IMG/VR virus record: IMGVR_UViG_3300015360_000023
Location: 128,001 to 192,000 of that record
Origin: a virus
Lineage: Duplodnaviria > Caudoviricetes
Length of the DNA stretch: 64,000 nucleotides
Reading direction: 5' to 3' (one strand)
Under the pieces are notes generated by a model that ran no database searches, had not been told where the DNA came from, and saw only the letters and a program-made list of their open reading frames with translations. Numbering within the stretch: the stretch's first letter is position 1; every line of letters begins with the position of its first letter. Made by a program: the position numbers and the translations under genes. Positions 1 through 64,000 of the stretch are shown here, piece after piece.

Positions 1-99
1 GATGTACCATTTAAGAAGTATATCAATTATGGTGATGTAGCTAAAGCTATTCAGGAAGTTCGCAACATTACAAATATAAAATCTGGTTTAAAAAAGTAA
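1..99 (+). CDS. 3' end of a CDS truncated by the window edge
   Basis: Frame 1 is open from base 1 to TAA at 97-99 (DVPFKKYINYGDVAKAIQEVRNITNIKSGLKK*). Confidence 0.55.
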   Translation, partial: DVPFKKYINYGDVAKAIQEVRNITNIKSGLKK

Positions 100-117
100 T
101 TCTCTTAGGTAAGTTAA

Positions 118-918
118 ATGAGAACAAGCACCTCGAACGCATTCAGCAATAACACACTAGTCAAACTTAAAAATCAAGATTGGCTAGATAAACAGAGAAT
201 TGCGGGAAAGATTGCTGCAAGAGCCTTAAACACCCTTCAAAGGGCTGTTGAAGGAAAAACGTTTCATTCGACGAACACATTAAGTCAGGTTGCCGAGAAA
301 CTGATTCTAGAGGCCGGTGGGACTCCTACCTTTAAAGGTTACAAGGGATTTCCAGCGGCCGTTTGTATTTCTGTCAACAAACAACTAGTTCACGGCATAC
401 CTGACGATACTGTGTTGGATGAGGGTGATGTTATTAGTTTCGATCTTGGTGTAACCTATGAAGGTGCCATTGCTGATACTGCCATTACCTGCATCTTTGG
501 AACTCCTAAGTCTGATAAGCATGTTGAGCTTGTTAAGGCTACGGAACAATCCCTATTAAAAGGCATCGAAGCTATTGCGGTCGGCAAGAGACTTGGATGT
601 ATTGGAAACGCTATTTACAAATACGCCAGGGCCTCGGGCTTCGGCTGTATTACCAATTACGGCGGACATGGTCTCGATTGGGATACCCCTCATGCACCAC
701 CTTTCGTCTCTAACAGAGCAGAGCTTGACGAAGGCATTAGAATTCAGCCGGGTTTAGCAATTGCTATTGAACCAATGCTTGTCATTGGTGGTACTACTAC
801 CCGCGTATTAAACGATGGTTGGACCGTAGTGACCGATGATATCGGCGCCCACTTTGAACACTCTATTTTCGTACACGAAGATCATGTTGAGATCATTACT
901 GACAGGAGTAACGCCTGA
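118..918 (+). CDS. map: Methionine aminopeptidase type I
   Basis: Metal-ligand motifs FDLG, ADTA, GHG, IEPM, HFEHS; VCISVN..VHGIP. Confidence 0.95.
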   Translation: MRTSTSNAFSNNTLVKLKNQDWLDKQRIAGKIAARALNTLQRAVEGKTFHSTNTLSQVAEKLILEAGGTPTFKGYKGFPAAVCISVNKQLVHGIPDDTVLDEGDVISFDLGVTYEGAIADTAITCIFGTPKSDKHVELVKATEQSLLKGIEAIAVGKRLGCIGNAIYKYARASGFGCITNYGGHGLDWDTPHAPPFVSNRAELDEGIRIQPGLAIAIEPMLVIGGTTTRVLNDGWTVVTDDIGAHFEHSIFVHEDHVEIITDRSNA

Positions 919-968
919 TGTTTATTTCTCTTGTTGAAACTGAAAATAGCTAGTTTAAAGGTGTTCAA

Positions 969-1142
969 GTGAAGATAGAATTTGAAGATAAAAGTTACAT
1001 TGAGGTCACGAAGTCCGACAACCCAGGAAAGGTTATCGTTGTTATTTCTGCCAAAGACCATGAGAATCCTTTGAAGAGAATTGTTAATGCGGTTGAAGTA
1101 ACCGTGGAACAGTTTAAGAAGCTGGTGTCCGAAGTATCATGA
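969..1142 (+). CDS. 57-aa hypothetical protein (not in the ORF track)
   Basis: GTG start after AAGGTG; open for 57 codons; its TGA overlaps the next ATG (TCATGA). Confidence 0.7.
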   Translation: MKIEFEDKSYIEVTKSDNPGKVIVVISAKDHENPLKRIVNAVEVTVEQFKKLVSEVS

Positions 1143-1444
1143 AGCATTCTCAGCGTATTCAGAATATGCTTGCGCCCTTTAGCTACGATGACATTAGTAA
1201 ATTTTTACGCATATTTGAAATTTTTTATCAGGTAGAACCATACGGATATATCCCAACAAACTCTCACATGGGCTTCCGTCATAATGGGAAAAGCTACGAA
1301 TATAGAGATGAAGATACTTTTCATTTTTATACCCCAAAAGCTAGTCCATATGGTCCTTATTGCATAATAATAACCTTTAAAAATAATGAAGATCAAGTTG
1401 TTAATAAATTTGAGAGATTCATTAAAATGAAAGCATTCCTATGA
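1139..1444 (+). CDS. Hypothetical protein, outlying member of the F[SL]-stop C-terminal family
   Basis: Ends ...FERFIKMKAFL*; ATGA overlaps on both sides. Confidence 0.7.
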   Translation: MKHSQRIQNMLAPFSYDDISKFLRIFEIFYQVEPYGYIPTNSHMGFRHNGKSYEYRDEDTFHFYTPKASPYGPYCIIITFKNNEDQVVNKFERFIKMKAFL

Positions 1445-1986
1445 AAGTATATTTCGTTGGCTCCCATTCAACTGGCAAGACTACCTGCGCCCGATACGTA
1501 TCTGAAAAATACAAACTACCTATGATCACGGAAGTGGCCCGTGCAGTTCTTTCTGAAAAAGAACTGCATCTAGATACACTTCGATATGATATGGGGCTTG
1601 TAGATGCTTATCAAGGAGCTATCTTTCATAGACAGCTTGAAGAAGAATCAAAACATGATAAGTATGTCTCAGATAGAAGTTTTGACTGTCTAGCTTATGC
1701 GGCCCAACATTCCAGGATTCTTCATGGTCTATTACAGACGCCTGAGCTGGCTGATTATTTACCCCAGCTAAGGGCCCCAGATTCATTTATATTCTTCGTT
1801 CGCCCGTCCAAGGCCACCCTGAAGGCTGACGGTGTTCGCGAGTCTATAAATTGGGATGGCGTGGTTGCCATCGATTCCATGGTCAAGTTCATGTTAGAAA
1901 TGTGGGAGCTTCGCTATTTTCAGATAAATGTTGAGAATATGCAAGAGCGCGTCAAAATGATTGACGCAGTTTTGTCTCTAGCTTAG
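1441..1986 (+). CDS. P-loop NTPase, AAA_28 / deoxynucleoside monophosphate kinase-like
   Basis: N-terminal Walker A GSHSTGKTT, ITEVAR, SDRS. Confidence 0.75.
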   Translation: MKVYFVGSHSTGKTTCARYVSEKYKLPMITEVARAVLSEKELHLDTLRYDMGLVDAYQGAIFHRQLEEESKHDKYVSDRSFDCLAYAAQHSRILHGLLQTPELADYLPQLRAPDSFIFFVRPSKATLKADGVRESINWDGVVAIDSMVKFMLEMWELRYFQINVENMQERVKMIDAVLSLA

Positions 1987-2051
1987 GTAACTATAGGTGA
2001 ATAGTCAGCTCTAATTCTCAGATGTAATTGGATTCATAAAAACCTATAATT

Positions 2052-2069
2052 ATACTAAAAATTTGGTAT
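2052..2069 (+). promoter_or_regulatory. Candidate phage late-promoter motif (ATA)CTAA-N7-GTAT
   Basis: ATACTAAAAATTTGGTAT 30 bp upstream of a fibre gene; similar motifs precede other virion genes. Confidence 0.4.
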
Positions 2070-2099
2070 TCCTTTGAGCTTTCAGTTCAATGAGGATAC

Positions 2100-4559
2100 A
2101 TGGCATCTATTTTAACACCTGGATATTTACGATGGGATGGGACGAAATACGTCCTTGACGGCTATGTAGAAATTGTTGGCCCAGAAGGCGATGCGGGTCC
2201 TACAGGCCCAACAGGGCTTCAAGGCGTTCCCGGAAGCGGCACTGGAGCCTCAGCTACTGGAGATATCTCTGGAATCTATCCGGGTGCGATGTCTGTTGTT
2301 GGTCTAACTGGTGTTTCTGGTGTTGTTTCTTTCGGAACTGGCGTTACTAATCCAACTATTACTCAAACAACTACGGCCGGAGTTTCTGGTCAACCTATGA
2401 CCCTTAAAGGTCAAAATGCTGTAACTACTGGTGGAGATGTTTTTATTCAAAGCGGCACTGGCACTACTGCCGGCGTTGTTAGATTTTTGATTGGTAATAC
2501 TTTAGCTGGTTATTTTGATAGCAATAAAGTATTTAGAGCTGGACTTAGTGCAGATACTAATATTTCTGTTTTAGGCGGCACGCTAAATGAGCCAGGTAAT
2601 GGTTTATATTCTTATAATGCTTCAGGATTCAATACTGTTATTAGCGCCTCTGGCGCTGTCGCTGCCGAAGCCCAAGTTTTAGTCCTAAATAGTTCTGCCG
2701 GCGCTTCTCTAACAACAGGTCTTAGATTAATTGGTGCGGGCGCTACTAACGGTAATACTGATTGGGTTAGTAATGGAGTAATTGAACAAGTTGGTGGTGC
2801 AACTTCTGCACTTGTTCTTTCTAGTTTATTAGGAAATGGAACTAGTCGTTCAACATCTGCTAAATTTTATCGTTCTGGAGCTGTAGGTATTGGTAGTTCT
2901 GCGACTAACAATACATCTGCCTTAGCTCAGGCCGGATTAACGGGCCCAGTTATCAATCTTGCGGCTGCTACAGGTACATTTACCAGCGCAGCCAATCAAG
3001 CTCTTAACTTCAATATCGCGGGCGCTCACCATATTCAAGGTCATACCGATGTTAGATTTGATATAGGCGCCGCCTTAGCCGGATACTTTGATGTTAATAG
3101 GGCCTTTAGAACTGGCGTAAGTTCCGCCACAAGTACAACTATTTTGAACGTAAGCGTTCCAACTGCAAGCGATACAGCTTATTCATATAATGCTTCCGGC
3201 GACAGTCAATGGAGAATGCTTTCAGGTTCCACCTCTGGAGTTGGTTCTGTTGAAGCCTGGAATTCTAGTGCAGGCGGCGGCACAAGCGTAGGTATGACTT
3301 TCAAAGCTGCTGGCGCTTCTCACAGCGTTGCTGATTGGCAGAGCAACGGAATTATTGAGCAGATTGGCTCAGCTACTTCCTCGTTGGTATTTTCTAAACA
3401 AGATGGTGCTGGCCTTAATCGTGCAACAACTGGAAGAATATTTGCATCAGGCGCATGGGGCATTGGAAGCACGGCCACTAACAACACCTCAACTACGGCT
3501 CAGGCCGGATTAACAGGACCAGTTCTTAATATTGGTGCCGCAACAGGTTCATTTACCACCGCAGCTAACCAAGCTCTTAATTTCAATATTGCTGGTTCTC
3601 ACCATATTCAAGGTCATACCGATGTTAGATTCGACGTTGGTTCTGCTTTAGCAGGATATTTTGATTCAAATAGAACTCTTAGAATTGGGCCAGATGCTTC
3701 CATAGCAGCTAGCGTTTATGGTGCAACTGCACCTACCGCTAATAATGATACCATTTATTCTTATAGCGCTAGTACCTCTAATCCGAACTCATTAAGAATT
3801 ATTTCCAATGCTACTACTAGCAGAGCCATTATTGAAGCAATTAATACTTCTGCTGGCGCTTCTTCAACTATTGCAATTAGAATTCAAGCTGGAGGTTCTT
3901 CCGATGGTATTACCTCATATGCTGGCAATGGAGCCATCGAGCAAGTTGGCTCTGCCATTTCATCTCTTGTATTTGGTAGGGCGGCAGGAGATTTAAGTAG
4001 CAGATCAATTACTGGAAGAATTTATCAATCGGGAGCCTGGGGTATTGGTGATGCTGCTAATAATAATACTTCTGCTCTCGCTCAAGCAGGACTTACTGGC
4101 ACATTATTGAATCTATCGCAGACTACTGGCGGCGCCATCACAACAGCGACCAATCAAGCTACCATGTTTAACGTAGCTGGCCAGCTTACATTACAAGGTA
4201 ATACCGGGGTAACATTATTAAGTGGAACAACCAATATAGCATCTACTACAACAACAAAACTTGTTACTACTGGTAGAAGATTAAAAGTAACTACTACAAC
4301 TATTGCATATCAAGTTCTTGTTACAGATCATATTGTTTCCGTAGGTACAACTGCTGGAGCGATTAACATAACCCTTCCATTGTCGCCCACAACCGGAGAC
4401 ACTTATACCGTTAAGGATGCAAACGGTTCAGCTACCGCTAATAACATTACGATATTAGGTAATGGTAACAATATTGATGCAACCACAAACTCTGTAATTA
4501 GCACAAACTACGGTACAGTTACTGTAGTTTATAATGGTTCTAAGTGGATTACAGTTTAA
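2100..4559 (+). CDS. Tail fibre / virion fibre-like protein
   Basis: G/T/A/S-rich; short collagen-like GxT stretch; three internal repeats (GAxGIG..NNTS..AQAGLTG); C-terminal LPxSPTTGDTYTVKD..IDxxxxxxIxTNYGxVTVVYNGxKW domain shared with the 30389 and 30890 ORFs. Confidence 0.7.
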   Translation: MASILTPGYLRWDGTKYVLDGYVEIVGPEGDAGPTGPTGLQGVPGSGTGASATGDISGIYPGAMSVVGLTGVSGVVSFGTGVTNPTITQTTTAGVSGQPMTLKGQNAVTTGGDVFIQSGTGTTAGVVRFLIGNTLAGYFDSNKVFRAGLSADTNISVLGGTLNEPGNGLYSYNASGFNTVISASGAVAAEAQVLVLNSSAGASLTTGLRLIGAGATNGNTDWVSNGVIEQVGGATSALVLSSLLGNGTSRSTSAKFYRSGAVGIGSSATNNTSALAQAGLTGPVINLAAATGTFTSAANQALNFNIAGAHHIQGHTDVRFDIGAALAGYFDVNRAFRTGVSSATSTTILNVSVPTASDTAYSYNASGDSQWRMLSGSTSGVGSVEAWNSSAGGGTSVGMTFKAAGASHSVADWQSNGIIEQIGSATSSLVFSKQDGAGLNRATTGRIFASGAWGIGSTATNNTSTTAQAGLTGPVLNIGAATGSFTTAANQALNFNIAGSHHIQGHTDVRFDVGSALAGYFDSNRTLRIGPDASIAASVYGATAPTANNDTIYSYSASTSNPNSLRIISNATTSRAIIEAINTSAGASSTIAIRIQAGGSSDGITSYAGNGAIEQVGSAISSLVFGRAAGDLSSRSITGRIYQSGAWGIGDAANNNTSALAQAGLTGTLLNLSQTTGGAITTATNQATMFNVAGQLTLQGNTGVTLLSGTTNIASTTTTKLVTTGRRLKVTTTTIAYQVLVTDHIVSVGTTAGAINITLPLSPTTGDTYTVKDANGSATANNITILGNGNNIDATTNSVISTNYGTVTVVYNGSKWITV

Positions 4560-4640
4560 CACATACTACTTTTGAGATATAAGCACAATTAGGATGGAAT
4601 CATAAGTCATTTAAAATAGTTAGCCCACTGGGGAGGTCCG

Positions 4641-5294
4641 ATGTCATTTCAAGATTTAGTAACAGCAGCAAAAAAGTACTTCCCGGACTTACAAATTAAA
4701 TACAAAGATCAATCTTGGTTAATGAAATTAATCGGTTTTGTACTATTCTTTAATAAATCTTTTATGACCAGTTTTACCACAACTATAGGGTCAACTGTTT
4801 ATTTTCCAACTGAACCAGTAACCAAAGCTAGACCAGTTTCAGCTTCGGTAGTTTTATTACACGAACTAATTCATGTGTATGATGCTAAGAAGATTAGCAA
4901 GCCTCTCTTTGGGTTTTTATACCTAACTCCTCAGGTCTTCGTGCTTCTCTGCCTTCCTTTATTCTTGGTGAGCTGGAAGATTGCTTTACCGTTAATGCTT
5001 CTATTTGCTTCTCCAATTCCATCATATTTTAGAATGTATTTTGAAAAGAGAGCTTATTTAGTTTCATTATACGCTGTTAATGCTTTAGCTAATAGATTGA
5101 ATTTTAAGCCATTATTAGCTACTCAAGAAGAAGGTTTTATCAAACACTTTCAAGATTCTTCTTATTACTTTATGTGGCCATTTGGCGGTATAAGAAAAGA
5201 TTTTGATGATGGAGTTGCTAAAGTAAAAGAGGGGAAACGACCATTTGAAGATCCTGTCTTTGATATTATTGATGATTTGATCATTACAGTATAA
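4641..5294 (+). CDS. Membrane-anchored zincin-like (HExxH) protein
   Basis: LLHELIHVYD, a hydrophobic segment at about aa 90-122, and downstream FEKRAY glutamate. Confidence 0.55.
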   Translation: MSFQDLVTAAKKYFPDLQIKYKDQSWLMKLIGFVLFFNKSFMTSFTTTIGSTVYFPTEPVTKARPVSASVVLLHELIHVYDAKKISKPLFGFLYLTPQVFVLLCLPLFLVSWKIALPLMLLFASPIPSYFRMYFEKRAYLVSLYAVNALANRLNFKPLLATQEEGFIKHFQDSSYYFMWPFGGIRKDFDDGVAKVKEGKRPFEDPVFDIIDDLIITV

Positions 5295-5350
5295 ATTATT
5301 GAGGTTACGCGATATAATACGGAACAGACTCTTTGTTTCAAGGATATTGC

Positions 5351-6562
5351 ATGACTAATTTCGACGTTGGTATTATAGGGGCTGGGGTTGCTGGTGCTTT
5401 TGCTACCTTAAAGATGGCAAAAGATCATAAGAATGTTAAAACAATTCTATTTGATTTAGGCCGCCCCCCTATGAAGCGCAGGAGACAGCTTGAGGGCTGG
5501 CTAGGCTGCTTGCCAAATAGTGATGGAAAACTTTATCTAAGTGACTTAGATAAAATCACTGATTTAGTTGGTCTTAGAAAAAGTAAGGCATCTAATAATT
5601 GGTTCAAAAAAGTACTATCTAATGTAGGTGACTTTAAAGTTACTAAAGACCGTTCTCCTAACGTTGCAGTTGAGAAGCGACTTAAAAAGATTGGTTATGA
5701 TCTTTCATTGAATGATTATATTCAAATCTATCCTAAGGACATCCATGCCCTTTCTAAGCACATGTCTGAATTCATTGAAGATTATAAGAACATCACTTAT
5801 AGTTTTGACAATGAAGTTCGTGGCGTAACTATTCAGAAAAATATGTTTCTTGTTGAAACTGAAACACAAGTTTACAAGTGCAAGAAGCTAATCATTGCTG
5901 TTGGTCGTAGCGGCTGGCGCTGGGCTAGAGATCTATACAACAAGCTTGGCATTGTTGATAACAATGATATCGCTAAGTTTGGTATTAGAATTGAATTGAA
6001 TGCTCCTTTAATGAAAGAATTTAATCGTTCTAATTGTTCTATGACTAAGGGCACGGATATTGAAATTGGCCCATTTTCCTGGTTTGGCACAGTCATTCCA
6101 GAGGACCACGTTGACTTAGCTATCTCCGCTTTCCGTTCCAATGAGAATAGATGGAAGAGTGATAAAGTATCTTTTACTCTTATCGGTAACAGACCTTTTC
6201 CTAATGCTGGAGTTGAGCAAACAGATAGGTTAGGTAATCTAACTTTTGTTTTAGCTAATGATAGAATCATTAAAGAAAGAGTTGCTCATATTTTAACTGG
6301 TAAGAGCAAGATATCTATTATTCCAGAATACGATTGGTTGAAAGATACTATAAATGAATTGGCGCAAGCTATTCCAGAGGTAGCAACCAAAGCTTATTAT
6401 CATGTACCCACCATTACACCTACTGCTCCAAAAATCAATATTGGATCTAATTTAGAGACGGAAATTCCGGGTATGTTTGTAGTCGGTGAAAGTGCTGGAG
6501 TTCATGGTATCCTCAGTGCTGCCTGCATGGGAATAATAGCGGCAGATAATGTTTGTAAATAA
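5351..6562 (+). CDS. FAD-dependent oxidoreductase (uncharacterised NAD(FAD)-dependent dehydrogenase-like)
   Basis: DVGIIGAGVAG Rossmann motif, SDGKL, IIAVGRSG, C-terminal ETEIPGMFVVGESAGVHGILSA. Start placed at ATG 5351. Confidence 0.8.
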   Translation: MTNFDVGIIGAGVAGAFATLKMAKDHKNVKTILFDLGRPPMKRRRQLEGWLGCLPNSDGKLYLSDLDKITDLVGLRKSKASNNWFKKVLSNVGDFKVTKDRSPNVAVEKRLKKIGYDLSLNDYIQIYPKDIHALSKHMSEFIEDYKNITYSFDNEVRGVTIQKNMFLVETETQVYKCKKLIIAVGRSGWRWARDLYNKLGIVDNNDIAKFGIRIELNAPLMKEFNRSNCSMTKGTDIEIGPFSWFGTVIPEDHVDLAISAFRSNENRWKSDKVSFTLIGNRPFPNAGVEQTDRLGNLTFVLANDRIIKERVAHILTGKSKISIIPEYDWLKDTINELAQAIPEVATKAYYHVPTITPTAPKINIGSNLETEIPGMFVVGESAGVHGILSAACMGIIAADNVCK

Positions 6563-6573
6563 GAGAGAATTAA

Positions 6574-6927
6574 ATGGCAGATCCAAAAACAACTGAACCC
6601 AGTATCACTCCTGTGACTGAAGAGTTTAAAGACCAAAATCAAAAGTATAATCTAAGTAAATTCGAATTCGATTTATATCATGAAGAAGATGATAAGGTTG
6701 AAAAAGTTATTAGAGTTAAAAGAGTTTCCATGCCCAATAAGGGAGAGAAGTGGAAAATCTTTGAAGATAGTAAAGTGATGTTCGTTTTAGAAGGAACAAA
6801 GCTAACTAATAAAGAAAAAGAATTTCTTCATACGGTTGACGGGATAAATTTTCTGATTAATCAATACAAGCAAGGAATTAAGTCATTTAATTCACTCAGA
6901 GCTGAACTCAAGAAAAAGTTAAAATAA
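6574..6927 (+). CDS. Hypothetical protein
   Basis: 117-aa ORF in operon context with GAGAG upstream. Confidence 0.75.
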   Translation: MADPKTTEPSITPVTEEFKDQNQKYNLSKFEFDLYHEEDDKVEKVIRVKRVSMPNKGEKWKIFEDSKVMFVLEGTKLTNKEKEFLHTVDGINFLINQYKQGIKSFNSLRAELKKKLK

Positions 6928-6933
6928 CTACTC

Positions 6934-6961
6934 TTGACACTCTTGTACTGATGCTTATGTT
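6934..6961 (+). promoter_or_regulatory. sigma70-like promoter
   Basis: TTGACA (6934-6939), 16-bp spacer, TATGTT (6956-6961), upstream of the exonuclease gene. Confidence 0.5.
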
Positions 6962-6978
6962 ATACACTTGAGGTGTCC

Positions 6979-7575
6979 ATGGATTACGTAATTTATGTAG
7001 TAGACGTTGAAACCACCGGCTTAGATGATCGTCTTAACGATATCATCGAGTTATCGATTCATCGTCTAACTGATGATGTTCAAAAAACTTGGTGTCTGAA
7101 GCCCTTCAACCCTGACGCTATTGACCCGGATTCTCTTAGAATCAACGGGCATAAGCGCGAAGATCTTCTGCATCAAACCAAAGAAGGTCGAGAACGATAT
7201 CTAGATCCGAACAGAGTTATCATTGATGCTGAGAATTGGATCATGGAAGATGGCGTTCCCAACACCCAAAGAATTCTGGCCGGACAGAACGTATCCTTCG
7301 ATAAGGGGTTTCTTGAGCAGCACTGGATTAAAGGTAAAGTAAAGGATTCATTTCCTTTTGGTAGAAGAACCCTCGACACCATGCAAATTGAATTCTTTAT
7401 GGATCTTTGCCGTGGTAAAATGTCAGAAGGTTATAGTCTCAAACTCTTGACCAAGAAGTACGGCCTTAAGAATGAAGCGGCCCACACCGCAGCGGCTGAC
7501 GTTAAGGTTACTAAAGATGTATTACTGAAGCAAATTGAAGTGTTCAAGAAGGCTTTAGCTACTTCTGGTGAATGA
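6979..7575 (+). CDS. DEDDh 3'-5' exonuclease (DnaQ / RNase T-like)
   Basis: VVDVETTG, AGQNVSFD, LDT, AHTAAADV. ATG 6979 is preceded by GAGG. Confidence 0.9.
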   Translation: MDYVIYVVDVETTGLDDRLNDIIELSIHRLTDDVQKTWCLKPFNPDAIDPDSLRINGHKREDLLHQTKEGRERYLDPNRVIIDAENWIMEDGVPNTQRILAGQNVSFDKGFLEQHWIKGKVKDSFPFGRRTLDTMQIEFFMDLCRGKMSEGYSLKLLTKKYGLKNEAAHTAAADVKVTKDVLLKQIEVFKKALATSGE

Positions 7576-7578
7576 TGA

Positions 7579-8562
7579 ATGCTTAAAATTTTGTATGCGG
7601 CTTCTGAGAATGAGAATGCCAAAATTCAATTGACCAGATTTCTTCAAGCGATGGAAGGGAAGCCCTTTATCGTTAAGGTAGCCGCCTACAAAAAATCTAG
7701 CCCGGCAATTAATATTGATTGGACCCTTGATTGTCTCAAGAATATTTTTAAGCCAGAGTATGTGACATTAGATAATGACAATTTTGTAACCTATTATAAT
7801 CAGGTTAAGTATTATAATCCAGATTTGATTATTAGTGATTGTGAGTATTATACATCTCATATTGCAAGCGTTTTAGGAACCACCCTTTGGCAGTGTAGTT
7901 CTTCTATTATCAATTTTGCTCTTACTAATGACTACAAGTATAACTTAGGTATCTTTAAAAGATATGCGTATCTTTTTAACAAAAATCAAGTCCATATCCA
8001 GAGACTCACTAATATCCTGGACAATTCAAATTGCAATTTTCTATATTCTCATTTCGGAGATTGTTCATTGCCTCCTTCGATAAAAGAAGGGTTTGAATGG
8101 ATTCGCCCTTACCATCGAGTGGGTAAAGATTCGGTCTTGTGTCGCCACAATGTAATGGCTGGGACGCTTGGGAATAACAAAAAAATTCTAAGCCTATTAA
8201 AACAATATCCAGATTCAGTCTGTTTCACGGAATTCATGGGCGAGACCTATGAAAATCCTCGAATGAAGGATATAAGAGCGCAGGAAGAGTTCTCTTGTAA
8301 CCTCAGAAATTCTAATCTATTTGTGTGTGAAGGTCAGGCCAGTTTTCTAGCAGACGCTTTCTACAATAATAAGTACTCCGCAGTCTTTACCAATCTAGAA
8401 GATACCGAGTGTATTATCAATAGCATCATCTCTGAGAGATTAAAATTAAGTACTTCTATCTATCAAGCTACTGAAGATTTGTTCCCATTAATGGGTAAAA
8501 ACATTTTTTCTCATTTGAATGAGAAGGTTAAGTATTTGCATGAAAGAATTGAGGAATTGTGA
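7579..8562 (+). CDS. Glycosyltransferase-like protein (GT-B, MJ1255-like), possibly degenerate
   Basis: MLKILYAA N-terminus, NPDLIISDCE, LFVCEGQASFLADA. Confidence 0.5.
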   Translation: MLKILYAASENENAKIQLTRFLQAMEGKPFIVKVAAYKKSSPAINIDWTLDCLKNIFKPEYVTLDNDNFVTYYNQVKYYNPDLIISDCEYYTSHIASVLGTTLWQCSSSIINFALTNDYKYNLGIFKRYAYLFNKNQVHIQRLTNILDNSNCNFLYSHFGDCSLPPSIKEGFEWIRPYHRVGKDSVLCRHNVMAGTLGNNKKILSLLKQYPDSVCFTEFMGETYENPRMKDIRAQEEFSCNLRNSNLFVCEGQASFLADAFYNNKYSAVFTNLEDTECIINSIISERLKLSTSIYQATEDLFPLMGKNIFSHLNEKVKYLHERIEEL

Positions 8563-9179
8563 AGTATATTGCATTAGATATTGGTAACGTTTTATGTTAT
8601 GCTAACATGACAAATTTCGTTAGAGATTTATCGGATACTTTCAACGTCTCTATTGGAGATGCCTCTCGCTACCTTAGGGGATTCCAACAGATTCATGATC
8701 TTGGATTAACCACAATGGAGCGTGAGCTACGAAGTCGCTTTAACTGTCATTCTGAAGTAACTATAGAAAGACTATGTAAGCTCTGGAATGATGCAGTACA
8801 TCCGTGTGTATCTATGTTAAGTATGCTAGATGAATTAAATGCACAACATGATGTGCAGATAGCTTTACTATCTAACATTGGCGTAGAACACGCGGCCATG
8901 ATGGATAGTAAACTTCATCCTATATATGATTACGCTATCCCACATTTCAGTTGTTTCGTGGGTGCTCGAAAGCCTACCATGTTATATTATCAGAGTTTTC
9001 TCATGCAATATCCAGAGTTCAAGGGATGTCTATATGTAGACGATCTTCAAGAAAACCTGGATGCTTCAAAACAATTTGGTTTTGATCCGTATCTATTTTC
9101 TCTAGAAGACGCCGATGTAGATGATAAGATTAGAGAAATCAGGGAGATTGTCTTAGATTCAGATGAATCTGAGGATTAA
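8559..9179 (+). CDS. HAD-superfamily hydrolase
   Basis: LDIGNVL (motif I), LSN (II), RKP (III), YVDD (IV). Confidence 0.85.
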   Translation: MKYIALDIGNVLCYANMTNFVRDLSDTFNVSIGDASRYLRGFQQIHDLGLTTMERELRSRFNCHSEVTIERLCKLWNDAVHPCVSMLSMLDELNAQHDVQIALLSNIGVEHAAMMDSKLHPIYDYAIPHFSCFVGARKPTMLYYQSFLMQYPEFKGCLYVDDLQENLDASKQFGFDPYLFSLEDADVDDKIREIREIVLDSDESED

Positions 9180-9221
9180 CTGATATATCTGTTATGTGGA
9201 GTAAGGTATAAAGGATTTAAT

Positions 9222-9710
9222 ATGAGTAATGAAGAGACCAAAAACAGATTTCAGGCACAAGGTAAGACTAAGGTTATCAAGGCAAGTATTCTAGCCCCAG
9301 AAAACGCAGGTTTGCGTTTCGTCCTTTCTATTACCAATCTAGCTGGAAAGCCAGATAATAACCCACTTTACCCTCTTTTCGAGAAGAAGTGGAAGAAGGT
9401 TCGTGAAGAGGCTCGCGGCTGGTATGCCACCAAGACTGGCGCATATAAGGTCGGCGCTATTCATACTACGGCCGTTCAAAGTGATACTTGGGTTCTTCAT
9501 ATGCTTTGCCAAGACGAGAACCTGGTAACTGATGTTGCTGGTCTTGAGAAATGTCTAAAGGAAGTTGCTAAGTCTGCTAAGTATGAACGTGCTACTGTGC
9601 ATGTTTCTAGTTTATTAACCAATGCTTTACCTGAACTTACTGGTTTATTGAAGACTCAGTTAGTTGATCAAGGCGTCAGCGTTTATTTCTACGATGAGCC
9701 ACAGGCCTAA
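9222..9710 (+). CDS. Degenerate macro-domain-like protein (Poa1/DarG-like fold)
   Basis: Pattern KxIKxSI...KKW..VRE..R.W......LG.I....V..DTWVLHMLCQ...LEKCLKEVA..A.....TVH...L...GVSVYFYD; the usual Gly-rich loops are absent. Confidence 0.5.
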   Translation: MSNEETKNRFQAQGKTKVIKASILAPENAGLRFVLSITNLAGKPDNNPLYPLFEKKWKKVREEARGWYATKTGAYKVGAIHTTAVQSDTWVLHMLCQDENLVTDVAGLEKCLKEVAKSAKYERATVHVSSLLTNALPELTGLLKTQLVDQGVSVYFYDEPQA

Positions 9711-9889
9711 TGGGCGAGCTGAAAAGAACCGTAACTATGACTGTTCCAGTAGGTGGTCATATTGCTGATTTAGTTTATTTTGTCAAGAGACTTGTTGCCC
9801 GTCATGGCGAGAAGGTTGTCAATCTAACTGATACAGAATTGGTTGATGCCGCCGATGATTTTTGGGATACTCAACACGGCGAGGACTAA
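9710..9889 (+). CDS. 59-aa hypothetical protein (not in the ORF track)
   Basis: TAATG overlaps at both ends (9708-9712 and 9887-9891). Confidence 0.75.
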   Translation: MGELKRTVTMTVPVGGHIADLVYFVKRLVARHGEKVVNLTDTELVDAADDFWDTQHGED

Positions 9890-10266
9890 TGAAGCGCTCT
9901 AAAAAGAAGCTCCTTGCAAATAGAAAACTAACCATTATTAAGGTTTTACCAAAAGATGGGGTTGTTTCGGCTGAGGATTTAGATAGATGGCACTTCATGT
10001 TCAGGAATAATCTAATTGATTATCAAAGAGCTGCCTCCACAGGCGAAGTAGAAATACAAGAAATCGCAGTACCTAAACGAGGCGAACACTTCATTACCTT
10101 AGTTCGAGTTGGTGGCGGTGATTACTCCCCCACAACTGAAGACTTAGAACAATGGCGTAAAGTCTTTGAAGATGCTGCTAAAGATCCTGATTTCAAAATC
10201 TTTACGCATGAACACGTAAACATTGAAGTATTAGATATTCACGATATTATCGCCGTTGAGTCATAA
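9889..10266 (+). CDS. Hypothetical protein with an internal duplication
   Basis: SAEDLDRWHFMF versus TTEDLEQWRKVF; start placed at ATG 9889. Confidence 0.7.
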   Translation: MKRSKKKLLANRKLTIIKVLPKDGVVSAEDLDRWHFMFRNNLIDYQRAASTGEVEIQEIAVPKRGEHFITLVRVGGGDYSPTTEDLEQWRKVFEDAAKDPDFKIFTHEHVNIEVLDIHDIIAVES

Positions 10267-10280
10267 TTATGCATTAATGC

Positions 10281-10664
10281 ATGGCTAAACTCAAACCAGG
10301 TGATCGTGTAGATTGTCGTGTTAAGGAAGCCACAATTGTCAGTCCTTATAAGGAATATGACGACGTATTAACATTTGAAGTAATAGGTATTGATCAATAT
10401 GGCTATTATCTTTATGTTCCACCATACTACTTTATTAAAAAGACTTTTACGGTAGATAAATACCAGTGTAAGAATTTAGGCGTTGACCCGCGTTTCTTAG
10501 ATGTTCAAGCTCATTATATTCAAGAGAACATGATTCTTAGGATTAACTCTGTTTTAGATGGTATGAAATGCTGTAATTGCGAGGAATTTTATTCTATGGC
10601 TGAACCTAATCAGGATGATGGAACGCTTATTTGCTGGTCTTGTCGTAAAAATCCATATCGCTAG
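10281..10664 (+). CDS. Hypothetical protein with a C-terminal zinc ribbon
   Basis: CCNC...CWSC at the C-terminus. Confidence 0.7.
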   Translation: MAKLKPGDRVDCRVKEATIVSPYKEYDDVLTFEVIGIDQYGYYLYVPPYYFIKKTFTVDKYQCKNLGVDPRFLDVQAHYIQENMILRINSVLDGMKCCNCEEFYSMAEPNQDDGTLICWSCRKNPYR

Positions 10665-10678
10665 ACAGGCATTACAAT

Positions 10679-11368
10679 ATGGTACAGTCCGAAGATACAT
10701 ATATTTCCAGCCTTTTAGGTGAATTAAAGGAACTTTTCCCTAGCCAGAAAACTACCTCTCTCACACCAGCTCCTACTAGCACGGGTGGTTATCAAGCGCC
10801 TCTTAAAGGTTCTTGGAATAACTCTGGAGGTTTTGATGCTTCTGGAGCTTTACGCCCTAATGGTCGTAAGGGCCATGGCGGTGTTGATATGAGAGCCCCA
10901 GCAGGTACATCTATTTATCCTATGGCTCCAGGAGTTGTCTCCAGTGTCGGAACCGATCCGCTTGGAGGTAATGTAGTTAATGTTCAACATGCAGATAATG
11001 TTAGAACCTATTATGCTCATTGCTCTACTGTCAAAGTACAAAAGGGCGATAAGGTAGATTATGATACCGTACTTGGTACTGTAGGAGAAACTGGTAATGC
11101 TAAGGGTACCGTCCCTCATTGTCATTTTCAAGTTTGGAAAGACAATCAATTACAAGATCCTGCTAGATATTTTACTGTTCCTAAATATACTAATCTATCT
11201 GAAGATGAAAAGAAAAATGGTCTTTGGTCTGAAAAGGCTAGACAAGAGGCCGCCGCCTTCAATATGTCAGAGCACGTTCAAAAGGGCCGTAGTCGTGTTG
11301 CATTTACATCTGACGTCGACCAGCTCCTAAAGATTGCACACCAATTTTATAAGTTAACCTCAGGCTGA
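10679..11368 (+). CDS. M23-family peptidoglycan endopeptidase
   Basis: GHGGVD (HxxxD), YYAH, VQKGDKV, PHCHFQ (HxH). Confidence 0.9.
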   Translation: MVQSEDTYISSLLGELKELFPSQKTTSLTPAPTSTGGYQAPLKGSWNNSGGFDASGALRPNGRKGHGGVDMRAPAGTSIYPMAPGVVSSVGTDPLGGNVVNVQHADNVRTYYAHCSTVKVQKGDKVDYDTVLGTVGETGNAKGTVPHCHFQVWKDNQLQDPARYFTVPKYTNLSEDEKKNGLWSEKARQEAAAFNMSEHVQKGRSRVAFTSDVDQLLKIAHQFYKLTSG

Positions 11369-11683
11369 TTAACGGTCCTTCCAGGTGCCGATGATACCTA
11401 TGTTTTCTAAGGCGTTTCCGCTTGGCGGATCTAATAATGGTGTACCCATAGAGTGCCAATCCTCATATATTTGAGTAAAAGGATTCCAACCTTGCATTTT
11501 GTAATAGGTATTAAATCCTGTAGTTATGTTGGCGTTAGAATTAAAAAGGCCGCCTAAAACAGATGTTTGCCCACTTCCAATTGATGAAGTTAGATCTTGA
11601 CTACCAAGTGAGCCGGTACTTTGTCCTGTATATCCGGCAGCGTATACTAAATTCAATATATTTTGTTCAGTTATTAAAGCCAT
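11369..11683 (-). CDS. Small virion-associated protein with the YYK-x-x-GWNP module
   Basis: TYYKMQGWNPFTQIYEDW resembles the C-terminus of 15245-15820. Confidence 0.65.
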   Translation of the reverse strand: MALITEQNILNLVYAAGYTGQSTGSLGSQDLTSSIGSGQTSVLGGLFNSNANITTGFNTYYKMQGWNPFTQIYEDWHSMGTPLLDPPSGNALENIGIIGTWKDR

Positions 11684-11690
11684 ATTATCC

Positions 11691-13955
11691 TTATGGGGTT
11701 AATCCACTAGGTCCATTCCATTGTAAATATATTCCATTTTGTAAATGAAGCCAACGAGCACATCCGGTTGCTGTGCCACCACTTGTGTATGTTCCATTAC
11801 CTACAGAGTTATTTAATGTAAATTGGGTACTATTTAATACAGTAACTATCCAAGTACCATTAGCAGCGGTATTGCCTAAAACTCCAGATATGGTTACAGT
11901 TTGACCAGTTGTTAGAGCATTAGCTGCCGCAGTAATTTGGATAGGAGAAGCATTGGTGGCGGCAGAGATAGCGCGAGAGGTAACTTCATCTGATGTCAAA
12001 CTAAAATCACCAAAATTAGTTCTACCATTTCTTAATGCTGGAGCTGTTCCCATAAATCCAGGGTTGTAACTAAAAGGAGAGATAATTGCTGTAGTTAAAG
12101 TAACATCAGCAGTTGTTGCCCTCCACACTTCTATTGGTAAAATTTCAGTAGTGCTAGTAAATGGAGAGTCACCAGCATTAGCAGATAACATAGGATTGGT
12201 TGCTGAGGTGCCATCTAGATTCGCCCAACTTGTTAGTGCACAAAATTCAGGAGTATTAGTGCCTATAGTAACGCCAACATTAGTGGCCGCGCCCATTCTT
12301 AATCTAATAGTGCCGAAATCTGTTGTAGGCGCTCCGCCATAACAGAATATTCTGCTTGGATTATCTGGTAAAGGAGCCGGCTCATTATCAGATATCCCGA
12401 AAACCAACATCCCATTATTGCCACCTGTTTCTCTCATAAAAGCAGCAACATATTGGCCGTACCCATCTCCCACCATTGACATGCGAGAAACAAGAGTAAC
12501 ATGTCCGCCGCCTGGCACTGTGTTAGCAAGTGATGTATTTGAGGCAGAATTAATATCCATGAATTCTACTACATGGGTACTGGTTGCGCCAGCCGGAAAA
12601 TCTCCCGCCGAATTTCCGCCATAACCAACAGCAATAGATACGCAAGGTAAATTGGCGCCCATTGGCTCGGCACATATTCTTACTTGCCATGCAGAGCTAT
12701 GAGGGCTTTGTAAAATGATTCTGCTATTAGCTGTGTCCGGACCGCCAGTATATCCAAAAAGAGATAGTGTGCCACCTGAACCAAATGCACCACCAGCAAC
12801 AGAACCATTTAAAGAAAAGCGAGTACTATCGGTTGCCTGCGTAATAGTCCAAGTTCCGTTGGCATTTACATTACCAGTTCCACTGACAACAACCTTTTGT
12901 CCAGTTATCCATGTATGAGGGAAGTTACTGTCCCCCTGAATTACGATCGGAGTTGTGTTAGTCGATCCGCCGACCCCCCAGTTACCGCCATAAAATTTGG
13001 ATAAATAACCAGCAGCAATTACTTCTGTTTCATATAGCCACCAATCAATAGAATTAGTAGCTTCAACAGGGGGAGTTTCGGTTGATCTATAATCAATAAT
13101 GTATCTATTAAGATTAGCTACCTCACCACCAGTTGCCATAGTCCCGGTACCACCTGAACATCCTGTAAAAGTAGTTCCAGTTGTTCCCGTATAAGTAACT
13201 GTAGAAGTGTTAGTAGCTGTAGTAACAAAAATAGTCCCGCTGGCGGGGAATCCAGCCGTAGAGGCTACGTTGATAGTAGCTTGTGGTAGGGTGGCGCCAT
13301 TTGAAGCCGCCGCAATTGTAGTTGTATTGCCCGTATTACGAGCAGAAATCTTAAAGAGTCCGGTATTTTTAGTTGGGAAAGAATTACTTTTCAAAACCAA
13401 TATTTTACCAACATCGCCAACGACCACTTTTCTTTGAGTAATAGGGATAGAGACATCAAAAAATGATCCCGCTCCAAAATTAAGGCCAGCTCCATAACCA
13501 TCGGTTACCATACCTGAAGCATACAGAAATCCGGTAGTCATTGTTGCGGTGCTAGCCGTATAAGTGCCATTACCAAAAGTACCATATAGTGTTGCTTGAG
13601 TTGAATTTAAAACAGTTACTTTCCAAGTTCCATTGACAGCGCTATTACCAGTTCCGCCCGTAATGTTAACTACGTAACCATCTGATAATCCATGAGCAGA
13701 AGCAGTAGTAATTGTAATTGGCGTAGTATTGGTGGCAGCGGTAACAACAAGAGATTTAATGTTATTGTTATCCATGTTCCAGGAAGTTTGACCAACAACA
13801 GTGTATCCTAAAACTTTTTGTAGAAAAAGAGTTAGTTGATACATAAATCCAACATAAAACCTACCAGTATTATTTGTGCTAAAAGAGCCTCCAAAAGGTT
13901 GACTAACGTAACCTGAAGTAGTTGGATTATAATCTCTTGAGATAAAAATTGTCAT
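11691..13955 (-). CDS. Virion fibre/adhesin protein, paralog A1
   Basis: N-terminal SRDY, RIILQSPH..WQVR core, C-terminal HLQNGIYLQWNGP; T/G-rich repeats. Confidence 0.7.
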   Translation of the reverse strand: MTIFISRDYNPTTSGYVSQPFGGSFSTNNTGRFYVGFMYQLTLFLQKVLGYTVVGQTSWNMDNNNIKSLVVTAATNTTPITITTASAHGLSDGYVVNITGGTGNSAVNGTWKVTVLNSTQATLYGTFGNGTYTASTATMTTGFLYASGMVTDGYGAGLNFGAGSFFDVSIPITQRKVVVGDVGKILVLKSNSFPTKNTGLFKISARNTGNTTTIAAASNGATLPQATINVASTAGFPASGTIFVTTATNTSTVTYTGTTGTTFTGCSGGTGTMATGGEVANLNRYIIDYRSTETPPVEATNSIDWWLYETEVIAAGYLSKFYGGNWGVGGSTNTTPIVIQGDSNFPHTWITGQKVVVSGTGNVNANGTWTITQATDSTRFSLNGSVAGGAFGSGGTLSLFGYTGGPDTANSRIILQSPHSSAWQVRICAEPMGANLPCVSIAVGYGGNSAGDFPAGATSTHVVEFMDINSASNTSLANTVPGGGHVTLVSRMSMVGDGYGQYVAAFMRETGGNNGMLVFGISDNEPAPLPDNPSRIFCYGGAPTTDFGTIRLRMGAATNVGVTIGTNTPEFCALTSWANLDGTSATNPMLSANAGDSPFTSTTEILPIEVWRATTADVTLTTAIISPFSYNPGFMGTAPALRNGRTNFGDFSLTSDEVTSRAISAATNASPIQITAAANALTTGQTVTISGVLGNTAANGTWIVTVLNSTQFTLNNSVGNGTYTSGGTATGCARWLHLQNGIYLQWNGPSGLTP

Positions 13956-15235
13956 TAGGTGCCTAAAGGTAGAAGACTATATGGTAGAACTGAGCCATCC
14001 CATGGCCATAATACGCCGTTTCCTACGTGTATAAATTCCCCATTATCACCTATCAAATGGAAGGCGGGGAAGATGTTACTCGTAAACGCAATAGGTCTTA
14101 ATTTTGCTCTTGCTAAAGAATATTGGCCTGCCGCAGAGATGGTGGAAATAATAGCTTCTGAGTAAAATACTTTACCTAATCTTGATGTTGCGGCGAGGAG
14201 ATTAGTTAAGTTAGGGCCTACTGTGAATGCTGTGCCCGTAACACCATCACCTACTAAATTCTTTGTCATTAATTGGCAGGTTCTTGTAGTTCCATCAAAA
14301 CCTACCATAGCAAAATTATTAGTATGAGAGTCAGTGGCTACAGATGCAAGAAGGTTATTACCAGCCACCATTATAGTTAGCGGGTTAGTATCTTGTGCTT
14401 GTGTATATATTCTTTTTGGTATAATATTATAAAAATACAGCCCAGCATTATTTGTATTAGGAGTTCTAATATGACCTATGAAGAAATCTTTATCTGCGAT
14501 CAATGTTATGTTTCCGATAACATTAGATGTAGTTCCTGTAAAATTTGAGCTAGTAGGGGTTCGTTCTGTTAAAGTTGTTCCGGTAAAAGCTGAACCTGTC
14601 CATGTGCCAGCAGGAGATCCTACCATACCAAATTGTCCAAATGGAGTAGAAGAGCCTCTTAATAACATTTGAAATTGACTATTGGCTTGCCCAACATTAA
14701 TGGTTGATGCTCCCGATAGAGTTCCAACCCAATAATTTCCGCTAGCGATACCTAATTGAGATGCTGCTATTACATCAATAATTCTATAATTAAGAGCAGA
14801 GCGAGATGTTAAGTTATTTTTAAGAGTAGTAATATCTCTAGTGCCGCCACTAAATGGAGCAATAATCATTTGAGTGGCGCCTAAAACATTGATAATTCTG
14901 TAAATAGAATTATCAGTACTATCTGTATCAGTATGAGACCAGATAGTAATATGTTTACCAATCATAGATGTACTGAAATTGCCTGACAAAGAGACAAAAT
15001 TAATTCCCAAATCAGAAGTAACGCCATCATTTCCCGTAGCTAAAACTGATGCCCCTTCAAAAAAACCAGCAGGCGCGCTGGTTGGAGTGGTTGGCATACC
15101 ACCTGGAGTAGTTAATGAAGAAGTTCCATTAACACAATATCCCCAAAATTCATAGCAAATTCTCATGAAAATAGGAATATCACGACCGTTAGTCGATGTA
15201 GTGTATTGTAATCCTCTTAGATATTTTCTAGCCAT
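13955..15235 (-). CDS. Virion protein, paralog B1
   Basis: YEFWGYC, NSIYRI, LNYRIID, LARAKL, GNGVLWPWD. Confidence 0.7.
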   Translation of the reverse strand: MARKYLRGLQYTTSTNGRDIPIFMRICYEFWGYCVNGTSSLTTPGGMPTTPTSAPAGFFEGASVLATGNDGVTSDLGINFVSLSGNFSTSMIGKHITIWSHTDTDSTDNSIYRIINVLGATQMIIAPFSGGTRDITTLKNNLTSRSALNYRIIDVIAASQLGIASGNYWVGTLSGASTINVGQANSQFQMLLRGSSTPFGQFGMVGSPAGTWTGSAFTGTTLTERTPTSSNFTGTTSNVIGNITLIADKDFFIGHIRTPNTNNAGLYFYNIIPKRIYTQAQDTNPLTIMVAGNNLLASVATDSHTNNFAMVGFDGTTRTCQLMTKNLVGDGVTGTAFTVGPNLTNLLAATSRLGKVFYSEAIISTISAAGQYSLARAKLRPIAFTSNIFPAFHLIGDNGEFIHVGNGVLWPWDGSVLPYSLLPLGT

Positions 15236-15244
15236 GAAAGTTCC

Positions 15245-15820
15245 TTATTCTATCCAACGTGATACTATAACTATATTAACTAAATTATTTCCACTTGGCG
15301 GTGTTTTGAAGACATCTCGCTCTACATTAGCTGGATGACGACCAGGTACTGGATCAAATAATTCTGGACGGCCAGTAATATTTTCCGAAATAACCCAAGC
15401 TTCCCATGAAGATGTTAAAGGGTTCCATCCCTTTAGTTTATAATAAATAGTTTGATCTTTAGGGTGATCAATAACAGAATTAATATCTATATCAAATAAA
15501 GATTCTTCAATTGGTTGTTCGTACTTTCCCCAATTGGTATTGTATCCAGTATATAATTCATTCTTAAATGAATCTACCATGTTATCAGAAGTGACGCCGC
15601 CCCAATTTGAGTTGTATCCAGCATATGGTTGATTAAAAAATGGTGAGTTTACGTTTTGATTATCGTAAGATCCCCAATCTAGCATATAGCCTTGGAACAC
15701 TCCATCTGTAAACTGTATAGGAGTAGTGCCCGCATAGCCATCCCAATGATCACCAGTACTAGGTAAGCTAAATCCATCGGAAAATGATAATAGTATGTTT
15801 GAAGTTTGTGCTATTGCCAT
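15245..15820 (-). CDS. Virion-associated protein with the YYKLKGWNP module
   Basis: Tyr/Asn-rich; C-terminal IYYKLKGWNPLTSSWEAWV. Confidence 0.65.
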   Translation of the reverse strand: MAIAQTSNILLSFSDGFSLPSTGDHWDGYAGTTPIQFTDGVFQGYMLDWGSYDNQNVNSPFFNQPYAGYNSNWGGVTSDNMVDSFKNELYTGYNTNWGKYEQPIEESLFDIDINSVIDHPKDQTIYYKLKGWNPLTSSWEAWVISENITGRPELFDPVPGRHPANVERDVFKTPPSGNNLVNIVIVSRWIE

Positions 15821-15829
15821 GATTTCCTA

Positions 15830-18355
15830 TTATGGAACAACCGCTGGACCATTCCACGGTATGTAGATTCCTCTTCTTAAATGCTGCCATTGTCCACCGC
15901 GTAATACCGTTCCTCCAGAAGTAAAAGCACCATTACCAGTTGTACCATTTAATGTAAAATTAGTGCTATTTATAACGGTTATAATAAACGTTCCATTCGC
16001 ATTAGTGTTTCCGCCAACGCTATGAATTGCTACTGATTGACCAGTTATTAATGTGTTTGCAGCCGTAGTTGTTATCTGAATTGGTGAAATACCGTTTCCT
16101 GATGTAGTTTGAACCGACCAAGTTGAATTATCTGTTGTTAAAGTATATTCTGCAAAATTTCCTCTTCCTACTTTAATAATTGGAAGCTGCCCCAAAACTT
16201 TTGGATAGAAAGCAAGTGCTTGTACTGGAGTACCGCCGTTCCACGAGTAAACAGTTCCAGCAGTTAGGTCTACTGGTAATAACTCTGTGGATGAGGTAAA
16301 TGGACAATCACCGCCGTTGGCATCGTACATTGGTCCCGCTCCTTGATTATTACTGGTTACATATGCCAACATGGATGGATGACAAGAAATAGGAGATTCA
16401 TGAAATGTTATTCCTTGTATTGGTGAAATGCCGTTAGTGTAGCCTACTTGCAGAGAAACATCATTTCCAGTGCCGTTACCAACATCTCCACGAGTATTAC
16501 CTAATACATATAGTCTTCTTATTGGTTTTATTGGTAGTGGCACCGGCTCATTATCTGGCAAACCAAATGTTACAAGAAAAGAGCGTGGACTTGTAAGATT
16601 TGAGGCTCTTCTCATAATCATAGTAACGGATTGTCCAGTATCATCGCCAATAAGCGTATATCTCATTACTTGACCAGAATTACCTGCATCGTCACCAAAT
16701 CCATTACCACCAGAATAGTCTTGATTTGCTACATTACCAGTGAGATTAAAGAAATTTAAATTATGTAAAGAATCTCCTCCAATTGGGAAGTCGCCAACAC
16801 CATTTCCACCAAAACCGGGGGCCGCACTTATTGGAGCGCCAGCACCGTTAAAAATGTTACGAGCACTATCAGCAGTTGATTCGTTACAAACTCTAACCTG
16901 CCATGCCAAAGCATGTGGACTTTGAAGAATGATTCGCGGAGTAACTGAGGATCCTACGCTATTATAGCCGCTAGTTCCGTTGCCAGCCCCATTTTGTGGA
17001 GCGCTTGAATCTCTCTCGTATAACCACCACATAACGGTATCGTTAGCTTCTACAATAGCTGCATCACCGTTTCCACGATAATCAATAACATACTTATTTT
17101 GATTGGTGATAGATTGACCAGTTACTAAAGTTCCAGTACCACCAGTTGCGCTAGTAAATGCTTGTTGCGTAACAGCTCCGCCTGTAGTCATGGCTCCAGT
17201 TCCACCAGTACATCCTGTGAAACTTGTTCCAGTAGTTCCTGAATAAGTAACTGTTTGTAAACCAGCTCCAGTAGTTACCGTGATAACACCGCTAGCAAGA
17301 AATCCCGTTGTTGAAGCGACGTTAATGGTTGCTTGGGGCAAGGATTGGCCGTTAGAGCCAGACGCAATAGTAGTATTAGCATTAGTAACGGTGCCATATG
17401 TAATTGTTTGAAAACCATTACCAATAAGAACTGTTCCTCCCGTAAATGTTGTGCCCGTGCCGCCCGTACAACCAGTAAAGCTAGTTCCAGTTATTCCAGT
17501 ATAAGTTATTGTTGAAGTTCCAGCAGATGTACTTAATAAAAAGGTTCCAGTAGTTGGAAATCCTGTTGTAGAAATTACGTTAATAGTTATGGATGCTGGT
17601 AATGATACAAGATTTCCAGTAGTCATTGTACCAGTACCACCCGTACAACCTGTAAATTGGGTTGCATTAGTTCCAGTATAAGTGACTGTTTGTGTTCCAG
17701 CACTAGTCACAACTGAAATAGTTCCGCTTGTTGGAAAACCAACAGTAGAGGCTACGTTAACATTTCCATTTGGAAGTGCAACACCATTAGAGGCAGACGC
17801 GGTCGTAGTAGTAGTACCAAAAGTAACAGCATTTGATGTAGATGCAACAGTGGTGCTTGCCCCCACAAAAAAACTTCCGCTTGTTGGAAATCCTGATACA
17901 GAGTTAACGTAAATTGTTCCTTGTGGAAGCGATACGTTATTTGATCCACCTGTAATAGTTGTTGTATTTCCTTGTTGAATTGAAGTGATACCAAAAATGC
18001 CAGAATTACTTGTAGGATATCTAGTACTTTTAATAACTAATGTTCTACCAATATCAAATGAAGTTACAGTTTTAATATTAAGTGGTATTTGTACCTCAAT
18101 ATTAGCGCCATTATTAGCTATACCCACTCTATTGCCACCTGGGAAAGTTGGAGCGGAAGCTGTAGGAGTGGTATCTCCAGAGGCGATTAGTAATGAACCG
18201 AAATTATTGATTGGATAGTTGGTGTCACCGACGTAAGTGTACCCCAAAATTCTACGTAAAAATAGAACTAATAAATATGACGATATGTATGTTCTAGCTG
18301 TGCTAGAAGTGCCTGTTGAAGTAGCGTTATAATCTCTGCAAGTATAGTGTGCCAT
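15830..18355 (-). CDS. Virion fibre/adhesin protein, paralog A2
   Basis: CRDY, RIILQSPHALAWQVR, HLRRGIYIPWNGP; four copies of the LPQxTINVxSTxGFP module. Confidence 0.7.
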   Translation of the reverse strand: MAHYTCRDYNATSTGTSSTARTYISSYLLVLFLRRILGYTYVGDTNYPINNFGSLLIASGDTTPTASAPTFPGGNRVGIANNGANIEVQIPLNIKTVTSFDIGRTLVIKSTRYPTSNSGIFGITSIQQGNTTTITGGSNNVSLPQGTIYVNSVSGFPTSGSFFVGASTTVASTSNAVTFGTTTTTASASNGVALPNGNVNVASTVGFPTSGTISVVTSAGTQTVTYTGTNATQFTGCTGGTGTMTTGNLVSLPASITINVISTTGFPTTGTFLLSTSAGTSTITYTGITGTSFTGCTGGTGTTFTGGTVLIGNGFQTITYGTVTNANTTIASGSNGQSLPQATINVASTTGFLASGVITVTTGAGLQTVTYSGTTGTSFTGCTGGTGAMTTGGAVTQQAFTSATGGTGTLVTGQSITNQNKYVIDYRGNGDAAIVEANDTVMWWLYERDSSAPQNGAGNGTSGYNSVGSSVTPRIILQSPHALAWQVRVCNESTADSARNIFNGAGAPISAAPGFGGNGVGDFPIGGDSLHNLNFFNLTGNVANQDYSGGNGFGDDAGNSGQVMRYTLIGDDTGQSVTMIMRRASNLTSPRSFLVTFGLPDNEPVPLPIKPIRRLYVLGNTRGDVGNGTGNDVSLQVGYTNGISPIQGITFHESPISCHPSMLAYVTSNNQGAGPMYDANGGDCPFTSSTELLPVDLTAGTVYSWNGGTPVQALAFYPKVLGQLPIIKVGRGNFAEYTLTTDNSTWSVQTTSGNGISPIQITTTAANTLITGQSVAIHSVGGNTNANGTFIITVINSTNFTLNGTTGNGAFTSGGTVLRGGQWQHLRRGIYIPWNGPAVVP

Positions 18356-18367
18356 GATAAAACCTTA

Positions 18368-19960
18368 TTAGTACGGGAACCAAGTATATGGTAAGACCAC
18401 TTTATCCCATGGAAGAGCAACTCCCTGATTTAAAAGAATAAAATCACCATCACTGCCGCCATTAAATCTTGTAAAAACCTTCATAAAGCTATTTGCGAAT
18501 CTTATTTTTTTAACTCTAGCTCTAGCTAATGAATACTGATTTACAACTCCAACTAGCGAAAGAAATCCGGTTGAGTTAGCTAGTTGACCAGTAACTAGAT
18601 TAGCCCCGGCCCTAATATCTACTAATGAATTTCCAGGTACTTTAGGTAATTGTGTTGCTGAAACTTGAAGTCTATCTGTATCTCCATCACCTATTAAGGC
18701 TTTTACAGACATACGATGGTTACGGAAAACTCCATCATTGCATCGCATGACAAATCCACCACCGTATCCATATGTCGTGCCCGTTGAATTGAAAAAATTT
18801 GGGGAGGATGGGTTACCATATCCATTTATTTGAACTGCGAACGGATTAGGATCTTGTGTTTGAGAATATAATCTTTCTGGTATCTCCCAATGAAAGTGAA
18901 ATCCATTTGAAGATGCATGATTTGAATCTTTACCATATACTATTAAAAATTCTTTATCACCAATTAATGTTATAGTACATTGACCGGCAGAAGTGGTATT
19001 TTGCATAGAATTACTGCTATTGGCGGATGCGAGGTTTGGGAGAATAGTACTACTTCCATCTACTCCAAATGCAGTTCCGTTCCAAGTTCCATTAGGAGAC
19101 ATTCTAAAATCTAATCTTTGATTAGTGGAGGCAACGAATAATTGAAGCTGTGGATTAGCTTGCCCCGGATTTACAATAGTTCCATCTAATTGAAACACTA
19201 TGAAATTACCATCAGCAATACCTGTAAACGCTCCCGCAACAGTAACATCAATTACTCTGTAATTAATTGACGATCTATTTGTAAATGAGGGCCTATAACC
19301 ATCATTACCTGAACTTGGAGTTCCACCATTGTTAACATTTACAACTATATTTGTTGGAGATTTAAATGCAATTATGTTGTAAATAGAGTCTTCTGAACTA
19401 TTAGATCCTGCTTTCCAGGTTACCAATTGTTTACCAACCATACTAGCAGTAAAAGGTCCGCTAGCAGCAGTAAAATCTTGATAACCATCCATTCTATAAA
19501 TGGTCGTTGCAGTAGTAGCTCCGTCAGTTCCAACGGTCATTAAACTTGAACTTGTAACGTTGTCACCAGTGGTCATAGTACCAGTACCACCAGTACAACC
19601 AGTAAAGGTTGTGGCACCTACACCAGTGTATGTTATAGTTTGTGTTCCGGTTGTAGTTTTTACGAAAATAGTTCCAGAAGCTGGAAATCCTGTGGTGGAA
19701 GCTACGTTAATAGTTCCCTGGGGTAAAACGGCTCCGTTAGAAGCGACAGCAATAGTAGTGGCAACTCCAAGAAAGTTTGCTGGCAAAGCTCCACCAGTAG
19801 GGGTAGTGGCAGCGAATGCATTTGTACCAGGAGATCCAACCGAAGCGCCCCCAAAAATACAATACCCCCAGAATTCATACATTATTTTAAGAAAGTATGT
19901 CATTCTGGCAGTTGTACTTCCAGTAGAAAAATTTAGTACTCTAACGAACTTGGTTGCCAT
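18368..19960 (-). CDS. Virion protein, paralog B2
   Basis: YEFWGYC, EDSIYNI, INYRVID, LARARV, QGVALPWD. Confidence 0.7.
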   Translation of the reverse strand: MATKFVRVLNFSTGSTTARMTYFLKIMYEFWGYCIFGGASVGSPGTNAFAATTPTGGALPANFLGVATTIAVASNGAVLPQGTINVASTTGFPASGTIFVKTTTGTQTITYTGVGATTFTGCTGGTGTMTTGDNVTSSSLMTVGTDGATTATTIYRMDGYQDFTAASGPFTASMVGKQLVTWKAGSNSSEDSIYNIIAFKSPTNIVVNVNNGGTPSSGNDGYRPSFTNRSSINYRVIDVTVAGAFTGIADGNFIVFQLDGTIVNPGQANPQLQLFVASTNQRLDFRMSPNGTWNGTAFGVDGSSTILPNLASANSSNSMQNTTSAGQCTITLIGDKEFLIVYGKDSNHASSNGFHFHWEIPERLYSQTQDPNPFAVQINGYGNPSSPNFFNSTGTTYGYGGGFVMRCNDGVFRNHRMSVKALIGDGDTDRLQVSATQLPKVPGNSLVDIRAGANLVTGQLANSTGFLSLVGVVNQYSLARARVKKIRFANSFMKVFTRFNGGSDGDFILLNQGVALPWDKVVLPYTWFPY

Positions 19961-19971
19961 TATTTACTCTC

Positions 19972-21435
19972 TTATGGGATTAAGTTTGGACCATTCCATG
20001 GAATGTATAGTCCCCTTCTTAGATGTTGATATGATCTTGCAAAATCTGTTGTAGGGGAGAAATCTCCAAAGTTTGAGCGCCCTTCTCTAAGGTGAGGGAT
20101 AGTGCCAATTGTTCTTGGAGCAAATGGATAAACTGAAGCGTTTTGTCCACTAGAAACAACCCCCCATCTATCTAGTGTTGCTTGCATAATGTCTATTGGT
20201 AACACTTCTGTTGAGCTAGTAAATGGGTTATCTGTAGAAAGACTATCGAAAATAGGACTAGCTCCTTGAGAAACGCCAGTTACGTAAGTCCACATTGCGG
20301 CGGAAGTAACACAAGGAGTTCCGAATGGTGTAGATCCCATTCCCTGTGATGATCCTCTAGAAAGGAAAAAGGAGCCCGCAGGAGATCCTAGCATTGCGAA
20401 TAACGCACCATCATTAATGCATCTAGATCCAAAACCATCGCTACCTGTAAATCCAGTACCAAGAACAAATAATCTAGCATGATTATTAACTGGTAATGGA
20501 GATGGTTCATTTTCAGCAAGTCCTACACAAAGAATATTAGAATCTGGTAAGGTTCCATTACCAGGACGACGGCAATACATTACTACGCCTTGTCCAGTAT
20601 CATCTCCAATTAATGTTAATCTGAATTGAATTCCAGAATAACCACCATCTCCAAATCCCGGAGCGCCCCCTAGAAAATTAGTACTACTGCTATTGTACCA
20701 CATTGGAGCATGAAAGTGCTTTCCAAATGCAGCAAAATCTCCAGCACTATTTCCACTAAATCCTGGTGATACAGTCATTGCTGGGCAGTTTCTAGCCGCC
20801 AAATCAGTTGCCACATCTCCCGTGCTTTCGTTACAAATTCTTACTTGATAACCAGTTACATGCGGACTCTGTAGAATTATTCTTGGAGTAGTAGAATTAC
20901 CATCTCCCCTATACTCTGTTGATGTTTTAATAGAATTAGGTGCGCCTTGAGATGGGCAATTTAAGTCTTTTTCATATAGCCACCATTGAATGGTATCCGT
21001 AGCTTCAACTGGAGGTTTATCTCCTAAAGTTCTATAATCAATAACATAAGAGTTTGTAGATATCTCAATTCCTACAATCAAGAAAATTCCAGAGTTGAAA
21101 GTAGGATTAGCTGTACTTTTAAGAACAAGCAACCTTCCAATATCATTTCCTGTGACAGATCTAACGCTAACAGGAATGGAAACATAAAATTCTTTTTGAG
21201 TTCCAATATTGATTCCAGCTTTATTGCCCATAGGAAAACTAGCAGCACCAGTTGGGTTAATATCACCAGTAGCAATTAATAATGTTCCAATAGCGTTAAT
21301 TGGATAGTTAGTATCTCCGATATAAGAGTATGATAATATCCTTCTCATAAATATAGATAAAAGGTATGTATAAACATATTGTCTAGTTGTAGATATGTTT
21401 TGAGTTAGATAATCTCTGCAAAGGTGTGTAGCCAT
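19972..21435 (-). CDS. Virion protein, paralog A3 (insert-free scaffold)
   Basis: CRDY, RIILQSPH, HLRRGLYIPWNGP. Confidence 0.7.
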   Translation of the reverse strand: MATHLCRDYLTQNISTTRQYVYTYLLSIFMRRILSYSYIGDTNYPINAIGTLLIATGDINPTGAASFPMGNKAGINIGTQKEFYVSIPVSVRSVTGNDIGRLLVLKSTANPTFNSGIFLIVGIEISTNSYVIDYRTLGDKPPVEATDTIQWWLYEKDLNCPSQGAPNSIKTSTEYRGDGNSTTPRIILQSPHVTGYQVRICNESTGDVATDLAARNCPAMTVSPGFSGNSAGDFAAFGKHFHAPMWYNSSSTNFLGGAPGFGDGGYSGIQFRLTLIGDDTGQGVVMYCRRPGNGTLPDSNILCVGLAENEPSPLPVNNHARLFVLGTGFTGSDGFGSRCINDGALFAMLGSPAGSFFLSRGSSQGMGSTPFGTPCVTSAAMWTYVTGVSQGASPIFDSLSTDNPFTSSTEVLPIDIMQATLDRWGVVSSGQNASVYPFAPRTIGTIPHLREGRSNFGDFSPTTDFARSYQHLRRGLYIPWNGPNLIP

Positions 21436-21444
21436 TATTTTCCC

Positions 21445-23070
21445 TTAAGCTCCAAACAATATAAGTTGATGTGGGATGATTGCATTGTCCCAGGGCCAAC
21501 AAATACCGTTTTGCATCTGTATAAACTCGCCATTTAAACCAATTCTGTGATGCTTTGGTACGTGTGTTCCTGTAAATTTAACTGTTCTTAATCTAATTCT
21601 CGCAAGTTGATATTGATTAGTAATACCAGGAAGACATAGTAGTCCATCAGAAATTGGAATAGTTCCCGCAATCGTATTATAACCAACTCTATAATCGCTT
21701 AATGATTGACCGAATACATCAGGGGTGCCATCACCTCTTAAGGCCTTGACTAGAGTTCTGTATGGTCTATTAGTAACGGCATCACCGCTATGAGTGCGCA
21801 TAGTAAATCCGCCACCATAACTTCCACTTGTACTACTAGTATTTAAACCGTTAGTAGTCGTAAATAGAATTGCCATTGGATGTAAATCTTGTCCCTGGGG
21901 ATAAAGTCTGGTTGGTATTTCAAAATGAAAACTTATTTGAAGGTTATTTTGAAATAAATCTTGCTCTCTAACATGACAAAGCATAAACGTTTTATCTGCA
22001 ATCATAGTGATGGCAGTCTGTCCACCAGAATAGGCTGCGTTGGTATTAGGATTAGCCGCAAAAAAAGTGGCATATCCATCATTTTGAAATCCATTATAAA
22101 CTGTACCGCCGCTAGTATAAGTACCATTACCAGTAGTTGTTCCAGGTACGGTACCATAATACAATCCTCCGCTGCTAACGCCAGCAAGTCCTGATAAAGA
22201 AAAAGTATTTGCTCCAGTAGAAGTTACTAAGAACATACCATTAGCATTGGTATTGCCACCAACACCAGCAATGTTAACTGTTTGTCCAGTTATAAATCCA
22301 TGTGGAGTAGAAGTAGTAACTACAATTGGTGATACGCCTGCGCCGGTTACTGAAGATACGGTTAATGTTGATCCATTCCAAGAGCCAGAGCCAGACATAC
22401 CGGCAGCCCACAAAGCGCTTGATGTATTTCCAAAATTAGTTGTATTTGCACTAGTATCCCATTGTTGAGTTAAAGAAAATTGGGAGTTTGCTTGGCCCGG
22501 ATTAATACTAGATGCATCCGTTTGAAATACCATAAAAGTACCATTAACAAATCCGGCGACCGCCCCAACAACCATATCTACAATCCTATAATTTACTCCG
22601 GTTCTTGCAGTCATCGATGGATGCTTAGTAGATGCATTAGGTGTACCACCTGTGTTAATATTAATCATTAATTGAGTAGCAGAAATTACTCTAGTAATTA
22701 GATAAATAGAGTCTTCAGAACTATTGGAGTTAGCCTTCCAAATTACTATAGCTTTACCTACCATAGCGGTATTAAATGTAGCAGAAGCGGATGTGAATAT
22801 GCAATCTCCGCTGAATAAATCTCCAGAAACGGCATCGTGAGAGCCATCTGTCCCAGAAGCTAGTAAGCTAGTGCCACCCGTAAAGTTGGTTGGAAAATTA
22901 ACTCCATTTGTTGGAAATCCGCCAGGAATAGTTGTGGAGGCCGTTCCATTGACACAAAATCCCCAGAATTCATAGGCCCATTTCATTCTCCATGTAACAC
23001 CACCAGTTCCACCAGCGAAAGTATTGTTGGCATTTGGGTAAACCATTCCTCTAATAAATTTCATTCCCAT
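21445..23070 (-). CDS. Virion protein, paralog B3
   Basis: YEFWGFC, EDSIYLI, VNYRIVD, LARIRL, QNGICWPWD. Confidence 0.7.
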   Translation of the reverse strand: MGMKFIRGMVYPNANNTFAGGTGGVTWRMKWAYEFWGFCVNGTASTTIPGGFPTNGVNFPTNFTGGTSLLASGTDGSHDAVSGDLFSGDCIFTSASATFNTAMVGKAIVIWKANSNSSEDSIYLITRVISATQLMININTGGTPNASTKHPSMTARTGVNYRIVDMVVGAVAGFVNGTFMVFQTDASSINPGQANSQFSLTQQWDTSANTTNFGNTSSALWAAGMSGSGSWNGSTLTVSSVTGAGVSPIVVTTSTPHGFITGQTVNIAGVGGNTNANGMFLVTSTGANTFSLSGLAGVSSGGLYYGTVPGTTTGNGTYTSGGTVYNGFQNDGYATFFAANPNTNAAYSGGQTAITMIADKTFMLCHVREQDLFQNNLQISFHFEIPTRLYPQGQDLHPMAILFTTTNGLNTSSTSGSYGGGFTMRTHSGDAVTNRPYRTLVKALRGDGTPDVFGQSLSDYRVGYNTIAGTIPISDGLLCLPGITNQYQLARIRLRTVKFTGTHVPKHHRIGLNGEFIQMQNGICWPWDNAIIPHQLILFGA

Positions 23071-23094
23071 CTAAAACTCCTCTAAGTAAACAAA

Positions 23095-23109
23095 ATACCT
23101 AAATATTAG
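23095..23109 (-). promoter_or_regulatory. Candidate late-promoter motif CTAA-N7-GTAT
   Basis: CTAATATTTAGGTAT on the minus strand, upstream of the GAGGAG RBS of the B3 gene. Confidence 0.4.
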
Positions 23110-23113
23110 GTGG

Positions 23114-24622
23114 TCATGCGGCCCACCACTCAATTATCTCGATATCGCTATAAGGCCCTCCACATGGAAATACTGGCGCATTATCTAGTCTAATTGTAGT
23201 ATCTACCCAAGTTACTGGTGTCGGAGTAGAACAAGATAAATCATAAACTCTTAGCTTATAATAAACGATTTGATCTGTTAATTGATTTGGTAGTGCTCCA
23301 TAATTATAAATTTGCTGAAAATATGATAAAGGCCTAGCAATATTAGCTATTCTAAGATCAGAGATCATAAAATTAGCTTCTTCCTTTGTTGGAGAGGAAG
23401 TTACTAAATATGGTGGAGTAGCTCCAATTGCTAAATATCCTGAGGCGGAGCTTGTAGGAGTAAAAATTAATCTTGTGTTAGCTGCTGGGATTGTAGTAGC
23501 ATTACTAAAAACGGTACTTTTACCACCTGCTGCACTTTGTATACCAATAGACACTGTATTAACAGAGGTAGAGGTTGTATATAAAGTTTCATAAACATCT
23601 AAACCTTCAAAAAATTTGATTTCGGCATTTAGAGTACCTCCCGCCAAAGAGTTCATTCTCCATTCAATAATAAATGTTCTATTTGGGGCACTTCCTACTG
23701 TAGTGGTAAAAATACCTAATCCACCACCACTCGTAGTAGTATCTCTCTCACAAACGTTAATAAGGGGACCTAGTCCAGCATTCGGTAAGCTAAAACCAAA
23801 TGCATTTGTATTTTGTCCAAATTCTACAAATCCATTAGAAGAAGCAAAAACAGACGAATAAGAAGCTCCATATAAATTAACAGTAAATGGTAAGCTTACT
23901 GATGTCATTACTTCATCTCCATGATTTCCAATATCATCAACTCCTGGAATATAAGTCCCTGTAGAAGAAGTAATAGCATAACTGACATCATTATATACTA
24001 TTGATTGAGTTGTTGCCGCTAATGTATTTAATTGAGTAGCGCCGCTATATCTTATTAACTGACAGCCGTTTAAATAAGCTCTAATATTGGTTCCATCATG
24101 AGTCATTCCTATATGATTCCATTGTGCCAATGGCATTGGAAAATCTGTAATGGTCATATTAGTCTGAGTAGTTGCTGAGTTACTAAAGCCAAAATATAAA
24201 TCTTGTCCGCTGTTTGTGGAAGCATTTGATATTTCAAATGAGAAGAAGGGGGACGCAGAGGTATTGGTAATAGTATGATCTCTAAATAGTTTTCTTACAT
24301 ATTGTTGAAAGCTACCATTGTTAATATACCCTCTTTGATTAAGCCAGAAAGATAATGTAAATGGTGGTTGTGGATTAATAGTATTGGCGCCAAAGATATA
24401 ATTTCTAGTAGCTGATGCGCCAGTTGGATAGTTACCAGTTCCAGGAAACCACGGACAATTTCCACCATGAATTCCGGTTGCTGTTCTTATTATTGTTCCT
24501 GATACACTCAAATCAGTTAAACTATTATTAGGTGAAGTAACCCCTGTATTTCTATAAACGCCTGAGGTTTCATCTAATTTATAAACTAGTATGTCATTTG
24601 AGTCTGGATTTACTTTAGCCAT
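23114..24622 (-). CDS. LamG / concanavalin A-like domain virion protein 1
   Basis: WNHIGMTHDGTNIRAYLNG; DLRIANIARP; extra inserted domain; C-terminal YYKLRVYDL module. Confidence 0.75.
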   Translation of the reverse strand: MAKVNPDSNDILVYKLDETSGVYRNTGVTSPNNSLTDLSVSGTIIRTATGIHGGNCPWFPGTGNYPTGASATRNYIFGANTINPQPPFTLSFWLNQRGYINNGSFQQYVRKLFRDHTITNTSASPFFSFEISNASTNSGQDLYFGFSNSATTQTNMTITDFPMPLAQWNHIGMTHDGTNIRAYLNGCQLIRYSGATQLNTLAATTQSIVYNDVSYAITSSTGTYIPGVDDIGNHGDEVMTSVSLPFTVNLYGASYSSVFASSNGFVEFGQNTNAFGFSLPNAGLGPLINVCERDTTTSGGGLGIFTTTVGSAPNRTFIIEWRMNSLAGGTLNAEIKFFEGLDVYETLYTTSTSVNTVSIGIQSAAGGKSTVFSNATTIPAANTRLIFTPTSSASGYLAIGATPPYLVTSSPTKEEANFMISDLRIANIARPLSYFQQIYNYGALPNQLTDQIVYYKLRVYDLSCSTPTPVTWVDTTIRLDNAPVFPCGGPYSDIEIIEWWAA

Positions 24623-24631
24623 GTTATCCTT

Positions 24632-25570
24632 TTATAAACCTATTATAGTCCAAGTGTCTAAAATATCTATTGGTCCAAGAGTTCCACATGGTGTTGCTGG
24701 GGCGTCATCATAATTAATAGTAGTTGATATCCAATAAACGGGGGTTATTGTGGAACAAGAAAGATCATATGCTCTTAGCTTGTAATAAATAGTGATTGGT
24801 TGTCCAGAATCAGATTGTAACATACCTTGCCTATAAACATTTTGAAAATATGATTGAGGTCTAGCTATGTTCGCAATTCTAAAATCACAAATAGAGTAAG
24901 CTCCCTCTTCTACGCTACCAGATCCAAGTGGACCTCCAAAAAACCAAGGCCCATTATTACCATAGTTGATTGCCCCTGTAGAAGCCACTTGACCAACTAA
25001 ATTTCCATTAAGATATCCATAAACAAAAGAGCCATCATAAACTAGCCCTATATGACACCAAGTTTGAATTGGGATATTGTTACCGGCATCGAGCACTATA
25101 GAACCGCCAGTACTTGGAGCTATGAATAGATCAAAAGCAGTTGATTGGGAAGTGTATGTTCTATTTTGTAATCCTACTTGAGCAAAAACTCCAGACCATG
25201 TATTAGCTGTATGCTGTTTTGAAAAATAATGTTGAGTTAATCCATTTGCATAAATTCTTAAATAAAGCCAACAAGAAAATGTAACGGGAGATTGAGGAAC
25301 AACGGCATTAGCTCCTAAAATATAATTTCTGGGAGAGCCTGCATTATTGCCTGAAAATAAAACAGAAGTATTATTGCCCGTAGCTGCAAATGGGCTTGGT
25401 TGTTGAAGCTTAGGTGCGCCAGTACCAGTCCCTGATAGGGTAGCTAAATCTGAGACAGCATGCGAGGGCGCAGAGGTAGAGGTAGAAGAGTTGATGAACG
25501 GTGCTGCCGCATCATCAAATTTCCAAACTACAATATCATTATTATCAGGATCTACTCTTGTTCCAACCAT
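24632..25570 (-). CDS. LamG / concanavalin A-like domain virion protein 2
   Basis: WCHIGLVYDGSFVYGYLNG; DFRIANIARP; C-terminal YYKLRAYDL module. Confidence 0.75.
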   Translation of the reverse strand: MVGTRVDPDNNDIVVWKFDDAAAPFINSSTSTSAPSHAVSDLATLSGTGTGAPKLQQPSPFAATGNNTSVLFSGNNAGSPRNYILGANAVVPQSPVTFSCWLYLRIYANGLTQHYFSKQHTANTWSGVFAQVGLQNRTYTSQSTAFDLFIAPSTGGSIVLDAGNNIPIQTWCHIGLVYDGSFVYGYLNGNLVGQVASTGAINYGNNGPWFFGGPLGSGSVEEGAYSICDFRIANIARPQSYFQNVYRQGMLQSDSGQPITIYYKLRAYDLSCSTITPVYWISTTINYDDAPATPCGTLGPIDILDTWTIIGL

Positions 25571-25579
25571 TATTCCGCC

Positions 25580-26311
25580 TTAAGGTAAAAATCCATTGTA
25601 ATATATGTTTGCAAAATAAGATTGTGGCCTAGCTATATTAGCAACTCTTATGTCTTGCACTATAATTGAAGATTCTTGATTAACGCTAGTACCTGGAATG
25701 CCCCCAACATACCATTGCCCTGGACTGCCAGAAGTATTATAATCAATAGTCGCTGTGTAAGCGGCAGAAGTAGCTAAACTTCCATTAATGTACATATTCA
25801 TTGTAGTTCCATCCCAAGTTCCACCGAGATGGCACCATCTACCTACGGGAATTCCATAATTAGCGGGGCAACGTAATTGCGTTTGTAATACTCCGCCACT
25901 CGTAATGTAAAGATCGAGCTGACCATCTTGAGTTGTATGCATTTGAAAACCAAATGTTAAAAATGGATAACTCCAAGCATTTATAAAATATTGTTTATTA
26001 AAAATCTCACCAGCTACTGAGGGGTACTTTCTCATAAAGACCCATCCTGAAAGAGAAACATTTGGTGAGGCTGTAATATTATTAGCCCCTCCAGCCCCAT
26101 TACGCACGCTAGAAATAAGAATAGATCCCGGTATATAAAGAGCATTTCTTTTATTATTTATATTGAGTAAGCCCGTTGCATTGTTAACCGGCGCCCCGAA
26201 TTGAACAAAATCTCCGGCCGTTCCCGCAGTACCATCATTAATGTGAGTAGATGTACCTTGTGTTAAAGGAATAACTAATACATCATATCCGTCTGGAGAT
26301 ATTCTTGGCAT
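25580..26311 (-). CDS. LamG / concanavalin A-like domain virion protein 3
   Basis: WCHLGGTWDGTTMNMYING; DIRVANIARP. Confidence 0.75.
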   Translation of the reverse strand: MPRISPDGYDVLVIPLTQGTSTHINDGTAGTAGDFVQFGAPVNNATGLLNINNKRNALYIPGSILISSVRNGAGGANNITASPNVSLSGWVFMRKYPSVAGEIFNKQYFINAWSYPFLTFGFQMHTTQDGQLDLYITSGGVLQTQLRCPANYGIPVGRWCHLGGTWDGTTMNMYINGSLATSAAYTATIDYNTSGSPGQWYVGGIPGTSVNQESSIIVQDIRVANIARPQSYFANIYYNGFLP

Positions 26312-26320
26312 TATATTTCC

Positions 26321-27565
26321 TTATACGTACGTTATTTGTAATCGCGCATTATTGCATATAGCTCGGTCGGCTGGCGAGCCACTTACTTTCCATAATTGAA
26401 CTTCATATCTAGTTGAAACATCATTTCTAATATTTCCAGCAGAAGCACCAACTGTAAGTAATACAGATACTTCAGCAGCAATTGTATTAGTAAATTGAAA
26501 TTTAGTTCCAGTTACTAATATATTATGTGTTGTGTCCCAAAGCTGGATGTATCCATCTGTTCCTGGGGCAGAGATCTCAATATCTGCCATAAATCTGACA
26601 AATCTTCCTCGACCATCAGGTAGTGTAGCTGGGAAATTGCTCATATTTAAAACTCTTCCACCAATTCCTGCTGGAGTTGTAAAACCACTTACATCAACCC
26701 CTGTTACAATATTAATATCAGTTGGTAAAGCTAAAGGAACGAGGGCGCTAACTAAAATTGGAGAGCTATAACTAAATTCTATTCTAGCATTTCTACAAAT
26801 AACTTGGTCGTTTACCCCGCCACCCAATAAATAAATTTGAGCTTCATACATTGTAAGGTCACAGTAACCGTCTCTTATGTATCCATCAGTAGTGCCTGAT
26901 GTAATTACTGCTGAAAGCTCTACAGAAGATAAACTGTTTGTACTTAATGTAGAATTAAAAATAATTGCATTATGAGTAATGTCTTTAAGTTGAACATATC
27001 CTACGGTTGCAGTATTAGTAACCTCTAAATCTGCAATAAATTTCATTGTTCTATTTCTGCCATCTGTATATTGAGATGGAAATAGATTTAAATCAATAAC
27101 ACGGGCGCCAACTCTAGATGGGCTTGTGCTATTGGTGTAGCCGTCGCCTGATAAAAATTGAACATCAACAGGTAAAAGAACAGAAGTTGGTAAAACATTA
27201 ATAATAATGCTGCTATTAGTACTTGGAACCCAGGCAATACCATTCCAAGCAATAATTTGATTAACGCTGGGGGCTTGGTCAGAAAAGGGTCTTCCTCCAA
27301 AGCCCATAACTTTGGTTGTTGATAATCCTCCAATAACATCTCCGCTTACTCCGCTTATAGAAAGATTAGAAATAGCTAAATCCATAGCATCTAGTCTTGA
27401 TCTAACTGTAGAGTAAGCTCCACTTGGTTTAATTCCAAGCTCAGCTTCAACGGCTACAATGGCATTTCTTAGTCTATTGACAGTATCGCCTTGAACTGTG
27501 GTCGAATTGTCAGTAACTAAAGGCAATGTAACAAGATTATCTATCTGGGCAGGGTATTTGGACAT
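26321..27565 (-). CDS. Virion structural protein with a duplicated C-terminal domain
   Basis: N-terminal YPAQID..LP..AVEAELG; two copies of LPxD...GxRVxxL..FP....DGRxRxxxFxADLE...DGYIQL...YExQ...DxxICxNAR. Confidence 0.7.
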   Translation of the reverse strand: MSKYPAQIDNLVTLPLVTDNSTTVQGDTVNRLRNAIVAVEAELGIKPSGAYSTVRSRLDAMDLAISNLSISGVSGDVIGGLSTTKVMGFGGRPFSDQAPSVNQIIAWNGIAWVPSTNSSIIINVLPTSVLLPVDVQFLSGDGYTNSTSPSRVGARVIDLNLFPSQYTDGRNRTMKFIADLEVTNTATVGYVQLKDITHNAIIFNSTLSTNSLSSVELSAVITSGTTDGYIRDGYCDLTMYEAQIYLLGGGVNDQVICRNARIEFSYSSPILVSALVPLALPTDINIVTGVDVSGFTTPAGIGGRVLNMSNFPATLPDGRGRFVRFMADIEISAPGTDGYIQLWDTTHNILVTGTKFQFTNTIAAEVSVLLTVGASAGNIRNDVSTRYEVQLWKVSGSPADRAICNNARLQITYV

Positions 27566-27605
27566 GAAAGCCTTAGTTGTCTAGCGATTAAAATTTCCTG
27601 AAGAT

Positions 27606-27623
27606 ATGCTAAAAGTTTAGTAT
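27606..27623. promoter_or_regulatory. Near-palindromic candidate bidirectional late promoter
   Basis: ATGCTAAAAGTTTAGTAT fits CTAA-N7-G[TC]AT on both strands and lies between the divergent genes at 27565 and 27654. Confidence 0.45.
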
Positions 27624-27653
27624 ACTTGTGAATATACGTACAAAAGATAAAAC

Positions 27654-30389
27654 ATGACAAATTACCCTAACAGCCAAGACAATATCATCACGCTTCCTGG
27701 CGTTTCAGGAGTCACCGACGAGGACATTGCTATCAATGCCTTAAGAGAGGCCGCATTTGCAATTGAAAAAGAATTGGGAATTGTGCCTAGCGGTGTTTAT
27801 TCTGATGTTAGAGCTAGATTTGATATTCTAGAAGCTAGAATCAATAGTCCAGCATCTGGTATTATCTTAAGCGATGGCTACACTAATAGCCCATTTTTTA
27901 TTGTAAATACTCCATCAGCCGTAACGCTAAGTATCAGTGACGGATACGGAGTTCCTACTGAAAATAGAATCGATGGTTCTCTTTTCATGCGAGCAGACGG
28001 CTACGCTAATCATGAACTTTACATTCGTAGAAGCGGAGCTTGGTATCCAATGCAATCTGATTTATGGGTTGCTGGCGGAGACCTATCTGGAACTTACACG
28101 AATCAAACAGTTATTGGCATTAGGGGAAAATCTCTTAACGTATCTTTAGCTACTACGGGCGCGACCCAAGACGGATATCATCTTACTTGGAACAATGTCA
28201 TTACTTCTTGGGAAGCACAAACTGGTTTTATTGCTAATGGAGATCTTGCAATTCTTAGCGGTCCATTTGGTAGGACTGGTCAAACAGTTGTAAGACTTCA
28301 AGGCAGAACTTTAGCTAGTACAGCTCCTAGCGGAGCTACTTCTTCAGATGGTGACGGACTTGCTTGGGATCCTTCCACTAGCCAGTGGCAACCAAGGCCC
28401 CGTGCTATTATCTTTGACGGATATGTTGCTAGAAGCAATATAAGATCAAATAAAATTTTACAATCACCAATTCTAAATACTAAAACTGGTATCGTTAATT
28501 TTGGTAGTCGTTCTACTGGTGGCGCAGTGGGAGCCCAAGAAGATTACTCGGCTATTCTTTCTGGTGACAGAGGCGCAGCAACTAATACATTCAGCCTAAT
28601 AGTTGGTGGTGATAGCCATATCGTTAGCGGCCAATACGGCACTGCAATTAATGGATTAAGTAATATTATTAGCGGTCAATATGGATCTGTAATTAATGGA
28701 TTAAGTAATACTGCCTCTTCTCAATATTCTTTCGTAGGAAATGGAACGCTTAATACAGCTAGCCAGACTCATGCTTTTGTATTAGATGGCTATTCTAACA
28801 CTGCATCTGGCGTTAATTCATTTGTCTTGGGCGGGGGCAGCAACGCTCCAGCAGCCTCCTTCTCTGGAGTGCTAAACGGTATCTCCAATACCATTACTTC
28901 CACCTCAACTCATGCGGGTATCGGCTTTGGCTCCAACAACGCGATTGCTGGCGCCACGTCAACTTATACGATTATTCTAGGCGGTAGCGGCAACACGGCC
29001 AATGGACAGAACATCTTCTTAGGAAATCCAACTGGAGCCAGCGTATCCTCTGCTTATTCAGCAGTTGTCTCCGGTCAAACAAATATAATTAACGCGGCCT
29101 CAACTTTCTCATTCGTTGGCGCGGGCGTTAATAATACGCTAACCGGATTGTATGCAACAATCTTAAACGGTACAACTTCAACAGTTAACGGTTTACACGG
29201 TCTAATTCTAAATGGTAATACTAATTCTGTAACAGGAAGTTATTCTACCATCGTAAATGGGCTTAACAACATCATTAGCGGTGCAGTATCTCATGCCGGC
29301 ATCTTTGACGGATATAGCAATACAGTATCTATTTCAGGCGGACTTGTTCTAGGCGGATTTAGTAATACAGTTTCTGGATTGTATTCAACTGTTGTAAATG
29401 GTAATGGAAATAATTTTGCAGCAAGTAACTCTACAGTTCTAAATGGAAGCACTAATACGGCTGATGCTGCCAGCATGCAATGCACAGTTCTTAATGGAAC
29501 TGGTAATGCTATTATTGGTACAATTAACGGATTGATTTCAGGCAACACAAACACAGTAACTAATGCAAGTAATTCTTATGTCTTTGGTGGTTCTAACATT
29601 GTTCTAGCTGCATCTTCCAAAATTATTGGAAACAGTAATACTGTTGCGCCGGGTGGCACTTTCAATAGAATTTTTGGTAGCACAAATGCACTTAGCGCAG
29701 GGGCCACCACGAATACTATATTTGGTAATTCTAATCAATTAATAAATACGGCTAATAACTCTGTTGTGGCTGGGCATTCTAACATTGTTGATGCTGGCGG
29801 AAATAACGTTGTCTTAGGCTCAACAAATATTACAAATGGTAATTTCTCTACTGTCATGGGACAATATGGTAAGTCCAGAATGTTTGGACAATATGTTCAT
29901 GCCAACTCTAGATTCACTGGTGGAACCATTGGTCAAGCTCAGTTCTCTAGATTAATTCTAACTGGAACGGCAAACTCAGGCGCCGCTATCCAATGTTTAT
30001 TGCAGGACGCTGCACCAACGCCCCCAACGTTCGTAGATGGCTATTCTTATGATATGCAGATTAGAGTACTAGTAGTTAATACTTCTCCAATCTCACCTAA
30101 CCCTGTTGTTCCTGCTCGTTTTGTTTTTGATGTATTAGCTCATCAAGAAGGTGGCGTTCTAATCTTAGATAATATTAATCAAAGTGTAATTACTCTAAAT
30201 ACATCTGATGATCCTACGGGCGTTACCCGTACAGTAGGTTGGTCTGTCAGCGTAACAGCGTCTACTAATCAATTATTAGTTACCGTTGATCCTGAGATAT
30301 CATCCGCTAATTATGTTCAACCAACAAATACCGCATCAAATAGAAGAGCTATTGCAACTATCGATATGCGCGAGGTAACGAGACTATAA
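27654..30389 (+). CDS. Fibre/adhesin protein with 15-aa beta-solenoid repeats
   Basis: N-terminal YPNSQD..LP..AIEKELG; tandem 15-aa repeats QYGSVINGLSNTASS at about 28540-29870. Confidence 0.75.
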   Translation: MTNYPNSQDNIITLPGVSGVTDEDIAINALREAAFAIEKELGIVPSGVYSDVRARFDILEARINSPASGIILSDGYTNSPFFIVNTPSAVTLSISDGYGVPTENRIDGSLFMRADGYANHELYIRRSGAWYPMQSDLWVAGGDLSGTYTNQTVIGIRGKSLNVSLATTGATQDGYHLTWNNVITSWEAQTGFIANGDLAILSGPFGRTGQTVVRLQGRTLASTAPSGATSSDGDGLAWDPSTSQWQPRPRAIIFDGYVARSNIRSNKILQSPILNTKTGIVNFGSRSTGGAVGAQEDYSAILSGDRGAATNTFSLIVGGDSHIVSGQYGTAINGLSNIISGQYGSVINGLSNTASSQYSFVGNGTLNTASQTHAFVLDGYSNTASGVNSFVLGGGSNAPAASFSGVLNGISNTITSTSTHAGIGFGSNNAIAGATSTYTIILGGSGNTANGQNIFLGNPTGASVSSAYSAVVSGQTNIINAASTFSFVGAGVNNTLTGLYATILNGTTSTVNGLHGLILNGNTNSVTGSYSTIVNGLNNIISGAVSHAGIFDGYSNTVSISGGLVLGGFSNTVSGLYSTVVNGNGNNFAASNSTVLNGSTNTADAASMQCTVLNGTGNAIIGTINGLISGNTNTVTNASNSYVFGGSNIVLAASSKIIGNSNTVAPGGTFNRIFGSTNALSAGATTNTIFGNSNQLINTANNSVVAGHSNIVDAGGNNVVLGSTNITNGNFSTVMGQYGKSRMFGQYVHANSRFTGGTIGQAQFSRLILTGTANSGAAIQCLLQDAAPTPPTFVDGYSYDMQIRVLVVNTSPISPNPVVPARFVFDVLAHQEGGVLILDNINQSVITLNTSDDPTGVTRTVGWSVSVTASTNQLLVTVDPEISSANYVQPTNTASNRRAIATIDMREVTRL

Positions 30390-30820
30390 TGCCAAGACAT
30401 ACTCCTAGAACTAAAACATTTGTTATGCCAGAGATAACTGACAGGTTTCCTGCTGGAAATCCTCCTGACGGCTATGTAGTAACTTTCAGTGGGACTGATG
30501 GTTATTATTATCCTAGACCTACTTCTAAACTTTTACTTTTAGGAGTTCCATCTGCGGGCGGGCCTCATACGATTACGACAGAAGATCTTGTTTTAGTTCC
30601 AAGTCATAGCGGAACTTACATTGTTAACTTGCCAGTAGCCCCTCCAATTGGATTTCATGTATTTGTTAAAGATTTCGCAGGTGTAGCTCTTGCTAACCCA
30701 ATCAATGTTGTGGCCGCCGCCAATATAGATGGCACTTCGCCTTACATAATAAATGTAAATTATGGTGGTGCCCATTTTGTTTTCAATGGTGCGACCTGGT
30801 CAATTATCAGTAAATTCTAA
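30389..30820 (+). CDS. Small fibre-associated protein (stand-alone LPxxP..G..V.VKD..ID..Y domain)
   Basis: Homologous to the C-termini of the 2100 and 30890 ORFs; TAATG overlap with the upstream gene. Confidence 0.7.
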   Translation: MPRHTPRTKTFVMPEITDRFPAGNPPDGYVVTFSGTDGYYYPRPTSKLLLLGVPSAGGPHTITTEDLVLVPSHSGTYIVNLPVAPPIGFHVFVKDFAGVALANPINVVAAANIDGTSPYIINVNYGGAHFVFNGATWSIISKF

Positions 30821-30889
30821 GAAGTTACAGAATTCTACGTATTTAGAATGGTCATAATCTAATAAAGAGACATCTCTCTAGGAGAATCT

Positions 30890-33800
30890 ATGGCAATTCA
30901 GTACTACATGCGAGCATACAATACAAGCCTTTCCAATTATGTGGAGTGGATTGTAAATGACACGCCCGACACAGTCGGTACCTTTTCTGGTTATCCAACT
31001 AACCAGTTAACTAATATTATTGTCAATAGAATAGTTAGTTCAAAGGTTGATAATTTTCTAAAACCCAATCAATCTCTTGGTGGAAATGATGGTTATTATT
31101 TCCATATTAATAGTTATGATTGGTTAAAGGCTACAGCCCCAATTGGCGTTCCTACTACCTTAGCTGGTGTCGCCATTGAAAGAGGAATTACCTCTATAGC
31201 TACTGTTTCAGCAGCCACTAATGCAACGCCTATCGTATTAACTACGTCTGCCCATGGTATTACTGTAGGTGCTCAGGTTATGATTACGGTGATAGGCGTT
31301 TTAGGTAACGTCGCTGCCAATGGCACTTTTCCGGCCGTAGCTACTACGGGAACTAGTTTTTCATTAATTGGTTCTGAAGGTAGTGGAGCTTATACTTCCG
31401 GTGGTACTATTTATACGCCAACCGATTTCTCAACTCTTACTTGGGATGAAACTAATAACAGTTGGAGAATGGCACTTAATACAAGTGGCAATGGACTTAC
31501 CTTGGGCGCAAGTCAAAATCTTAGAGTATTAAATTCCTTCGTTGATGGCTATGCCTCCTTAGGAACTACCGCTCATGGAACGACCACCGTAGCGGCAACG
31601 GGCACAATAAGATTTCCAAACAATCAATTTATGATTGGTAGAAATGTTGGTTTAACTGCCGATATTTCTATGATTGGTATTGATACTTTGAATAGAATTA
31701 AAATCGGAGCTGGTGTTTCTGATTTAGTTTATTTACCAGGTAATCTTGATGTTGATGGATACATTGTTCATGACGGAACGGGAACTAACGTTCCGCTTAC
31801 CGGATTTATCCGTGAGCAAAATGGTACTAACATCATTGCTGTTAGAAATCAAGCAGGCACTCTTGATATCGTAGTTCTATCTACTACCGCAGCTAATCGT
31901 ATCGTCCTTGGAGACGCTGTTAATGCTGGAACAGTTTATAATACTGCTACTGGCGGACTTCATGCTTTCCAGATTAACTCAGTTTCAACAATTGAGTTAG
32001 GAGACGTATATGCAAGATTTACTGCCGGCGTAGTTGCTCCAACCATTATGCAAGTAACTGCTGGTGCTGGTCAAACTGGTCAGACACTAACGCTACAAGC
32101 TCAGAACGGTGGAACAGGCAGCACCACAGGCGGTATCGCCCAAGTAATGTCAGGTACTGGTAGCTCATTTTCAGGAACTGTTGACCTAAGTACTGGGGGT
32201 GTTGTTAAAGTAAGAGTACACCCAACAACTGCTCCGGCAGCCGCCAACAACAGTACTATCGAATTGTTTAATAACAATTTAAGGTTTGATGATCTTCAGA
32301 CTTTACCATTTATTTTTCAAGAAACTACGGCTGGAGCTACTGCAACTCACTTAACAGTTCAGGCACAAAACGCAGCAACTACTGGCGGTAATTTACTACT
32401 ATCTTCTGGAACTGGCGCAGGTACTGCTGGTAACGTTATTATTAAAACTGGTAATACCAATCAGATTATCGTCACACCAACATTAACTACCATTTTAGGT
32501 AATTTATTAGTTAACGGAACTACAACCAGCGTAGCTAGCACTGTAGTTGAAATTGCAGATAGAGTTATTAACCTAAACAGCTCTGCTAACCAATTTCCTG
32601 GAACAACTGTTCCTCTACCAACTCAACTTACTGGTTTTGCAGTTGACAGAGGCTCTACAGATAATACTACTAAAAGAGCGTATCACGGTCTATTCTGGTC
32701 TGAAACTGATAGCTATTGGAGATTCGCTGTTAACACTGACGGTTATACTGCTCAGAACGTATTAACAACTACTCTTCCAGTTATTGGCTCTCATTTCTTA
32801 GTTCAACCAAGTGCTTCCGTTCCAGTAACTGCCGCCTTAATCCCAACTGTTGGCGGATTTAGAACTCTAAATAACACGGTATCATTAGCCTCACGTAATG
32901 CGGCCGGTACACAAGATTTAATTCAAGCAAGTACAGACTCAACCAATCATTTGATATGGGGATCCCCAACTCAAAATGCTGGTCATATCTTTAATACGAC
33001 CACGTCTACAATATATGATTTCCAGGTTAACTCTGTTTCAACTTATCAGATCCAACCAATATCAAACGGAACTACTACACTTCAAGCAACTTCAGGTGTA
33101 ACAGCGCTAGTTTATAATCAAGCAACTACTGGCTCCGCAACCGGCGCCCCAACTACCTTGCAAGCTCAAAATGCTGCAACTACAGGTGGCGCTCTAATCC
33201 TTACCTCAGGTACGGGAGCAACAACTGCCGGTAATCTTCAACTTCAAACTGGTGCAGTAGACCGCGTTGTTGTTCATCCGGACTTTACTGAATTTAGAGA
33301 TACTGCTGAGGCTCTAAGAATTACTCCAGTATCTGCTGGTACTACTTTAATCACTTACGCTTCTACGGTAACCACTGCTCAAATTGATCAGACGGCTACT
33401 GGTAGCGCAACTGGCGCATTGATGTTTATCAAGGCACAGAACGCAGCCACTACGGGTGGCGAACTAAGATTAAGTTCTGGTACAGGCGGTACTACAGCAG
33501 GAAACGCTAACATCCAAACGGGTGGCGTCACTAAAGTTTCTGTCAATCCAACTTTTACGACCTTTAATGATACTGCCGAAGCAGTACGCATCACCCCAGT
33601 CTCTGCTGGCACTACTCAAGTTACATTCGCAACAGGCATCACGTCAGTTTCCTTTAATCAAACGGCAACTGGTGGAGCAACCGGAGCACCTTGGACTATT
33701 CAGGCTCAAACAGGTGCATCAGGTACTGGTGGAGCTATCAGCTTAATTGCAGGCAATGCCACTACTACAGGTGGAAATGCAATAGTTAGTTCAGGTACAG

Positions 33801-35002
33801 GCGCTACCGCAGGTAACGTTAACCTACAGACTGGGGCAGTTACCAGAGTATCTATCAACCCCACCTTTACTACCTTTAATGATACTGTAGAAGCATTAAG
33901 AGTTACCCCAGTATCTTCTGGTACAACTCAGATTACTTATGCTTCTACAGTAACGGCCGCTCAGATTAACCAAACGGCAACCGCTGGTGCAACTGGCGCC
34001 CCGATGACTCATCAGGCTCAGAACGCAGTCACCACAGGTGGTGCGTTGAACCTTAGCTCAGGTACGGGAGTTACAGCCGGCAATACCAACCTTCAAACTG
34101 GAGCTGTTACTAGGGTATCTGTTAATCCGACCTTCACAACCTTTAATGATACAATAGAGGCTTTGAGAGTTACTCCAGTGTCTTCTGGTAGTACGCTTAT
34201 TACATTTGCTTCTACGGTTACCGCCGCCACAGTTAACCAAACTACTACTGGTGGGGCAACTGGAGCTAACCTTACGATTCAGGCACAGAATGCTGTAACC
34301 ACTGGTGGAAATGCAGTCATTACTTCAGGTACTGGCGCAACGGCTGGTAATGTTCAATTGCAGACCGGAGCTGTAGATAGAATAATTGTCCATCCAACCT
34401 ACACTGAGTTCAGAGATATGGCTGAAGCCGTACGTATTGTACCAGTCTCTTCCGGTATAAGCTATATACAATTCGCTAGCACAGTAACTACATCTGGTAT
34501 CGCTCAAGCAGATACAGTAGTAAATGCAGCAACCGGCGCTCCGTTAGCCGTTATAGCGCAACATGCAACTGGAACTACTACTGTTGGCGGTGCCTTACTT
34601 CTAAGTTCTGGAACTGGTACAACTACTAACGGTGCAGTTAACTTACAAGTTGGTACAGTTACTACTGCCTCTCTAGTAACTAACAAGTTTGTCTTTAATA
34701 AGGGTCGTCGTAGAAACGTTACCCAAATCAGCAGCGCAGGTGGCACATACGCTGTTCTTGCTACGAATGATTACATCGCCATTACAACGGTAGCAGCTTC
34801 GTTTACCATTAATCTTCCAACAACGCCAACTCTTGGTGATACTTATGAGATCAAAGATACTACTGGAAATGCCTCTCCAACCTTTGTTGTTACTATAGGT
34901 GGAAATGGTACCAATATCGATGGTGCAGCTTCAATCCCAATTACCACTGGTTATGCCGCAGTAACTGTAACGTACACTGGTACTCAATGGAGTCTAAGCT
35001 AA
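30890..35002 (+). CDS. Long tail fibre-like protein with ~90-aa repeats
   Basis: Repeats QAQNAxTTGGxxxLxSGTG..TAGN..LQTG..RV..xPTFTxFxDTxEAxRxTPVS; AGGAG RBS; 1370 aa. Confidence 0.75.
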   Translation: MAIQYYMRAYNTSLSNYVEWIVNDTPDTVGTFSGYPTNQLTNIIVNRIVSSKVDNFLKPNQSLGGNDGYYFHINSYDWLKATAPIGVPTTLAGVAIERGITSIATVSAATNATPIVLTTSAHGITVGAQVMITVIGVLGNVAANGTFPAVATTGTSFSLIGSEGSGAYTSGGTIYTPTDFSTLTWDETNNSWRMALNTSGNGLTLGASQNLRVLNSFVDGYASLGTTAHGTTTVAATGTIRFPNNQFMIGRNVGLTADISMIGIDTLNRIKIGAGVSDLVYLPGNLDVDGYIVHDGTGTNVPLTGFIREQNGTNIIAVRNQAGTLDIVVLSTTAANRIVLGDAVNAGTVYNTATGGLHAFQINSVSTIELGDVYARFTAGVVAPTIMQVTAGAGQTGQTLTLQAQNGGTGSTTGGIAQVMSGTGSSFSGTVDLSTGGVVKVRVHPTTAPAAANNSTIELFNNNLRFDDLQTLPFIFQETTAGATATHLTVQAQNAATTGGNLLLSSGTGAGTAGNVIIKTGNTNQIIVTPTLTTILGNLLVNGTTTSVASTVVEIADRVINLNSSANQFPGTTVPLPTQLTGFAVDRGSTDNTTKRAYHGLFWSETDSYWRFAVNTDGYTAQNVLTTTLPVIGSHFLVQPSASVPVTAALIPTVGGFRTLNNTVSLASRNAAGTQDLIQASTDSTNHLIWGSPTQNAGHIFNTTTSTIYDFQVNSVSTYQIQPISNGTTTLQATSGVTALVYNQATTGSATGAPTTLQAQNAATTGGALILTSGTGATTAGNLQLQTGAVDRVVVHPDFTEFRDTAEALRITPVSAGTTLITYASTVTTAQIDQTATGSATGALMFIKAQNAATTGGELRLSSGTGGTTAGNANIQTGGVTKVSVNPTFTTFNDTAEAVRITPVSAGTTQVTFATGITSVSFNQTATGGATGAPWTIQAQTGASGTGGAISLIAGNATTTGGNAIVSSGTGATAGNVNLQTGAVTRVSINPTFTTFNDTVEALRVTPVSSGTTQITYASTVTAAQINQTATAGATGAPMTHQAQNAVTTGGALNLSSGTGVTAGNTNLQTGAVTRVSVNPTFTTFNDTIEALRVTPVSSGSTLITFASTVTAATVNQTTTGGATGANLTIQAQNAVTTGGNAVITSGTGATAGNVQLQTGAVDRIIVHPTYTEFRDMAEAVRIVPVSSGISYIQFASTVTTSGIAQADTVVNAATGAPLAVIAQHATGTTTVGGALLLSSGTGTTTNGAVNLQVGTVTTASLVTNKFVFNKGRRRNVTQISSAGGTYAVLATNDYIAITTVAASFTINLPTTPTLGDTYEIKDTTGNASPTFVVTIGGNGTNIDGAASIPITTGYAAVTVTYTGTQWSLS

Positions 35003-35334
35003 TGAGCTATAAATATCTAGACGGATACGCTAATCCCGGAGTCAGAATTGTTAGGGATTTTCCTAGCAACGCAAACTACACTGCTGTAGTAAATGATTAC
35101 CGCGCAGCAATCATGGAATTTACCGCTACCGGAACTCCAATTACTGCTGACAGAGATGTAATCTTACCAAACATTGCAGGTCTTCAATGGATTGTATATA
35201 ATAATACAACCGCTTCTTTTAACTTGGTATTCAAAGTTTCTGGACAAACGGGGGTTACAGTCGCGTACAATAAACGTTGTATAGTCTACTGTGATGGTAC
35301 TGATATAGTACGAGCTACTCCAGACAATCCATAA
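35002..35334 (+). CDS. Small fibre-associated protein
   Basis: TAATG overlap; IxFTxTxxxxADRDVILP...WIVYNNT...V.V...KRCIVYCDGTD. Confidence 0.7.
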   Translation: MSYKYLDGYANPGVRIVRDFPSNANYTAVVNDYRAAIMEFTATGTPITADRDVILPNIAGLQWIVYNNTTASFNLVFKVSGQTGVTVAYNKRCIVYCDGTDIVRATPDNP

Positions 35335-35673
35335 TTACCAAAACACTCTCATCTTATTCATTCGATTACTAATCGATTCAAACTCCTGAGTAAACTCTTT
35401 CCAATATGTGGGTGGTTCGACTCCGAGATATTTGATCTTGATTCCGCCTTCGAAATTAATAGAGATAATTTTATTGATTTGAAGTTCATGTAATCCTGTA
35501 ATGTATTCTTTTTCAAAGACATACTTGGCTAGACCATGAGCTACTTTTTTAACTTCCCCTTGTATAACAATCTCTCCATTAGCATGAATGGCCAGATAAT
35601 TATCCTCATGTTTAATGAAGGTTGTGTTATCAAGATCCCAAGTAATAGGAAATGACATAGGAAAATTAGCCAT
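35335..35673 (-). CDS. Hypothetical protein, outlying variant of the C-terminal family (ends NKMRVFW)
   Basis: ATG 35673 overlaps the thyX stop; its stop abuts that of the convergent gene. Confidence 0.65.
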   Translation of the reverse strand: MANFPMSFPITWDLDNTTFIKHEDNYLAIHANGEIVIQGEVKKVAHGLAKYVFEKEYITGLHELQINKIISINFEGGIKIKYLGVEPPTYWKEFTQEFESISNRMNKMRVFW

Positions 35674-36343
35674 ATATTTTCTCTTTAGTCCAACCAAAAG
35701 CATCTAATGATAAATCAAATTGGCCCGTCTGAGAAACTAGATTAAGCTTATTGTAAGCTACCTGTTTAACTTCTAGTTGAGCATGATCGCTATAGCGAAG
35801 TCCAATGAAGTGCATGAAAGAGCGGAAGTTAAACATAACATCGGCCGTTAGCTGGTTAGCATATGGTAGATAGAATCTGGCAGATTCCTTAGCACGTGTA
35901 CGTGACATACCCTTAGCAATCATTCGGTCCATACAGTCATGATACTTCTTGAAAGATTCTTCACAATGTTGAACTAGTTGAGCTTGTTCATCTTCTGCCC
36001 AATCTTGGGGAATGTAAAATTTATCATCATACACAACCTTGTCGCCTTCCTTCTTTTTGCCAAGCTCTTTGTATCGGGCTGACTCACCATTGAAGGAGAC
36101 TCCAATACGATGTTTCAGGATATGAATGTGAGTAGCAATGTCGGTAGTTACCAAGAAATGTATAGAAGACTTCTCAAATGGTGTGTGATGTCCTTCGCGG
36201 CCCAACATACCAAGAAGCTTGCCCATACGCCCACGCTTCTCATCATTCAAATCTCTGGACGTTGAAGTCCAGGCTGATAATGCATGGGATTCATCAGAAC
36301 CATATACTCCAACCAATTCAACTTTGTTCGTATAATCATTCAT
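35666..36343 (-). CDS. thyX: Flavin-dependent thymidylate synthase
   Basis: HHTPFE, KHRIGVSFNGESARY, ESARFYLP, NFRSFMHF..LR...HAQLEV. Confidence 0.93.
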   Translation of the reverse strand: MNDYTNKVELVGVYGSDESHALSAWTSTSRDLNDEKRGRMGKLLGMLGREGHHTPFEKSSIHFLVTTDIATHIHILKHRIGVSFNGESARYKELGKKKEGDKVVYDDKFYIPQDWAEDEQAQLVQHCEESFKKYHDCMDRMIAKGMSRTRAKESARFYLPYANQLTADVMFNFRSFMHFIGLRYSDHAQLEVKQVAYNKLNLVSQTGQFDLSLDAFGWTKEKIYG

Positions 36344-36657
36344 ATATCTAATATCCTTATACTATCAGGCAAGAACCGATAAGTTCCTGGGTGAAACGGA
36401 AGATCCTTCCAACCTTGTTTGTTGTTAATAATTAATCTTTCCCAATCCATATGATGGTGATGAATAATATCATAGCGACCATCTTTATGCAAGAGGCCAT
36501 CGCCTTCATTATCGGTAAAAAAGATAATGCCGTAATACCATTTGTTTTGGTATGTTTCATACCTAACATGGCTCTCGAACATGATTAGCTTTTTACCGAG
36601 AGCGTAGATCTGATATTCCACACTTAGACTTTCTAAATTTTGCATAAATGAATCCAC
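36340..36657 (-). CDS. Hypothetical protein
   Basis: ATGA overlap with thyX; the start codon is uncertain. Confidence 0.6.
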   Translation of the reverse strand: MDSFMQNLESLSVEYQIYALGKKLIMFESHVRYETYQNKWYYGIIFFTDNEGDGLLHKDGRYDIIHHHHMDWERLIINNKQGWKDLPFHPGTYRFLPDSIRILDI

Positions 36658-36796
36658 TAATAAATCCTAAAACTAGTGTTCCGAAACCCATCCAATAGCC
36701 TAACTTCAGACCACAATATAACGTAGAGGCCAGGACTAAAATAAAGAAAATCCCAGAAAGAATTTTCCAAAAAGTGCAGTTACTTAGTTGGTTCAT
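36593..36796 (-). CDS. Small membrane protein
   Basis: Two hydrophobic helices; ATG at 36796. Confidence 0.6.
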   Translation of the reverse strand: MNQLSNCTFWKILSGIFFILVLASTLYCGLKLGYWMGFGTLVLGFISGFIYAKFRKSKCGISDLRSR

Positions 36797-36992
36797 CTTT
36801 CTTCTTTTGGAAAAAGTAATAATAATCATTACGCACGAAGAAACCCATACCAACTGTCAATAGAAGACAAGTAGCGAATAGACCCCAATGTGGAATGGTT
36901 AAAGCAAATACTGTAAACCCTAACATAGCTAGTGCTGTAGCAAGGGTAGCGCAGGCGATTACTGTTTTGATAATTTTTGCTGTGTCGGTCAT
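36780..36992 (-). CDS. Small membrane protein
   Basis: Two hydrophobic helices; GAGG RBS. Confidence 0.65.
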   Translation of the reverse strand: MTDTAKIIKTVIACATLATALAMLGFTVFALTIPHWGLFATCLLLTVGMGFFVRNDYYYFFQKKKDEPTK

Positions 36993-36999
36993 AATATCC

Positions 37000-38034
37000 T
37001 CATTTTAGGATAACATCATGCGGATGGGACTCTTTCAAACCCGCATTGGTTATCCTAATAAATTCCGGATTATCCCTAAGGTCCACTAGATTATGGGCGC
37101 CTTGATAAGAGCATCCAGAACGTAGGCCTTCTAGTAATTTCGCTAGAATATCTCCGAACTTGCCTTTCGCCGGAACGATGGCAGCCACGCCTTCAACATG
37201 ATTTGTCTTATGGGTAGAGCTACCTACATAGTGCTTAAATGATCTCCCATCAATATTCATAATCTCGCCAGGAGTCTCTACACAGCCCGCGAACAAATTA
37301 CCGACCATAACCATGTCAGCAAAGCAAAGGGCCTTCACAAGGTCACCTGCGCTCTTGATACCGCCATCTGCAATGATAGGGAACTGACGTTTATAAGTAG
37401 TGGCTTTGGTTCTCTCCAATTCCATTAATTGTTTTTGAACCTGAGCAACGTCCATCAAAGCTGTAAGCTGAGGAACTCCGTTACCAGTTTCAATTCTAGT
37501 AGTACATAAGCTACCCGGCCCAACGCCAACCTTGACGGCGCTAGCTCCAGCTTCCCATAATCTGCGCGCCCCTTCTCCTGTAGCCACATTGCCAGCAATA
37601 ATAAAGACTTGCTCGTTCAAAGCTCTCATGTTTTTAAGTGTTTGGATACATTGGGCGGAGTCGCCATGAGCCACATCGATACAGAAGTTTCTAACGCCAG
37701 CCTCTAGGAACTTATGAAAGGCCGGCAAGTCTTCATTCTTTACTCCAAGTGAGATGCACACCCCTCTATCTCCAAAAGTATCAATCAAATGATTCGCAAT
37801 AAATAATTGCTCTTCAATTGGCATGAAGCGATGAATGATAGCTAAACCACCACTTTTACATATTTCAAAGCCCATTTCTAATCCAGTAATAGTTTTCATA
37901 TTAGCTGGAATTACGGGATGCTTGAATTTAAGTCCACATAATGTAGCTGAGATGTCTACTTCAGAGCGACTCTTTATGGTTGAATGTTGCGGAACAAGTA
38001 ACACGTCATCAAAAGTTAATCCTTCACGAATCAT
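37000..38034 (-). CDS. IMP dehydrogenase / GMP reductase family protein (no CBS domains)
   Basis: [35 protein letters not shown] (catalytic Cys), IIADGGI. YVGSST replaces GMGS, so guaB versus guaC is unresolved. AGGAG RBS before ATG 38034. Confidence 0.9.
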
Positions 38035-38139
38035 TGTACAGTCTCCTATGTCCAGAGCTGATATAACGCTCTCCATATTTCAGTATATTATGTAGAAGAG
38101 AATTCGACTGCCTTGCTTATTTCCACTAATATCATGTAT

Positions 38140-38168
38140 ATGATAATGATTTTCATTGAGTTTGTCAA
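38140..38168 (-). promoter_or_regulatory. sigma70-like promoter for the IMPDH-thyX operon
   Basis: Minus strand TTGACA (38168-38163), 17-bp spacer, TATCAT (38145-38140). Confidence 0.65.
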
Positions 38169-38198
38169 GGTGCCGGATTTGAAAACAATAGGAATTAT

Positions 38199-38987
38199 AT
38201 GAGTATCAATATCTTTAATATATTTGACGGTGAACCAGAGGGCAACTATCTATTCCCTACTAGAGATCCGGGCGCAGTTACAGGATCTGCTTTCGTTCAG
38301 AGTAATTTAAACACAAGCGGAGCTGGTCGTGAATCCAACATTCTTGATGAATTAATTCACGGCAACCTGCCAAATTTCCTAAGAGATTTGACTCCAGTTG
38401 TTGTTACTGACGATGTAAATACTATTACCTATTTAGTAACTTTGGATTATTTGTCTATTGGCAATGACGATAATTTCGTTAGAATGCCAATGAGCCCACT
38501 TACGGCGCAAAAGATTGCGGATAAGTTTGATTGCTCACTTCCAACTAGGAAGATGGTTAAAGATATTTGGAAGAATGCCGTCAATAAACTTCCCCCCAAG
38601 ACTACTCCACCCGACGCTCAAATGACTAGCACCAAACGTTTCGGTGAACATAATGCACTTGTCAACAATCAAATGGCTTCATTGAGCGTAAATGATTTAA
38701 CAGCAGGGCACAAAAAGGATATCGTCCTAACGAACAAGCTTGCTCCTAAAAATCCAAATCATAGAGTTGCTATCTATGGATGGTTCTATTCTAATGGAAC
38801 GGTGATTCAAGATTTGAATCCATCAGACCATAACGATATGTATGCTGATTACAGCCATGGAGTTAGACTCATTGCCAATGACGTTGTCGTCAATGGTAAC
38901 CCAATGAGAATACAAGACGTTTGGAAGAATCCTAAGTTCTCCGCCCTCATCAGTGATGAAGGCGTCCTTACCTTCCAAAGATATTAA
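38199..38987 (+). CDS. Conserved-looking hypothetical protein
   Basis: CSLPTRKMV, GHKKDIVL, VAIYGW, DYSHGVRL give an enzyme-like set of conserved-looking residues. Confidence 0.7.
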   Translation: MSINIFNIFDGEPEGNYLFPTRDPGAVTGSAFVQSNLNTSGAGRESNILDELIHGNLPNFLRDLTPVVVTDDVNTITYLVTLDYLSIGNDDNFVRMPMSPLTAQKIADKFDCSLPTRKMVKDIWKNAVNKLPPKTTPPDAQMTSTKRFGEHNALVNNQMASLSVNDLTAGHKKDIVLTNKLAPKNPNHRVAIYGWFYSNGTVIQDLNPSDHNDMYADYSHGVRLIANDVVVNGNPMRIQDVWKNPKFSALISDEGVLTFQRY

Positions 38988-39205
38988 GACTTGTTTCGAT
39001 AAGTGATTCGACCTTGAGTGGTGTCATATTCTGATACTTCAATTCGAACCTTATCTCCAATCAAAATCTTGACGGAGTTCATTCGAATCTTGCCGCTCAA
39101 TGTACAAAGCACGGTCAGGTTATCATTAACCTTGACTGTGAACTTGCCTTTGTTTGCGTCAATTACTTCACCTTCAAACTCTAATCTATCTCTGTTGTTA
39201 GCCAT
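38984..39205 (-). CDS. infA: Translation initiation factor IF-1
   Basis: 73-aa OB fold: LEFEGEVID...F.VKV....VLCTLSGKIRMNSVKILIGDKVRIEVSEYDTTQGRITYR. Confidence 0.95.
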   Translation of the reverse strand: MANNRDRLEFEGEVIDANKGKFTVKVNDNLTVLCTLSGKIRMNSVKILIGDKVRIEVSEYDTTQGRITYRNKS

Positions 39206-39211
39206 AATACC

Positions 39212-39874
39212 TTAATGTTCCTTTGTGTTTTCAAATAATGCGTGAGCCGGACGGCAATGCACGCTTAGTAAGCTCATAAACTCTTTACGAGGTGGCATGA
39301 AAGTTAGCCACTGTTCCGCTAAAGCGCAAGGAATTGGGGAATTTTCTTTACTCTCTATTTTTTTATAATACTTTATGTCTCTGTTTTCACTCATCTTTTT
39401 GAGATGAGATAGCCCTAAAAGAAGCGGCGACACCTGTTGCCACTCGCCATATAGATACATAAAGCTTCGTAGATAATTATCAATCCCTAAAAGAGTAATC
39501 ATCAAACAATCTTGATTCAAGTCATCGTCTTTTCCGAAACAGATGAAAGCTAGTTTACTAATCTTTACTACTTTGTCAATAGATAAACCATAATATAAAT
39601 CAGTTGACGTTATACTTTTTCGAGGTAGTGATAGGTCATTGTAAATAATCTGAATGTTCTTAGAACCTTGCACTTTGAAAGAGTTTCCAAATTCATCAAA
39701 CCACCATTTGTAAAGAATAAGCTTTTCGCTTTTTCCCTGAAAAATGTATTGGTGGGGCTTTAGGCGACAACTCTTGATAAGAAAAAAGAGATCACTGATC
39801 TCGGTGTATGATTGCACCAACAAGATATGTTTATCTAATTGCGTATAAAAAACATCGAGACTTGGGCTCTTCAT
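39212..39874 (-). CDS. Hypothetical protein
   Basis: 220-aa ORF with an ATGA overlap. Confidence 0.7.
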   Translation of the reverse strand: MKSPSLDVFYTQLDKHILLVQSYTEISDLFFLIKSCRLKPHQYIFQGKSEKLILYKWWFDEFGNSFKVQGSKNIQIIYNDLSLPRKSITSTDLYYGLSIDKVVKISKLAFICFGKDDDLNQDCLMITLLGIDNYLRSFMYLYGEWQQVSPLLLGLSHLKKMSENRDIKYYKKIESKENSPIPCALAEQWLTFMPPRKEFMSLLSVHCRPAHALFENTKEH

Positions 39875-40539
39875 ATATCTAGCAATGATGGATCTAGTCC
39901 ACCCTCTTCATCTCCGGCTGGAGGGGCAAGATTAGGATAATGTACTTCTGTCTTGATGTACGGAAGATGATCTACTTGTTTTTCTTCAAGCAAATTACGA
40001 TAAAGAAGATAAGTATTTCTGCTATCAACCTTAGCATTGTGTGCTTCGCTAATCTTTTTGATACCAACAATGTCGCAAGCCGCATGCAACGCAAAACTTT
40101 GTCGTTTTTCACCCTTGGCAGCCTTGACAAGTAGCCCGGCCTTCTTAGCATATTCCTTAGTTAGACCAATAGAATCTAGCCAAAGATTGGCTGGAAATGC
40201 TTTACCATTCTGAGCCCAAAGAGCATGCAGGAATCTTCTATCAAATGGCGCGTTATGAGCAACGATGCAACGATGAGCTGGAGTGGCCCCGTCTTCGGCA
40301 AAAAACTTCTCACACTCTTCTACAACTTGTTGATTAGAATAACCCTTTTCTAGGTCTGCCATTGTCTTCTTAGTAATAGCAAGGGCATCAAAGTTGGCGC
40401 GTTCAGGATATTCGCATTTAATCTGGCGCCATAGTTGAACACGATCTGTGTAGCGAATGATGCCAATTTCGGTCATCTCATTGTAACCGGCTTTTAATCC
40501 AGTGGTCTCAGTATCAATTACATAATATAGTAGGCTCAT
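39871..40539 (-). CDS. DEDDh 3'-5' exonuclease, second paralog
   Basis: VIDTETTG, AHNAPFD, WLDS, AHNAKVD. Confidence 0.9.
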   Translation of the reverse strand: MSLLYYVIDTETTGLKAGYNEMTEIGIIRYTDRVQLWRQIKCEYPERANFDALAITKKTMADLEKGYSNQQVVEECEKFFAEDGATPAHRCIVAHNAPFDRRFLHALWAQNGKAFPANLWLDSIGLTKEYAKKAGLLVKAAKGEKRQSFALHAACDIVGIKKISEAHNAKVDSRNTYLLYRNLLEEKQVDHLPYIKTEVHYPNLAPPAGDEEGGLDPSLLDI

Positions 40540-40540
40540 C

Positions 40541-41029
40541 TTAATCCCTTTGAATCAAATTGGGCATAGTAATAAACATTGGAATCATTCCCTTTGCCCG
40601 GTAGTCTTTCTTAATCTGATCGCTTAGGTACTGGTATCCGCTGATAGTACCCCTGCATTTATAACTGCTACATCCACAGCTCATCTTCCATTCTTCCAAT
40701 GTATCGGTAGATGAGGTGGAATAATCGAAAAATAATTCCGTTCCCTCCGTAATCAAATACAAAGAATATAAGATGGCCCTGTTACCCACAATGTGGACAA
40801 AACAGTTTGGATCACAACTATGATTGATGTAGTCGTCAACGGCTCCAGATGGCCCCATAATCCTATTGGCCCCCACTTGTAAGAACAAAGCTGGATCAAT
40901 AGCTGATTTATTTTTAGGGACGATTGTACCAGTAAACTCAATGATGGGAGAGTTTGCAGGTATTTTTACCTTAGTAAAAACTCCTAATCCAGTTTTGGAT
41001 TTCTTAATCTCTAAGTACTCGTTATACAT
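40541..41029 (-). CDS. SET-domain lysine methyltransferase with post-SET
   Basis: GLGVF, YINHSCDPN, ELFFDY, CGCSSYKCRG. Confidence 0.9.
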   Translation of the reverse strand: MYNEYLEIKKSKTGLGVFTKVKIPANSPIIEFTGTIVPKNKSAIDPALFLQVGANRIMGPSGAVDDYINHSCDPNCFVHIVGNRAILYSLYLITEGTELFFDYSTSSTDTLEEWKMSCGCSSYKCRGTISGYQYLSDQIKKDYRAKGMIPMFITMPNLIQRD

Positions 41030-41343
41030 TAGTTACCCATTAATTTCTTCATAAATCGCATCATAGAACTACTTGCATCATAGACACGAAGAACTAACTC
41101 TTTCCTACCAACAAGTTTATGTTGAACTTGATTGGGCTGCTTGCCTCTAATCAATTCAGCAGCCTGCTGTGGGTCCTCAGCTAAAACCTTGTAAGTAATA
41201 GTGGCGGGAAGCATACACTCTACCTTAACGTCGTAATAATACTTAGGTTTTGGTGGAGGTATCTTCTGAGCTTCTTTCTTGATTGGCTCAGGCTTTGGAG
41301 CTGGCTTATCTTCTAATTCTGGAAAATCATTATCTTTAGTCAT
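41029..41343 (-). CDS. Hypothetical protein
   Basis: Pro/Lys-rich N-terminus; TAATG overlap with the SET gene. Confidence 0.7.
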   Translation of the reverse strand: MTKDNDFPELEDKPAPKPEPIKKEAQKIPPPKPKYYYDVKVECMLPATITYKVLAEDPQQAAELIRGKQPNQVQHKLVGRKELVLRVYDASSSMMRFMKKLMGN

Positions 41344-41361
41344 AATATGATTATATCAAGG

Positions 41362-42189
41362 TTAACCTTGGGTAGAAAGATAATGTGCATATACTTCAGG
41401 GCGACCAGTTAGTTCATAGAACCTCTTCATAAAGAGATTTTTGGCCACTTGCTGGGGCAAAGGATCTACAATGAAAGGAGCAGCTTCAACTGGGTTTCTC
41501 CAGTCAACATGAAGTGGACCCATAAGATCTCTAGCTTCAGTAGAGAGCATAATCTTATCAGCGGTCTTAACCGAGGATGGTTCTTTTTCAGGTAACCCGA
41601 AGCGCTTGCAGATAGCCGCCTGCATAACTGTTTCAAATTCAATGTAAGCATCAAATTTACCAGAGTGCTTTAGTGGTCTTGGAACATCCACTAAATAAGC
41701 CTCAGAAGCATCATGAAGTAATCCCCACAGCCTGTCCTTCTCATCGCATAGGTAGCTTACTAGAACTGAGTGCTGGGCGACTGAATAGAACTTTTTAACA
41801 TGACCACTGAATCGACATTGCATGGATAGTGAGTGAGCTATGTCCTGAATGATAATTGAACCTACAACAGGATTGGTTGGGTTGAATCTAATTCCAGAAT
41901 AGGTTTGAATCCAAGGCTCATTTTCATGGAAAAGTCTCTCACTATTCTCAAATACCATAGAGTTTAATGGGCTTTGTTGGAGAGCAGGGTTGTTCTCAAA
42001 GAACTTTTTAATGGTAGCCTCCTCTTCTAAAGTAATGAAGGGTGCTGCAATATCACGCGGACCAGTCTTGATAACTGACTCACTTCTCTGCTCTGGAAAA
42101 TAAGAGGGGAAATCTTCCCCACCAAAACTCTCAGGATCTAGATCAAATGTTTGCGTTGACTTCTCAATATGTTCTTTTGTTTTAGACAT
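41362..42189 (-). CDS. HD-domain 5'-deoxynucleotidase (YfdR/YfbR-like) with N-terminal extension
   Basis: IQTYSG, DIAHSLS..CRF.GH, YSVAQHS, LLHDASEAY..D.PRPLK, AD. ATG at 42189. Confidence 0.85.
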   Translation of the reverse strand: MSKTKEHIEKSTQTFDLDPESFGGEDFPSYFPEQRSESVIKTGPRDIAAPFITLEEEATIKKFFENNPALQQSPLNSMVFENSERLFHENEPWIQTYSGIRFNPTNPVVGSIIIQDIAHSLSMQCRFSGHVKKFYSVAQHSVLVSYLCDEKDRLWGLLHDASEAYLVDVPRPLKHSGKFDAYIEFETVMQAAICKRFGLPEKEPSSVKTADKIMLSTEARDLMGPLHVDWRNPVEAAPFIVDPLPQQVAKNLFMKRFYELTGRPEVYAHYLSTQG

Positions 42190-42191
42190 TT

Positions 42192-42755
42192 TTACTTTCC
42201 GGTAGAACCAAATCCACCTGCTCCTCTTATAGAGGCTCGTGCTTTGCACAGCTTATTATATTCTTCATTGGTAATTCCTTCGACTACCATTTCATCACGG
42301 CGTCTTGGAATAATCTGTGCAACGGCATCACCGAACTCAATTTTCAATTCAGTGCATCCGCAGTAATCTCCCCACTTTTCTGGCTCATACCATGAACTAT
42401 TATCATCCCATTCTTCTCTGTAGGAGACAGGTGGTAGATATTGGCAAGCAAATACTAATTCACCTTCATATGTTTCATCTACAGTTCCATAGAGAGCATG
42501 AAGGTTTTTCTTAGCGAAAGTACTAGAGCGTGGTTTAATATCATACCACCATCCATCTGGACAATAACCTCGAATGCCTAATGGCATCTTGATAAGATCA
42601 AAAGGTTTAACTATTAGCGTTTTTCGATCTGACATAGCTGCTCGCACGTCCCAGCCAGAAGCCTTGGGCTCTCCACGAGTTGGGAGGAATCTTTTATCAT
42701 CCTGAAGGTCATCACGAAGGGCAAATTTGAAATTGGGGGTATTATATCCGTCCAT
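42192..42755 (-). CDS. dut: Trimeric dUTPase with an insertion
   Basis: Motifs GWDV, PRSS, GTVDETYEGE, AQI, RGAGGFGSTG. Confidence 0.92.
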   Translation of the reverse strand: MDGYNTPNFKFALRDDLQDDKRFLPTRGEPKASGWDVRAAMSDRKTLIVKPFDLIKMPLGIRGYCPDGWWYDIKPRSSTFAKKNLHALYGTVDETYEGELVFACQYLPPVSYREEWDDNSSWYEPEKWGDYCGCTELKIEFGDAVAQIIPRRRDEMVVEGITNEEYNKLCKARASIRGAGGFGSTGK

Positions 42756-42814
42756 TATGCACTCACTTTAATTATGCTCTTTAAGCAGTCAAGGGTATAA
42801 AATATCATATATTT

Positions 42815-43393
42815 ATGCCGTCATTTCCGCCAGCTATTATTTTCATCAATTCCGATCCAATCACTCATTATCCAGATGGATACATCTATACTGATGGTTA
42901 TTATGTGGATGGGTATCAAGTTAATCCTGATGGCTATATTAACGACCTTACTAGGAATCTATTGGAGCAACAGCTCTGGATAGATGAAACGATGACTTTT
43001 AGAGAGTTTTCTCTTAGAGTTTCTGTTGATCCTAATTATCAAGCCGTAGTTCATTTACAAGGTAAGAGAATTTTAGTTATTTTGACAGATTTTTATGACG
43101 TGACCCATCGAAACTTAGCGGACTTAGTGCTCTTCTATACCCATGGTCTGGTGTACGTAGAAAAAAATAATTATGGCCCGCCCGGATTATCCCTTCCTCT
43201 AGAAAGATTAAATATCTATGTACTATTACGAGACGTTGGTTCAAGATATGTAACGATTCTCCCTCCCACATCGACCAGACCTCCTCGTTCATTGGGTGGA
43301 ATTGTAGTGATTCAAGGCGCGGATTCTAGTGGTGTTCATGACCCTAATCCAGATAATATTTATAATAATCCAGATTTTATAAATAGGAAGTAA
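42815..43393 (+). CDS. Hypothetical protein with four clustered DGY motifs
   Basis: YPDGYIYTDGYYVDGYQVNPDGYIN. Confidence 0.7.
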   Translation: MPSFPPAIIFINSDPITHYPDGYIYTDGYYVDGYQVNPDGYINDLTRNLLEQQLWIDETMTFREFSLRVSVDPNYQAVVHLQGKRILVILTDFYDVTHRNLADLVLFYTHGLVYVEKNNYGPPGLSLPLERLNIYVLLRDVGSRYVTILPPTSTRPPRSLGGIVVIQGADSSGVHDPNPDNIYNNPDFINRK

Positions 43394-43446
43394 TTTACAT
43401 GGCATAATCATGTATAGTTTGTAGTCTTTTCCATAAGGTACCTAAT

Positions 43447-43974
43447 ATGAAGAAAATTGATGAACTAGTAAAAAGAGTAGAATATTTTGAAAGACTTGCC
43501 GTTTATGGCGATCGATCAACCTTTCTAAAGAGATTAGCTCAAGAATTCACTCCACCACGTGCGGACTCTAATGTTCCATGGGAAGGTGGAAGCAGTCAAG
43601 GACCAGCCGCGAATCCAGTTCAAACAGTTAAAGAAACTGTAATTTCAGTTCCAAAACAAATAAGTCCAAGTGTTCAAAGAGCATTAAATGATTTGTTAGT
43701 TCCAACTGGAGATATTTTTGTTCTTAAAGAAGACGGCGAATTAGGTAAAAATACCCAAGATGCTATTAACAAATTCAAGACCAAATTCTCTAGAGAATTA
43801 GCTGGTCAACCTGCAAGTGCTAGAAACATACTAGCAGTTAGAGATAAACTTAAAAACCAAAATAGTGCTGTTGCTAAGCAACCATCTTTCAATGCGCCAA
43901 TAGGCGATACTAAGTCATCTGGAATCGGTGAGCATGCCGGCCAAGAAACCTTTGTTCCAGGACCAAAAGTCTAA
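43447..43974 (+). CDS. Protein with a PG_binding_1-like peptidoglycan-binding motif
   Basis: VQRALN....LKEDGELGKNTQDAINKF. Confidence 0.6.
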   Translation: MKKIDELVKRVEYFERLAVYGDRSTFLKRLAQEFTPPRADSNVPWEGGSSQGPAANPVQTVKETVISVPKQISPSVQRALNDLLVPTGDIFVLKEDGELGKNTQDAINKFKTKFSRELAGQPASARNILAVRDKLKNQNSAVAKQPSFNAPIGDTKSSGIGEHAGQETFVPGPKV

Positions 43975-44075
43975 TACATTATACCAATTCTAATTAGCGT
44001 GTTGAGTAGTTATGTAAGGACTCCTACCTATGCGATTAAGTCTGGTAGAATACACAAAACAATAACTTATCTTTT

Positions 44076-44112
44076 TAAGGCGATGAACTAAAATTCATCG
44101 CCTTATATTTTT
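44076..44112. terminator. Intrinsic terminator hairpin, possibly bidirectional
   Basis: 12-bp stem TAAGGCGATGAA-ctaaaa-TTCATCGCCTTA flanked by T/A-rich tracts. Confidence 0.75.
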
Positions 44113-44282
44113 GCTTTTTACTCAACTTAATCTCGACAAACCAATGGGGGATCTAGTAGGGGGTAATAGTATTATGATCTGGGTTAGGACGTTAGGTCAC
44201 CCTGTAATTTTTATTTAATAAGCCTAAGGGACTGCTACTGTTTTCCCGTTTACCTGTGGTTATACTTAGTTTTGAGGAAAAC

Positions 44283-45161
44283 ATGAAACACATAGGGCCT
44301 ATCCTACTATTGTCTACCATTGTACTTGGGGCTTGCGTTCAGAAGGAAAATAAAAACATTGTCACTGGAGTCGACGCTTCCGCCCGGCCTGTAGCTCCTT
44401 CTAGTGTGCCCATTAGCACAACACCTACATCATCTCCACATCGTAATTGTCCACCAGATATGGTGAAAGTCGAAGGTGATTATTGTCCTAATGAAGAACA
44501 AGTTTGTTTGTACAATACAGATAATGATGGCAATCGATTGGAAGGTCCCGGTGACTTATCCAAAGCTTGTGGTGAATACAAACAGCCAAGCAAGTGTTTG
44601 GTTGAAAAAGTACATATGAATTTCTGCATTGATAAATATGAATGGCCCAATAAAGAAGGTCAACTCCCTCAAGATTGGATGACTTTTTTCGATGCGCAAA
44701 AAGCGGTAGCATCTGTAGGTAAGCGACTCTGTACTCATAAAGAATGGAGTCTAGCGGCCGAAGGGCCGAACATGCACCCACTGCCATATGGCGATGGATT
44801 TCATCGTAAAAGACTTTGCAATTTTGATAATCACAATCCTGGTATAGATGTTTTTCAGTCTAAGAGTCCGAACGATGAAGCTTCTCAGAAGCTTCGTGCA
44901 CTATTAGTTCCTTCTGGTTCTATGGAAGAATGTGTCTCTGATTTTGGAGTACATGATATGTCAGGCAATATTGATGAATGGGTTATCAATGAAAGTAGTA
45001 ATGATTACTGCATCAATAAAACCAGTGGTAATTGTAGAACTGGTTTAATGGGAGGGCACATCTGGCATGTGCGCAACGCTAGCCGTCCCATGACTACGGC
45101 TCATGGTGCAGGATTTGGGTGGTATGAGACTGGAGCTAGGGCCTGTAAGGATGCCGAATGA
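44283..45161 (+). CDS. FGE-sulfatase (SUMF1/EgtB/PvdO-type) domain lipoprotein
   Basis: Lipobox VLGAC; CPPDMVKV; FCIDKYE; GKRLCTHKEW..A; DMSGNIDEW; ATG at 44283. Confidence 0.85.
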   Translation: MKHIGPILLLSTIVLGACVQKENKNIVTGVDASARPVAPSSVPISTTPTSSPHRNCPPDMVKVEGDYCPNEEQVCLYNTDNDGNRLEGPGDLSKACGEYKQPSKCLVEKVHMNFCIDKYEWPNKEGQLPQDWMTFFDAQKAVASVGKRLCTHKEWSLAAEGPNMHPLPYGDGFHRKRLCNFDNHNPGIDVFQSKSPNDEASQKLRALLVPSGSMEECVSDFGVHDMSGNIDEWVINESSNDYCINKTSGNCRTGLMGGHIWHVRNASRPMTTAHGAGFGWYETGARACKDAE

Positions 45162-45835
45162 ATCTTAAAGAGTTTTTGGAGTATAGGAAGATCTGCCCAA
45201 TCTGTAGTGATGTGTTGGTTACTTCTTTCCACTCTCAAAAGAAACAAATCATCAGATATGAAGATGATAGGTTTGTTGTTATCTTTCGACTTGATGCGCT
45301 TAAAAAGAAGCAAATCAATTATAAGGTAGGATACTCATTTGGATTCGAAAATAACTCTTGGCATGTAGAATTCTATTCTCAAGATGATAAGAGGTTTGAA
45401 AATGATTCGCCAAACTTTTTGAGGGATCGCTTCAAAGAACTTGATAAGAATCTAGGACAGTATAAGTTTTATCGTCATTGTACAGGGTGTTGCTGTTACA
45501 ATTATTCATCTCAAGATTTTTATCTTGATTATGATTTGGGTCTTATTGAAGAGTTAATAGTTAACGTAGAGTACATAGGAATGCTTCAGCCAGTTGAATC
45601 TGGATTCAAGGTGTATAAACTTCTGAATGATTATGGTGGTGGTAAAAGTACCATCGTATTCGGGCGTCATCACTCGGAACTGATTGCTCGCTCAGATGCC
45701 GGAGTAGTTAATAAGGGGCCATTTATTACTACTAGTTATGGTAGTAATCTGGATATGATTCAGACGCCCATCATTAAATTTACTTCTAATGAAGAAACAA
45801 TGGAGCGCATTAATAAACTCCTTATTTTCTCTTAA
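45158..45835 (+). CDS. Array member, large subfamily (CPIC ... ERINKLLIFS)
   Basis: N-terminal EFLEYRKICPIC, internal CTGC, C-terminal module. Confidence 0.8.
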   Translation: MNLKEFLEYRKICPICSDVLVTSFHSQKKQIIRYEDDRFVVIFRLDALKKKQINYKVGYSFGFENNSWHVEFYSQDDKRFENDSPNFLRDRFKELDKNLGQYKFYRHCTGCCCYNYSSQDFYLDYDLGLIEELIVNVEYIGMLQPVESGFKVYKLLNDYGGGKSTIVFGRHHSELIARSDAGVVNKGPFITTSYGSNLDMIQTPIIKFTSNEETMERINKLLIFS

Positions 45836-46338
45836 AGGAACGCGCTCAGCTTCTTGACAGCTTGCATCCACCTAATAATATCTACAATGGTATCTATAGG
45901 AACGTCATAAGCTCCGGACCCTTTGAAATAACTTAACCATGGACGGTCAGTAAATCTGTTATCTTTGGATAAGTCAGCACGAACATCCATGTTGCACGGA
46001 TGACCATTAGGAGTTGTAGTTTTTTTTTCATAAACTGAAAAGGATAGGACGCCCTTTTCTAAAGGAGTTGTTCCATAATAACCGTTAATTTTGATAGAAA
46101 AAGAACCGACCTGAATGTTTTGAGTTTTACAGATAGCAGTTTTAATTTGATCTTTACGTAAATTAGTGGCGTCCGTTATTCCATTGAAGATAATATTCTT
46201 CATCTTCTCTTTGGCCGGAGGCTCGGCCCAAATCCAAGAATCATCTGGAGTTTTTTCTTCTGGTTCCTCAGAATAATCGTATTGATGGTCAGTTAGATAT
46301 TGTAGATATTTAAGGTGTTCTTTGCGTGGCGTTGACAT
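45832..46338 (-). CDS. Inverted array member without a zinc ribbon (ends KKLSAFL)
   Basis: Shares the stop tetranucleotide TTAA with the convergent gene; resembles 51084-51521. Confidence 0.75.
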   Translation of the reverse strand: MSTPRKEHLKYLQYLTDHQYDYSEEPEEKTPDDSWIWAEPPAKEKMKNIIFNGITDATNLRKDQIKTAICKTQNIQVGSFSIKINGYYGTTPLEKGVLSFSVYEKKTTTPNGHPCNMDVRADLSKDNRFTDRPWLSYFKGSGAYDVPIDTIVDIIRWMQAVKKLSAFL

Positions 46339-46383
46339 AGTAGGTCTAAATATAGCTATTTATTACTAATTTGTCATTATTAT

Positions 46384-47040
46384 ATGGATTCTAATAAACT
46401 ACTTAAGATGGCAGAATATTTTTATGCCTTAGCTGTCGGAGAGAAACTTCCGGCTGACGCTAAAGATCTGAAGACTATTTTAAAGAATCTAGAGACGCTT
46501 GAGAACTATAACTCTCGCAAGAAGTATGCCGAGAAGAACTTAAAGCATTTATCATCTGGTTCATCTAGAATTGTTTATTCTAGCCCAGATGACACTATCA
46601 TTAAGCTGGCCAAGAATGATAAGGGAATTGCTCAGAACAAAGCCGAATGTAACCCAAAGATGAAGTCCAAATACCTTAATAAAATTATTAGTCATGCCAA
46701 GAACTATTCTTGGATGGAGACTCACTTTTTAGACAAGATTACTGTCAAAGAATTTGAAGAAATGACTGGTCTTAATTTTGATGATTTTGGGAGCGCCATT
46801 AGATACGGGTTAAAAAATGTTTCGGGAAATACGGACAAAGAAAAACCAGAGAACTTCGACAAAGTTGAGAAGTCCGGAATATATAAGGAGATGAAAAAAA
46901 TCGGCAATCAGTTCAAACTGATGCCCGGCGACCTAGCCAGAATCTCCTCATGGGGTACCAAAGATGGTAAACCAGTTTTGATTGATGCGGGTCTTACGAA
47001 AGACGTCTTCGCAGAATTCTATGAATCTTCCTCCTCTTAA
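46384..47040 (+). CDS. Protein kinase-like (PKL fold) protein
   Basis: Gly loop LSSGSSRIVY, IIKLAK, E in NKAE, catalytic GDL..ISSWG, VLIDAG (DFG-like). Confidence 0.65.
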   Translation: MDSNKLLKMAEYFYALAVGEKLPADAKDLKTILKNLETLENYNSRKKYAEKNLKHLSSGSSRIVYSSPDDTIIKLAKNDKGIAQNKAECNPKMKSKYLNKIISHAKNYSWMETHFLDKITVKEFEEMTGLNFDDFGSAIRYGLKNVSGNTDKEKPENFDKVEKSGIYKEMKKIGNQFKLMPGDLARISSWGTKDGKPVLIDAGLTKDVFAEFYESSSS

Positions 47041-47632
47041 ATTCCATTCTTTCAAAGAAGCTATTAGCTATAAAACTGTTTGCCCTCTGTGTACTAATGC
47101 ATTACACATCAACGATAGGGATTTAGCAACCGACTATCGCCGCTCAGATTGTGGATTGAAGGAAAGACTTTCTTTTCATGTTAATCAAAGAGAGCAGGAC
47201 ACGATCACTATAGATCCAGAGACAGATGAGGTAGAGCTAGTTCTATCTGATAGAATATCTGATGAAGTACTTCAGTCATTACCTCCTGCGACTCAAAAAA
47301 TAATGAACCCGCCCATTTACAATGGGATGTTTTTACATGGGCTAACTATTGATTGTAAGAGTTGTTGTCAATATAGTTTTACCTTACAAATTCATTTCGA
47401 TTTATCTAAACAAAAATTATTTGGAATCTTCTTAAACTCTGAGAATGTTAGCATCGAAGAGGGAGAAATGGTTCATGAGATCAAGAACTCTTATGCTACT
47501 CAAATAACTTACTATTCGTATTTTGATAAAGAGGGGGACTCGAAGAAGCTGTCTCTACCTTTAATTCCTCTGGATCTTTCGGAACCTAAGGAGACTGTGG
47601 CTCGTATTCGTAATTTACTAATTTTCTCTTGA
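47021..47632 (+). CDS. Array member, large subfamily (CPLC ... RIRNLLIFS)
   Basis: ATG 47021; CxxC pairs; C-terminal module. Confidence 0.8.
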   Translation: MNLPPLKFHSFKEAISYKTVCPLCTNALHINDRDLATDYRRSDCGLKERLSFHVNQREQDTITIDPETDEVELVLSDRISDEVLQSLPPATQKIMNPPIYNGMFLHGLTIDCKSCCQYSFTLQIHFDLSKQKLFGIFLNSENVSIEEGEMVHEIKNSYATQITYYSYFDKEGDSKKLSLPLIPLDLSEPKETVARIRNLLIFS

Positions 47633-47638
47633 GGCAAG

Positions 47639-48349
47639 ATGCTATCACAATTTGTTAACTATAATCATCAATGTCCGTTATGTAATGAGCCACTCAATTT
47701 ATATATGCGTTGGCAGGACTCTTTGTTCTTTCAAGCAAAGAGTGTAGAAAGGGACATAATTCAATTTGATGCTTATGCCGGCACTGAAACAAAGGCTGGA
47801 ACCAAGCCCGAGTTAGAGGCCTTGAGTGGCGAGAGCATGCTCCTAGGGTTTGAGGGAGATAAAGCGCTCACTGAATTTACCTCTAATGGATTAGCTAATG
47901 AAGCTAAGAAGCATCATATCTATTTCTTCTATCTATGTAATCCAAAAGGTATTAAACAAAAGGGGTTTGCAGATTTTTCCATTTCTCTTTATAAAGGATG
48001 TTACTATCGCTCTACTCCTTTTTATGAGTTCAAACAATCTGAAGATAAGACTTGGGCATTAGATACTGTTAATCCAGATTTTAAAGAAATAGTTAATAAG
48101 GACGAATCATTTGCCTTCAATTCTATAGAAGATAATTTAGAGAAGGTATATATGATGAATCTAGATCATGAGAAGAAAGAGACTATGCTTTGGTACTATT
48201 CAGTAACTGAAGAGGATAAGAAGGTAAAAGGATTTAGACCTAAGTTATTTGAGAAGAGCGTTCCGTTGCTTTCAAACAGACCTAAGCTAGGGCGTGAGGA
48301 TAGGGCTAGGCTGATTGAAAGATTCGATGGTTGGATTATCATGTCATGA
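47639..48349 (+). CDS. Array member, large subfamily (CPLC ... DGWIIMS)
   Basis: CxxC; variant C-terminus; ATGA overlap. Confidence 0.8.
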   Translation: MLSQFVNYNHQCPLCNEPLNLYMRWQDSLFFQAKSVERDIIQFDAYAGTETKAGTKPELEALSGESMLLGFEGDKALTEFTSNGLANEAKKHHIYFFYLCNPKGIKQKGFADFSISLYKGCYYRSTPFYEFKQSEDKTWALDTVNPDFKEIVNKDESFAFNSIEDNLEKVYMMNLDHEKKETMLWYYSVTEEDKKVKGFRPKLFEKSVPLLSNRPKLGREDRARLIERFDGWIIMS

Positions 48350-48741
48350 GCGATGTAGTTTTGGTTCCAGATCATTATTATAATTGCCCTATTTGTGGAC
48401 AAGCATGTCTGGAAGAAAAGATTGATGGGTGGAGGACGGTGCTCAAGACGCAAGGAGCGTGCCAACAATTTATATGCATTAACCCACTTGCGAACAATCC
48501 GCTTCATTATTACGATCACCTCGTGGATGAGGCTACCCCCAATCGTATTGCTTACCAAGAGTTCTCGATCGATATTGGCAGCAAATATATTATGTTTGCT
48601 TTAGATCTGGTACACCAAAAAACTTTGATTAAAAACAGTGTCAATGCTGATGCATTAGAGCTAGACTTTATAATCGTCCCAGACTTTCCAACTCTTGGCT
48701 CCCTCAAAAAGAAGATTAGAACAGCAATTACATTCTCATGA
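48346..48741 (+). CDS. Array member (CPIC ... [10 protein letters not shown])
   Basis: ATG 48346 overlaps the upstream TGA; ATGA overlap into prfB. Confidence 0.8.
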
Positions 48742-49832
48742 AAACTGCAACTCAATTAGTGGAATCCTGTCGAGACTTACTTAAAGGTCTTGAGGATATG
48801 ATTCCCATTAAAAATCATCAGAATAGGTTGGAGGAGATTGATGAACGCTCCAGCAACCCTAACTTTTGGACTAATACTAATGAAGCTACTAAGCTCATGA
48901 AAGAGCGTCAGAAAGTATCTGATATTCTTTCTTTTATGAAGGGTGCCCAGGACCAGGTAGCTTTCTTCGTAGAGGTGTATGACAATATGGCCGAAGAGCT
49001 GGAGGCCATGAAGCCTGAACTATCTCTTTTAGAGTCGTCTATGGCTGATTTTGAGTTCCGTCAGATGCTCAAGGAGCCTATTGATGAGAGCCCCGCCATT
49101 ATGACCATTTCTGCCGGCGCAGGAGGCCTTGAGGCAGCCAATTGGGTTACCATGCTCCTCCGCATGTACTCCCGCTATGCTGATTCTTTTAAATTCAAAG
49201 TAGAGCTATTGGATATGAAGCCTTCTGAGGAACATAGCTCTATTTGTACAGATTCAGTCTCTATCAGGATAGATGGCCCTTATGCTTACGGCTTTCTAAG
49301 GGGCGAGGCCGGTGTCCATCGACTTATCCGCAACTCCCCATTCAATTCAGGCGATGCCCGTCATACCTCCTTTGCAGCCGTAGCCGTCACGCCCGACATT
49401 GAAGATACCATTGAGGTAGTGATAAATGAAAAAGATATTGAGATTACTACTATGCGAGCTTCCGGTGCTGGTGGTCAGAATGTTAACAAAGTAGAGAGTG
49501 CCGTTCGTCTCAAGCACATTCCTACTGGAATCGTCATCAACTCTCGTTCAGAACGAGACCAACATACCAACCGCCGCCTCGCCATGAAGATGCTTAAGGC
49601 GAAGTTGTATGATTTAGAGATGCGAAGGAAGATGACAGAGAAGGAGAAGTATCTGGCTAGCATGCAGGAGAACTCTTTCGGCAACCAAATGCGCACATAC
49701 ACTCTGACGCCCTATCAACTAGTCAAGGATGAAAGAACCGACTACCAGGTAAGGGATGCAGATAATGTACTAGATGGAGACATCCAAGGATTCATTACTT
49801 CTTATTTACATTTTAGAGATAAAATCGTATAA
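48738..49832 (+). CDS. prfB: Peptide chain release factor 2, with no programmed frameshift
   Basis: SPF anticodon-mimic motif (RNSPF), [16 protein letters not shown]; continuous reading frame. Confidence 0.95.
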
Positions 49833-49836
49833 ATGG

Positions 49837-50415
49837 ATGAAGCAATTTACCGTCAAAGACTTCATTACATACAACAGCCCTTGTTTTAGTTGTGATGAAA
49901 AAATCTCTTTCAGTATAGTTTCGACGACCCTACAAGGTCCGGCAGATATTGTTCATCTCCGACCAACAGTTAATCCAGATCATATCTCGGTAGATCTAAA
50001 GATTACTTATAACCAAACATTATCTTTAAAGATTCAAAATAAAACTAATGCAATCTTCTATAATGATAATAAAGGTGTAGCTGACTATATTTATAGTCAC
50101 AGGTTATTTCTAACCAGTAGCTGTAATAAGTGTCTTACTAAAATTGAAAGCCAGTTCTTAGAGTTTAACTTATCAAATGGCTATATTAAACCTGTAGGTA
50201 TTGCTAGGGAGTCTCTCATTGTATCAGATGCTACACATAGATATCACGTGTATTCTACGACCATTAGCGATAAGAGTGTAATTACTATGGATAGGATTGA
50301 TAAGCCAATTCCTATCTCTCCAGTCCGCATTGAAACACCACTGCTCCCCTTATATAGGTTTAAGGATCGCCAGCATTTTATTAACAAGATGAAGACATTT
50401 TTGATATTCTCATGA
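49837..50415 (+). CDS. Array member, large subfamily (CFSC ... KMKTFLIFS)
   Basis: ATG 49837; two CxxC; C-terminal module. Confidence 0.8.
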   Translation: MKQFTVKDFITYNSPCFSCDEKISFSIVSTTLQGPADIVHLRPTVNPDHISVDLKITYNQTLSLKIQNKTNAIFYNDNKGVADYIYSHRLFLTSSCNKCLTKIESQFLEFNLSNGYIKPVGIARESLIVSDATHRYHVYSTTISDKSVITMDRIDKPIPISPVRIETPLLPLYRFKDRQHFINKMKTFLIFS

Positions 50416-51089
50416 ATTTATTAGACATTTTATCCTATCGAACCCGCTGTATGATATGTGACCGCAAGCTGGAGATGAAGTCTTTGGATTTGGCCGGCGT
50501 CAACATAACAAGAACTCAAGAAGGCCTTTATGTTGAGGTAGGAAGTAAAGATAAAGATTATGCTGTCTATTTCAAGTATGATGGCTCTTATGAGAGAATG
50601 AAGAAGTGGAATAGTATGTATGTTAGGCCACTATCTATCCTCAAAGAATGTCCTAAATGTATTCCCAAGGTTGACTTGGTGGAAGATGTAGTTTTAACTG
50701 GCATCCCCAAGGCGCCCTCAACCATTATCCTCAAGGCTAGGAGCGTGGGCATGACAACAATGCATGGGGTCATGTCCCAGTTCTTAGTGGATACCACCTT
50801 AAAGTCTCTGAAGGATAAGCGATGCGCTTATACCTTTGACCTGTTTGGGGACGCTGAGGGTAACTTTGACTGCCAGCTAAACTGGGAGGACATTAGTTTC
50901 CACACTAAGAGAGAGTTCCATCAAATCAAGACGAACTTCAAAGAAGACACTACTAGTATCAAGAGCGGCGCTTTTAACGGCACCCTTGATGACATCATTA
51001 GAATGAATGTTCCGGCCGTTAAAACCAACACCATTCCTACTACAGATAAATTGATTGAAAAAATTAAGTTGTATAACTTATTCTCATGA
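50412..51089 (+). CDS. Array member, large subfamily (CMIC ... KIKLYNLFS)
   Basis: Two CxxC; C-terminal module. Confidence 0.8.
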   Translation: MNLLDILSYRTRCMICDRKLEMKSLDLAGVNITRTQEGLYVEVGSKDKDYAVYFKYDGSYERMKKWNSMYVRPLSILKECPKCIPKVDLVEDVVLTGIPKAPSTIILKARSVGMTTMHGVMSQFLVDTTLKSLKDKRCAYTFDLFGDAEGNFDCQLNWEDISFHTKREFHQIKTNFKEDTTSIKSGAFNGTLDDIIRMNVPAVKTNTIPTTDKLIEKIKLYNLFS

Positions 51090-51521
51090 GAATATCTTCA
51101 AATTATCTAATCTTTTCAAATACATAATGATGTCAGTTAGATTTTTCATTCTGATTTTATAATTTGGATTGAGGTTAACCCAATATTGATTTTTGAATAA
51201 CTTACTATCTAGTTTAATATTGCGTAAGACTTTATTTTTGCCGGTGCTAGTAACTTCATAAATGGCAACACGGAAGCCGCCATACTCTCTTAGTAGTTGA
51301 CGGTCTCTATAAGCAGAGAGGGAGGGGAACAAGATTCGTACCTTGTACATTCCTATCTTAATTTGGTTCTCCACAAATGTATAGCTCTCAGAGTCAGGAA
51401 GTTTAGTTACTTCTTGAACCTTAGCCTCACGGAGAGCCCGCTTAATCATGTTCTTAGATACTTTGCCTTTGCTGAAATCTAAGATCGTCCTAAATTCCTG
51501 CTTACCTTTAATCAAACTCAT
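51084..51521 (-). CDS. Inverted array member without a zinc ribbon (ends DNLKIFS)
   Basis: Shares TCATGA with the convergent gene. Confidence 0.75.
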   Translation of the reverse strand: MSLIKGKQEFRTILDFSKGKVSKNMIKRALREAKVQEVTKLPDSESYTFVENQIKIGMYKVRILFPSLSAYRDRQLLREYGGFRVAIYEVTSTGKNKVLRNIKLDSKLFKNQYWVNLNPNYKIRMKNLTDIIMYLKRLDNLKIFS

Positions 51522-51790
51522 CTTTGTAATTCATTCCCTCCGAAGACCATGAAGTTATCAGTTATAACTAGCATTGCGCTCTCGGATATCTCATCATCGT
51601 GTAGCATTCCATAGATAGCTCCACCTACACATAATGCTACGTTATCTACTCTTTCACCATATCTAAAGTAAGTTCCGAAGGCTAACTTGCCCTCTTGTAA
51701 AAGCTCAAGATGGTAGCCGATGTCAGATTTAAGAATTCTCAGAGAGTTGCGCCCGTCGAGGGCGTGTGTTACAATGATTATTGCGTTCAT
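51518..51790 (-). CDS. Hypothetical protein
   Basis: 90 aa; ATGA overlap with 51084-51521. Confidence 0.65.
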   Translation of the reverse strand: MNAIIIVTHALDGRNSLRILKSDIGYHLELLQEGKLAFGTYFRYGERVDNVALCVGGAIYGMLHDDEISESAMLVITDNFMVFGGNELQR

Positions 51791-51804
51791 AATAGGTATA
51801 TAAC

Positions 51805-52125
51805 ATGGATCGTTTCTGTCCCATCTGTAATAAAAAACTCACCGTGCAGCTCATGATTCAGTACAACGATTATTTTTGTAACGCCGCTAAGGACCATCAT
51901 TTTAGTGAGCGCGTGGTTGGTGAGGAGCGTAAGATGGTGAAGTTCCGTGTTAGCTCTGGTAAGCAACGTTTGTACTGTAAGTTTGATTATGGCAACGGCT
52001 ACTCCGAGATTTGGGAAGGCGCGGAGAATGCAAATAGGGTAAGAGTGGAGCAGGTTTTTGAGCCTAATTACTCTAGTGTAGAAGGACTGGTCTCTAAACT
52101 TCGAACCTATCTGGTCTTCTCATGA
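51805..52125 (+). CDS. Array member (CPIC ... KLRTYLVFS)
   Basis: CxxC, CxxxxxH, C-terminal module. Confidence 0.85.
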   Translation: MDRFCPICNKKLTVQLMIQYNDYFCNAAKDHHFSERVVGEERKMVKFRVSSGKQRLYCKFDYGNGYSEIWEGAENANRVRVEQVFEPNYSSVEGLVSKLRTYLVFS

Positions 52126-52460
52126 AGATGCCTTATCACTGTCCATTCTGTAAGGGACCAATGGTAAACTCTTACTACTATTGGAATGATGGTAGTAAGA
52201 ATCTAATAAAGTCTTGTAATAAGAATATTACACATAGCGTTACGTTTACATCTCTAATACGTGATCACGATGAAGTTAATAAGATTACCATTCCATGGGG
52301 GCCTGACTGCTCATTCAGGTGGGCATTACATGCTGAAGAGAAATATAAATTAATCCTTCAACATAAGAAGGGCGAAACCAAGTTACCATTTTTTGAACCA
52401 GATCTATCTAATTATAGGAAGCTTGTCAATAAACTTAAAACCTATTTGGTCTTTTTATGA
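52122..52460 (+). CDS. Array member (CPFC ... KLKTYLVFL)
   Basis: Same architecture; ATGA overlaps. Confidence 0.85.
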   Translation: MKMPYHCPFCKGPMVNSYYYWNDGSKNLIKSCNKNITHSVTFTSLIRDHDEVNKITIPWGPDCSFRWALHAEEKYKLILQHKKGETKLPFFEPDLSNYRKLVNKLKTYLVFL

Positions 52461-52852
52461 CGTGTATGTTCTGTTTAGCTCCACTTACCAGGGTTGCTTC
52501 TCCAGCCGGTGATGATTTACACAAGATAATGGTTTGTCGCGGCTGCCAAGAACCTAACTTCAAAACGTATTGTCGAGAGCTTTACTTAACTAAAACCGAA
52601 ATCAAATTATATGATTCTATTCAAATAGATGAATTCATCATCACACGCCTTTATAGGTCATCCAGAACTGGGCAACCAATAGAGCAAACTAAATTCTATA
52701 AAGATTCTATAGGTCAGATAGATTCACAAGTCGACGCTACCCCTCTAACTTACTATCTACCTATTTGTGAGCTTGATTATCATATCAAGCTGCCCCTCAA
52801 TGACCTTGGCGCCTTCAAGCGCAAACTTAAACTTTGGACCATCTTCAGTTAA
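52457..52852 (+). CDS. Array member (CMFC ... KLKLWTIFS)
   Basis: Two CxxC; terminal Ser encoded by AGT. Confidence 0.85.
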   Translation: MTCMFCLAPLTRVASPAGDDLHKIMVCRGCQEPNFKTYCRELYLTKTEIKLYDSIQIDEFIITRLYRSSRTGQPIEQTKFYKDSIGQIDSQVDATPLTYYLPICELDYHIKLPLNDLGAFKRKLKLWTIFS

Positions 52853-52884
52853 CGTAGTAATTTGTAGGGGTTATATACCCCTAT

Positions 52885-53250
52885 ATGGATGATACGCCTA
52901 CATGTCCAATTTGCGGAAATAAAATGCGCACGGTTAATCTTGATAACAAGTTACTTCATATTATCAAAAAGCAAGCTAATTATGTAGAAAGAACCTGTGT
53001 TAATGGAATGAATCATAGCTTGCGGCTTTTTGCTGATAAAGCTACTGGTCAGGTAGACTTTATCAACCTATCTTTGAATCCTAAGTATTCTAAATACCTA
53101 GAGATAGATTTTATTAACTCAAAATGTCGAATTAATTGCATGAAGGAAGGTAAGCCAGAGTACATTGAAATACCTAAGATGATTATCCCTGATTTCCCTT
53201 TACTAGAGAAACTTAAGGAACGTGTTAACCTCTACGTAGTATTTTCCTAA
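52885..53250 (+). CDS. Array member (CPIC ... RVNLYVVFS)
   Basis: CxxC, CxxxxxH, C-terminal module. Confidence 0.85.
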   Translation: MDDTPTCPICGNKMRTVNLDNKLLHIIKKQANYVERTCVNGMNHSLRLFADKATGQVDFINLSLNPKYSKYLEIDFINSKCRINCMKEGKPEYIEIPKMIIPDFPLLEKLKERVNLYVVFS

Positions 53251-53582
53251 TGTACACACAATGCGTTTTATGTAAAGCAGAGCCATTAGAGCATGTTGAT
53301 AATGGGTGGTTTTATACTAAGCTTTGTGTAGTTTGTGAAGTAGATGGAATGTCTAAGTTTCAAGCTTCTTATCGAAAGAAGGATGATAAGCTAATCTATA
53401 TGGTTTGGTGGATAGAAGATTTCTATATTAAAATAGATTATGTAGAACAAATGACTGAAATATCAAAGATAGATCTCATAATACTTCTAAGTACTTTTCG
53501 ACTGTCTCACACTTTAGAGATTGATCACGAAGATCCCTCAGCCACTGCCCGCCGCCTTCAAGCTCTAATGGCATTTTCATGA
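53250..53582 (+). CDS. Array member (CVLC ... RLQALMAFS)
   Basis: Two CxxC; TAATG overlap. Confidence 0.85.
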   Translation: MYTQCVLCKAEPLEHVDNGWFYTKLCVVCEVDGMSKFQASYRKKDDKLIYMVWWIEDFYIKIDYVEQMTEISKIDLIILLSTFRLSHTLEIDHEDPSATARRLQALMAFS

Positions 53583-53965
53583 CCGTTGACTTTATCTTCT
53601 GCCCATTATGTGGCGCTTCTAAATGGCTAACCGATAAGACAGGATCCTGCTCGACAGGTAAATTAACTAAGTACAATTGCAGCGGCTGCAAAAATTTCAA
53701 ATATGTAAACGTCACCAGATTAGTAAAGCATTCAGTTCTTGTCGGGATTACACAAACGGTTAGATATTCAGTTGAAGCAGTTATCAAGCCTTATAGTGTT
53801 ACTGTCTTCTACTTCTCAGGTATAAATGGCGATGAGCCAGGCTTCACTAACATTAGGTCTGACACCGGAGAATTGCTGGTATCTATTAAGTCAATAATTA
53901 CTTTCAATTGGTATAAAGACGAGTTACTGCTAGACAAGATTAAAAAGTATATATTATTTTCATGA
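53579..53965 (+). CDS. Array member (CPLC ... KIKKYILFS)
   Basis: Two CxxC; ATGA overlaps. Confidence 0.85.
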   Translation: MTVDFIFCPLCGASKWLTDKTGSCSTGKLTKYNCSGCKNFKYVNVTRLVKHSVLVGITQTVRYSVEAVIKPYSVTVFYFSGINGDEPGFTNIRSDTGELLVSIKSIITFNWYKDELLLDKIKKYILFS

Positions 53966-54354
53966 TTTGGGATAAAAAAATCTGTCCAATATGCGATAGT
54001 CCATTAAAAGTAGTTAATGGGTTTGATGAAGAAGACCTTTATCTAATGATGTGCCCAACATCAATAGCAAAAGACATACCAGTGGCCCATTCTACAAATT
54101 TAGCGAGTCATCAAATGACCTATTCTCATTTTGAATTAGAATTTCAAAATCACCAGCCTTCCTATCAAACAGTTAGAGTATACCCATATTGTGTTAAATC
54201 ATATGTTGATGTAAGTAACATTTATATGTATAGAATGATATCCGAACTTAAAATGTACGCTGAGTTCGTTGTCGAAACACCATTCATAGATCTTCCTTGG
54301 AAAGACAAAGAGAAGATTATTGCTAAACTTTCTACCTATACGTTGTTCTCATGA
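53962..54354 (+). CDS. Array member (CPIC ... KLSTYTLFS)
   Basis: CxxC, later C and H; ATGA overlaps. Confidence 0.85.
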   Translation: MIWDKKICPICDSPLKVVNGFDEEDLYLMMCPTSIAKDIPVAHSTNLASHQMTYSHFELEFQNHQPSYQTVRVYPYCVKSYVDVSNIYMYRMISELKMYAEFVVETPFIDLPWKDKEKIIAKLSTYTLFS

Positions 54355-54749
54355 ACTGCCCTATCTGTAATAAAACTATGCTGGAAACTGAAACCGCAGG
54401 CATGATGACCTGCGAACGAACTACTATAAAAGTTCCAGCCATAGATATGGAAGTTGAAAGCGTTCATGCTATCTACTTCTTAAATAAAGAAGGCCAAGCA
54501 ATCATCAAGACTATTGAGGCGCTTCCTTATATCTTCCAGATTCATGATGATCCTAAGTCCATTCGTCAGACTAGAATTTCCAAACTAATTAAAGGATACA
54601 AATACGGGGATAACGTATCAATGATTACTTTTGGAGAACAAAGAATTAATTGTGAACAGCTTATAGTTGTTCCGTCCGTAGTTAATATACAGTGGGATAA
54701 TCCTGAAGCAGTCAAAGAGCGCGTCCAAATGTATATGTTGTTCTCATGA
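54351..54749 (+). CDS. Array member (MNCPIC ... RVQMYMLFS)
   Basis: Same architecture. Confidence 0.85.
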   Translation: MNCPICNKTMLETETAGMMTCERTTIKVPAIDMEVESVHAIYFLNKEGQAIIKTIEALPYIFQIHDDPKSIRQTRISKLIKGYKYGDNVSMITFGEQRINCEQLIVVPSVVNIQWDNPEAVKERVQMYMLFS

Positions 54750-55114
54750 TCTTCTCTACTGATATTTGCCCTATCTGTAAAAGTAAACTAGAGCTACAAA
54801 TTGTAGAGGGCAATTATACTGTTCAGATTAATTACTATTGTAATAACAATGAGGTAGTTAGAAATGAATCAGATACCTTTGCAATATCTAAATCACATTA
54901 CCTGAACAAATGCTATCAGAATGGTAAAATGTGTTTTATGATTCTGCCACCATTTGAATTGTTGCACCATGAAAAGAGTAATAGAACGTTGGTTAAAAGT
55001 GTCAGCGCCCATCAGCCAGAGAAACTAATTTTAGATATTCCCTTACTTGACGCGGACTACGGCAATCCCTATGCTGTGCTCAACCGTTTAAAACTCCTGG
55101 TGACCTTTTCATGA
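54746..55114 (+). CDS. Array member (CPIC ... RLKLLVTFS)
   Basis: Same architecture. Confidence 0.85.
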   Translation: MIFSTDICPICKSKLELQIVEGNYTVQINYYCNNNEVVRNESDTFAISKSHYLNKCYQNGKMCFMILPPFELLHHEKSNRTLVKSVSAHQPEKLILDIPLLDADYGNPYAVLNRLKLLVTFS

Positions 55115-55455
55115 ACAAGTTCGAGACCAATCAGTGCCCCTTGTGTGGTGAAGTTTTGAAGCTCCGCAGAGTTTGCGGCGTCAATGTCTTCTCTTGCCCA
55201 ACCGTAACCCTCAGTAACCACACTCATTATGAGGTGGAAGTGGATGGTCAAACAAGCATCCAACATATGTATGTTGGCTCTTGGAGCATCGATAACTTCG
55301 CCAACTCTTCTAGATCTCGTATCTATAAACAAACTCCTCATCCCAGTGGAACAGGGATTCGATGGAAGTTGATGACGGAAGTGTCACACATCCGTCCCGA
55401 CCTTGAAGCTTCAATGTCAGAGCGCCTGGAAAAACTTATGATGACCTATGAGTGA
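55111..55455 (+). CDS. Array member, variant tail (CPLC ... EKLMMTYE)
   Basis: CxxC; C-terminal helix diverged. Confidence 0.8.
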   Translation: MNKFETNQCPLCGEVLKLRRVCGVNVFSCPTVTLSNHTHYEVEVDGQTSIQHMYVGSWSIDNFANSSRSRIYKQTPHPSGTGIRWKLMTEVSHIRPDLEASMSERLEKLMMTYE

Positions 55456-55834
55456 TAACGATAACTTCCAGAAGCATCACCTACCTAAACCCTGCCAGTT
55501 CTGCCCGAACATGGCGGGTTATCATCCATTGGAAGCAATGGAAAGACATAATGTTAGCGTTTACTTCTGTCATCCTTGCCAGGCCGAATACTTGTTTTTC
55601 CGAGATGGGAGTAGAGCTTCCGTGTCGTTATATACAACCATCAAAGACAAAATGTATCGCTGGACTGTAACCTCCGTTGGTTCGGCTCAGCTATGGCATG
55701 TTAAAGAACCAGGAGTTCCTGGTGTAAAAGTAAATGAAGGAATGTTTACTGTTAAAAGTTTTAGTGGAAACATACCTCAATTGACTCCAGATAATATCAA
55801 TGAGAAGGTAAGAACGTGGCTGCTTTTTCTTTAA
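55448..55834 (+). CDS. Array member (CQFC ... KVRTWLLFL)
   Basis: Two CxxC; QLTPDNINEK pre-terminal motif. Confidence 0.85.
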   Translation: MSDNDNFQKHHLPKPCQFCPNMAGYHPLEAMERHNVSVYFCHPCQAEYLFFRDGSRASVSLYTTIKDKMYRWTVTSVGSAQLWHVKEPGVPGVKVNEGMFTVKSFSGNIPQLTPDNINEKVRTWLLFL

Positions 55835-56235
55835 AGTGCCATTTATGCGGTACCTATTTAAGTGAGTCGTCCCCAATATGGAATGTTGGAGGCAGAAGAC
55901 GTGTAGCTTTTCGATGCCTGGACCAAAAATGTGGCCTCATTAAGGTAGTGAATCGTTCAGTTATCGAAATCATTTTACCAGATGAAGACATAGTATCTTA
56001 TCAATTACTTATCTCATCTGGTGAGAAATGGTATCGTATCTGGGGTAGAGTTAATTCTGAGGAGCCAAATGATACATCTATCTCTAATATGGATGTAGGT
56101 AGGCCAAATGCTACTGGAAAAGAACAGTTTATTATTAATGTTCCTCGTTTTTACCCTCTACACTTAGAAGAAGATCTCTATACTCAAGCACAAGAAATGC
56201 TGAAGAAACTTAAAAATCTTGTAATATTCTCATGA
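55816..56235 (+). CDS. Array member (CHLC ... KLKNLVIFS)
   Basis: GTG start overlapping the previous gene by 19 nt (start uncertain); CxxC; C-terminal module. Confidence 0.75.
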   Translation: MAAFSLKCHLCGTYLSESSPIWNVGGRRRVAFRCLDQKCGLIKVVNRSVIEIILPDEDIVSYQLLISSGEKWYRIWGRVNSEEPNDTSISNMDVGRPNATGKEQFIINVPRFYPLHLEEDLYTQAQEMLKKLKNLVIFS

Positions 56236-56609
56236 ATTGTCCTTTGTGTAATAGAAAGATTGCAGTAGAAATAGATAGCTATGAGCACGCGCCTTCATTC
56301 TATTGTAGCTCTATGATTACGCCAGATCCCCCTGGCAACAATACAATCAGCCATTACGGCAAGAGTTATTTATTTCACGGCGGATATGAAGAGGAGGCCA
56401 TCGTCCTACCTTACAAGATAGTAAACTACTTCGTTAATACTGATTACAAAAAACCCAGAAGCGAAATACATAAGTACCAACTTAAGGATATTCAATATTT
56501 TGGTAAGCGTTGGACCTGGGTAAAGATTATGGATCTTCCATATATTCTTGAGATCCTTCAGTACAAAAAGATGCGAAATAGACTTAAAAACATATTATTG
56601 TTCTCATGA
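56232..56609 (+). CDS. Array member (MNCPLC ... RLKNILLFS)
   Basis: Same architecture. Confidence 0.85.
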   Translation: MNCPLCNRKIAVEIDSYEHAPSFYCSSMITPDPPGNNTISHYGKSYLFHGGYEEEAIVLPYKIVNYFVNTDYKKPRSEIHKYQLKDIQYFGKRWTWVKIMDLPYILEILQYKKMRNRLKNILLFS

Positions 56610-56968
56610 AAAACTGTCCTCTTTGTGATAAATTGTTGGTCAAACAGTCTACCGTAGATGCGTGCGGATATGAGCCAGCTATCTATTGTCCAGAAGAGAT
56701 AACTCAAATAGGTGATAACCGAAAAGCTAATCACTATCGAGAAGACCCCGAGCTGAATACAGTTACCATGTATGTCGGCTCTTTTCGCATTTTAACTAAG
56801 GATGGCACTTCCAAGGTCGGAACTAGAATGCAGTACAAGACCAGACGAGGCCTTAGAACAACCCGAGGCCGCTGGCGATATAAGACTCTAATCGAAGTCC
56901 CCATCATCCATCCCGATACAGAAGAGAGGCTGTATTCGAGGATTAAACTATTGCTATTACTATCATGA
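56606..56968 (+). CDS. Array member (CPLC ... RIKLLLLLS)
   Basis: Same architecture, variant tail. Confidence 0.85.
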   Translation: MKNCPLCDKLLVKQSTVDACGYEPAIYCPEEITQIGDNRKANHYREDPELNTVTMYVGSFRILTKDGTSKVGTRMQYKTRRGLRTTRGRWRYKTLIEVPIIHPDTEERLYSRIKLLLLLS

Positions 56969-57315
56969 CCAATTGTTATTACTGTCAGAAGCCAAGCAGA
57001 TATACAATGGATGAGATGACCCGCATCTATTATTGGCAATGCGATTGGCATGGTGCCGTTAGAGTAAGGCAAACCGAAATGCTAACCGATAGTGGAGCCT
57101 TCAATGTCTCCTTAGTTGTCCTATACAAAGACGCGACCTACAGCGCAACTTTCTTTCGCAATTACGATGTCTTAGCCGGTCTTCCTAAGTTCCGCATCGA
57201 TAAGATTAACCGCCGCCCCAAGACCTCAGAGATTATTCTCGTTCTAGATTTTCATCCAGATATTACTCCAGAGAATATCGCAGCTAAACTACCAACCTAT
57301 ATTCTATTTTCATGA
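56965..57315 (+). CDS. Array member (CYYC ... KLPTYILFS)
   Basis: CxxC, CxxH; PDITPEN pre-terminal motif. Confidence 0.85.
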   Translation: MTNCYYCQKPSRYTMDEMTRIYYWQCDWHGAVRVRQTEMLTDSGAFNVSLVVLYKDATYSATFFRNYDVLAGLPKFRIDKINRRPKTSEIILVLDFHPDITPENIAAKLPTYILFS

Positions 57316-57713
57316 CAAATACTCTTTATATTGAAGAGGCACCAGCCACTATCCCCTGCTGGTATTGCGGTGAGACCTGTTATCCCACTACAGAACCCTT
57401 TGCAGATCGTCATGCCACAGAGTATCGCTGCCTAAGACACGAACCATTAGATGTTATGTTCCGTTGCGTTAAACATGATATCCCGTCTCCCAATGTATTT
57501 TTCAATACCGTTAGAATTACACTAAAAGATATGAGATTGGACCATAACTTCTATGCTGGTCCAAGAGCTTACCTAGAATGGTATAGGCCCGCCAAAGATA
57601 GATGCTGGGGAGGAGAATGGCGCCAAGTCAAAGTCTTTCCAGTTGATGTTATGATCAATACCGATCTTCATCAAGTATATTCATTACTTAATCTCTATAA
57701 GGTATGGTCATGA
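57312..57713 (+). CDS. Array member (CWYC ... LYKVWS)
   Basis: CxxC, CxxH; variant tail. Confidence 0.8.
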   Translation: MTNTLYIEEAPATIPCWYCGETCYPTTEPFADRHATEYRCLRHEPLDVMFRCVKHDIPSPNVFFNTVRITLKDMRLDHNFYAGPRAYLEWYRPAKDRCWGGEWRQVKVFPVDVMINTDLHQVYSLLNLYKVWS

Positions 57714-58069
57714 GACTCATCTGCCAATCTTGTAAGCACGAACTCATCCAAAATGTTTACTGGAAAAATAACATCAAATATGAAGATAATGTCTGGGAAT
57801 GTTCCGAAGGTCACTGCGCCCTTAAAATAGAAGGAAGCAATATAGTTAGCTATACCGTCTTCTTTGAACGTAGCAAGATAATGTACAGGCTATATGCTGA
57901 TTATAATAACGGTATGCAACTAGCCTCCAAAGATACCTCCAGATTTAAAAGAGGCGGTTTCAAAACATCTCTAACCATTCCACAATACATTAATTTAATC
58001 ATCAAAGATGAAATTATACAAGTAGAATACTTAGTAGATAAACTAAGGAAGTTAGTCATCTTTTCATGA
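57710..58069 (+). CDS. Array member (CQSC ... KLRKLVIFS)
   Basis: ATG 57710 overlaps the upstream TGA. Confidence 0.85.
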   Translation: MRLICQSCKHELIQNVYWKNNIKYEDNVWECSEGHCALKIEGSNIVSYTVFFERSKIMYRLYADYNNGMQLASKDTSRFKRGGFKTSLTIPQYINLIIKDEIIQVEYLVDKLRKLVIFS

Positions 58070-58105
58070 CGACACAATGTTAAACCGATCCGCGAGCCAA
58101 CGCGC

Positions 58106-58402
58106 ATGAACTGCCATTACTGCCAAAAGGAATGCCGACACATCAATATCTCCAATAATCATTGGAGATGTCTACCTTGCAAAGTGGATTATCGCGGAGT
58201 GGAAACCAATATCTTCGGCATGATCAACAGCACTTCTTACTACTTCAATATCTATAATGGCCCCAGAGAGTTCCCCGTTAGAATCATGAAAGGATTGCCC
58301 AATGACTTTGCCGTCAACATTGTCGTCAACCTAACAAGTCGCCCGGATATAACCCCTTCCAACGTGGAAGAGAAACTCAGAACCTACCTGCTATTCTCAT
58401 GA
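58106..58402 (+). CDS. Array member (MNCHYC ... KLRTYLLFS)
   Basis: Two CxxC; PDITPSN motif. Confidence 0.85.
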   Translation: MNCHYCQKECRHINISNNHWRCLPCKVDYRGVETNIFGMINSTSYYFNIYNGPREFPVRIMKGLPNDFAVNIVVNLTSRPDITPSNVEEKLRTYLLFS

Positions 58403-58767
58403 GAATCCCCTGCAAATTTTGCCAACGTCACTATACTCCCAAAGATTACATCGACGTTAAACGCATCAATGGCGGCTGGATTACCTTCAAGAACCAACAC
58501 GTCAATTGTCAAACATGTCTGGTTGACTTCTATTATGATTATACTGATAACTCTAAACTAGTTAGAATTAACTATCGAATAAGAAGTAGACCTTACTCAG
58601 ATGTTAATATGGACCTAGCCCTAAATAAGACTTTCCTTATCTTCCATCCCAAACAAAAGACTTTTTCAACCAGCATCATTGCCTTCGATGGTACCTGGCC
58701 CGAGACCAAGCCCAATGATGCTCTCGCCCTAGCCAAACGTCTAACTAACCTATTGATGTTCCTATGA
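58399..58767 (+). CDS. Array member (CKFC ... RLTNLLMFL)
   Basis: Two CxxC. Confidence 0.85.
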   Translation: MRIPCKFCQRHYTPKDYIDVKRINGGWITFKNQHVNCQTCLVDFYYDYTDNSKLVRINYRIRSRPYSDVNMDLALNKTFLIFHPKQKTFSTSIIAFDGTWPETKPNDALALAKRLTNLLMFL

Positions 58768-59123
58768 CTTTCTACTGTCACTTCTGCGATAAACGATGCC
58801 GACAAACCTTTCCGGAACTTAAAGAATGGTGGTGCGAACATTGCAGAGTCACCTTCCAAGAAGGCAATGGCTCTTTCGGTTTGGATGGAATCAAATTCTC
58901 CCTAGCCAATCCAGACTATAGCCATTATTACTTGACCATTAATTTCGCTTCAAGCTTAACCATCTTGTCCTGGCATCGTCCCCCAAGACACCTCAATGAA
59001 GACCCTCAAGCCTATGATGAACTGCCCAAGGAAAAGGTTGTGCTCCGTATCTGGCAAGCTATCCAAGGTGTCAAGCCCAATAATCTCAAAGACAAAATTC
59101 AAACTCTATTAACCTTCTCATGA
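58764..59123 (+). CDS. Array member (CHFC ... KIQTLLTFS)
   Basis: Two CxxC. Confidence 0.85.
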   Translation: MTFYCHFCDKRCRQTFPELKEWWCEHCRVTFQEGNGSFGLDGIKFSLANPDYSHYYLTINFASSLTILSWHRPPRHLNEDPQAYDELPKEKVVLRIWQAIQGVKPNNLKDKIQTLLTFS

Positions 59124-59479
59124 ACCTTAAAGTTGTCCAGTGCTACTCCAAAAACAAAGTCTATTGCTATTATTGTGACGAGGATATGACCCCAGATGAT
59201 GGTCAACAAATCAATGGTTACTTCGATTGCAAACCCTGTCATACCAGATTCATCTGCTCCGGTAACTTCTCCAACCCAGATATTGAATACATTCATTTTA
59301 CCGTTGATAGCTATCTAATTGAATTGAATTATGATAGGAATCAAACCTTCCTATTCCATAAGGATGAATCCCCTATGCGTAGACTGCATATGATGGAGTT
59401 AGCTTACATTGCAGATATTAATCCAACCAACGCTAAGTATTGGCTAACTAAACTATTAAATCTCAAAGCCTTCTCATAA
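59120..59479 (+). CDS. Array member (CYYC ... KLLNLKAFS)
   Basis: Two CxxC. Confidence 0.85.
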   Translation: MNLKVVQCYSKNKVYCYYCDEDMTPDDGQQINGYFDCKPCHTRFICSGNFSNPDIEYIHFTVDSYLIELNYDRNQTFLFHKDESPMRRLHMMELAYIADINPTNAKYWLTKLLNLKAFS

Positions 59480-59602
59480 ATGGCCTATAATTTCCTATCA
59501 TTATGATTGATATCAATGATTCTCCTTGATTTACCGAGTGATTATAAACTAACCCCCAAAAATTTCCCTGGAAAACTACAGGTTTTACCCAACTTCCTAT
59601 AA
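59480..59602 (+). pseudogene. Relic array member or 28-aa micro-ORF made of the C-terminal module only
   Basis: One frame reads ATG(59480) MAYNFLSL, TGA(59504), LIS, ATG(59516) MILLDLPSDYKLTPKNFPGKLQVLPNFL, TAA(59600-59602). Confidence 0.6.
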
Positions 59603-59603
59603 A

Positions 59604-59945
59604 ATGAATTGCCCACTTTGCCAACGCAGCCTAAGACCAGATCCACAGTATCCGTCTTGTCTAACTTGCCCCACCAAAATTACCTATCCTCATTGCACAC
59701 CTATATCTCATTACGAATTTGATGGAGAAGTACTCTGTACAAGCCACCAATGGTATGTCGGCCCCTTCAAACTAGAAATAGATGCTACTGGCTTATCCAT
59801 TTATAAAATCGATGTCCTGAAAACTAAACCAGATTATCCTGCCAAACCCTCTGTCGAATACATCATGTACCTGGATATTCAAATCCCCATTGATGATTCC
59901 AATAAAACTATTAACAAAATCAAGACTTTCATTCTATTCTCATGA
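59604..59945 (+). CDS. Array member (MNCPLC ... KIKTFILFS)
   Basis: Same architecture. Confidence 0.85.
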   Translation: MNCPLCQRSLRPDPQYPSCLTCPTKITYPHCTPISHYEFDGEVLCTSHQWYVGPFKLEIDATGLSIYKIDVLKTKPDYPAKPSVEYIMYLDIQIPIDDSNKTINKIKTFILFS

Positions 59946-60283
59946 ACTGTCCTATCTGTCAGAAAAGAATTAAACCTTTCCGCTATTGGGATGCAGACCG
60001 TACTACCGGCCAAAAGGTGTATGATCAAGAACCAACCTTTCAATGCGAAACAAGAGTCCCATTAAACAATGGCCAAGCCTTATGTCACTATAGTTATGAG
60101 GCCGTCACCAAATATTCTTGGATAATTATCTATCCATTTAGAATTAAACAATCATTAACCCATTCAACTTTCCAGCAATACTCCCAAACCTCTTGGACCC
60201 AACTCTTGCAAATACCTAGAGTTACCCATAAGCAAGCCATCCAAATATTGTCTCGCTTTAAAAATCTAAACCCCTTCCTATAA
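59942..60283 (+). CDS. Array member (MNCPIC ... RFKNLNPFL)
   Basis: Same architecture; last gene of the array. Confidence 0.85.
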   Translation: MNCPICQKRIKPFRYWDADRTTGQKVYDQEPTFQCETRVPLNNGQALCHYSYEAVTKYSWIIIYPFRIKQSLTHSTFQQYSQTSWTQLLQIPRVTHKQAIQILSRFKNLNPFL

Positions 60284-60321
60284 AAAACTTTGGCCAAGTT
60301 AACCCAAAAGCTAACTCGGCC
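60282..60321 (-). terminator. Intrinsic terminator for the protease pair
   Basis: Minus-strand RNA GGCCGAGUUAGC-UUUUGG-GUUAACUUGGCC (12 bp with two G-U pairs) followed by AAAGUUUUUU. Confidence 0.6.
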
Positions 60322-60352
60322 AGAATTTTCACACATATTTTTACTCAGACTT

Positions 60353-61009
60353 TCAATGAGGTAACTGAACCTTATCTCCATATTGACAATAATTCAATTG
60401 ACTCATCGGAATAACTTGAAAAGCCGCCACTCTCTTCAAAGCCTCATAATCCACACAGCGATAGTCTTCCCAGTTGTAATGAGGTTGCATCAAGTAAACT
60501 TCATCATGCCGAGCCCCCAACAAATGTCCTATCTCATGCATGATAATACCTTCCATCCAAGTATTGCTAATCCTATTCCTAATAACAAACATCCTATTAC
60601 CACCAATAGCATTAACCCAAGCTAAAGTGTAGAATTGCTTCTCTCCAGAGTTTCCCCTATCCAATGGCTCCACCATCGGATTCATGGAGTCAATCTTCAA
60701 GATCACCCAGCCATCCCCGCGCATGACTCTATCCAATACACCCACTTCCATGTTGTATTCATACGTCTCAATGTCTATCCTAACATAGCCGTTCAATGCA
60801 AAATTCCATTGCTTTATTGCATTGTCAATGGATAACCTATCCGCTACCCCAAATTCCCTATCTACCCAGACATGATACACACGTGTAGGAACAATAGCTG
60901 CATGACCATTACTATGAACATAGTAGAACGGTAATACCACATGACCGCAACCTATCAAACCACAAACTAAAATAAAAGCCGCTATGAATAACCCTTTAAG
61001 GAGTTTCAT
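60353..61009 (-). CDS. Matrixin-like (metzincin) zinc protease, predicted lipoprotein
   Basis: HEIGHLLGARH plus the LM Met-turn; signal peptide ending LIGC. Confidence 0.85.
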   Translation of the reverse strand: MKLLKGLFIAAFILVCGLIGCGHVVLPFYYVHSNGHAAIVPTRVYHVWVDREFGVADRLSIDNAIKQWNFALNGYVRIDIETYEYNMEVGVLDRVMRGDGWVILKIDSMNPMVEPLDRGNSGEKQFYTLAWVNAIGGNRMFVIRNRISNTWMEGIIMHEIGHLLGARHDEVYLMQPHYNWEDYRCVDYEALKRVAAFQVIPMSQLNYCQYGDKVQLPH

Positions 61010-61011
61010 AA

Positions 61012-61728
61012 TTACTCTTTAATGTCAGATGGGGTGTGAGCGTCCCTTACAAACTTCTTAACACTATCCAAATGAACAAACAAACTCATGTTGGGAATGC
61101 GAGTTAATCGAGAACAAACTCCAAGCAAGTTGCCAGAATCATCAAAGACTCCGCCGCCTGAATTACCATACCATACCGTACCATTGAATTGAACTACTTT
61201 ACCAATAACACTCTCTTCACGGTAGGCTGCAACTGTTCCTTCTGTATAAGACCAGTATGCTCCTCGTGGATGTCCAACCACGAAAATGTGCTCTCCAATA
61301 CCAGGCATCTCCTCAGCTAAACTAGCAACCTCATGCAAGCCAGGTACTCCACGCTTATCTGCCTTAATTAAAGCAAGATCATGGTCTTCATCAAAAGCTG
61401 TTACCTTAGCAAGATGTAAAGCTGCTGGATCCTCTCCCACTTCATGAACTTCTTTCTGTACTACGTAATAGATCTTACGGTCCACTGGGTCAGCTCCCTC
61501 TTCACGTGCTACACAATGTCCTGCCGTTAGAATCTCATCCTTCCCAATCCATATGCCAGTGCAATAAACATGGACATCTCCATCTTCGCTTATAGCTACT
61601 AGTGCAACTGTAGATTCACCAATGTGTTGGTGTAATGCTGATGGACTCCTAACAGGTGTATTCTTACCTGTAGCGCAACCTAGCATCGTTAATACCGCAA
61701 CCAAACTTAGAATAAATAATCGCTTCAT
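61012..61728 (-). CDS. Trypsin-like (S1) serine protease, predicted lipoprotein
   Basis: LTAGHC, HDLAL, GNSGGG; signal peptide ending MLGC; ATG at 61728. Confidence 0.9.
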   Translation of the reverse strand: MKRLFILSLVAVLTMLGCATGKNTPVRSPSALHQHIGESTVALVAISEDGDVHVYCTGIWIGKDEILTAGHCVAREEGADPVDRKIYYVVQKEVHEVGEDPAALHLAKVTAFDEDHDLALIKADKRGVPGLHEVASLAEEMPGIGEHIFVVGHPRGAYWSYTEGTVAAYREESVIGKVVQFNGTVWYGNSGGGVFDDSGNLLGVCSRLTRIPNMSLFVHLDSVKKFVRDAHTPSDIKE

Positions 61729-62262
61729 GCAAACCCTCTTAACGCCTGATTGAGGTAGTGAAATACTACTTCGTGCTTGCACCAGGTCAAACTACCAAAA
61801 ATACTAATTTATTCACCTATTTGTCACACTACCTAACACCCCTTTATTTTTATTAATTAGTAGTGCCTCTATACGCCATGTACAGGGCTCTAAAGCCCGC
61901 ATGCCCTGGTCTACCTGATAGGTGGCGCGGATTAGTTTAAATAGCCACTCCGCCCCAGGACAACCCCTTCTTAAGGCATAGTGGTAATCGCATATTGTGA
62001 TCTTTTATAATGGCATTAGATGCTTATGGTGGGATATCTTCCCATATTGTGGGATTGAGTGGCATGTATGGTCATATATAGTTGATCAAAAGGGCTGTTT
62101 TGGTAATTTATATGTTAGTTGAAGGCTTATGGATGCTATCGTAACGAATCAATTAGTGCTATCTGATTGGTTAATAGCTATCGGAACTTAATAGTGCCCA
62201 TTTGGGAGGCGGACTGCCAGCGCACACGTCGGACACCCCCACCTTTTGTATGCTGTTGTAGG

Positions 62263-62278
62263 TGGCATGCTTCTTGCA
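62263..62278 (+). promoter_or_regulatory. sigma54 (RpoN) -24/-12 promoter motif 1
   Basis: TGGCATGCTTCTTGCA has GG-N10-GC spacing matching TGGCACG-N4-TTGCW. Confidence 0.65.
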
Positions 62279-62438
62279 CCTTGCAAATTTTAGACTACCT
62301 ACATCGCGCATATCATCTAACAATCTCTTTATTTTAATCATAGCACACGATAAGTAATATTTTTAATTACATAGCACACATTGTATTGTTTTATAAGATA
62401 TCATCCGACATTGGGCCGATCGACCTGTTTCGGCCCTC

Positions 62439-62454
62439 TGGCATACTCTTTGCT
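62439..62454 (+). promoter_or_regulatory. sigma54 promoter motif 2
   Basis: TGGCATACTCTTTGCT. Confidence 0.65.
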
Positions 62455-62697
62455 CCTTGCAAGGCCCGAGCCAAGGCCCCGTCAAGCCTCCCTAGGCCCT
62501 ATGACACCAAGATCATACCCCTAACCCCTCGATATCATTAGGTAACTACTAAGACCTACATTGATCTTTCGGACCAAACATGATCGATCTGTCATGTAGT
62601 CAACAAACTTACCCAGTCATATCGCGTAGTTAGCGCTGGCATGTCTCGTGCATCGTTCCAGGGTAGGGGAAGGACCCCAAAGGAGACGAGGTACGAC

Positions 62698-63411
62698 ATG
62701 CCGCACTTCAACCGACTTGGTGGTGACATGGACGAGGCGAACGCCGAGTGTGCGGCGATGGACCAGGAAGACGCAGACCGTAAGGAGACCGCCCACATGA
62801 AGACCCTGATTGAAGCCGTCAAGAACCATGCCAAAGCCAACTACGAAGTCGGCGGGTGGGACATGGTGGTTGAATGTTACGAAGACGCCGAGATCGGCGA
62901 GGCCATCGCAGGATGTGCGACGGTGGAGGAGGCCATTGCCGAGGTGGGCAAGACGGCGTCCCTCTACCACGAGAGGCGACAAGAGGCCTGGAGTGAGGGC
63001 GGGTTGGACAAGAACGGCCGAAGTGTGGAAGACAACGACATGCTGTACGCTGAGGAGGAAGCTGCCCACATTGCAGCAGAGCATCAGGGGGTGTCCTACC
63101 TCAACACTGATGAGCTGACGGGGTACGAGGAGCACTGCCGAGATGAGGAAAGCACCTACGGTGACCCCCGACGCTGCCCGCGTCACCCACATGTCACCAT
63201 TGGTTCCCCGTGTGGGATGTTTGACGGTGTGTGCGGTGAGTGTGAGTATGGTATGGAAATGGAGGACGAAGAGTTCCAGGGTACGGTGCCTGCGGTGGTT
63301 GTCAGTGTTGCACCGACTGGTGTGGAAGTTGTGGCCTGCTGTAAGGAACCGAAGGTGCTGGGCGGCAAGTGTGAGAACTGTGGGACTTGGTCCGACGACA
63401 TTCCCTTCTGA
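62698..63411 (+). CDS. Acidic hypothetical protein with C-terminal zinc-binding Cys motifs and an SSB-like tail DDIPF
   Basis: GAGGT RBS 5 nt before ATG 62698; very D/E-rich; CxxH..CxxC and CC..CxxC; ends WSDDIPF*. Confidence 0.8.
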   Translation: MPHFNRLGGDMDEANAECAAMDQEDADRKETAHMKTLIEAVKNHAKANYEVGGWDMVVECYEDAEIGEAIAGCATVEEAIAEVGKTASLYHERRQEAWSEGGLDKNGRSVEDNDMLYAEEEAAHIAAEHQGVSYLNTDELTGYEEHCRDEESTYGDPRRCPRHPHVTIGSPCGMFDGVCGECEYGMEMEDEEFQGTVPAVVVSVAPTGVEVVACCKEPKVLGGKCENCGTWSDDIPF

Positions 63412-63430
63412 CCTACATCACCTCTGATGT

Positions 63431-63465
63431 GAGAGAGCCTGCCACACGGCGGGCTTTTTCTTTTT
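63431..63465 (+). terminator. Intrinsic terminator
   Basis: AGCCTGCC-acac-GGCGGGCT followed by TTTTCTTTTT. Confidence 0.8.
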
Positions 63466-63477
63466 CCGTTTTCCGTA

Positions 63478-63493
63478 TGGAATACTCTTTGCA
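63478..63493 (+). promoter_or_regulatory. sigma54 promoter motif 3
   Basis: TGGAATACTCTTTGCA directly after the terminator and upstream of the next ORF. Confidence 0.65.
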
Positions 63494-63634
63494 AGTTGCA
63501 AGACCCGAGCCAAGTTCCGGCGCAACCCACATGAAAGTAAAGGTGGGACAAAAGTGATGTAGCATGTTTGATCGTTCCGCGTTTTCTGCTAGGCTCTTAG
63601 TCGTCCCACCCTTTCCCTCAGAGGCCAGACCTAC

Positions 63635-64000
63635 ATGTCCTACATCTACCTCGTGATCCTCACTGCTGGCTACTCCTGCTGCGATCAGCTCCAGCGTACG
63701 TTGCGAGCCTTCACCGACAAGGGAGAGGCCGAGTCCTACATGGGTGACATGAAGCACACCATCAGCCGAAACATGGGACTGCGGCATGCGGTCGACGTCT
63801 ACATGTCCGACGTGTGGGGCAAGGTCAACCCGGCTCCCACTTCCTGCCCCTCGTGGGATAACCAGCGCTCCGACGAGGAGAACGAAAAAGCCTACAAGGA
63901 TCACCAAGAGGCGTACAACACCTACAGCGATGCCCGACATGCGGAAGAAACCCGCATGCTCTCACTGGTCGGGTGGAAGTGCGAGCTGGACCTACGTTGG
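63635..64000 (+). CDS. Hypothetical protein, 3'-truncated by the window (not in the ORF track)
   Basis: GAGG then ATG 63635 (MSYIYLVILTAGYSCCDQ...); open to the window end with GC-rich codon usage. Confidence 0.7.
   Translation, partial: MSYIYLVILTAGYSCCDQLQRTLRAFTDKGEAESYMGDMKHTISRNMGLRHAVDVYMSDVWGKVNPAPTSCPSWDNQRSDEENEKAYKDHQEAYNTYSDARHAEETRMLSLVGWKCELDLRW

Follow-up and report, generated by a model that had tools for sequence, protein, structure and literature searches.

A DGY tripeptide enriched in the Lys/Glu-poor outer-virion proteins of phage G relatives: a candidate short linear mark

The tripeptide Asp-Gly-Tyr (DGY) occurs 33 times in the proteins encoded by the window analyzed here, a 64,000-nt stretch of phage DNA: 28 times in fiber-type ORFs, four times in ORF 42815 and once at the start of a dUTPase. 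The signal resides at the protein level, depends on these three residues in this exact order, and is confined to a Lys/Glu-poor class of outer-virion proteins. The enrichment is a trait of one clade of giant phages, the uncultured relatives of Bacillus phage G. On the basis of these data, we tentatively favor the view that DGY serves as a short linear mark, recognized within the infected cell and most likely a putative site of tyrosine modification. The record studied (202.6 kb) represents about half of a genome of some 450 kb, and its source habitat is a microbial mat.

An initial annotation of this DNA had counted DGY by hand, and a recount agrees with it ORF by ORF, including the lack of the motif in array ORFs 45158-60283 and in the other enzymes of the window. 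The 17 Lys/Glu-poor, fiber-type ORFs located between positions 2100 and 35334 total 8,703 amino acids and hold the 28 sites, compared to a mean of 1.30 (SD 1.13, maximum 7) in 5,000 shuffles within each protein; the expectation under independent residues for all ORFs of the fiber stretch (10,831 amino acids) is 1.78, close to the value of about two estimated originally. When all tripeptides of this stretch are ranked, DGY comes out on top by far (Poisson 6e-24, with the runner-up at ~1e-6). Across the 202.6 kb, there are 81 occurrences versus 10.3 expected under independence and 16.2 under a first-order Markov model; the Lys/Glu-poor class accounts for 73 of them (3.9 expected), and the coupling between Asp and Tyr around Gly has an odds ratio of 21.7 in this class versus 1.4 in the remaining proteins. 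None of the related tripeptides tested (NGY, EGY, DGF, DGW, DAY, DSY, YGD) is enriched. The varied codons from which a protein-level signal had been deduced amount to 15 combinations in the genome, where the DNA pattern GAYGGNTAY is found 81 times in the coding frame, seven times in the other sense frames and five times in antisense. Merging window sites no more than 12 amino acids apart leaves 26 loci, and clustering of the 81 genomic sites by the similarity of their DGY-masked flanks yields 73 clusters with unrelated contexts. The enrichment therefore outlasts correction for composition and repeat copies; its disappearance under such a correction had been named at the outset as one of the outcomes that would refute the proposal.

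The motif is carried by proteins of diverse architecture. The tailspike or beta-roll fiber protein at 27654..30389 (plus strand, 911 aa) has eight sites, at residues 74, 96, 115, 173, 255, 378, 552 and 795. Four each are present in a Lys/Glu-poor virion-type protein (26321..27565, minus strand, 414 aa; residues 141, 227, 232 and 337), whose orthologue in the related genome G001 keeps three, and in a Thr-rich fiber-type protein (30890..35002, plus strand, 1370 aa; 67, 219, 289 and 617), where all four are kept. A fiber-type protein with an E1_FCCH-like beta-barrel module (11691..13955, minus strand, 754 aa) has three (92, 152 and 497), one of them kept in G001, and a Lys/Glu-poor protein of 530 aa (18368..19960, minus strand) has two (158 and 220), both kept. 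The 143-aa protein at 30389..30820 (plus strand; residues 27 and 37) displays a paired N-terminal motif, DGY-x7-DGY-x3-RP, that is common to three other fiber proteins; it belongs to the only sizeable cluster of similar flanks. Single sites occur in a collagen-like (G-x-y) fiber protein (2100..4559, plus strand, 819 aa; residue 20, DHD in G001), a 191-aa protein (15245..15820, minus strand; residue 27), a 541-aa Lys/Glu-poor protein with a weak E1_FCCH-like module (21445..23070, minus strand; residue 331), a 243-aa Lys/Glu-poor protein (25580..26311, minus strand; residue 7, DAN in G001) and a Lys/Glu-poor ORF of 115 aa (34987..35334, plus strand; residue 12). The fiber-type proteins are rich in glycine, and a few of the DGY sites lie in internal repeats.

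The 27654..30389 fiber matches the LbR_Ice_bind beta-roll in Pfam, and its AF2 model (pLDDT 78) has phage tailspikes and the UspA1 head as best Foldseek matches. At most of the eight modelled sites, D-G falls in a loop or strand end and the Tyr begins or directly precedes a strand, with one site of the eight scored as strand over its whole length. Each such fiber carries 8–16 DGY, of which many occupy beta-roll corners distributed over the length of the shaft, where the tripeptide stands in place of NGT, NGS or NGN. A different setting is found in the Lys/Glu-poor protein of 192 aa at 42815..43393 (plus strand), whose flexible loop connecting strand 1 to helix 1 holds four tandem sites (21, 27, 32 and 39); in its AF2 model, pLDDT is <50 for residues 17-20 and 22-37 and ~90 for the core, and a fold search with this model gave no significant match. 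The motif is lacking in 81 of 120 homologues; the other 39 have one to four in the same loop, in several differently built cassettes. In the models, DGY thus sits on turns leading into beta-strands or in flexible loops, and substitution patterns together with secondary structure point to an exposed Tyr.

Between genomes G000 and G001, 85% of DGY sites are retained, compared to 48% for DGx, 30% for xGY and 33% for other tripeptides, and sites that are lost become unrelated, mostly polar triplets. The 95 homologues of the 27654 fiber contain 975 DGY versus 15.5 expected, other xGY tripeptides being rare (88). DGY triplets occupy 63 alignment columns in this family, 23 of them singletons, and the gains occur within conserved flanks, by point change and not by cassette copying. 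Two subfamilies have similar densities (11.2 and 9.4 per protein), yet share only three of 14 majority columns. DGY is thus kept far above background, arises de novo as well, and turns over while its density is maintained. The initial proposal of a short linear motif is borne out in that DGY behaves as a free-standing element under selection on virion proteins.

Relatives with a capsid protein at least 89% identical show a 9–18-fold excess in their outer proteins. The 80 loci around near-identical capsid genes hold 279 DGY versus 17.4 expected, and the observed/expected ratio (O/E) in the outer class is 18.4, 13.6 and 9.4 for G001, G003 and G004, respectively; overall, DGY is about 15–20 times as frequent as chance in fiber-type proteins of the phage and its relatives. 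Phage G itself shows enrichment only in a probable fiber block (14 versus 2.2). T4, Rctr197k, Tunturi_5 and Lu11 show none, with an overall O/E of 0.9–2.1 (T4, at 2.1, illustrating a mild baseline excess in such controls) and an outer-class O/E of 0.5–2.5. Conversely, the Lys/Glu-rich proteins of G000, G003 and G004 together contain 15 DGY versus 30.6 expected, and this O/E of 0.49 is the lowest among the tabulated xGY, DGx and DxY neighbors, whereas the pooled controls reach 1.45 in the same class. This suggests that the clade's Lys/Glu-rich proteins avoid DGY, the signal being a modest one (P 0.0015 against independence, in related genomes).

According to our preferred explanation, selection would have installed, and would maintain, a portable three-residue motif on the outward-facing proteins of the clade. 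Because the motif is wanted on one protein class and avoided on the rest, it would be read in trans within the infected cell. The Tyr hydroxyl would serve as the acceptor of a phage-directed modification, with the Asp at -2 and the Gly turn as the recognition element; the modification would most plausibly be glycosylation, carried out by a glycosyltransferase that the phage itself encodes, and would cover the outer virion with a dense coat. DGY would then be an undescribed mark, perhaps for a sugar-adding enzyme. The literature searched contained no mention of a DGY motif, and we know of no cytoplasmic Tyr-glycosylation sequon.

As candidate writers, the initial annotation had named a glycosyltransferase-like and a kinase-like protein of the window. 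The former is found at 7579..8562 (plus strand), a GT-B protein (Glyco_trans_1_3/TIGR00661-like) in an enzyme island between fiber genes, adjoining an exonuclease and a flavoenzyme; its homologues carry PF13528 and its language-model (Atlas) features score 0.98–0.96 to PF13528 clusters, its own Pfam match reaching only E 0.16. The gene is conserved at 52–75% in G001, G003, G004 and G005, whereas phage G and five further phages examined lack the family. Past the tail block, outside the window, are one GT4/GT1, two GT2 and one NDP-sugar 4,6-dehydratase/epimerase, which brings the genome to four glycosyltransferases and one sugar dehydratase. The presence of particular glycosyltransferases does not discriminate, since both G004, devoid of the two GT2 genes, and phage G, devoid of the GT-B gene, are still enriched; the GT-B enzyme could instead glycosylate nucleic acid or small molecules. 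No kinase-like protein was found among the window enzymes, the unnamed ones resolving to an HD/YfbR-like nucleotidase, ThyX, GMP reductase, exonucleases, SET, an FGE-like protein and peptidases.

The general O-glycosylation motif of Bacteroidetes, D-(S/T)-(A/I/L/V/M/T), and the Campylobacter PglB motif, D/E-X-N-X-S/T, resemble DGY in being very short, in pairing Asp with a nearby acceptor and in being scattered over many unrelated surface proteins; the PglB motif also has its acid at -2. Both systems, however, use oligosaccharyltransferases and lipid-linked glycans to modify Ser/Thr or Asn outside the cytoplasm, whereas the candidate acceptor in DGY is Tyr, assembly is cytoplasmic and the glycan putative. 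A second parallel is the cytoplasmic glycosylation of beta-helical adhesins by HMW1C/NGT, on N-X-S/T, and by Aah/TibC, which heptosylate AIDA-I/TibA repeats: these transferases are soluble and, ahead of export or assembly, modify numerous repeat corners along long beta-solenoid surface proteins, although on Asn or Ser. For a discussion of the Bacteroidetes system, see PMC8698959. Mycobacteriophage virions are described as glycosylated by phage-encoded glycosyltransferases (Freeman et al. 2023, as cited in PMC12582341; see also PMC11256854). As in those phages, glycosyltransferase genes lie next to structural genes here, and their products are presumed to act on outer virion proteins. To our knowledge, no sequon has been reported for mycobacteriophage virions; in the present phage, by contrast, the capsid protein has no DGY, neck, sheath-insert, baseplate and fiber proteins carry the motif, and glycosylation is putative. 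Tyr O-glycosylation of S-layer proteins in Paenibacillus alvei and Thermoanaerobacter is a precedent in that glycans are stably attached to Tyr in the surface-array proteins of bacteria, but involves two to four sites per protein and transfer outside the membrane by an O-oligosaccharyltransferase, and the review gives no DGY-like consensus (PMC2943079).

A possible, if rather doubtful, alternative to such a modification is that DGY turns and loops are non-covalent docking ligands, bound by a repeated virion module or an assembly factor. Candidate binders would be the small beta-barrel plug-in modules that the DGY-bearing proteins themselves carry, the outer proteins would latch together, and tagged proteins would be recruited to the particle. 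The placement of the sites favors this, with 21 of 81 in the first 40 residues (8.2 expected) and 24 of 111 neighboring pairs no more than 12 amino acids apart, as do the N-terminal double-DGY hairpin common to four different fiber proteins and the grafting of a tandem cassette onto a loop of the otherwise unrelated ORF 42815 protein; avoidance in non-virion proteins would prevent mis-incorporation. However, the 8–16 sites along a fiber shaft exceed what docking needs, turnover of positions at kept density is unusual for fixed interfaces, and no binding module was identified.

It is unlikely that the motif acts by intrinsic surface chemistry without any reader, exposed Asp and Tyr on one turn face forming generic sticky hot-spots through which the particle would make many weak contacts with metal ions, mineral surfaces or the polysaccharides of host or mat. 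Antibody loops rich in Tyr and Asp provide a parallel; in antigen-combining loops, the prevailing residues are Tyr, Asp, Gly and Ser. The restriction to outward-facing proteins, the density kept while positions move, the polar replacements and the mat habitat are all compatible with this view, which leaves unexplained the avoidance in intracellular proteins and the strict order with a middle Gly, and for which no ligand is known.

Less probable still is a purely structural habit, D-G being a favored hairpin turn and Tyr a good first strand residue, inherited and multiplied in the fiber modules of this lineage. The loop-to-strand location in the models, the replacement of NGT/NGS/NGN corners and the baseline excess in T4 fit this reading, and Asx-turn and type I + G1-bulge beta-hairpin turns, of the form x-D/N-G-x, likewise place D-G in the turn before the first strand residue. 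Those turns, unlike DGY, tolerate Asn in place of Asp and a variety of residues following Gly, and show about a 1–2-fold excess in other phages with no avoidance elsewhere, compared to 18-fold for DGY. The lack of enrichment of turn-compatible NGY, DGF and DGW, the scarcity of other xGY, the unrelated flanks, the gains by point change, the cassettes in a disordered loop, the unenriched Lys/Glu-poor fiber proteins of other phages and the avoidance in non-virion proteins all argue against it.

A cleavage site for a phage or host protease, also raised initially, is very improbable: the motif is short and the genes of the window include those for a trypsin-like peptidase and a metallopeptidase, but the sites lie inside confidently modelled beta-roll coils, up to 16 per fiber, head proteins of the normally processed kind have no DGY, and trypsin-like enzymes cut after Lys or Arg. 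An artefact of composition, repeats or ORF calling, which Gly-rich sequence and a few repeat-borne sites might invite, has a negligible chance and was rejected on the shuffles, the Markov model, the frame specificity, the 73 independent clusters and the reproduction in relatives. The lone DGY of the dUTPase (42192..42755, minus strand; residues 2-4) is probably a chance occurrence and hinges on the start codon chosen.

The 82 plausible ORFs of the window were translated and the tripeptide Asp-Gly-Tyr (DGY) was counted in each. The resulting tallies agree with the initial annotation, which had reported DGY enrichment in virion proteins: there are 28 copies in the fibre-type block, four in ORF 42815 and one at residue 2 of the dUTPase, and none in the roughly 30 ORFs of the array of small paralogues (window 45158-60283) or in the other enzymes. 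The 17 Lys/Glu-poor ORFs at 2100-35334 of the window, comprising 8,703 aa, hold 28 DGY against a mean of 1.30 and a maximum of 7 in 5,000 within-protein residue shuffles, and when all tripeptides of the fibre block are ranked DGY stands alone at a Poisson probability of 6e-24, with the runner-up at ~1e-6. The source contig, which occurs in microbial-mat samples (G000; 202,609 bp, of which the window is bases 128001-192000) encodes 81 DGY in 215 ORFs, where 10.3 are expected for independent residues and 16.2 under a first-order Markov model. The corresponding nucleotide pattern GAYGGNTAY occurs across the contig 81 times in the coding frame, seven times in the other sense frames and five times in antisense, and 15 of the 16 possible codon combinations are in use; the signal is accordingly one of protein sequence. 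The enrichment is confined to this exact tripeptide, as no other DxY, xGY or DGx comes near the level of DGY and the reversed YGD is not enriched. The positions from -10 to +10 around the motif carry less than 0.45 bit of information each, and with DGY masked the flanks of the 81 sites, which form 73 clusters, are no more similar to each other than control windows from the same proteins. The enrichment thus persists after correction for composition and repeat copies by shuffles, the Markov model and flank clustering. It is real, specific to the lineage and bears clear signs of selection.

DGY occurs in 34 proteins and 73 unrelated contexts, and 32 of the 34 belong to an outer-virion class of fibre-type proteins in which Lys and Glu are depleted 3-4-fold and Thr, Gly and Ser are abundant. 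Their place in the virion is inferred from folds, from matches to protein families and from the order of the genes; PHROGs and Pfam searches leave nearly all of the fibre proteins without a name. The class comprises, among others, a collagen-like fibre, beta-roll/tailspike-like fibres, large proteins of the baseplate side and the outer portion of the sheath protein; there is no DGY in the major head protein, the portal or the long Lys-rich tail-interior proteins. Proteins with a Lys+Glu fraction (K+E) below 8% contain 73 DGY against 3.9 expected, the remaining proteins 8 against 6.0, and the coupling of Asp at -1 with Tyr at +1 around a central Gly has an odds ratio of 21.7 in the former and 1.4 in the latter. 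Within the carriers, sites are concentrated in the first 40 residues (21 versus 8.2 expected), and close pairs also occur. The ratio of observed to expected DGY (O/E) climbs as K+E falls, from 3-5 at 8-11% through 13 at 5-8% to 18 below 5%. The Lys/Glu depletion of the outer-virion proteins is itself selective (whole contig; window 2100-35334), with Lys at 0.28x and Glu at 0.33x, and Asp (0.74x) and Arg (0.83x) much less affected. Of the window's DGY, 27 lie in the 24-kb fibre-gene block at window 11691-35334. This block behaves like an accessory module: the complete relative G004 largely lacks it at the syntenic locus (395-397 kb), and another uncultured giant-phage relative, G003, has it.

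The rest of the proteome shows the opposite tendency. Among 1,069 proteins with K+E of at least 11% from G000, G003 and G004, which are related genomes, 15 DGY are found against 30.6 expected (O/E 0.49), the lowest ratio among the tabulated xGY, DGx and DxY neighbours (0.73 to 1.53), and the same class in five control phages has 60 against 41.5 (O/E 1.45). The most Lys/Glu-rich proteins of the capsid loci (K+E at or above 14%) point the same way, with one DGY where 13 would be expected. Because the genomes are related, the evidence for avoidance of DGY in the Lys/Glu-rich proteins of the clade is suggestive; it is nonetheless what one would predict were every accessible DGY acted upon by some factor in the infected cell.

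Relatives were found by a capsid protein search; the 911-aa beta-roll/tailspike-type fibre (ORF 27654, window 27654-30389), used alone as a query of viral contigs, returned two weak loci only, and the fibre gene had no RNA holder listed. IMG/VR contains 320 capsid protein relatives, the best 80 of which are 89-98% identical and lie on contigs of up to 481 kb. Deposited phages, searched at the DNA and protein levels with the head-side region and a 654-aa virion protein, gave no match. As the G000 contig is rated 47% complete and its 204-kb sister contigs ~48%, it is probably about half a genome. The Lys/Glu-poor proteins of the 80 capsid loci contain 279 DGY against 17.4 expected. Three additional genomes were read completely, and their Lys/Glu-poor proteins contain 95 against 5.2 (G001), 70 against 5.2 (G003) and 27 against 2.9 (G004). 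No such signal is seen in the control phages T4 (17 versus 8.2), Rctr197k (5 versus 5.6), Tunturi_5 (17 versus 11.6) and Lu11 (12 versus 10.0), their own Lys/Glu-poor or long proteins included.

Bacillus phage G shares 53% capsid protein identity with G000; it has no genome-wide excess (33 DGY versus 21.6), and its Lys/Glu-poor class is almost absent. However, gp420-gp431 (316783-347675), a set of unannotated giant proteins beside an XkdX gene and a probable fibre block, contain 14 DGY against 2.2 expected (odds ratio 5.8). None of the G000 sites falls in a stretch alignable to phage G, and because gp420-gp431 do not align with G000 proteins the signal was not inherited site by site. A literature search for phage G virion proteomics found nothing useful.

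The evolution of individual sites was followed between G000 and G001, in which the outer proteins are 30-90% identical by local alignment, mostly 55-73%. DGY is kept at 56 of 66 aligned outer-class positions (85%). The corresponding retention is 48% where only Asp-Gly is shared with the motif (DGx), 30% where only Gly-Tyr is (xGY) and 33% for the remaining tripeptides, and the product of the single-residue retention rates is 0.42. Sites that are lost read RIF, DSA, DTT, DHD, NRQ, ESS, DAN or DDA in G001, and not NGY or DGF. The 911-aa fibre belongs to a family of 95 sequences, 36-75% identical, that contains 975 DGY against 15.5 expected, such that one third of all its tyrosines lie within the motif. 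These occupy 63 column triplets, of which 23 are singletons, and for several singletons the flanks are 93-100% identical to those of the nearest motif-free relative, which reads, for example, GQN, DDY or NAD; such sites are accordingly gains by point change. Two subfamilies of the fibre, with 11.2 and 9.4 DGY per protein, have only 3 of 14 majority columns in common, and in one loop the motif is shifted by two residues between them. In these alignments, DGY combines a conserved core with turnover at constant density.

The 911-aa fibre was modelled with AF2 (pLDDT 78), and the model resembles a fibre or tailspike. Most of its eight DGY have Asp-Gly in a loop or at a strand end, with Tyr as the first residue of the following strand or just before it; site 552 is scored as strand throughout, and two sites are beta-roll corners where homologues mostly have NGT, NGS or NGN. 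Replacements in the Tyr columns of the family are polar or Gly in ~58% of cases, mostly N, T, S, D, Q, K and E, a pattern that fits exposed positions. ORF 42815, a 192-aa protein with a cassette of four DGY, offers a different context: 81 of its 120 homologues lack the motif and 39 have one to four copies, in inserts that are differently built but all placed at one loop, which joins the first strand to the first helix. The cassette loop is modelled at pLDDT <50 on a confident core; DGY is accordingly portable, and it works in a flexible loop. No PDB structure matches the core fold at E ≤0.001; the core has a weak likeness to P-loop-type alpha/beta folds (Atlas TM 0.44 or lower), the cassette position, after the first strand, is where the P-loop would sit, and the family ends in a conserved NNPDFINRK tail.

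Taken together, the enrichment in outer proteins, the portability between loops, the density-preserving turnover and the avoidance elsewhere favor the view that DGY is a mark read in trans, by modification or docking, and on balance we regard this as probable. Purely structural and artefactual explanations are poorly supported. A generic beta-turn motif would accord with the modelled sites at loop-strand transitions; NGY, DGF and DGW are at expectation, however, and the enrichment is absent from four phages that are unrelated or only distantly related. A protease site had been proposed along with modification and docking; for a head-maturation site the distribution does not fit, since DGY occurs in fibres and inside repeat cores and is scarce in the most Lys/Glu-rich proteins of the capsid loci. 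Periodic repeat families (YD/Rhs, cell-wall-binding, trimeric-autotransporter head repeats) do not account for the motif, given the low flank information and only two sites in beta-roll repeat copies.

If DGY is a mark read in trans, putative Tyr modification, most plausibly glycosylation, comes first among its possible forms, a choice that we make tentatively. Like a protein-modification sequon of the glycosylation type, DGY is a short fixed motif with a modifiable residue on many unrelated proteins of one compartment, and it is avoided where modification would be unwanted, the latter likeness being suggestive as the genomes are related. Enrichment on one protein class with avoidance on the rest is a proteome-wide footprint of the kind sequons leave. 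In its most specific and more doubtful form, the proposal is that DGY serves as acceptor sequon for a cytoplasmic Tyr-modification system not known before, most likely a putative Tyr O-glycosylation by phage-encoded transferases. Such a system would coat the whole outer surface in a widespread clade of 200-500-kb phages, the proteome of which would have evolved around the modification, with DGY installed on outer proteins and purged from the others. A literature search for the term 'DGY motif' gave no match, and a review of S-layer glycomes gives no Tyr sequon (PMC2943079).

The initial annotation had named a glycosyltransferase-like and a kinase-like protein as candidate writers. The first is upheld by ORF 7579-8562, which is GT-B-like by language-model features (0.98) and has many homologues with PF13528 or TIGR00661, its own Pfam match reaching only E 0.16; the gene lies inside the fibre region and is conserved in four relatives. 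No kinase was found among the window enzymes. Outside the window, a glycan gene cluster (G000 108231-115440) directly follows the tail block, starting 0.8 kb past the last tail gene, with the order GT4/GT1, GT2, Fpg/Nei DNA glycosylase, an uncharacterised gene, GT2 and NDP-sugar 4,6-dehydratase/epimerase, then a TubZ-like tubulin. G000 thus has four glycosyltransferases and one sugar dehydratase. As in mycobacteriophage-type virion glycosylation, glycosyltransferase genes adjoin structural genes (7579-8562 and the post-tail cluster); the presumed targets there are capsid and tail-tube subunits, whereas in G000 the major head protein, the portal and the long Lys-rich tail-interior proteins are without DGY. 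In the genomes compared, those rich and those poor in DGY are not told apart by which glycosyltransferases they carry, and none of these enzymes is tied to DGY: G004 keeps the glycan cluster without both GT2 genes and still has a DGY O/E of 9.4, and phage G, without the GT-B family and with sub-threshold glycosyltransferase matches only, still has the excess in its probable fibre block.

Should DGY prove to be a read mark, hundreds of uncultured giant phages would share a three-residue code that tells which proteins face outward, and a new recognition module or tyrosine-directed chemistry would be indicated. The motif is a simple sequence handle to predict outer virion proteins in these phages, and phage G, with 14 sites in its probable fibre block, is a cultivable proxy for it.

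Several other genes of the window deserve mention. An FGE-sulfatase-like protein of C-type-lectin fold (44256-45161, + strand) lies two genes past ORF 42815; there is no sign that it is the target of a diversity-generating retroelement, as 35-64 kb contains no direct (template/variable) repeats of at least 60 bp. A peptide-chain release factor (48738-49832, + strand; PCRF E 1e-45, RF-1 E 1e-36) adjoins the array of small zinc-ribbon paralogues; no recoding is evident, and the ORFs read well under table 11. The non-structural genes include an M24 methionine-aminopeptidase-like protein (118-918, + strand), a SET-domain protein (40541-41029, - strand) and a pair of a metallopeptidase and a trypsin-like peptidase (60353-61782, - strand). 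The last 4 kb (60001-64000) have a G+C content of 0.47, compared with ~0.40 elsewhere.

Follow-up and report, generated by a model that had tools for sequence, protein, structure and literature searches.

In our analysis of a 64,000-nucleotide stretch of phage DNA (the window), 29 ORFs within positions 45158-60283 were found to form one homologous family of zinc-ribbon proteins, comprising 24 short and five long members, and two further ORFs on the minus strand, at 45832 and 51084, belong to a second family without a zinc ribbon. The 31 ORFs carry a similar C-terminal tail, in most cases ending in Phe-Ser or Phe-Leu (FS or FL). We hold with middling confidence that the array is an old, lineage-specific family in which the tail is a structural helix and the members make up a fixed library of specific binders or regulators. 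The features of the region are as follows; short members from 52122 onwards were assigned by the family HMM, and L001 to L005 denote related phages.

44076-44105 (+): terminator-like hairpin upstream of an FGE-sulfatase-like gene (consensus scan only)
45158-45835 (+): long member, 225 aa, ends LIFS; TAA stop, no ATGA overlap; tail matrix score 23.8, though outside the training set; orthologs 83% (L001), 75% (L002), 48% (L004), and 36% (L005) identical
45832-46338 (-): second-family protein, 168 aa, single-copy, no zinc ribbon, ends SAFL
46384-47040 (+): conserved 218-aa gene, non-member, possibly kinase-like
46985-47632 (+): long member, 215 aa, ends LIFS; HMM E 1.9e-6; tail score 21.2
47639-48349 (+): long member, 236 aa, ends IIMS; N-terminal C-P-x-C; weak HMM match (E 0.23); colinear orthologs in L001, L002, and L005
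48346-48741 (+): short member, 131 aa, ends ITFS; HMM 59 bits
48738-49832 (+): phage release factor 2 (RF2, prfB), non-member; Pfam PCRF and RF-1
49837-50415 (+): long member, about 192 aa from an ATG just past the RF2 stop, ends LIFS; tail score 14.9; orthologs of 187-188 aa in relatives
50412-51089 (+): long member, 225 aa, ends NLFS; HMM E 1.7e-5 in two pieces; tail score 28.5, though outside the training set
51084-51521 (-): second-family paralog, 145 aa, ends KIFS; tail score 9.9; its end and that of 50412-51089 overlap in the palindrome TTCTCATGAGAA (51081-51092)
51518-51790 (-): 90-aa gene with another ending (ORF listing)
51805-52125 (+): short member, 106 aa, ends LVFS; the modelled protein (AF2)
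52122-52460 (+): short member, 112 aa, ends LVFL
52457-52852 (+): short member, 131 aa, ends TIFS; Ser = AGT, TAA stop, no overlap
52885-53250 (+): short member, 121 aa, ends VVFS; Ser = TCC; best conserved subfamily, 59-79% identity in relatives
53250-53582 (+): short member, 110 aa, ends MAFS
53579-53965 (+): short member, 128 aa, ends ILFS
53962-54354 (+): short member, 130 aa, ends TLFS
54351-54749 (+): short member, 132 aa, ends MLFS; no L001 ortholog
54746-55114 (+): short member, 122 aa, ends VTFS
55111-55455 (+): short member, 114 aa, altered end MTYE; L001 ortholog ends NFL
55448-55834 (+): short member, 128 aa, ends LLFL; Leu = CTT, TAA stop
55816-56235 (+): short member, 139 aa from a GTG start, ends VIFS
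56232-56609 (+): short member, 125 aa, ends LLFS
56606-56968 (+): short member, 120 aa, ends LLLS
56965-57315 (+): short member, 116 aa, ends ILFS
57312-57713 (+): short member, 133 aa, ends KVWS
57704-58069 (+): short member, 121 aa, ends VIFS
58106-58402 (+): short member, 98 aa, ends LLFS
58399-58767 (+): short member, 122 aa, ends LMFL
58764-59123 (+): short member, 119 aa, ends LTFS
59120-59479 (+): short member, 119 aa, ends KAFS; TAA stop
59604-59945 (+): short member, 113 aa, ends ILFS
59942-60283 (+): last member, 113 aa, ends NPFL; no ortholog found in relatives
60291-60322 (no strand assigned): 14-bp stem-loop right after the last member, resembling a terminator in its minus-strand score (consensus scan only)

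The shared protein ending

All 31 tail-bearing ORFs are present in the ORF listing, and 27 of them end in FS or FL, as the original prediction had stated; the exceptions are 47639 (MS), 55111 (YE), 56606 (LS), and 57312 (WS). Among non-overlapping genes of the whole 202.6-kb record, F[SL] endings occur in 27 of the 34 array-region genes, which include RF2, the 218-aa gene, and the 90-aa minus-strand gene with their other endings, vs. three of 172 genes elsewhere (Fisher p 4e-24; chance expectation from composition, 0.66% per gene). The proposed upstream pattern is likewise real in an alignment of 197 sequences, with a near-invariant basic residue at -9, K/R conserved at both -9 and -7, hydrophobic residues at -8, -5, -4, and -3, F at -2 (89%), and S at -1 (84%).

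Coding-sequence comparisons indicate that the F[SL] ending is kept by selection at the protein level, and not only on the junction DNA, in agreement with what had been proposed. The terminal Ser is encoded by TCA, TCT, TCC, or AGT and the terminal Leu by CTA, TTA, or CTT, exactly as claimed, and genes whose junction lacks an ATGA overlap retain the ending too. Nor is Ser imposed by such an overlap, since 11 different last codons occur at ATGA overlaps in other parts of the genome. In the last nine codons, orthologs of two related phages give a pS of 0.62 and a pN of 0.11, and the third-position identity of paralogous tails is only 0.37; synonymous sites are thus free, which argues for selection on the protein ending.

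The stop lies exactly one residue past F in 129 of the 147 top family matches, while the final residue itself varies across the zinc-ribbon family (S, L, Q, T, G, I, A); of nine members in L003, a more distant relative, only three have the FS ending. It is worth noting that such a fixed stop is a tighter positional constraint than is usual for the end of a plain structural helix. Using the tail matrix and the family profile, we found no convincing tail in the rest of the record outside the two families. The ORFs at 1139 and 35335, previously counted as relatives, are not members: the former fails the family profile and the tail matrix (-5.0), and the latter has a marginal tail matrix score (3.7).

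A single old family in a coupled gene block

One HMM profile matches the 24 short members over their full length and the long members in two pieces, which in the case of 46985 suggests a domain with an insertion or partial duplication. Several paralog pairs have full-length BLAST matches, such as 48346 and 52885 (26% over 122 aa, E 2e-8), and 56965 and 58106 are 27.5% identical over 120 aa. Given this homology and the one predicted fold shared by the members, the description of their cores as unrelated does not hold, and the N-terminal zinc ribbon ascribed to all 31 proteins is present in 29, the two minus-strand proteins lacking it. The family comprises 1,546 clusters at 50% identity and has no model in Pfam, PHROG, or NCBIfam. 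The data support a large phage family that has not been described before, in which a constant scaffold carries variable surfaces.

Relatives, on contigs of up to about 500 kb, carry the family as colinear, translationally coupled arrays. Orthologs in L001, L002, L004, and L005 keep the gene order and are 30-80% identical, while paralogs within the array are mutually 15-25% identical; copy number ranges from about 9 to 29, and distal members lack orthologs. Over the whole length of family orthologs, pN is about 0.2 and pS is saturated at about 0.73. These comparisons indicate that array members are real genes under purifying selection and that the paralogs are old, non-redundant, and positionally fixed, as would befit one old, lineage-specific multigene family in a clade of uncultured huge myophages.

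Poxvirus ankyrin/PRANC proteins and ASFV MGF360/505 are also tandem diverged paralogs with a constant end element and variable surfaces, and are thought to be host-interaction proteins. The phage array resembles them in each of these architectural features. However, those families turn over rapidly, unlike the old, positionally fixed phage paralogs, and in PRANC proteins the F-box-like C-terminal module forms a domain of its own and has Skp1 as its known receptor, whereas the phage element amounts to one helix within a single small domain.

ATGA overlaps are found in 23 of the 34 array-region genes, and 25 of the 34 have a TGA stop. The co-directional block holding the array is opened by the FGE-sulfatase-like gene and includes RF2 (TIGR00020, 404 bits; cut-off 370), which is embedded in the array of all relatives examined and keeps its position in L001-L005 and in a 480-kb contig. 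Members may be co-expressed from this long block by termination-reinitiation at ATGA junctions. The 218-aa gene (phrog_4301, function unknown) is 62-82% identical across five relatives, and a weak match of its glycine-rich loop plus Lys region to SteC kinase (E 0.0084) suggests a possibly kinase-like product.

Equimolar coupled translation and a fixed gene order would be explained if the paralogs were subunits of one hetero-oligomeric structure, either in the virion or in an intracellular assembly. The ATGA coupling, the colinearity across the clade, and the adjoining tail and fibre module fit this proposal, and the conserved dimer interface predicted below might allow mixed pairs. We nevertheless regard it as very improbable, as copy number is not constant among relatives, distal members lack orthologs, surface charge is very heterogeneous, and no structural-protein homology was found.

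Predicted fold and the place of the tail

The AF2 model of the 51805 protein is a compact domain (pLDDT 88.4, pTM 0.77), with an N-terminal zinc knuckle, a seven-stranded antiparallel sheet (strands within 13-81), and one helix (92-105). The knuckle follows the pattern C-x2-C ... C-x2-C or C-x5-H, with C5, C8, and C25 invariant and either H31 (82%) or C28 (32%) as the fourth ligand. Hydrophobic strand positions (47, 49, 56, 58, 69, 79, 81, and 85) alternate with polar ones and, together with helix positions 95, 99, 102, 103, and 105, form one core. Covariation recovers the strand ladder, the tail positions being too conserved to covary, and BFVD models of paralogs superpose on the AF2 model with TM 0.6-0.93 (the best, including the tail, at TM 0.93 and rmsd 1.6 Å).

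The domain had no match among solved folds. Its sheet has its best structural neighbours in the LolA/LolB/LptC-like and DUF3108/DUF4292 curved-sheet folds (P. gingivalis LolB, VIA Z 7.2, rmsd 3.0 Å over 80 residues; Atlas TM 0.56-0.59), in matches that span residues 1-90 only and score within a range described by the tool as common for unrelated sheets. The neighbour folds lack a zinc site and have no sequence similarity to the family. In LolA and LolB, helices lie over or plug the concave, hydrophobic side of the sheet.

In the model, the conserved hydrophobic face of the sheet is covered by no helix other than the tail, which stays helical up to its second-last residue (pLDDT about 85 in the last block) and whose last turn is hydrophobic on all sides. 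Model confidence, superposition with an independent model, and the hydrophobic pattern suggest that F105 and S106 are buried, and the FS ending looks like the last helix of the fold rather than a detachable address tag. The tail may owe its conservation, the strongest in the protein, to a role in holding the fold together along with the zinc ligands, the loops and the exposed face of the sheet having diverged. The idea of a portable tag on unrelated cores is not supported, as the tail sits on one homologous domain and covers its sheet; from the proposed adaptor or effector library, what stands is the protein-level selection and the variable surfaces on a constant scaffold. A single known domain of full length with a merely structural last helix had been named as evidence that would refute the proposal; here one domain does span the whole protein and its last helix looks structural, but it is not a known domain.

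The second family bears on a docking peptide or degron at the helix end, common to both families and read by a single machine of the host or phage, for instance a protease, a packaging receptor, or a clamp-like hub, which would make the array an adaptor or effector library. The 168-aa protein has 108 homologs, all with F at -2 and 99 ending in FL (family ending A-F-L); its AF2 model (pLDDT 80) is a sheet plus a long C-terminal helix (148-167), and the 51084 protein (145 aa) is related to it (hhalign E 4.8e-5 over 110 columns). This second fold in the same gene block with an invariant F, together with the protein-level conservation at free synonymous sites, the fixed chain end, and the basic residue at -9, is consistent with docking. 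By contrast, the two families have no profile homology, their tails showed no significant similarity in profile comparison, no other gene of the record has a convincing tail, and the helix is predicted as the sole cover of a hydrophobic face. The variable last residue, with the few FS endings in L003, also fits poorly with a pocket reading a free C-terminus. SsrA/ClpX C-motifs, PDZ ligands, and the clamp-binding tails of T4 gp43, gp33, and gp55 are flexible, exposed peptides, and those of PDZ and ssrA type end in a hydrophobic residue or Ala. The phage tails share with these a short conserved hydrophobic extreme C-terminus common to several proteins, but differ in being predicted packed helices that usually end in Ser with a variable last residue. 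Overall, we consider docking unlikely.

The zinc-ribbon proteins probably form homodimers through the zinc-ribbon hairpin and not the tail. In the prediction for the 51805 protein, ipSAE was 0.45 vs. 0.02 for the best control, which passed the test, the 0.45 mark being reached by 20 of 30 solved same-chain pairs and one of 23 solved single chains. Three runs share at least 93% of contacts, with partner pLDDT of at least 77, and the interface comprises residues 3-35, 47, 49, 89, 92, and 95, the last nine residues being absent from it.

C-terminal amphipathic helices can also target membranes, as in MinD, which needs a dimer, and FtsA. If dimerization or target binding freed the helix from the sheet, the library would lie at the inner membrane, adjoining exported enzymes whose genes flank the array on either side. 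The basic-plus-hydrophobic helix with its fully hydrophobic last turn, the predicted dimer, and the flanking lipoprotein-like FGE-sulfatase, metalloprotease, and trypsin-like genes are compatible with this, but the helix is confidently packed in the model on a sheet without other cover, and we judge membrane targeting improbable.

Nucleic-acid regulators or a library of binders

Bacillus phage G has a lineage-specific expansion of about 35 zinc-ribbon proteins (Iyer, Anantharaman, Krishnan, Burroughs and Aravind, 2021; PMC7824862), which were suggested to be specific transcription factors or structural DNA binders (PMC7824862). Like the phage studied here, phage G is very large and carries small zinc-ribbon paralogs by the tens. 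The sole profile match, to phage G gp166, is weak (E 3.3e-4, 20.5 bits) and covers the ribbon and sheet only; the BFVD TM to the family model is 0.31, and gp166 lacks the F-S ending and stands alone among unrelated genes. It was matched as a phage G gene, not as an established member of the expansion, and common descent is not established.

This precedent and the gp166 match favor dimeric zinc-ribbon regulators that bind DNA or RNA sequence-specifically and program phage or host transcription or translation, as do the ribbon within a predicted symmetric dimer, RF2 in the neighbourhood (with an IF1-like gene there in relatives), and the conserved K/R at -9 and -7. On the other hand, isoelectric points range from 5.1 to 9.6, with about a third of the members acidic, domain searches found no known nucleic-acid-binding domain, there is no conserved basic patch beyond the two helix positions, and gaps within the array contain no repeated operator-like motif. 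We therefore view such regulators as rather unlikely.

In the reading that we prefer, each gene would encode a small cytoplasmic protein (members are predicted to be soluble) with a single compact domain, in which the zinc knuckle pair runs into the sheet and the conserved ending is the amphipathic helix that caps one face. From architecture and evolution, we infer that each paralog, probably as a homodimer, binds a separate protein or nucleic-acid target in the course of infection. If so, the array would be a fixed set of specific binders or regulators rather than cargoes that carry one address label in common.

A single family of putative zinc-ribbon proteins

The array at 45158-60283 contains 34 genes, most of them encoding small proteins of a single putative zinc-ribbon family (hereafter the ribbon family, with members named by start coordinate), and two minus-strand genes form a second family.

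Genes of the array (positions in the window)
45158-60283, +: 29 ribbon-family ORFs with an N-terminal C-x2-C motif, 24 short (98-139 aa) and 5 long (~192-236 aa)
45832-46338, -: second family, 168 aa, without cysteine motifs
46384-47040, +: conserved 218-aa gene
48738-49832, +: release factor 2 (RF2) gene
51084-51521, -: second family, 145 aa, without cysteine motifs
51518-51790, -: 90-aa gene

The cores of the ribbon-bearing proteins had been described as looking unrelated in the original prediction, but BLAST, profile comparison and BFVD superposition indicate that all 29 are one homologous family. Full-length BLAST matches connect, for example, 48346 with 52885 (26% over 122 aa, E 2e-8), 56965 with 58106 (27.5% over 120 aa), and 55111 with 56606 (29% over 115 aa), and identity apart from the terminal helix is 15-25%. 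The profile of a 54-sequence alignment is matched end to end by the 24 short members, which themselves belong to the alignment that trained it, and two long members, 46985 and 50412, align to the same profile in two pieces, which indicates an insertion or partial duplication. Four putative Cys/His ligands are arranged as two knuckles (C-x2-C ... C-x2-C/H), as expected of a zinc ribbon. In a 197-sequence alignment, C5, C8, and C25 (numbered as in 51805, a short member of 106 aa) are invariant, and the fourth ligand is H31 (82%) or C28 (32%).

The family extends well beyond this phage. Against 1.84 billion representative proteins, the 54-sequence profile retrieved 1,546 clusters at E <= 0.001; among the 150 matches listed, nearly all are 97-141 aa long and align along their whole length, and among the 147 newly listed, 111 end in F-S and 129 have F at the penultimate position (-2). 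Pfam, PHROGs, and NCBIfam gave nothing significant for any member of the ribbon family or of the second family. In particular, no curated Pfam zinc-ribbon model was matched above its cut-off, with Zn_ribbon_6 (E 0.015), Zn_Ribbon_TF (0.049), and Zn_ribbon_TFIIB (0.09) all below gathering scores, and full-text literature searches yielded no description of the family. Very large phages are already known to carry lineage-specific expansions of small zinc-ribbon proteins; the ribbon family itself, its fold, size, colinear arrays, and RF2 association are undescribed as far as literature searches and three family libraries show.

The zinc-ribbon proteins of phage G have been suggested to be nucleic-acid-binding regulators (PMC7824862), and by analogy the ribbon family might have such a role. 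The link to phage G is weak: the best match of profile A2 in the whole phage G genome is gp166 (E 3.3e-4, 20.5 bits), aligned over profile positions 4-97, the BFVD comparison of the 51805 model with Gp166 gives a TM of 0.31, and gp166 lacks the terminal F-S, whereas the ribbon family ends h-h-F-S.

The F-S/F-L ending and selection on it

The count that first drew attention to the array, 27 of 31 ORFs ending in FS or FL, was confirmed. In a non-overlapping gene set, F[SL] endings are found in 27/34 array-region genes vs. 3/172 elsewhere (Fisher p 4e-24), and composition alone predicts 0.66% per gene. Two ORFs outside the array, 1139 and 35335, had been proposed as further relatives, which profile and tail scoring did not support. 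Just downstream of 1139, ORF 1441-1986 (+) weakly matches an AAA-type P-loop model, below its cut-off (E 0.0037, 14.7 bits).

Most array junctions read TTC/TTT TCA TGA, with the stop overlapped by the ATG of the next gene, and TGA is the stop of 25/34 array-region genes vs. 44/172 elsewhere (across the record, TAA 127, TGA 69, and TAG 10, the last being rare at 10/206). The ending as a by-product of these ATGA overlaps was rejected, since 21 such overlaps elsewhere in the genome carry 11 different last codons, and array genes without an overlap keep the ending, as originally predicted, by using TCT, AGT, TCC, CTT, or CTA. Orthologs were compared in two related contigs, L001 (Logan assembly, 116 kb) and L002 (NCBI assembly). 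In the last nine codons pS is 0.62 and pN 0.11, and in the rest of the proteins pS is ~0.73-0.76 (saturated) and pN ~0.2; paralogous tails within the window have a third-position identity of 0.37 and a mean nucleotide identity of 0.48. The low pN with high pS in the last nine codons, together with the low third-position identity, shows that the ending is selected as protein, bearing out the earlier proposal, and is neither a junction signal nor a recombination cap. Conserved junction DNA, whether a recombination cap or a DNA or RNA signal, was rejected on the same third-position and nucleotide identities. At one place the genes 50412-51089 (+) and 51084-51521 (-) converge with a 6-nt overlap and, because this overlap falls within the palindrome TTCTCATGAGAA (51081-51092), both end F-S-stop from the same DNA.

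Scans of the array found promoter-like and terminator-like sites at background, with 56 sigma-70-like sites vs. 53.8 expected and 11 terminator-like sites vs. 11.3 expected. On its coding (+) strand the array is free of sigma-54-like boxes (TGGCA-N6-TTGC), and its sole match is on the minus strand. Such boxes form a cluster immediately downstream, where G+C is 53%, at 62263, 62439, and 63478 (+) and, beyond the window, at genome positions 192893 and 193402; several are followed by a second TTGCA and CCCGAGCCAAG.

Predicted fold, terminal helix, and oligomeric state

The AlphaFold2 model of 51805 (51805-52125, +), built on the 54-sequence alignment (pLDDT 88.4, pTM 0.77), has short strands at the zinc knuckle, a strand meander over residues 13-81, and a single helix at 92-105; the pLDDT of its last block is ~85. 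It can be superposed with TM 0.6-0.93 on BFVD models of proteins labeled "uncultured Caudovirales phage", apparently paralogs from the same or a near-identical genome, and the best superposition (TM 0.93, rmsd 1.6 A, 121 columns) includes the helix. The 197-sequence alignment has alternating hydrophobic strand positions (47, 49, 56, 58, 69, 79, 81, 85), and helix positions 95, 99, 102, 103, and 105 are hydrophobic. The strand ladder was recovered by mutual information (e.g., pairs 45-60, 48-57, and 68-80), and the tail columns are too conserved for this measure to inform on helix-sheet packing. In the model, the sheet has a hydrophobic face that only the C-terminal helix could cover, which would account for this helix being the best conserved segment. 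We consider it probable that the ribbon family is one domain family and that the tail is its core helix.

Fold comparison gave only generic curved sheets. Foldseek searches of the PDB and AFDB clusters with the 51805 model found nothing at E <= 0.001, and the ESM Atlas feature search gave no named cluster. The best VIA-wide match was LolB (Z 7.2, rmsd 3.0 A, 80 aligned), within the 7-8 background of the tool, and the Atlas matches were DUF3108 and DUF4292 (TM ~0.56-0.59).

Other readings of the tail compete with the modeled packed helix. The tail might dock onto a partner or serve as a degron, and its selection as protein would fit such a role. A ligand of the degron or PDZ type, however, is an exposed flexible peptide with a strictly conserved last residue, whereas the ribbon-family tail is modeled as a helix (92-105 of 106) and its last residue (-1) varies, being S in 84% and otherwise L, Q, T, G, I, A, or E; in the related contig L003, only 3/9 members end in FS. 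PF13180 (PDZ) and PF00574 (ClpP) were not found in the record, which is ~47% complete, and the reader of such a signal could be a host protein. A membrane-targeting helix of the MinD/FtsA type is compatible with the sequence pattern of the tail, and in the model this segment lies packed against the sheet. The logic of PRANC/F-box-like adaptors also differs, in that they place the same terminal module on non-homologous cores, whereas the ribbon-family tail sits on one homologous family; beyond it, a similar ending is carried by one further family only, whose tails have no significant profile similarity.

Two-copy prediction gave an ipSAE of 0.45 (0.37-0.56 in three runs) vs. 0.02 for the best of three controls, with contact agreement of at least 93% and partner pLDDT of at least 77. 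The 0.45 mark was reached by 20/30 proteins solved as two copies of one chain and by 1/23 solved as single chains, a calibration that is only rough because our own alignment was used. The predicted interface consists of the zinc-ribbon hairpin (residues 3-35) and residues 47, 49, 89, 92, and 95; residues 98-106 are absent from it, and the tail as dimer interface was thus rejected. The prediction supports, but does not prove, a symmetric dimer. A hetero-oligomeric assembly of the paralogs is a rival reading of the array.

The second family, the conserved block, and their meaning

By hhalign, the 168-aa protein is a homolog of the 145-aa protein (E 4.8e-5 over 110 columns), and the two make up a second undescribed family. 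The 168-aa gene occurs in single copy and is conserved in at least 108 clusters, with an A-F-L or similar ending throughout; its homologs have F at -2 in 108/108 cases and end in FL in 99. Its model (pLDDT 80) has a sheet and a long C-terminal helix, and no structural neighbor was found in the PDB, among Swiss-Prot models, or VIA-wide (best Z 4.3). Neither shallow nor deep profiles detected homology to the ribbon family, and the tails of the two families share no significant profile similarity. The F-L ending of this second family is the one fact that keeps the idea of a shared ending open, and it may instead reflect a similar sheet-plus-terminal-helix design.

The same gene block is present in five related contigs (L001-L005) and in a 480-kb ENA contig. 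In most relatives the order is an FGE-sulfatase-like lipoprotein gene, a long member, the minus-strand 168-aa gene, the 218-aa gene, long members, RF2, long members, and the short-member array. In L001, L002, L004, and L005 the orthologs keep the same order at 30-83% identity, which shows that the paralogs are old and individually maintained; the distal members 54746, 55816, 58399, 59120, and 59942 have no clear orthologs, and copy number is ~9 in L003, 25 in L001, and 29 here. The RF2 gene lies inside the array in every relative examined and is full-length (TIGR00020, 404 bits vs. a cut-off of 370), with SPF and GGQ motifs in one open frame that lacks the programmed frameshift of E. coli prfB. 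The 218-aa protein is 62-82% identical across five relatives, far better kept than its neighbors, and matches phrog_4301 (function unknown). In a profile search, its glycine-rich loop and Lys segment weakly matches the effector kinase SteC (E 0.0084), and it could represent a minimal kinase-like protein. In relatives, the surroundings of the array also contain IF1-like, SET-domain, RNase T, dUTPase, and IMPDH genes. Here, the array is flanked by three genes for exported enzymes with lipoprotein-like signal peptides, which is unusual for a phage.

Exported-enzyme genes flanking the array
44256-45161, +: FGE-sulfatase-domain protein
60353-61009, -: HExxH metalloprotease, with sub-threshold M10/M12-like matches
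61012-61782, -: trypsin-like serine protease

The IMG/VR record (202,609 bp, 40.6% G+C), of which the window covers positions 128,001-192,000, has genes for a large terminase of the gpA type and for a tail sheath, which point to a large myophage. Contigs of relatives with the same block measure 74 to ~500 kb, some of them 380-500 kb, and homologs of the 168-aa gene occur on contigs of up to ~500 kb; given the CheckV completeness of the 202.6-kb record, the source is probably a huge phage of 400-500 kb. No close isolate was found, the nearest isolate terminase being only ~25% identical, and among 50,697 phage records there were zero matches to the array DNA, a 1370-aa structural protein, or the 168-aa protein. 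Among public runs, the DNA of the record was detected only in microbial-mat metagenomes, and none of the runs listed as carrying it is an RNA run. PF16190 (ubiquitin-E1 FCCH-like) recurs in large tail/fiber-like proteins and a sheath-like protein of this phage.

PF16190 carriers
11691-13955, -
15830-18355, -
21445-23070, -
72109-75144 (genome position)

The constant scaffold with variable surfaces, the pI range of 5.1-9.6, and the strong purifying selection on each ortholog group suggest binders or regulators, as do the fixed gene order, the ATGA coupling, and the embedded RF2. Beyond the core-helix reading of the tail, the paralogs would then form an old library of binders or regulators that are dimeric and are co-translated through termination-reinitiation, a full account to which we give about even chances. 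It is unlikely, in our judgment, that the exact ending (hydrophobic turn, F, small residue or Leu, and free carboxylate) is an address common to two unrelated families that docks onto one host or phage machine or membrane. If it were, the colinear ~30-gene array would be a pre-built adaptor library, RF2 and the kinase-like gene could belong to the same system, and the ending would represent a novel type of targeting signal in phages.

With at least 1,546 clusters at 50% identity, a confident predicted fold, a predicted dimer, no solved structural relative, and a gene order with embedded RF2 that is kept across relatives, the ribbon family is ready for definition as a new domain and as a structure and interaction target. 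Huge phages carry hundreds of genes of unknown function, and at ~15 kb, or 7% of the record, the array is among the larger coherent blocks. If its paralogs do act as specific regulators or binders, they would reveal how infection is organized in very large phages.

Follow-up and report, generated by a model that had tools for sequence, protein, structure and literature searches.

The stretch of DNA analysed here, 64,000 nucleotides in length and further called the window, comes from one 202,609-bp contig of an uncultured giant phage, where it covers bases 128001-192000. Between positions 45158 and 60283 it carries 29 paralogous plus-strand genes of 98-236 aa, and every member of this array combines an N-terminal CxxC with the C-terminal tail [KR]-[LIV]-x-x-[YLW]-x-x-F-S-stop. 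The CxxC belongs to a zinc-ribbon motif, whose residues C3, C6 and C19 (numbered as in the reference) do not vary in the family alignment. A search of 1.84 billion proteins at E<=1e-3 returned 436 cluster representatives of the family, whose domain has no match in Pfam. Overlapping stop and start codons (ATGA) represent translational coupling in polycistronic operons. From 51805 on, almost all junctions of the array are such 4-nt ATGA overlaps, and 52 of the 76 junctions scored in five arrays are overlapping stop/start pairs, which suggests a reliance of the array on coupling. In most members an NNA codon encodes the final Ser (mostly TCA) or Leu (TTA or CTA) of the tail, and TGA comes next, for instance at the junctions 52122, 54351 and 58399; since the A of this codon and the TG of the stop form the start of the next gene, the last residue and the stop are partly constrained by the overlap. 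Array members without an overlap still end in F-S, with the codons TCT, AGT or TCC.

Eight syntenic loci, designated here by L numbers, were recovered with two kinds of anchor, the array members and the metallopeptidase that is conserved downstream of them. Some genes within the array do not belong to the paralogous family. Two of them, on the minus strand at 51084-51530 and 45832-about 46340, have no CxxC and possess family-type tails (...YLKRLDNLKIFS and ...MQAVKKLSAFL, each followed by the stop); their orthologues in L003 (7856-8284 and 2649-3158) are also on the minus strand and have the tails conserved. A tail common to otherwise unrelated minus-strand proteins hints at a modular signal. 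A release-factor gene at 48738-49832 (+), with Pfam PCRF and RF-1 domains and read as RF2-like, has conserved counterparts at the corresponding position in L003 (86% identity), L004 and L008. Directly after the array and convergent to it, the window and the eight syntenic loci possess genes for a metallopeptidase and a Trypsin_2-type serine protease, to which L015 adds a Peptidase_C39 gene. In the window the metallopeptidase (60353-61009, minus strand) has weak reprolysin/matrixin matches, its closest relatives being P0157 (74%) and P0159 (60%), and the serine protease (61012-61782, minus strand) has only a distant Staphylococcus phage match in GenBank phages. These neighbouring proteases are possible candidates for processing partners of the tail-bearing proteins. 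Between the array end and the convergent metallopeptidase gene, within 60284-60352, a strong hairpin with a 14-bp stem and a T-run after it lies on the minus strand (60322-60291), and it is probably the terminator closing both transcription units.

The sole gap of more than 40 bp in the tightly coupled part of the array (51805-60283) is a 124-bp interval on the plus strand, 59480-59603, which we read as the probable remnant of a lost member. The intact member upstream of it (59120-59479, plus strand, 119 aa) has its best match in L005 (5335-5628, reverse complement, 52%); its tail, ...WLTKLLNLKAFS followed by the stop, matches that of L003:15510-15827 (...WLDKLLKLKAFS), and its end reads TTC TCA TAA at 59471-59479. 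The intact member downstream (59604-59945, plus strand, 113 aa, MNCPLCQ...KTFILFS and stop) has orthologues at L003:15824-16168 (65%) and, on the minus strand, at L005:1919-2278 (52%), and is without a Shine-Dalgarno (SD) sequence of its own. Its AlphaFold2 model (pLDDT 88.4, pTM 0.80) consists of a zinc ribbon, a sheet and a terminal helix, with the C-terminus formed by the last beta-strand (residues 82-90), a loop and a 14-residue helix (99-112, pLDDT above 90); a Foldseek search of the model against the PDB gave E=0.8 at best, and no fold was assigned.

The TAA of the upstream member (59477-59479) is directly followed by an ATG at 59480, which opens an eight-codon ORF, MAYNFLSL (59480-59506, plus strand), ending with the in-frame TGA at 59504-59506; its frame is that of the tail-like ORF that comes after. 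Beyond the TGA there is a TTG at 59507 and then an ATG at 59516, opening the 28-codon MILLDLPSDYKLTPKNFPGKLQVLPNFL with the stop TAA at 59600-59602, and a single A separates this stop from the ATG of the next array member at 59604. The positions of both frames and the size of the gap were exact in the preliminary description of this DNA, and the tails that it had quoted for the array genes 56965 and 58106 are correct as well. The tail-like part can be divided in two. The plus-strand segment 59552-59602, sixteen codons plus the stop (TPKNFPGKLQVLPNFL), appears as a decayed terminal helix and matches the family tail in register. The segment before it, 59507-59551 on the same strand, for which TTG 59507 and ATG 59516 are possible starts, is a hydrophobic stretch with a loop (LISMILLDLPSDYKL) and resembles the last beta-strand and the loop that precede the helix in intact members: it is comparable to LILDIPLLDADYGNP in w54746 and to ILPSDY in L005, and HMMER aligned ILLDLPSDYK, weakly, to the strand/loop part of the tail model. 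We call the whole a stub. Its length is 28-31 codons, or 40 with the TGA read through, compared with a family body of 98-236 aa with a beta-sheet core, and not a single cysteine is encoded by all 40 codons of 59480-59602. The stub lies, as the members of the family do, on the plus strand inside the array with its stop adjoining the next start.

Two further sequence features were considered in the gap. A perfect 12-bp palindrome, ATTGATATCAAT, which contains GATATC, occupies 59506-59517; it thus begins with the final base of the TGA, takes in the TTG and runs into ATG 59516. About 0.034 perfect 12-bp palindromes are expected per 124 bp; this one occurs once in the 202.6-kb genome, was not found in the relatives searched, and could be a scar of a deletion junction or a binding site. 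At the upstream junction, ATAAATGGCC (59476-59485, plus strand) might be taken for a weak vestige of the canonical ATGAAYTGCC, the stop/start overlap continued by Met-Asn-Cys, since junctions of this type read TTCTCATGAACTGCC in L003 and TTCTCATGAACTGTT in L005, compared with TTCTCATAAATGGCC in the window; only six positions are unconstrained, of which four match, and these are too few to serve as evidence, so the suggestion was rejected. The sequence itself is real and no assembly error, because two further contigs (one from JGI, one from Logan) that carry the identical 59604 protein are 100% identical across the gap, TGA included; both belong to the same population and are uninformative on conservation of the gap.

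Whether this ORF resembles the family tails depends on how the comparison is made. The preliminary description had proposed to score it with an HMM built from the other tails, and had stated beforehand that the lack of a significant score, along with no translation or conservation, would speak against its reading. No significant score was obtained: the HMMER model of the 29 window tails gave it 2.0 bits (E=37) and placed it at about rank 105 among 1,686 ORFs, and that of 141 family tails from outside the window gave 1.1 bits (E=140). Unanchored Smith-Waterman comparison with all tails was equally negative, with p=0.12 against shuffles and the 23rd place among 842 natural peptides. A different picture emerges when only stop-anchored, ungapped peptides are scored and the null consists of all such peptides in six frames of the whole genome, a design that takes the stop codon as prior information and in which several lengths were tried. 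Under these conditions the amino-acid PSSM trained on the window gave p=0.001-0.018 for the stub, and the nucleotide PSSM gave it p=1.2e-4 to 1.1e-3 (10.1 bits and p=1.2e-4 for the sixteen codons plus the stop), with scores higher than 2-9 of the 29 true members reach in leave-one-out scoring. The external PSSM, made of 141 non-window homologues, gave 3.4 bits at L=16, a value that not one of 6,945 null peptides reached, and p was 0.001-0.006 when other lengths were used; the score is about 20 bits below the member median. With a single L005 tail as query the stub ranked 6th-12th at 16-24 residues, and all the stop-anchored peptides above it were true array members (shown for 16-20). As a control, stop-anchored peptides from other array gaps of more than 60 nt in the relatives scored -20 to -47 bits, compared with +2 to +3.4 for the stub.

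The anchored tests detect what HMMER and Smith-Waterman do not, because the register of the tail is fixed relative to the stop and local methods ignore it; the likeness to the tails claimed earlier thus holds in the stop-anchored register, and not in the local searches. Among 112 tails of eight related arrays, the best in-register matches of the stub form a genuine subclass, ITPxNFxD[KR]L..YL[LI]FL followed by the stop, and so the NF and the terminal FL of the stub can be considered as authentic family features. Taking together the anchored scores, the right strand and the stop placed one base before the next start, we show, as far as sequence can tell, that the stub derives in register from the 3' end of an array member.

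Compared with 155 family sequences, the stub has kept the residues that anchor the tail: F-2 (97%), K-9 (K or R in 100%), L-8 (L, I or V in 97%), L-5 (Y, L, I, W or F in 100%) and L-1 (S or L in 95%), along with the optional P-15 and N-13, and it conforms in register to the motif [KR]-[LIV]-x-x-[YLWFI]-x-x-F-[SL]-stop. The residues between the anchors are not compatible with a helix. N-3, P-4 and G-10 each occur in 0 of the 155 homologues and P-11 in one, and the prolines and the glycine map inside the 14-residue terminal helix of the 59604 model. Such a pattern is expected from relaxed selection on a former tail, as opposed to a peptide selected to mimic one. The stub possesses neither the N-terminal CxxC zinc ribbon nor a full-length body, and with the loss of both, the in-frame TGA at 59504 and the missing SD, lesions that we predict to be disabling are evident from the nucleotide sequence.

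SD sequences are in use by this phage, being present before 47% of long ORFs as against 11% by chance, with G enriched at -9 to -6; no GGAG, GAGG or AGGA motif precedes ATG 59480, TTG 59507 or ATG 59516. We found no sign of TGA recoding, with long ORFs ending in TAA 99, TGA 38 and TAG 7 times. Inside the gap there is no stable RNA structure (fold z=0.04) and no Rfam match, sub-threshold noise being confined to the sequence outside it, and the promoter and terminator scan returned nothing on the plus strand.

Nothing close to the locus was found in GenBank phages or IMG/VR. Neither megablast nor tblastn of the locus and of both flanking genes found a match among GenBank phages, IMG/VR and JGI metagenomes yielded nothing usable when scanned with the array alignment, with the protease and with the pair of 59604 orthologues, and a word-index search with 59604 returned only itself. 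Two of the eight syntenic loci, L003 and L005, carry a 59604 orthologue; in L014 and L015 there is no close one (a 29% match in L014 only). In L003 the gene at 15510-15827 abuts the 59604 orthologue by an ATGA overlap, with no gap and no extra gene. In L005 the orthologues of 59120 and 59604 (52% each) are 745 bp apart, and the interval holds two full-length genes, a 59120-like paralogue and an orphan member of 141 aa that ends with ...KPLLTPTNFKNKILTYLTFS (also given as LTPTNFKNKILTYLTFS) and the stop and for which neither the window nor L003 or L006 has an intact counterpart. The same slot is thus empty in L003, filled by the stub in the window and filled by two genes in L005. The preliminary description had suggested looking in related phages for a full-length orthologue: the slot did turn out to be variable, but for the intact L005 members no orthology to the stub could be demonstrated. 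Against the 3' end of the orphan member the stub has 29/72 identities at the DNA level, which is uninformative, and other intact tails outscore the stub with that query. A micro-ORF is absent from this junction in both L003 and L005, and no conserved tail-only ORF was found in the seven arrays scanned, that of the window included. The comparison shows that the gap is not conserved in the relatives and that members turn over at this slot.

Differences in membership are not restricted to this place. The window genes w54351 and w54746 are missing in L003, and w59942 is missing in both L003 and L005. In place of the former two, L003 has a featureless gap of 92 nt, which was considered as a possible reciprocal relic and rejected, there being no tail-like peptide in it. 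L008 (ENA ERZ1673965), a 46-kb contig with a coverage of about 8, has many gaps and five broken members with intact tails; its short ORFs measure 0-63 aa from the first start codon, or 21-76 codons from stop to stop, and their tails score 8-26 bits. This array may be either in decay or affected by frameshift errors from low coverage. In L007 a gene similar to GIY-YIG/NUMOD3 homing endonucleases lies between array members (6371-7147, minus strand) and is a possible driver of array rearrangement. The array of L003 is preceded by an FGE-sulfatase gene, and immediately before this gene a 22-codon ORF, ...FKRSTTLLLFS and stop (L003:1002-1067, plus strand), gives 7.0 bits on the tail matrix and may be another small tail relic.

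A spacer of another kind is found before gene 52885. These 32 nt (52853-52884 in the window) carry GGGTTATATACC, which is present also at L003:9604-9635, at about 9619 in L004 and at 1439-1470 in L005 (reverse complement), and recurs in a 55-nt spacer of L007 (reverse complement, about 1653), in five lineages altogether; in the window the motif contributes to a small hairpin, AGGGGT...ACCCCT, immediately ahead of the ATG. We consider it as a candidate for a conserved regulatory or initiation element inside the array. Its conservation indicates that functional intergenic elements of the array are conserved, whereas the 124-bp gap is not.

From the analysis described above it would be logical to suggest, with a probability of about 0.78, that the gap is a pseudogene stub of a deleted array member and marks gene loss and turnover in the array. 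A former CxxC...LFS member would have been situated between 59120 and 59604 and would have lost most of its body by deletion, leaving the last 30-40 codons with the last beta-strand, the loop and the C-terminal helix. Drift would then have introduced the in-frame TGA and the helix-breaking Pro, Gly and Asn, with five tail anchors and the exact register, the stop one base before the next ATG, being retained. The preliminary description had offered a deleted member, as an instance of gene birth and death in the array, for one of its two readings, and this one is borne out by the tail-derived sequence in register, strand and position, by the disabling lesions and by the lineage-variable slot, with the events pointing mostly to loss. 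We infer that a full gene was deleted, and not that a 3' end was gained by partial duplication; the arrangement in L003, taken alone, could equally be explained by a gain of 124 bp in the lineage of the window, such as a partial duplication of this kind. Most likely the stub gives no functional peptide, and it appears to persist as the immediate upstream context of gene 59604.

The other reading in the preliminary description was a tag-only peptide of 28 aa, which would compete with the full-length members for a reader of the C-terminal motif. The motif anchors are kept, and the presence of the tail on the two unrelated minus-strand proteins of the array, both conserved in L003, suggests a modular signal. 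Still, this idea is hardly credible and we do not uphold it, as the 155 real tails have essentially no Pro at -4 or -11, no Gly at -10 and no Asn at -3, residues that fall inside the helix, the score lies far below the member median, there is no SD, and neither L003 nor L005 has the ORF at this junction; no intact array contains a conserved tail-only ORF, the short ORFs of L008 being broken genes with intact tails. More generally, it seems very improbable that the stub is still translated and important, either as a tail-only decoy or as a mini-ORF relay for the last two members, which have no SD, and of these two versions the decoy is the less likely. An ORF that arose by chance in an ordinary intergenic spacer, without any gene ancestry, its tail likeness being a coincidence in AT-rich sequence, would agree with the negative outcome of HMMER and Smith-Waterman and with the shortness of a frame whose length is not unusual. 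We find this explanation improbable, since the in-register tests against genome-wide six-frame nulls reach p<=1e-3 with three independent models, the match has the strand expected of a member and its end is a single base away from the ATG of the next one, and other array gaps score 25-40 bits lower.

Less attractive than a chance ORF is a regulatory spacer, in which the gap would hold a protein-binding site, namely the palindrome ATTGATATCAAT, or would supply the last two members with an internal promoter. The low expectation for a perfect palindrome of 12 bp and the conserved GGGTTATATACC before 52885, which indicates that regulatory spacers do occur in the array, speak in its favour; but the palindrome occurs nowhere else in the genome and in none of the relatives searched, the gap is unconserved in L003 and L005, and it contains no sigma-70-like promoter on the plus strand and, on reading the sequence, no sigma-54-type GG-N10-GC site. 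The most plausible of the alternatives, though itself unlikely, is compatible with a relic and overlays it: the remnant may have been reused as a translational relay, with the open frame under selection and not the peptide. Ribosomes would pass from TAA 59477-59479 to ATG 59480, from TGA 59504-59506 to TTG 59507 (or ATG 59516) and from TAA 59600-59602 to ATG 59604, and the SD-less downstream members would in this unlikely case stay coupled after the deletion. All three junctions in the gap place a stop next to a start (TAA|ATG, TGA|TTG and TAA-A-ATG), and gene 59604 has no SD in a phage that uses SD elsewhere (47% vs 11%), which together suggest that the mini-ORFs could act in reinitiation, in an array that relies on coupling at 52 of 76 junctions. 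On the other hand, the first and the last junctions would be inherited for free by a plain relic, a run of 40 codons with at most one stop is nothing unusual for DNA of this composition (about 0.3 by our estimate), and other uncoupled junctions of 32-92 nt in these arrays have neither an SD nor a relay ORF, so that SD-independent initiation seems to work anyway. Like the usual ATGA coupling, which involves most junctions of the array, the gap has start codons adjoining both of its stops; two vestigial mini-ORFs that bridge 124 nt would be an unusual and hypothetical way to stay coupled.

As a probable pseudogene stub of a deleted member, the gap can be placed among known phenomena. Pseudogene remnants left by deletion occur in genomes of prokaryotes and phages, tandem arrays of paralogues among them, and have been surveyed for prokaryotes (PMC522871), and the stub resembles deletion pseudogenes in being start-less and body-less, in its residual similarity to paralogues, in having a disabling stop and untolerated substitutions, and in its position, at which related genomes carry different genes. 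It differs from them in that only the last 30-40 codons are left and that these are too diverged for standard homology tools; its ancestry is visible only because the tail register is fixed relative to the stop and to the start of the next gene. In itself the stub is an ordinary object, gene stubs being usual in fast-turning paralogue arrays. The array as a whole recalls Bacillus phage G, for which a lineage-specific expansion of about 35 zinc-ribbon proteins has been described (Iyer et al. 2021, PMC7824862) and a role as transcription factors or in DNA binding proposed (PMC7824862): in both cases small zinc-ribbon (CxxC) proteins are largely expanded in a giant phage. The matches of our array profile in phage G, however, are weak and N-terminal (E=0.003 per genome for the best, over profile positions 1-85), none of them reaches the tail, and so common membership in one family is not established.

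It follows from the above that a tag-only inhibitor can be dropped from the leads worth chasing in this array. The approach used here carries a lesson of method as well, namely that a C-terminal motif in fixed register to the stop can reveal an ancestry missed by HMMER and BLAST. The stub matters little alone, and its value is that of a marker. Along with the differences in members that distinguish the window, L003, L005 and L008 from one another, it records a turnover, consisting mostly of loss, in a large and so far undescribed megaphage family.
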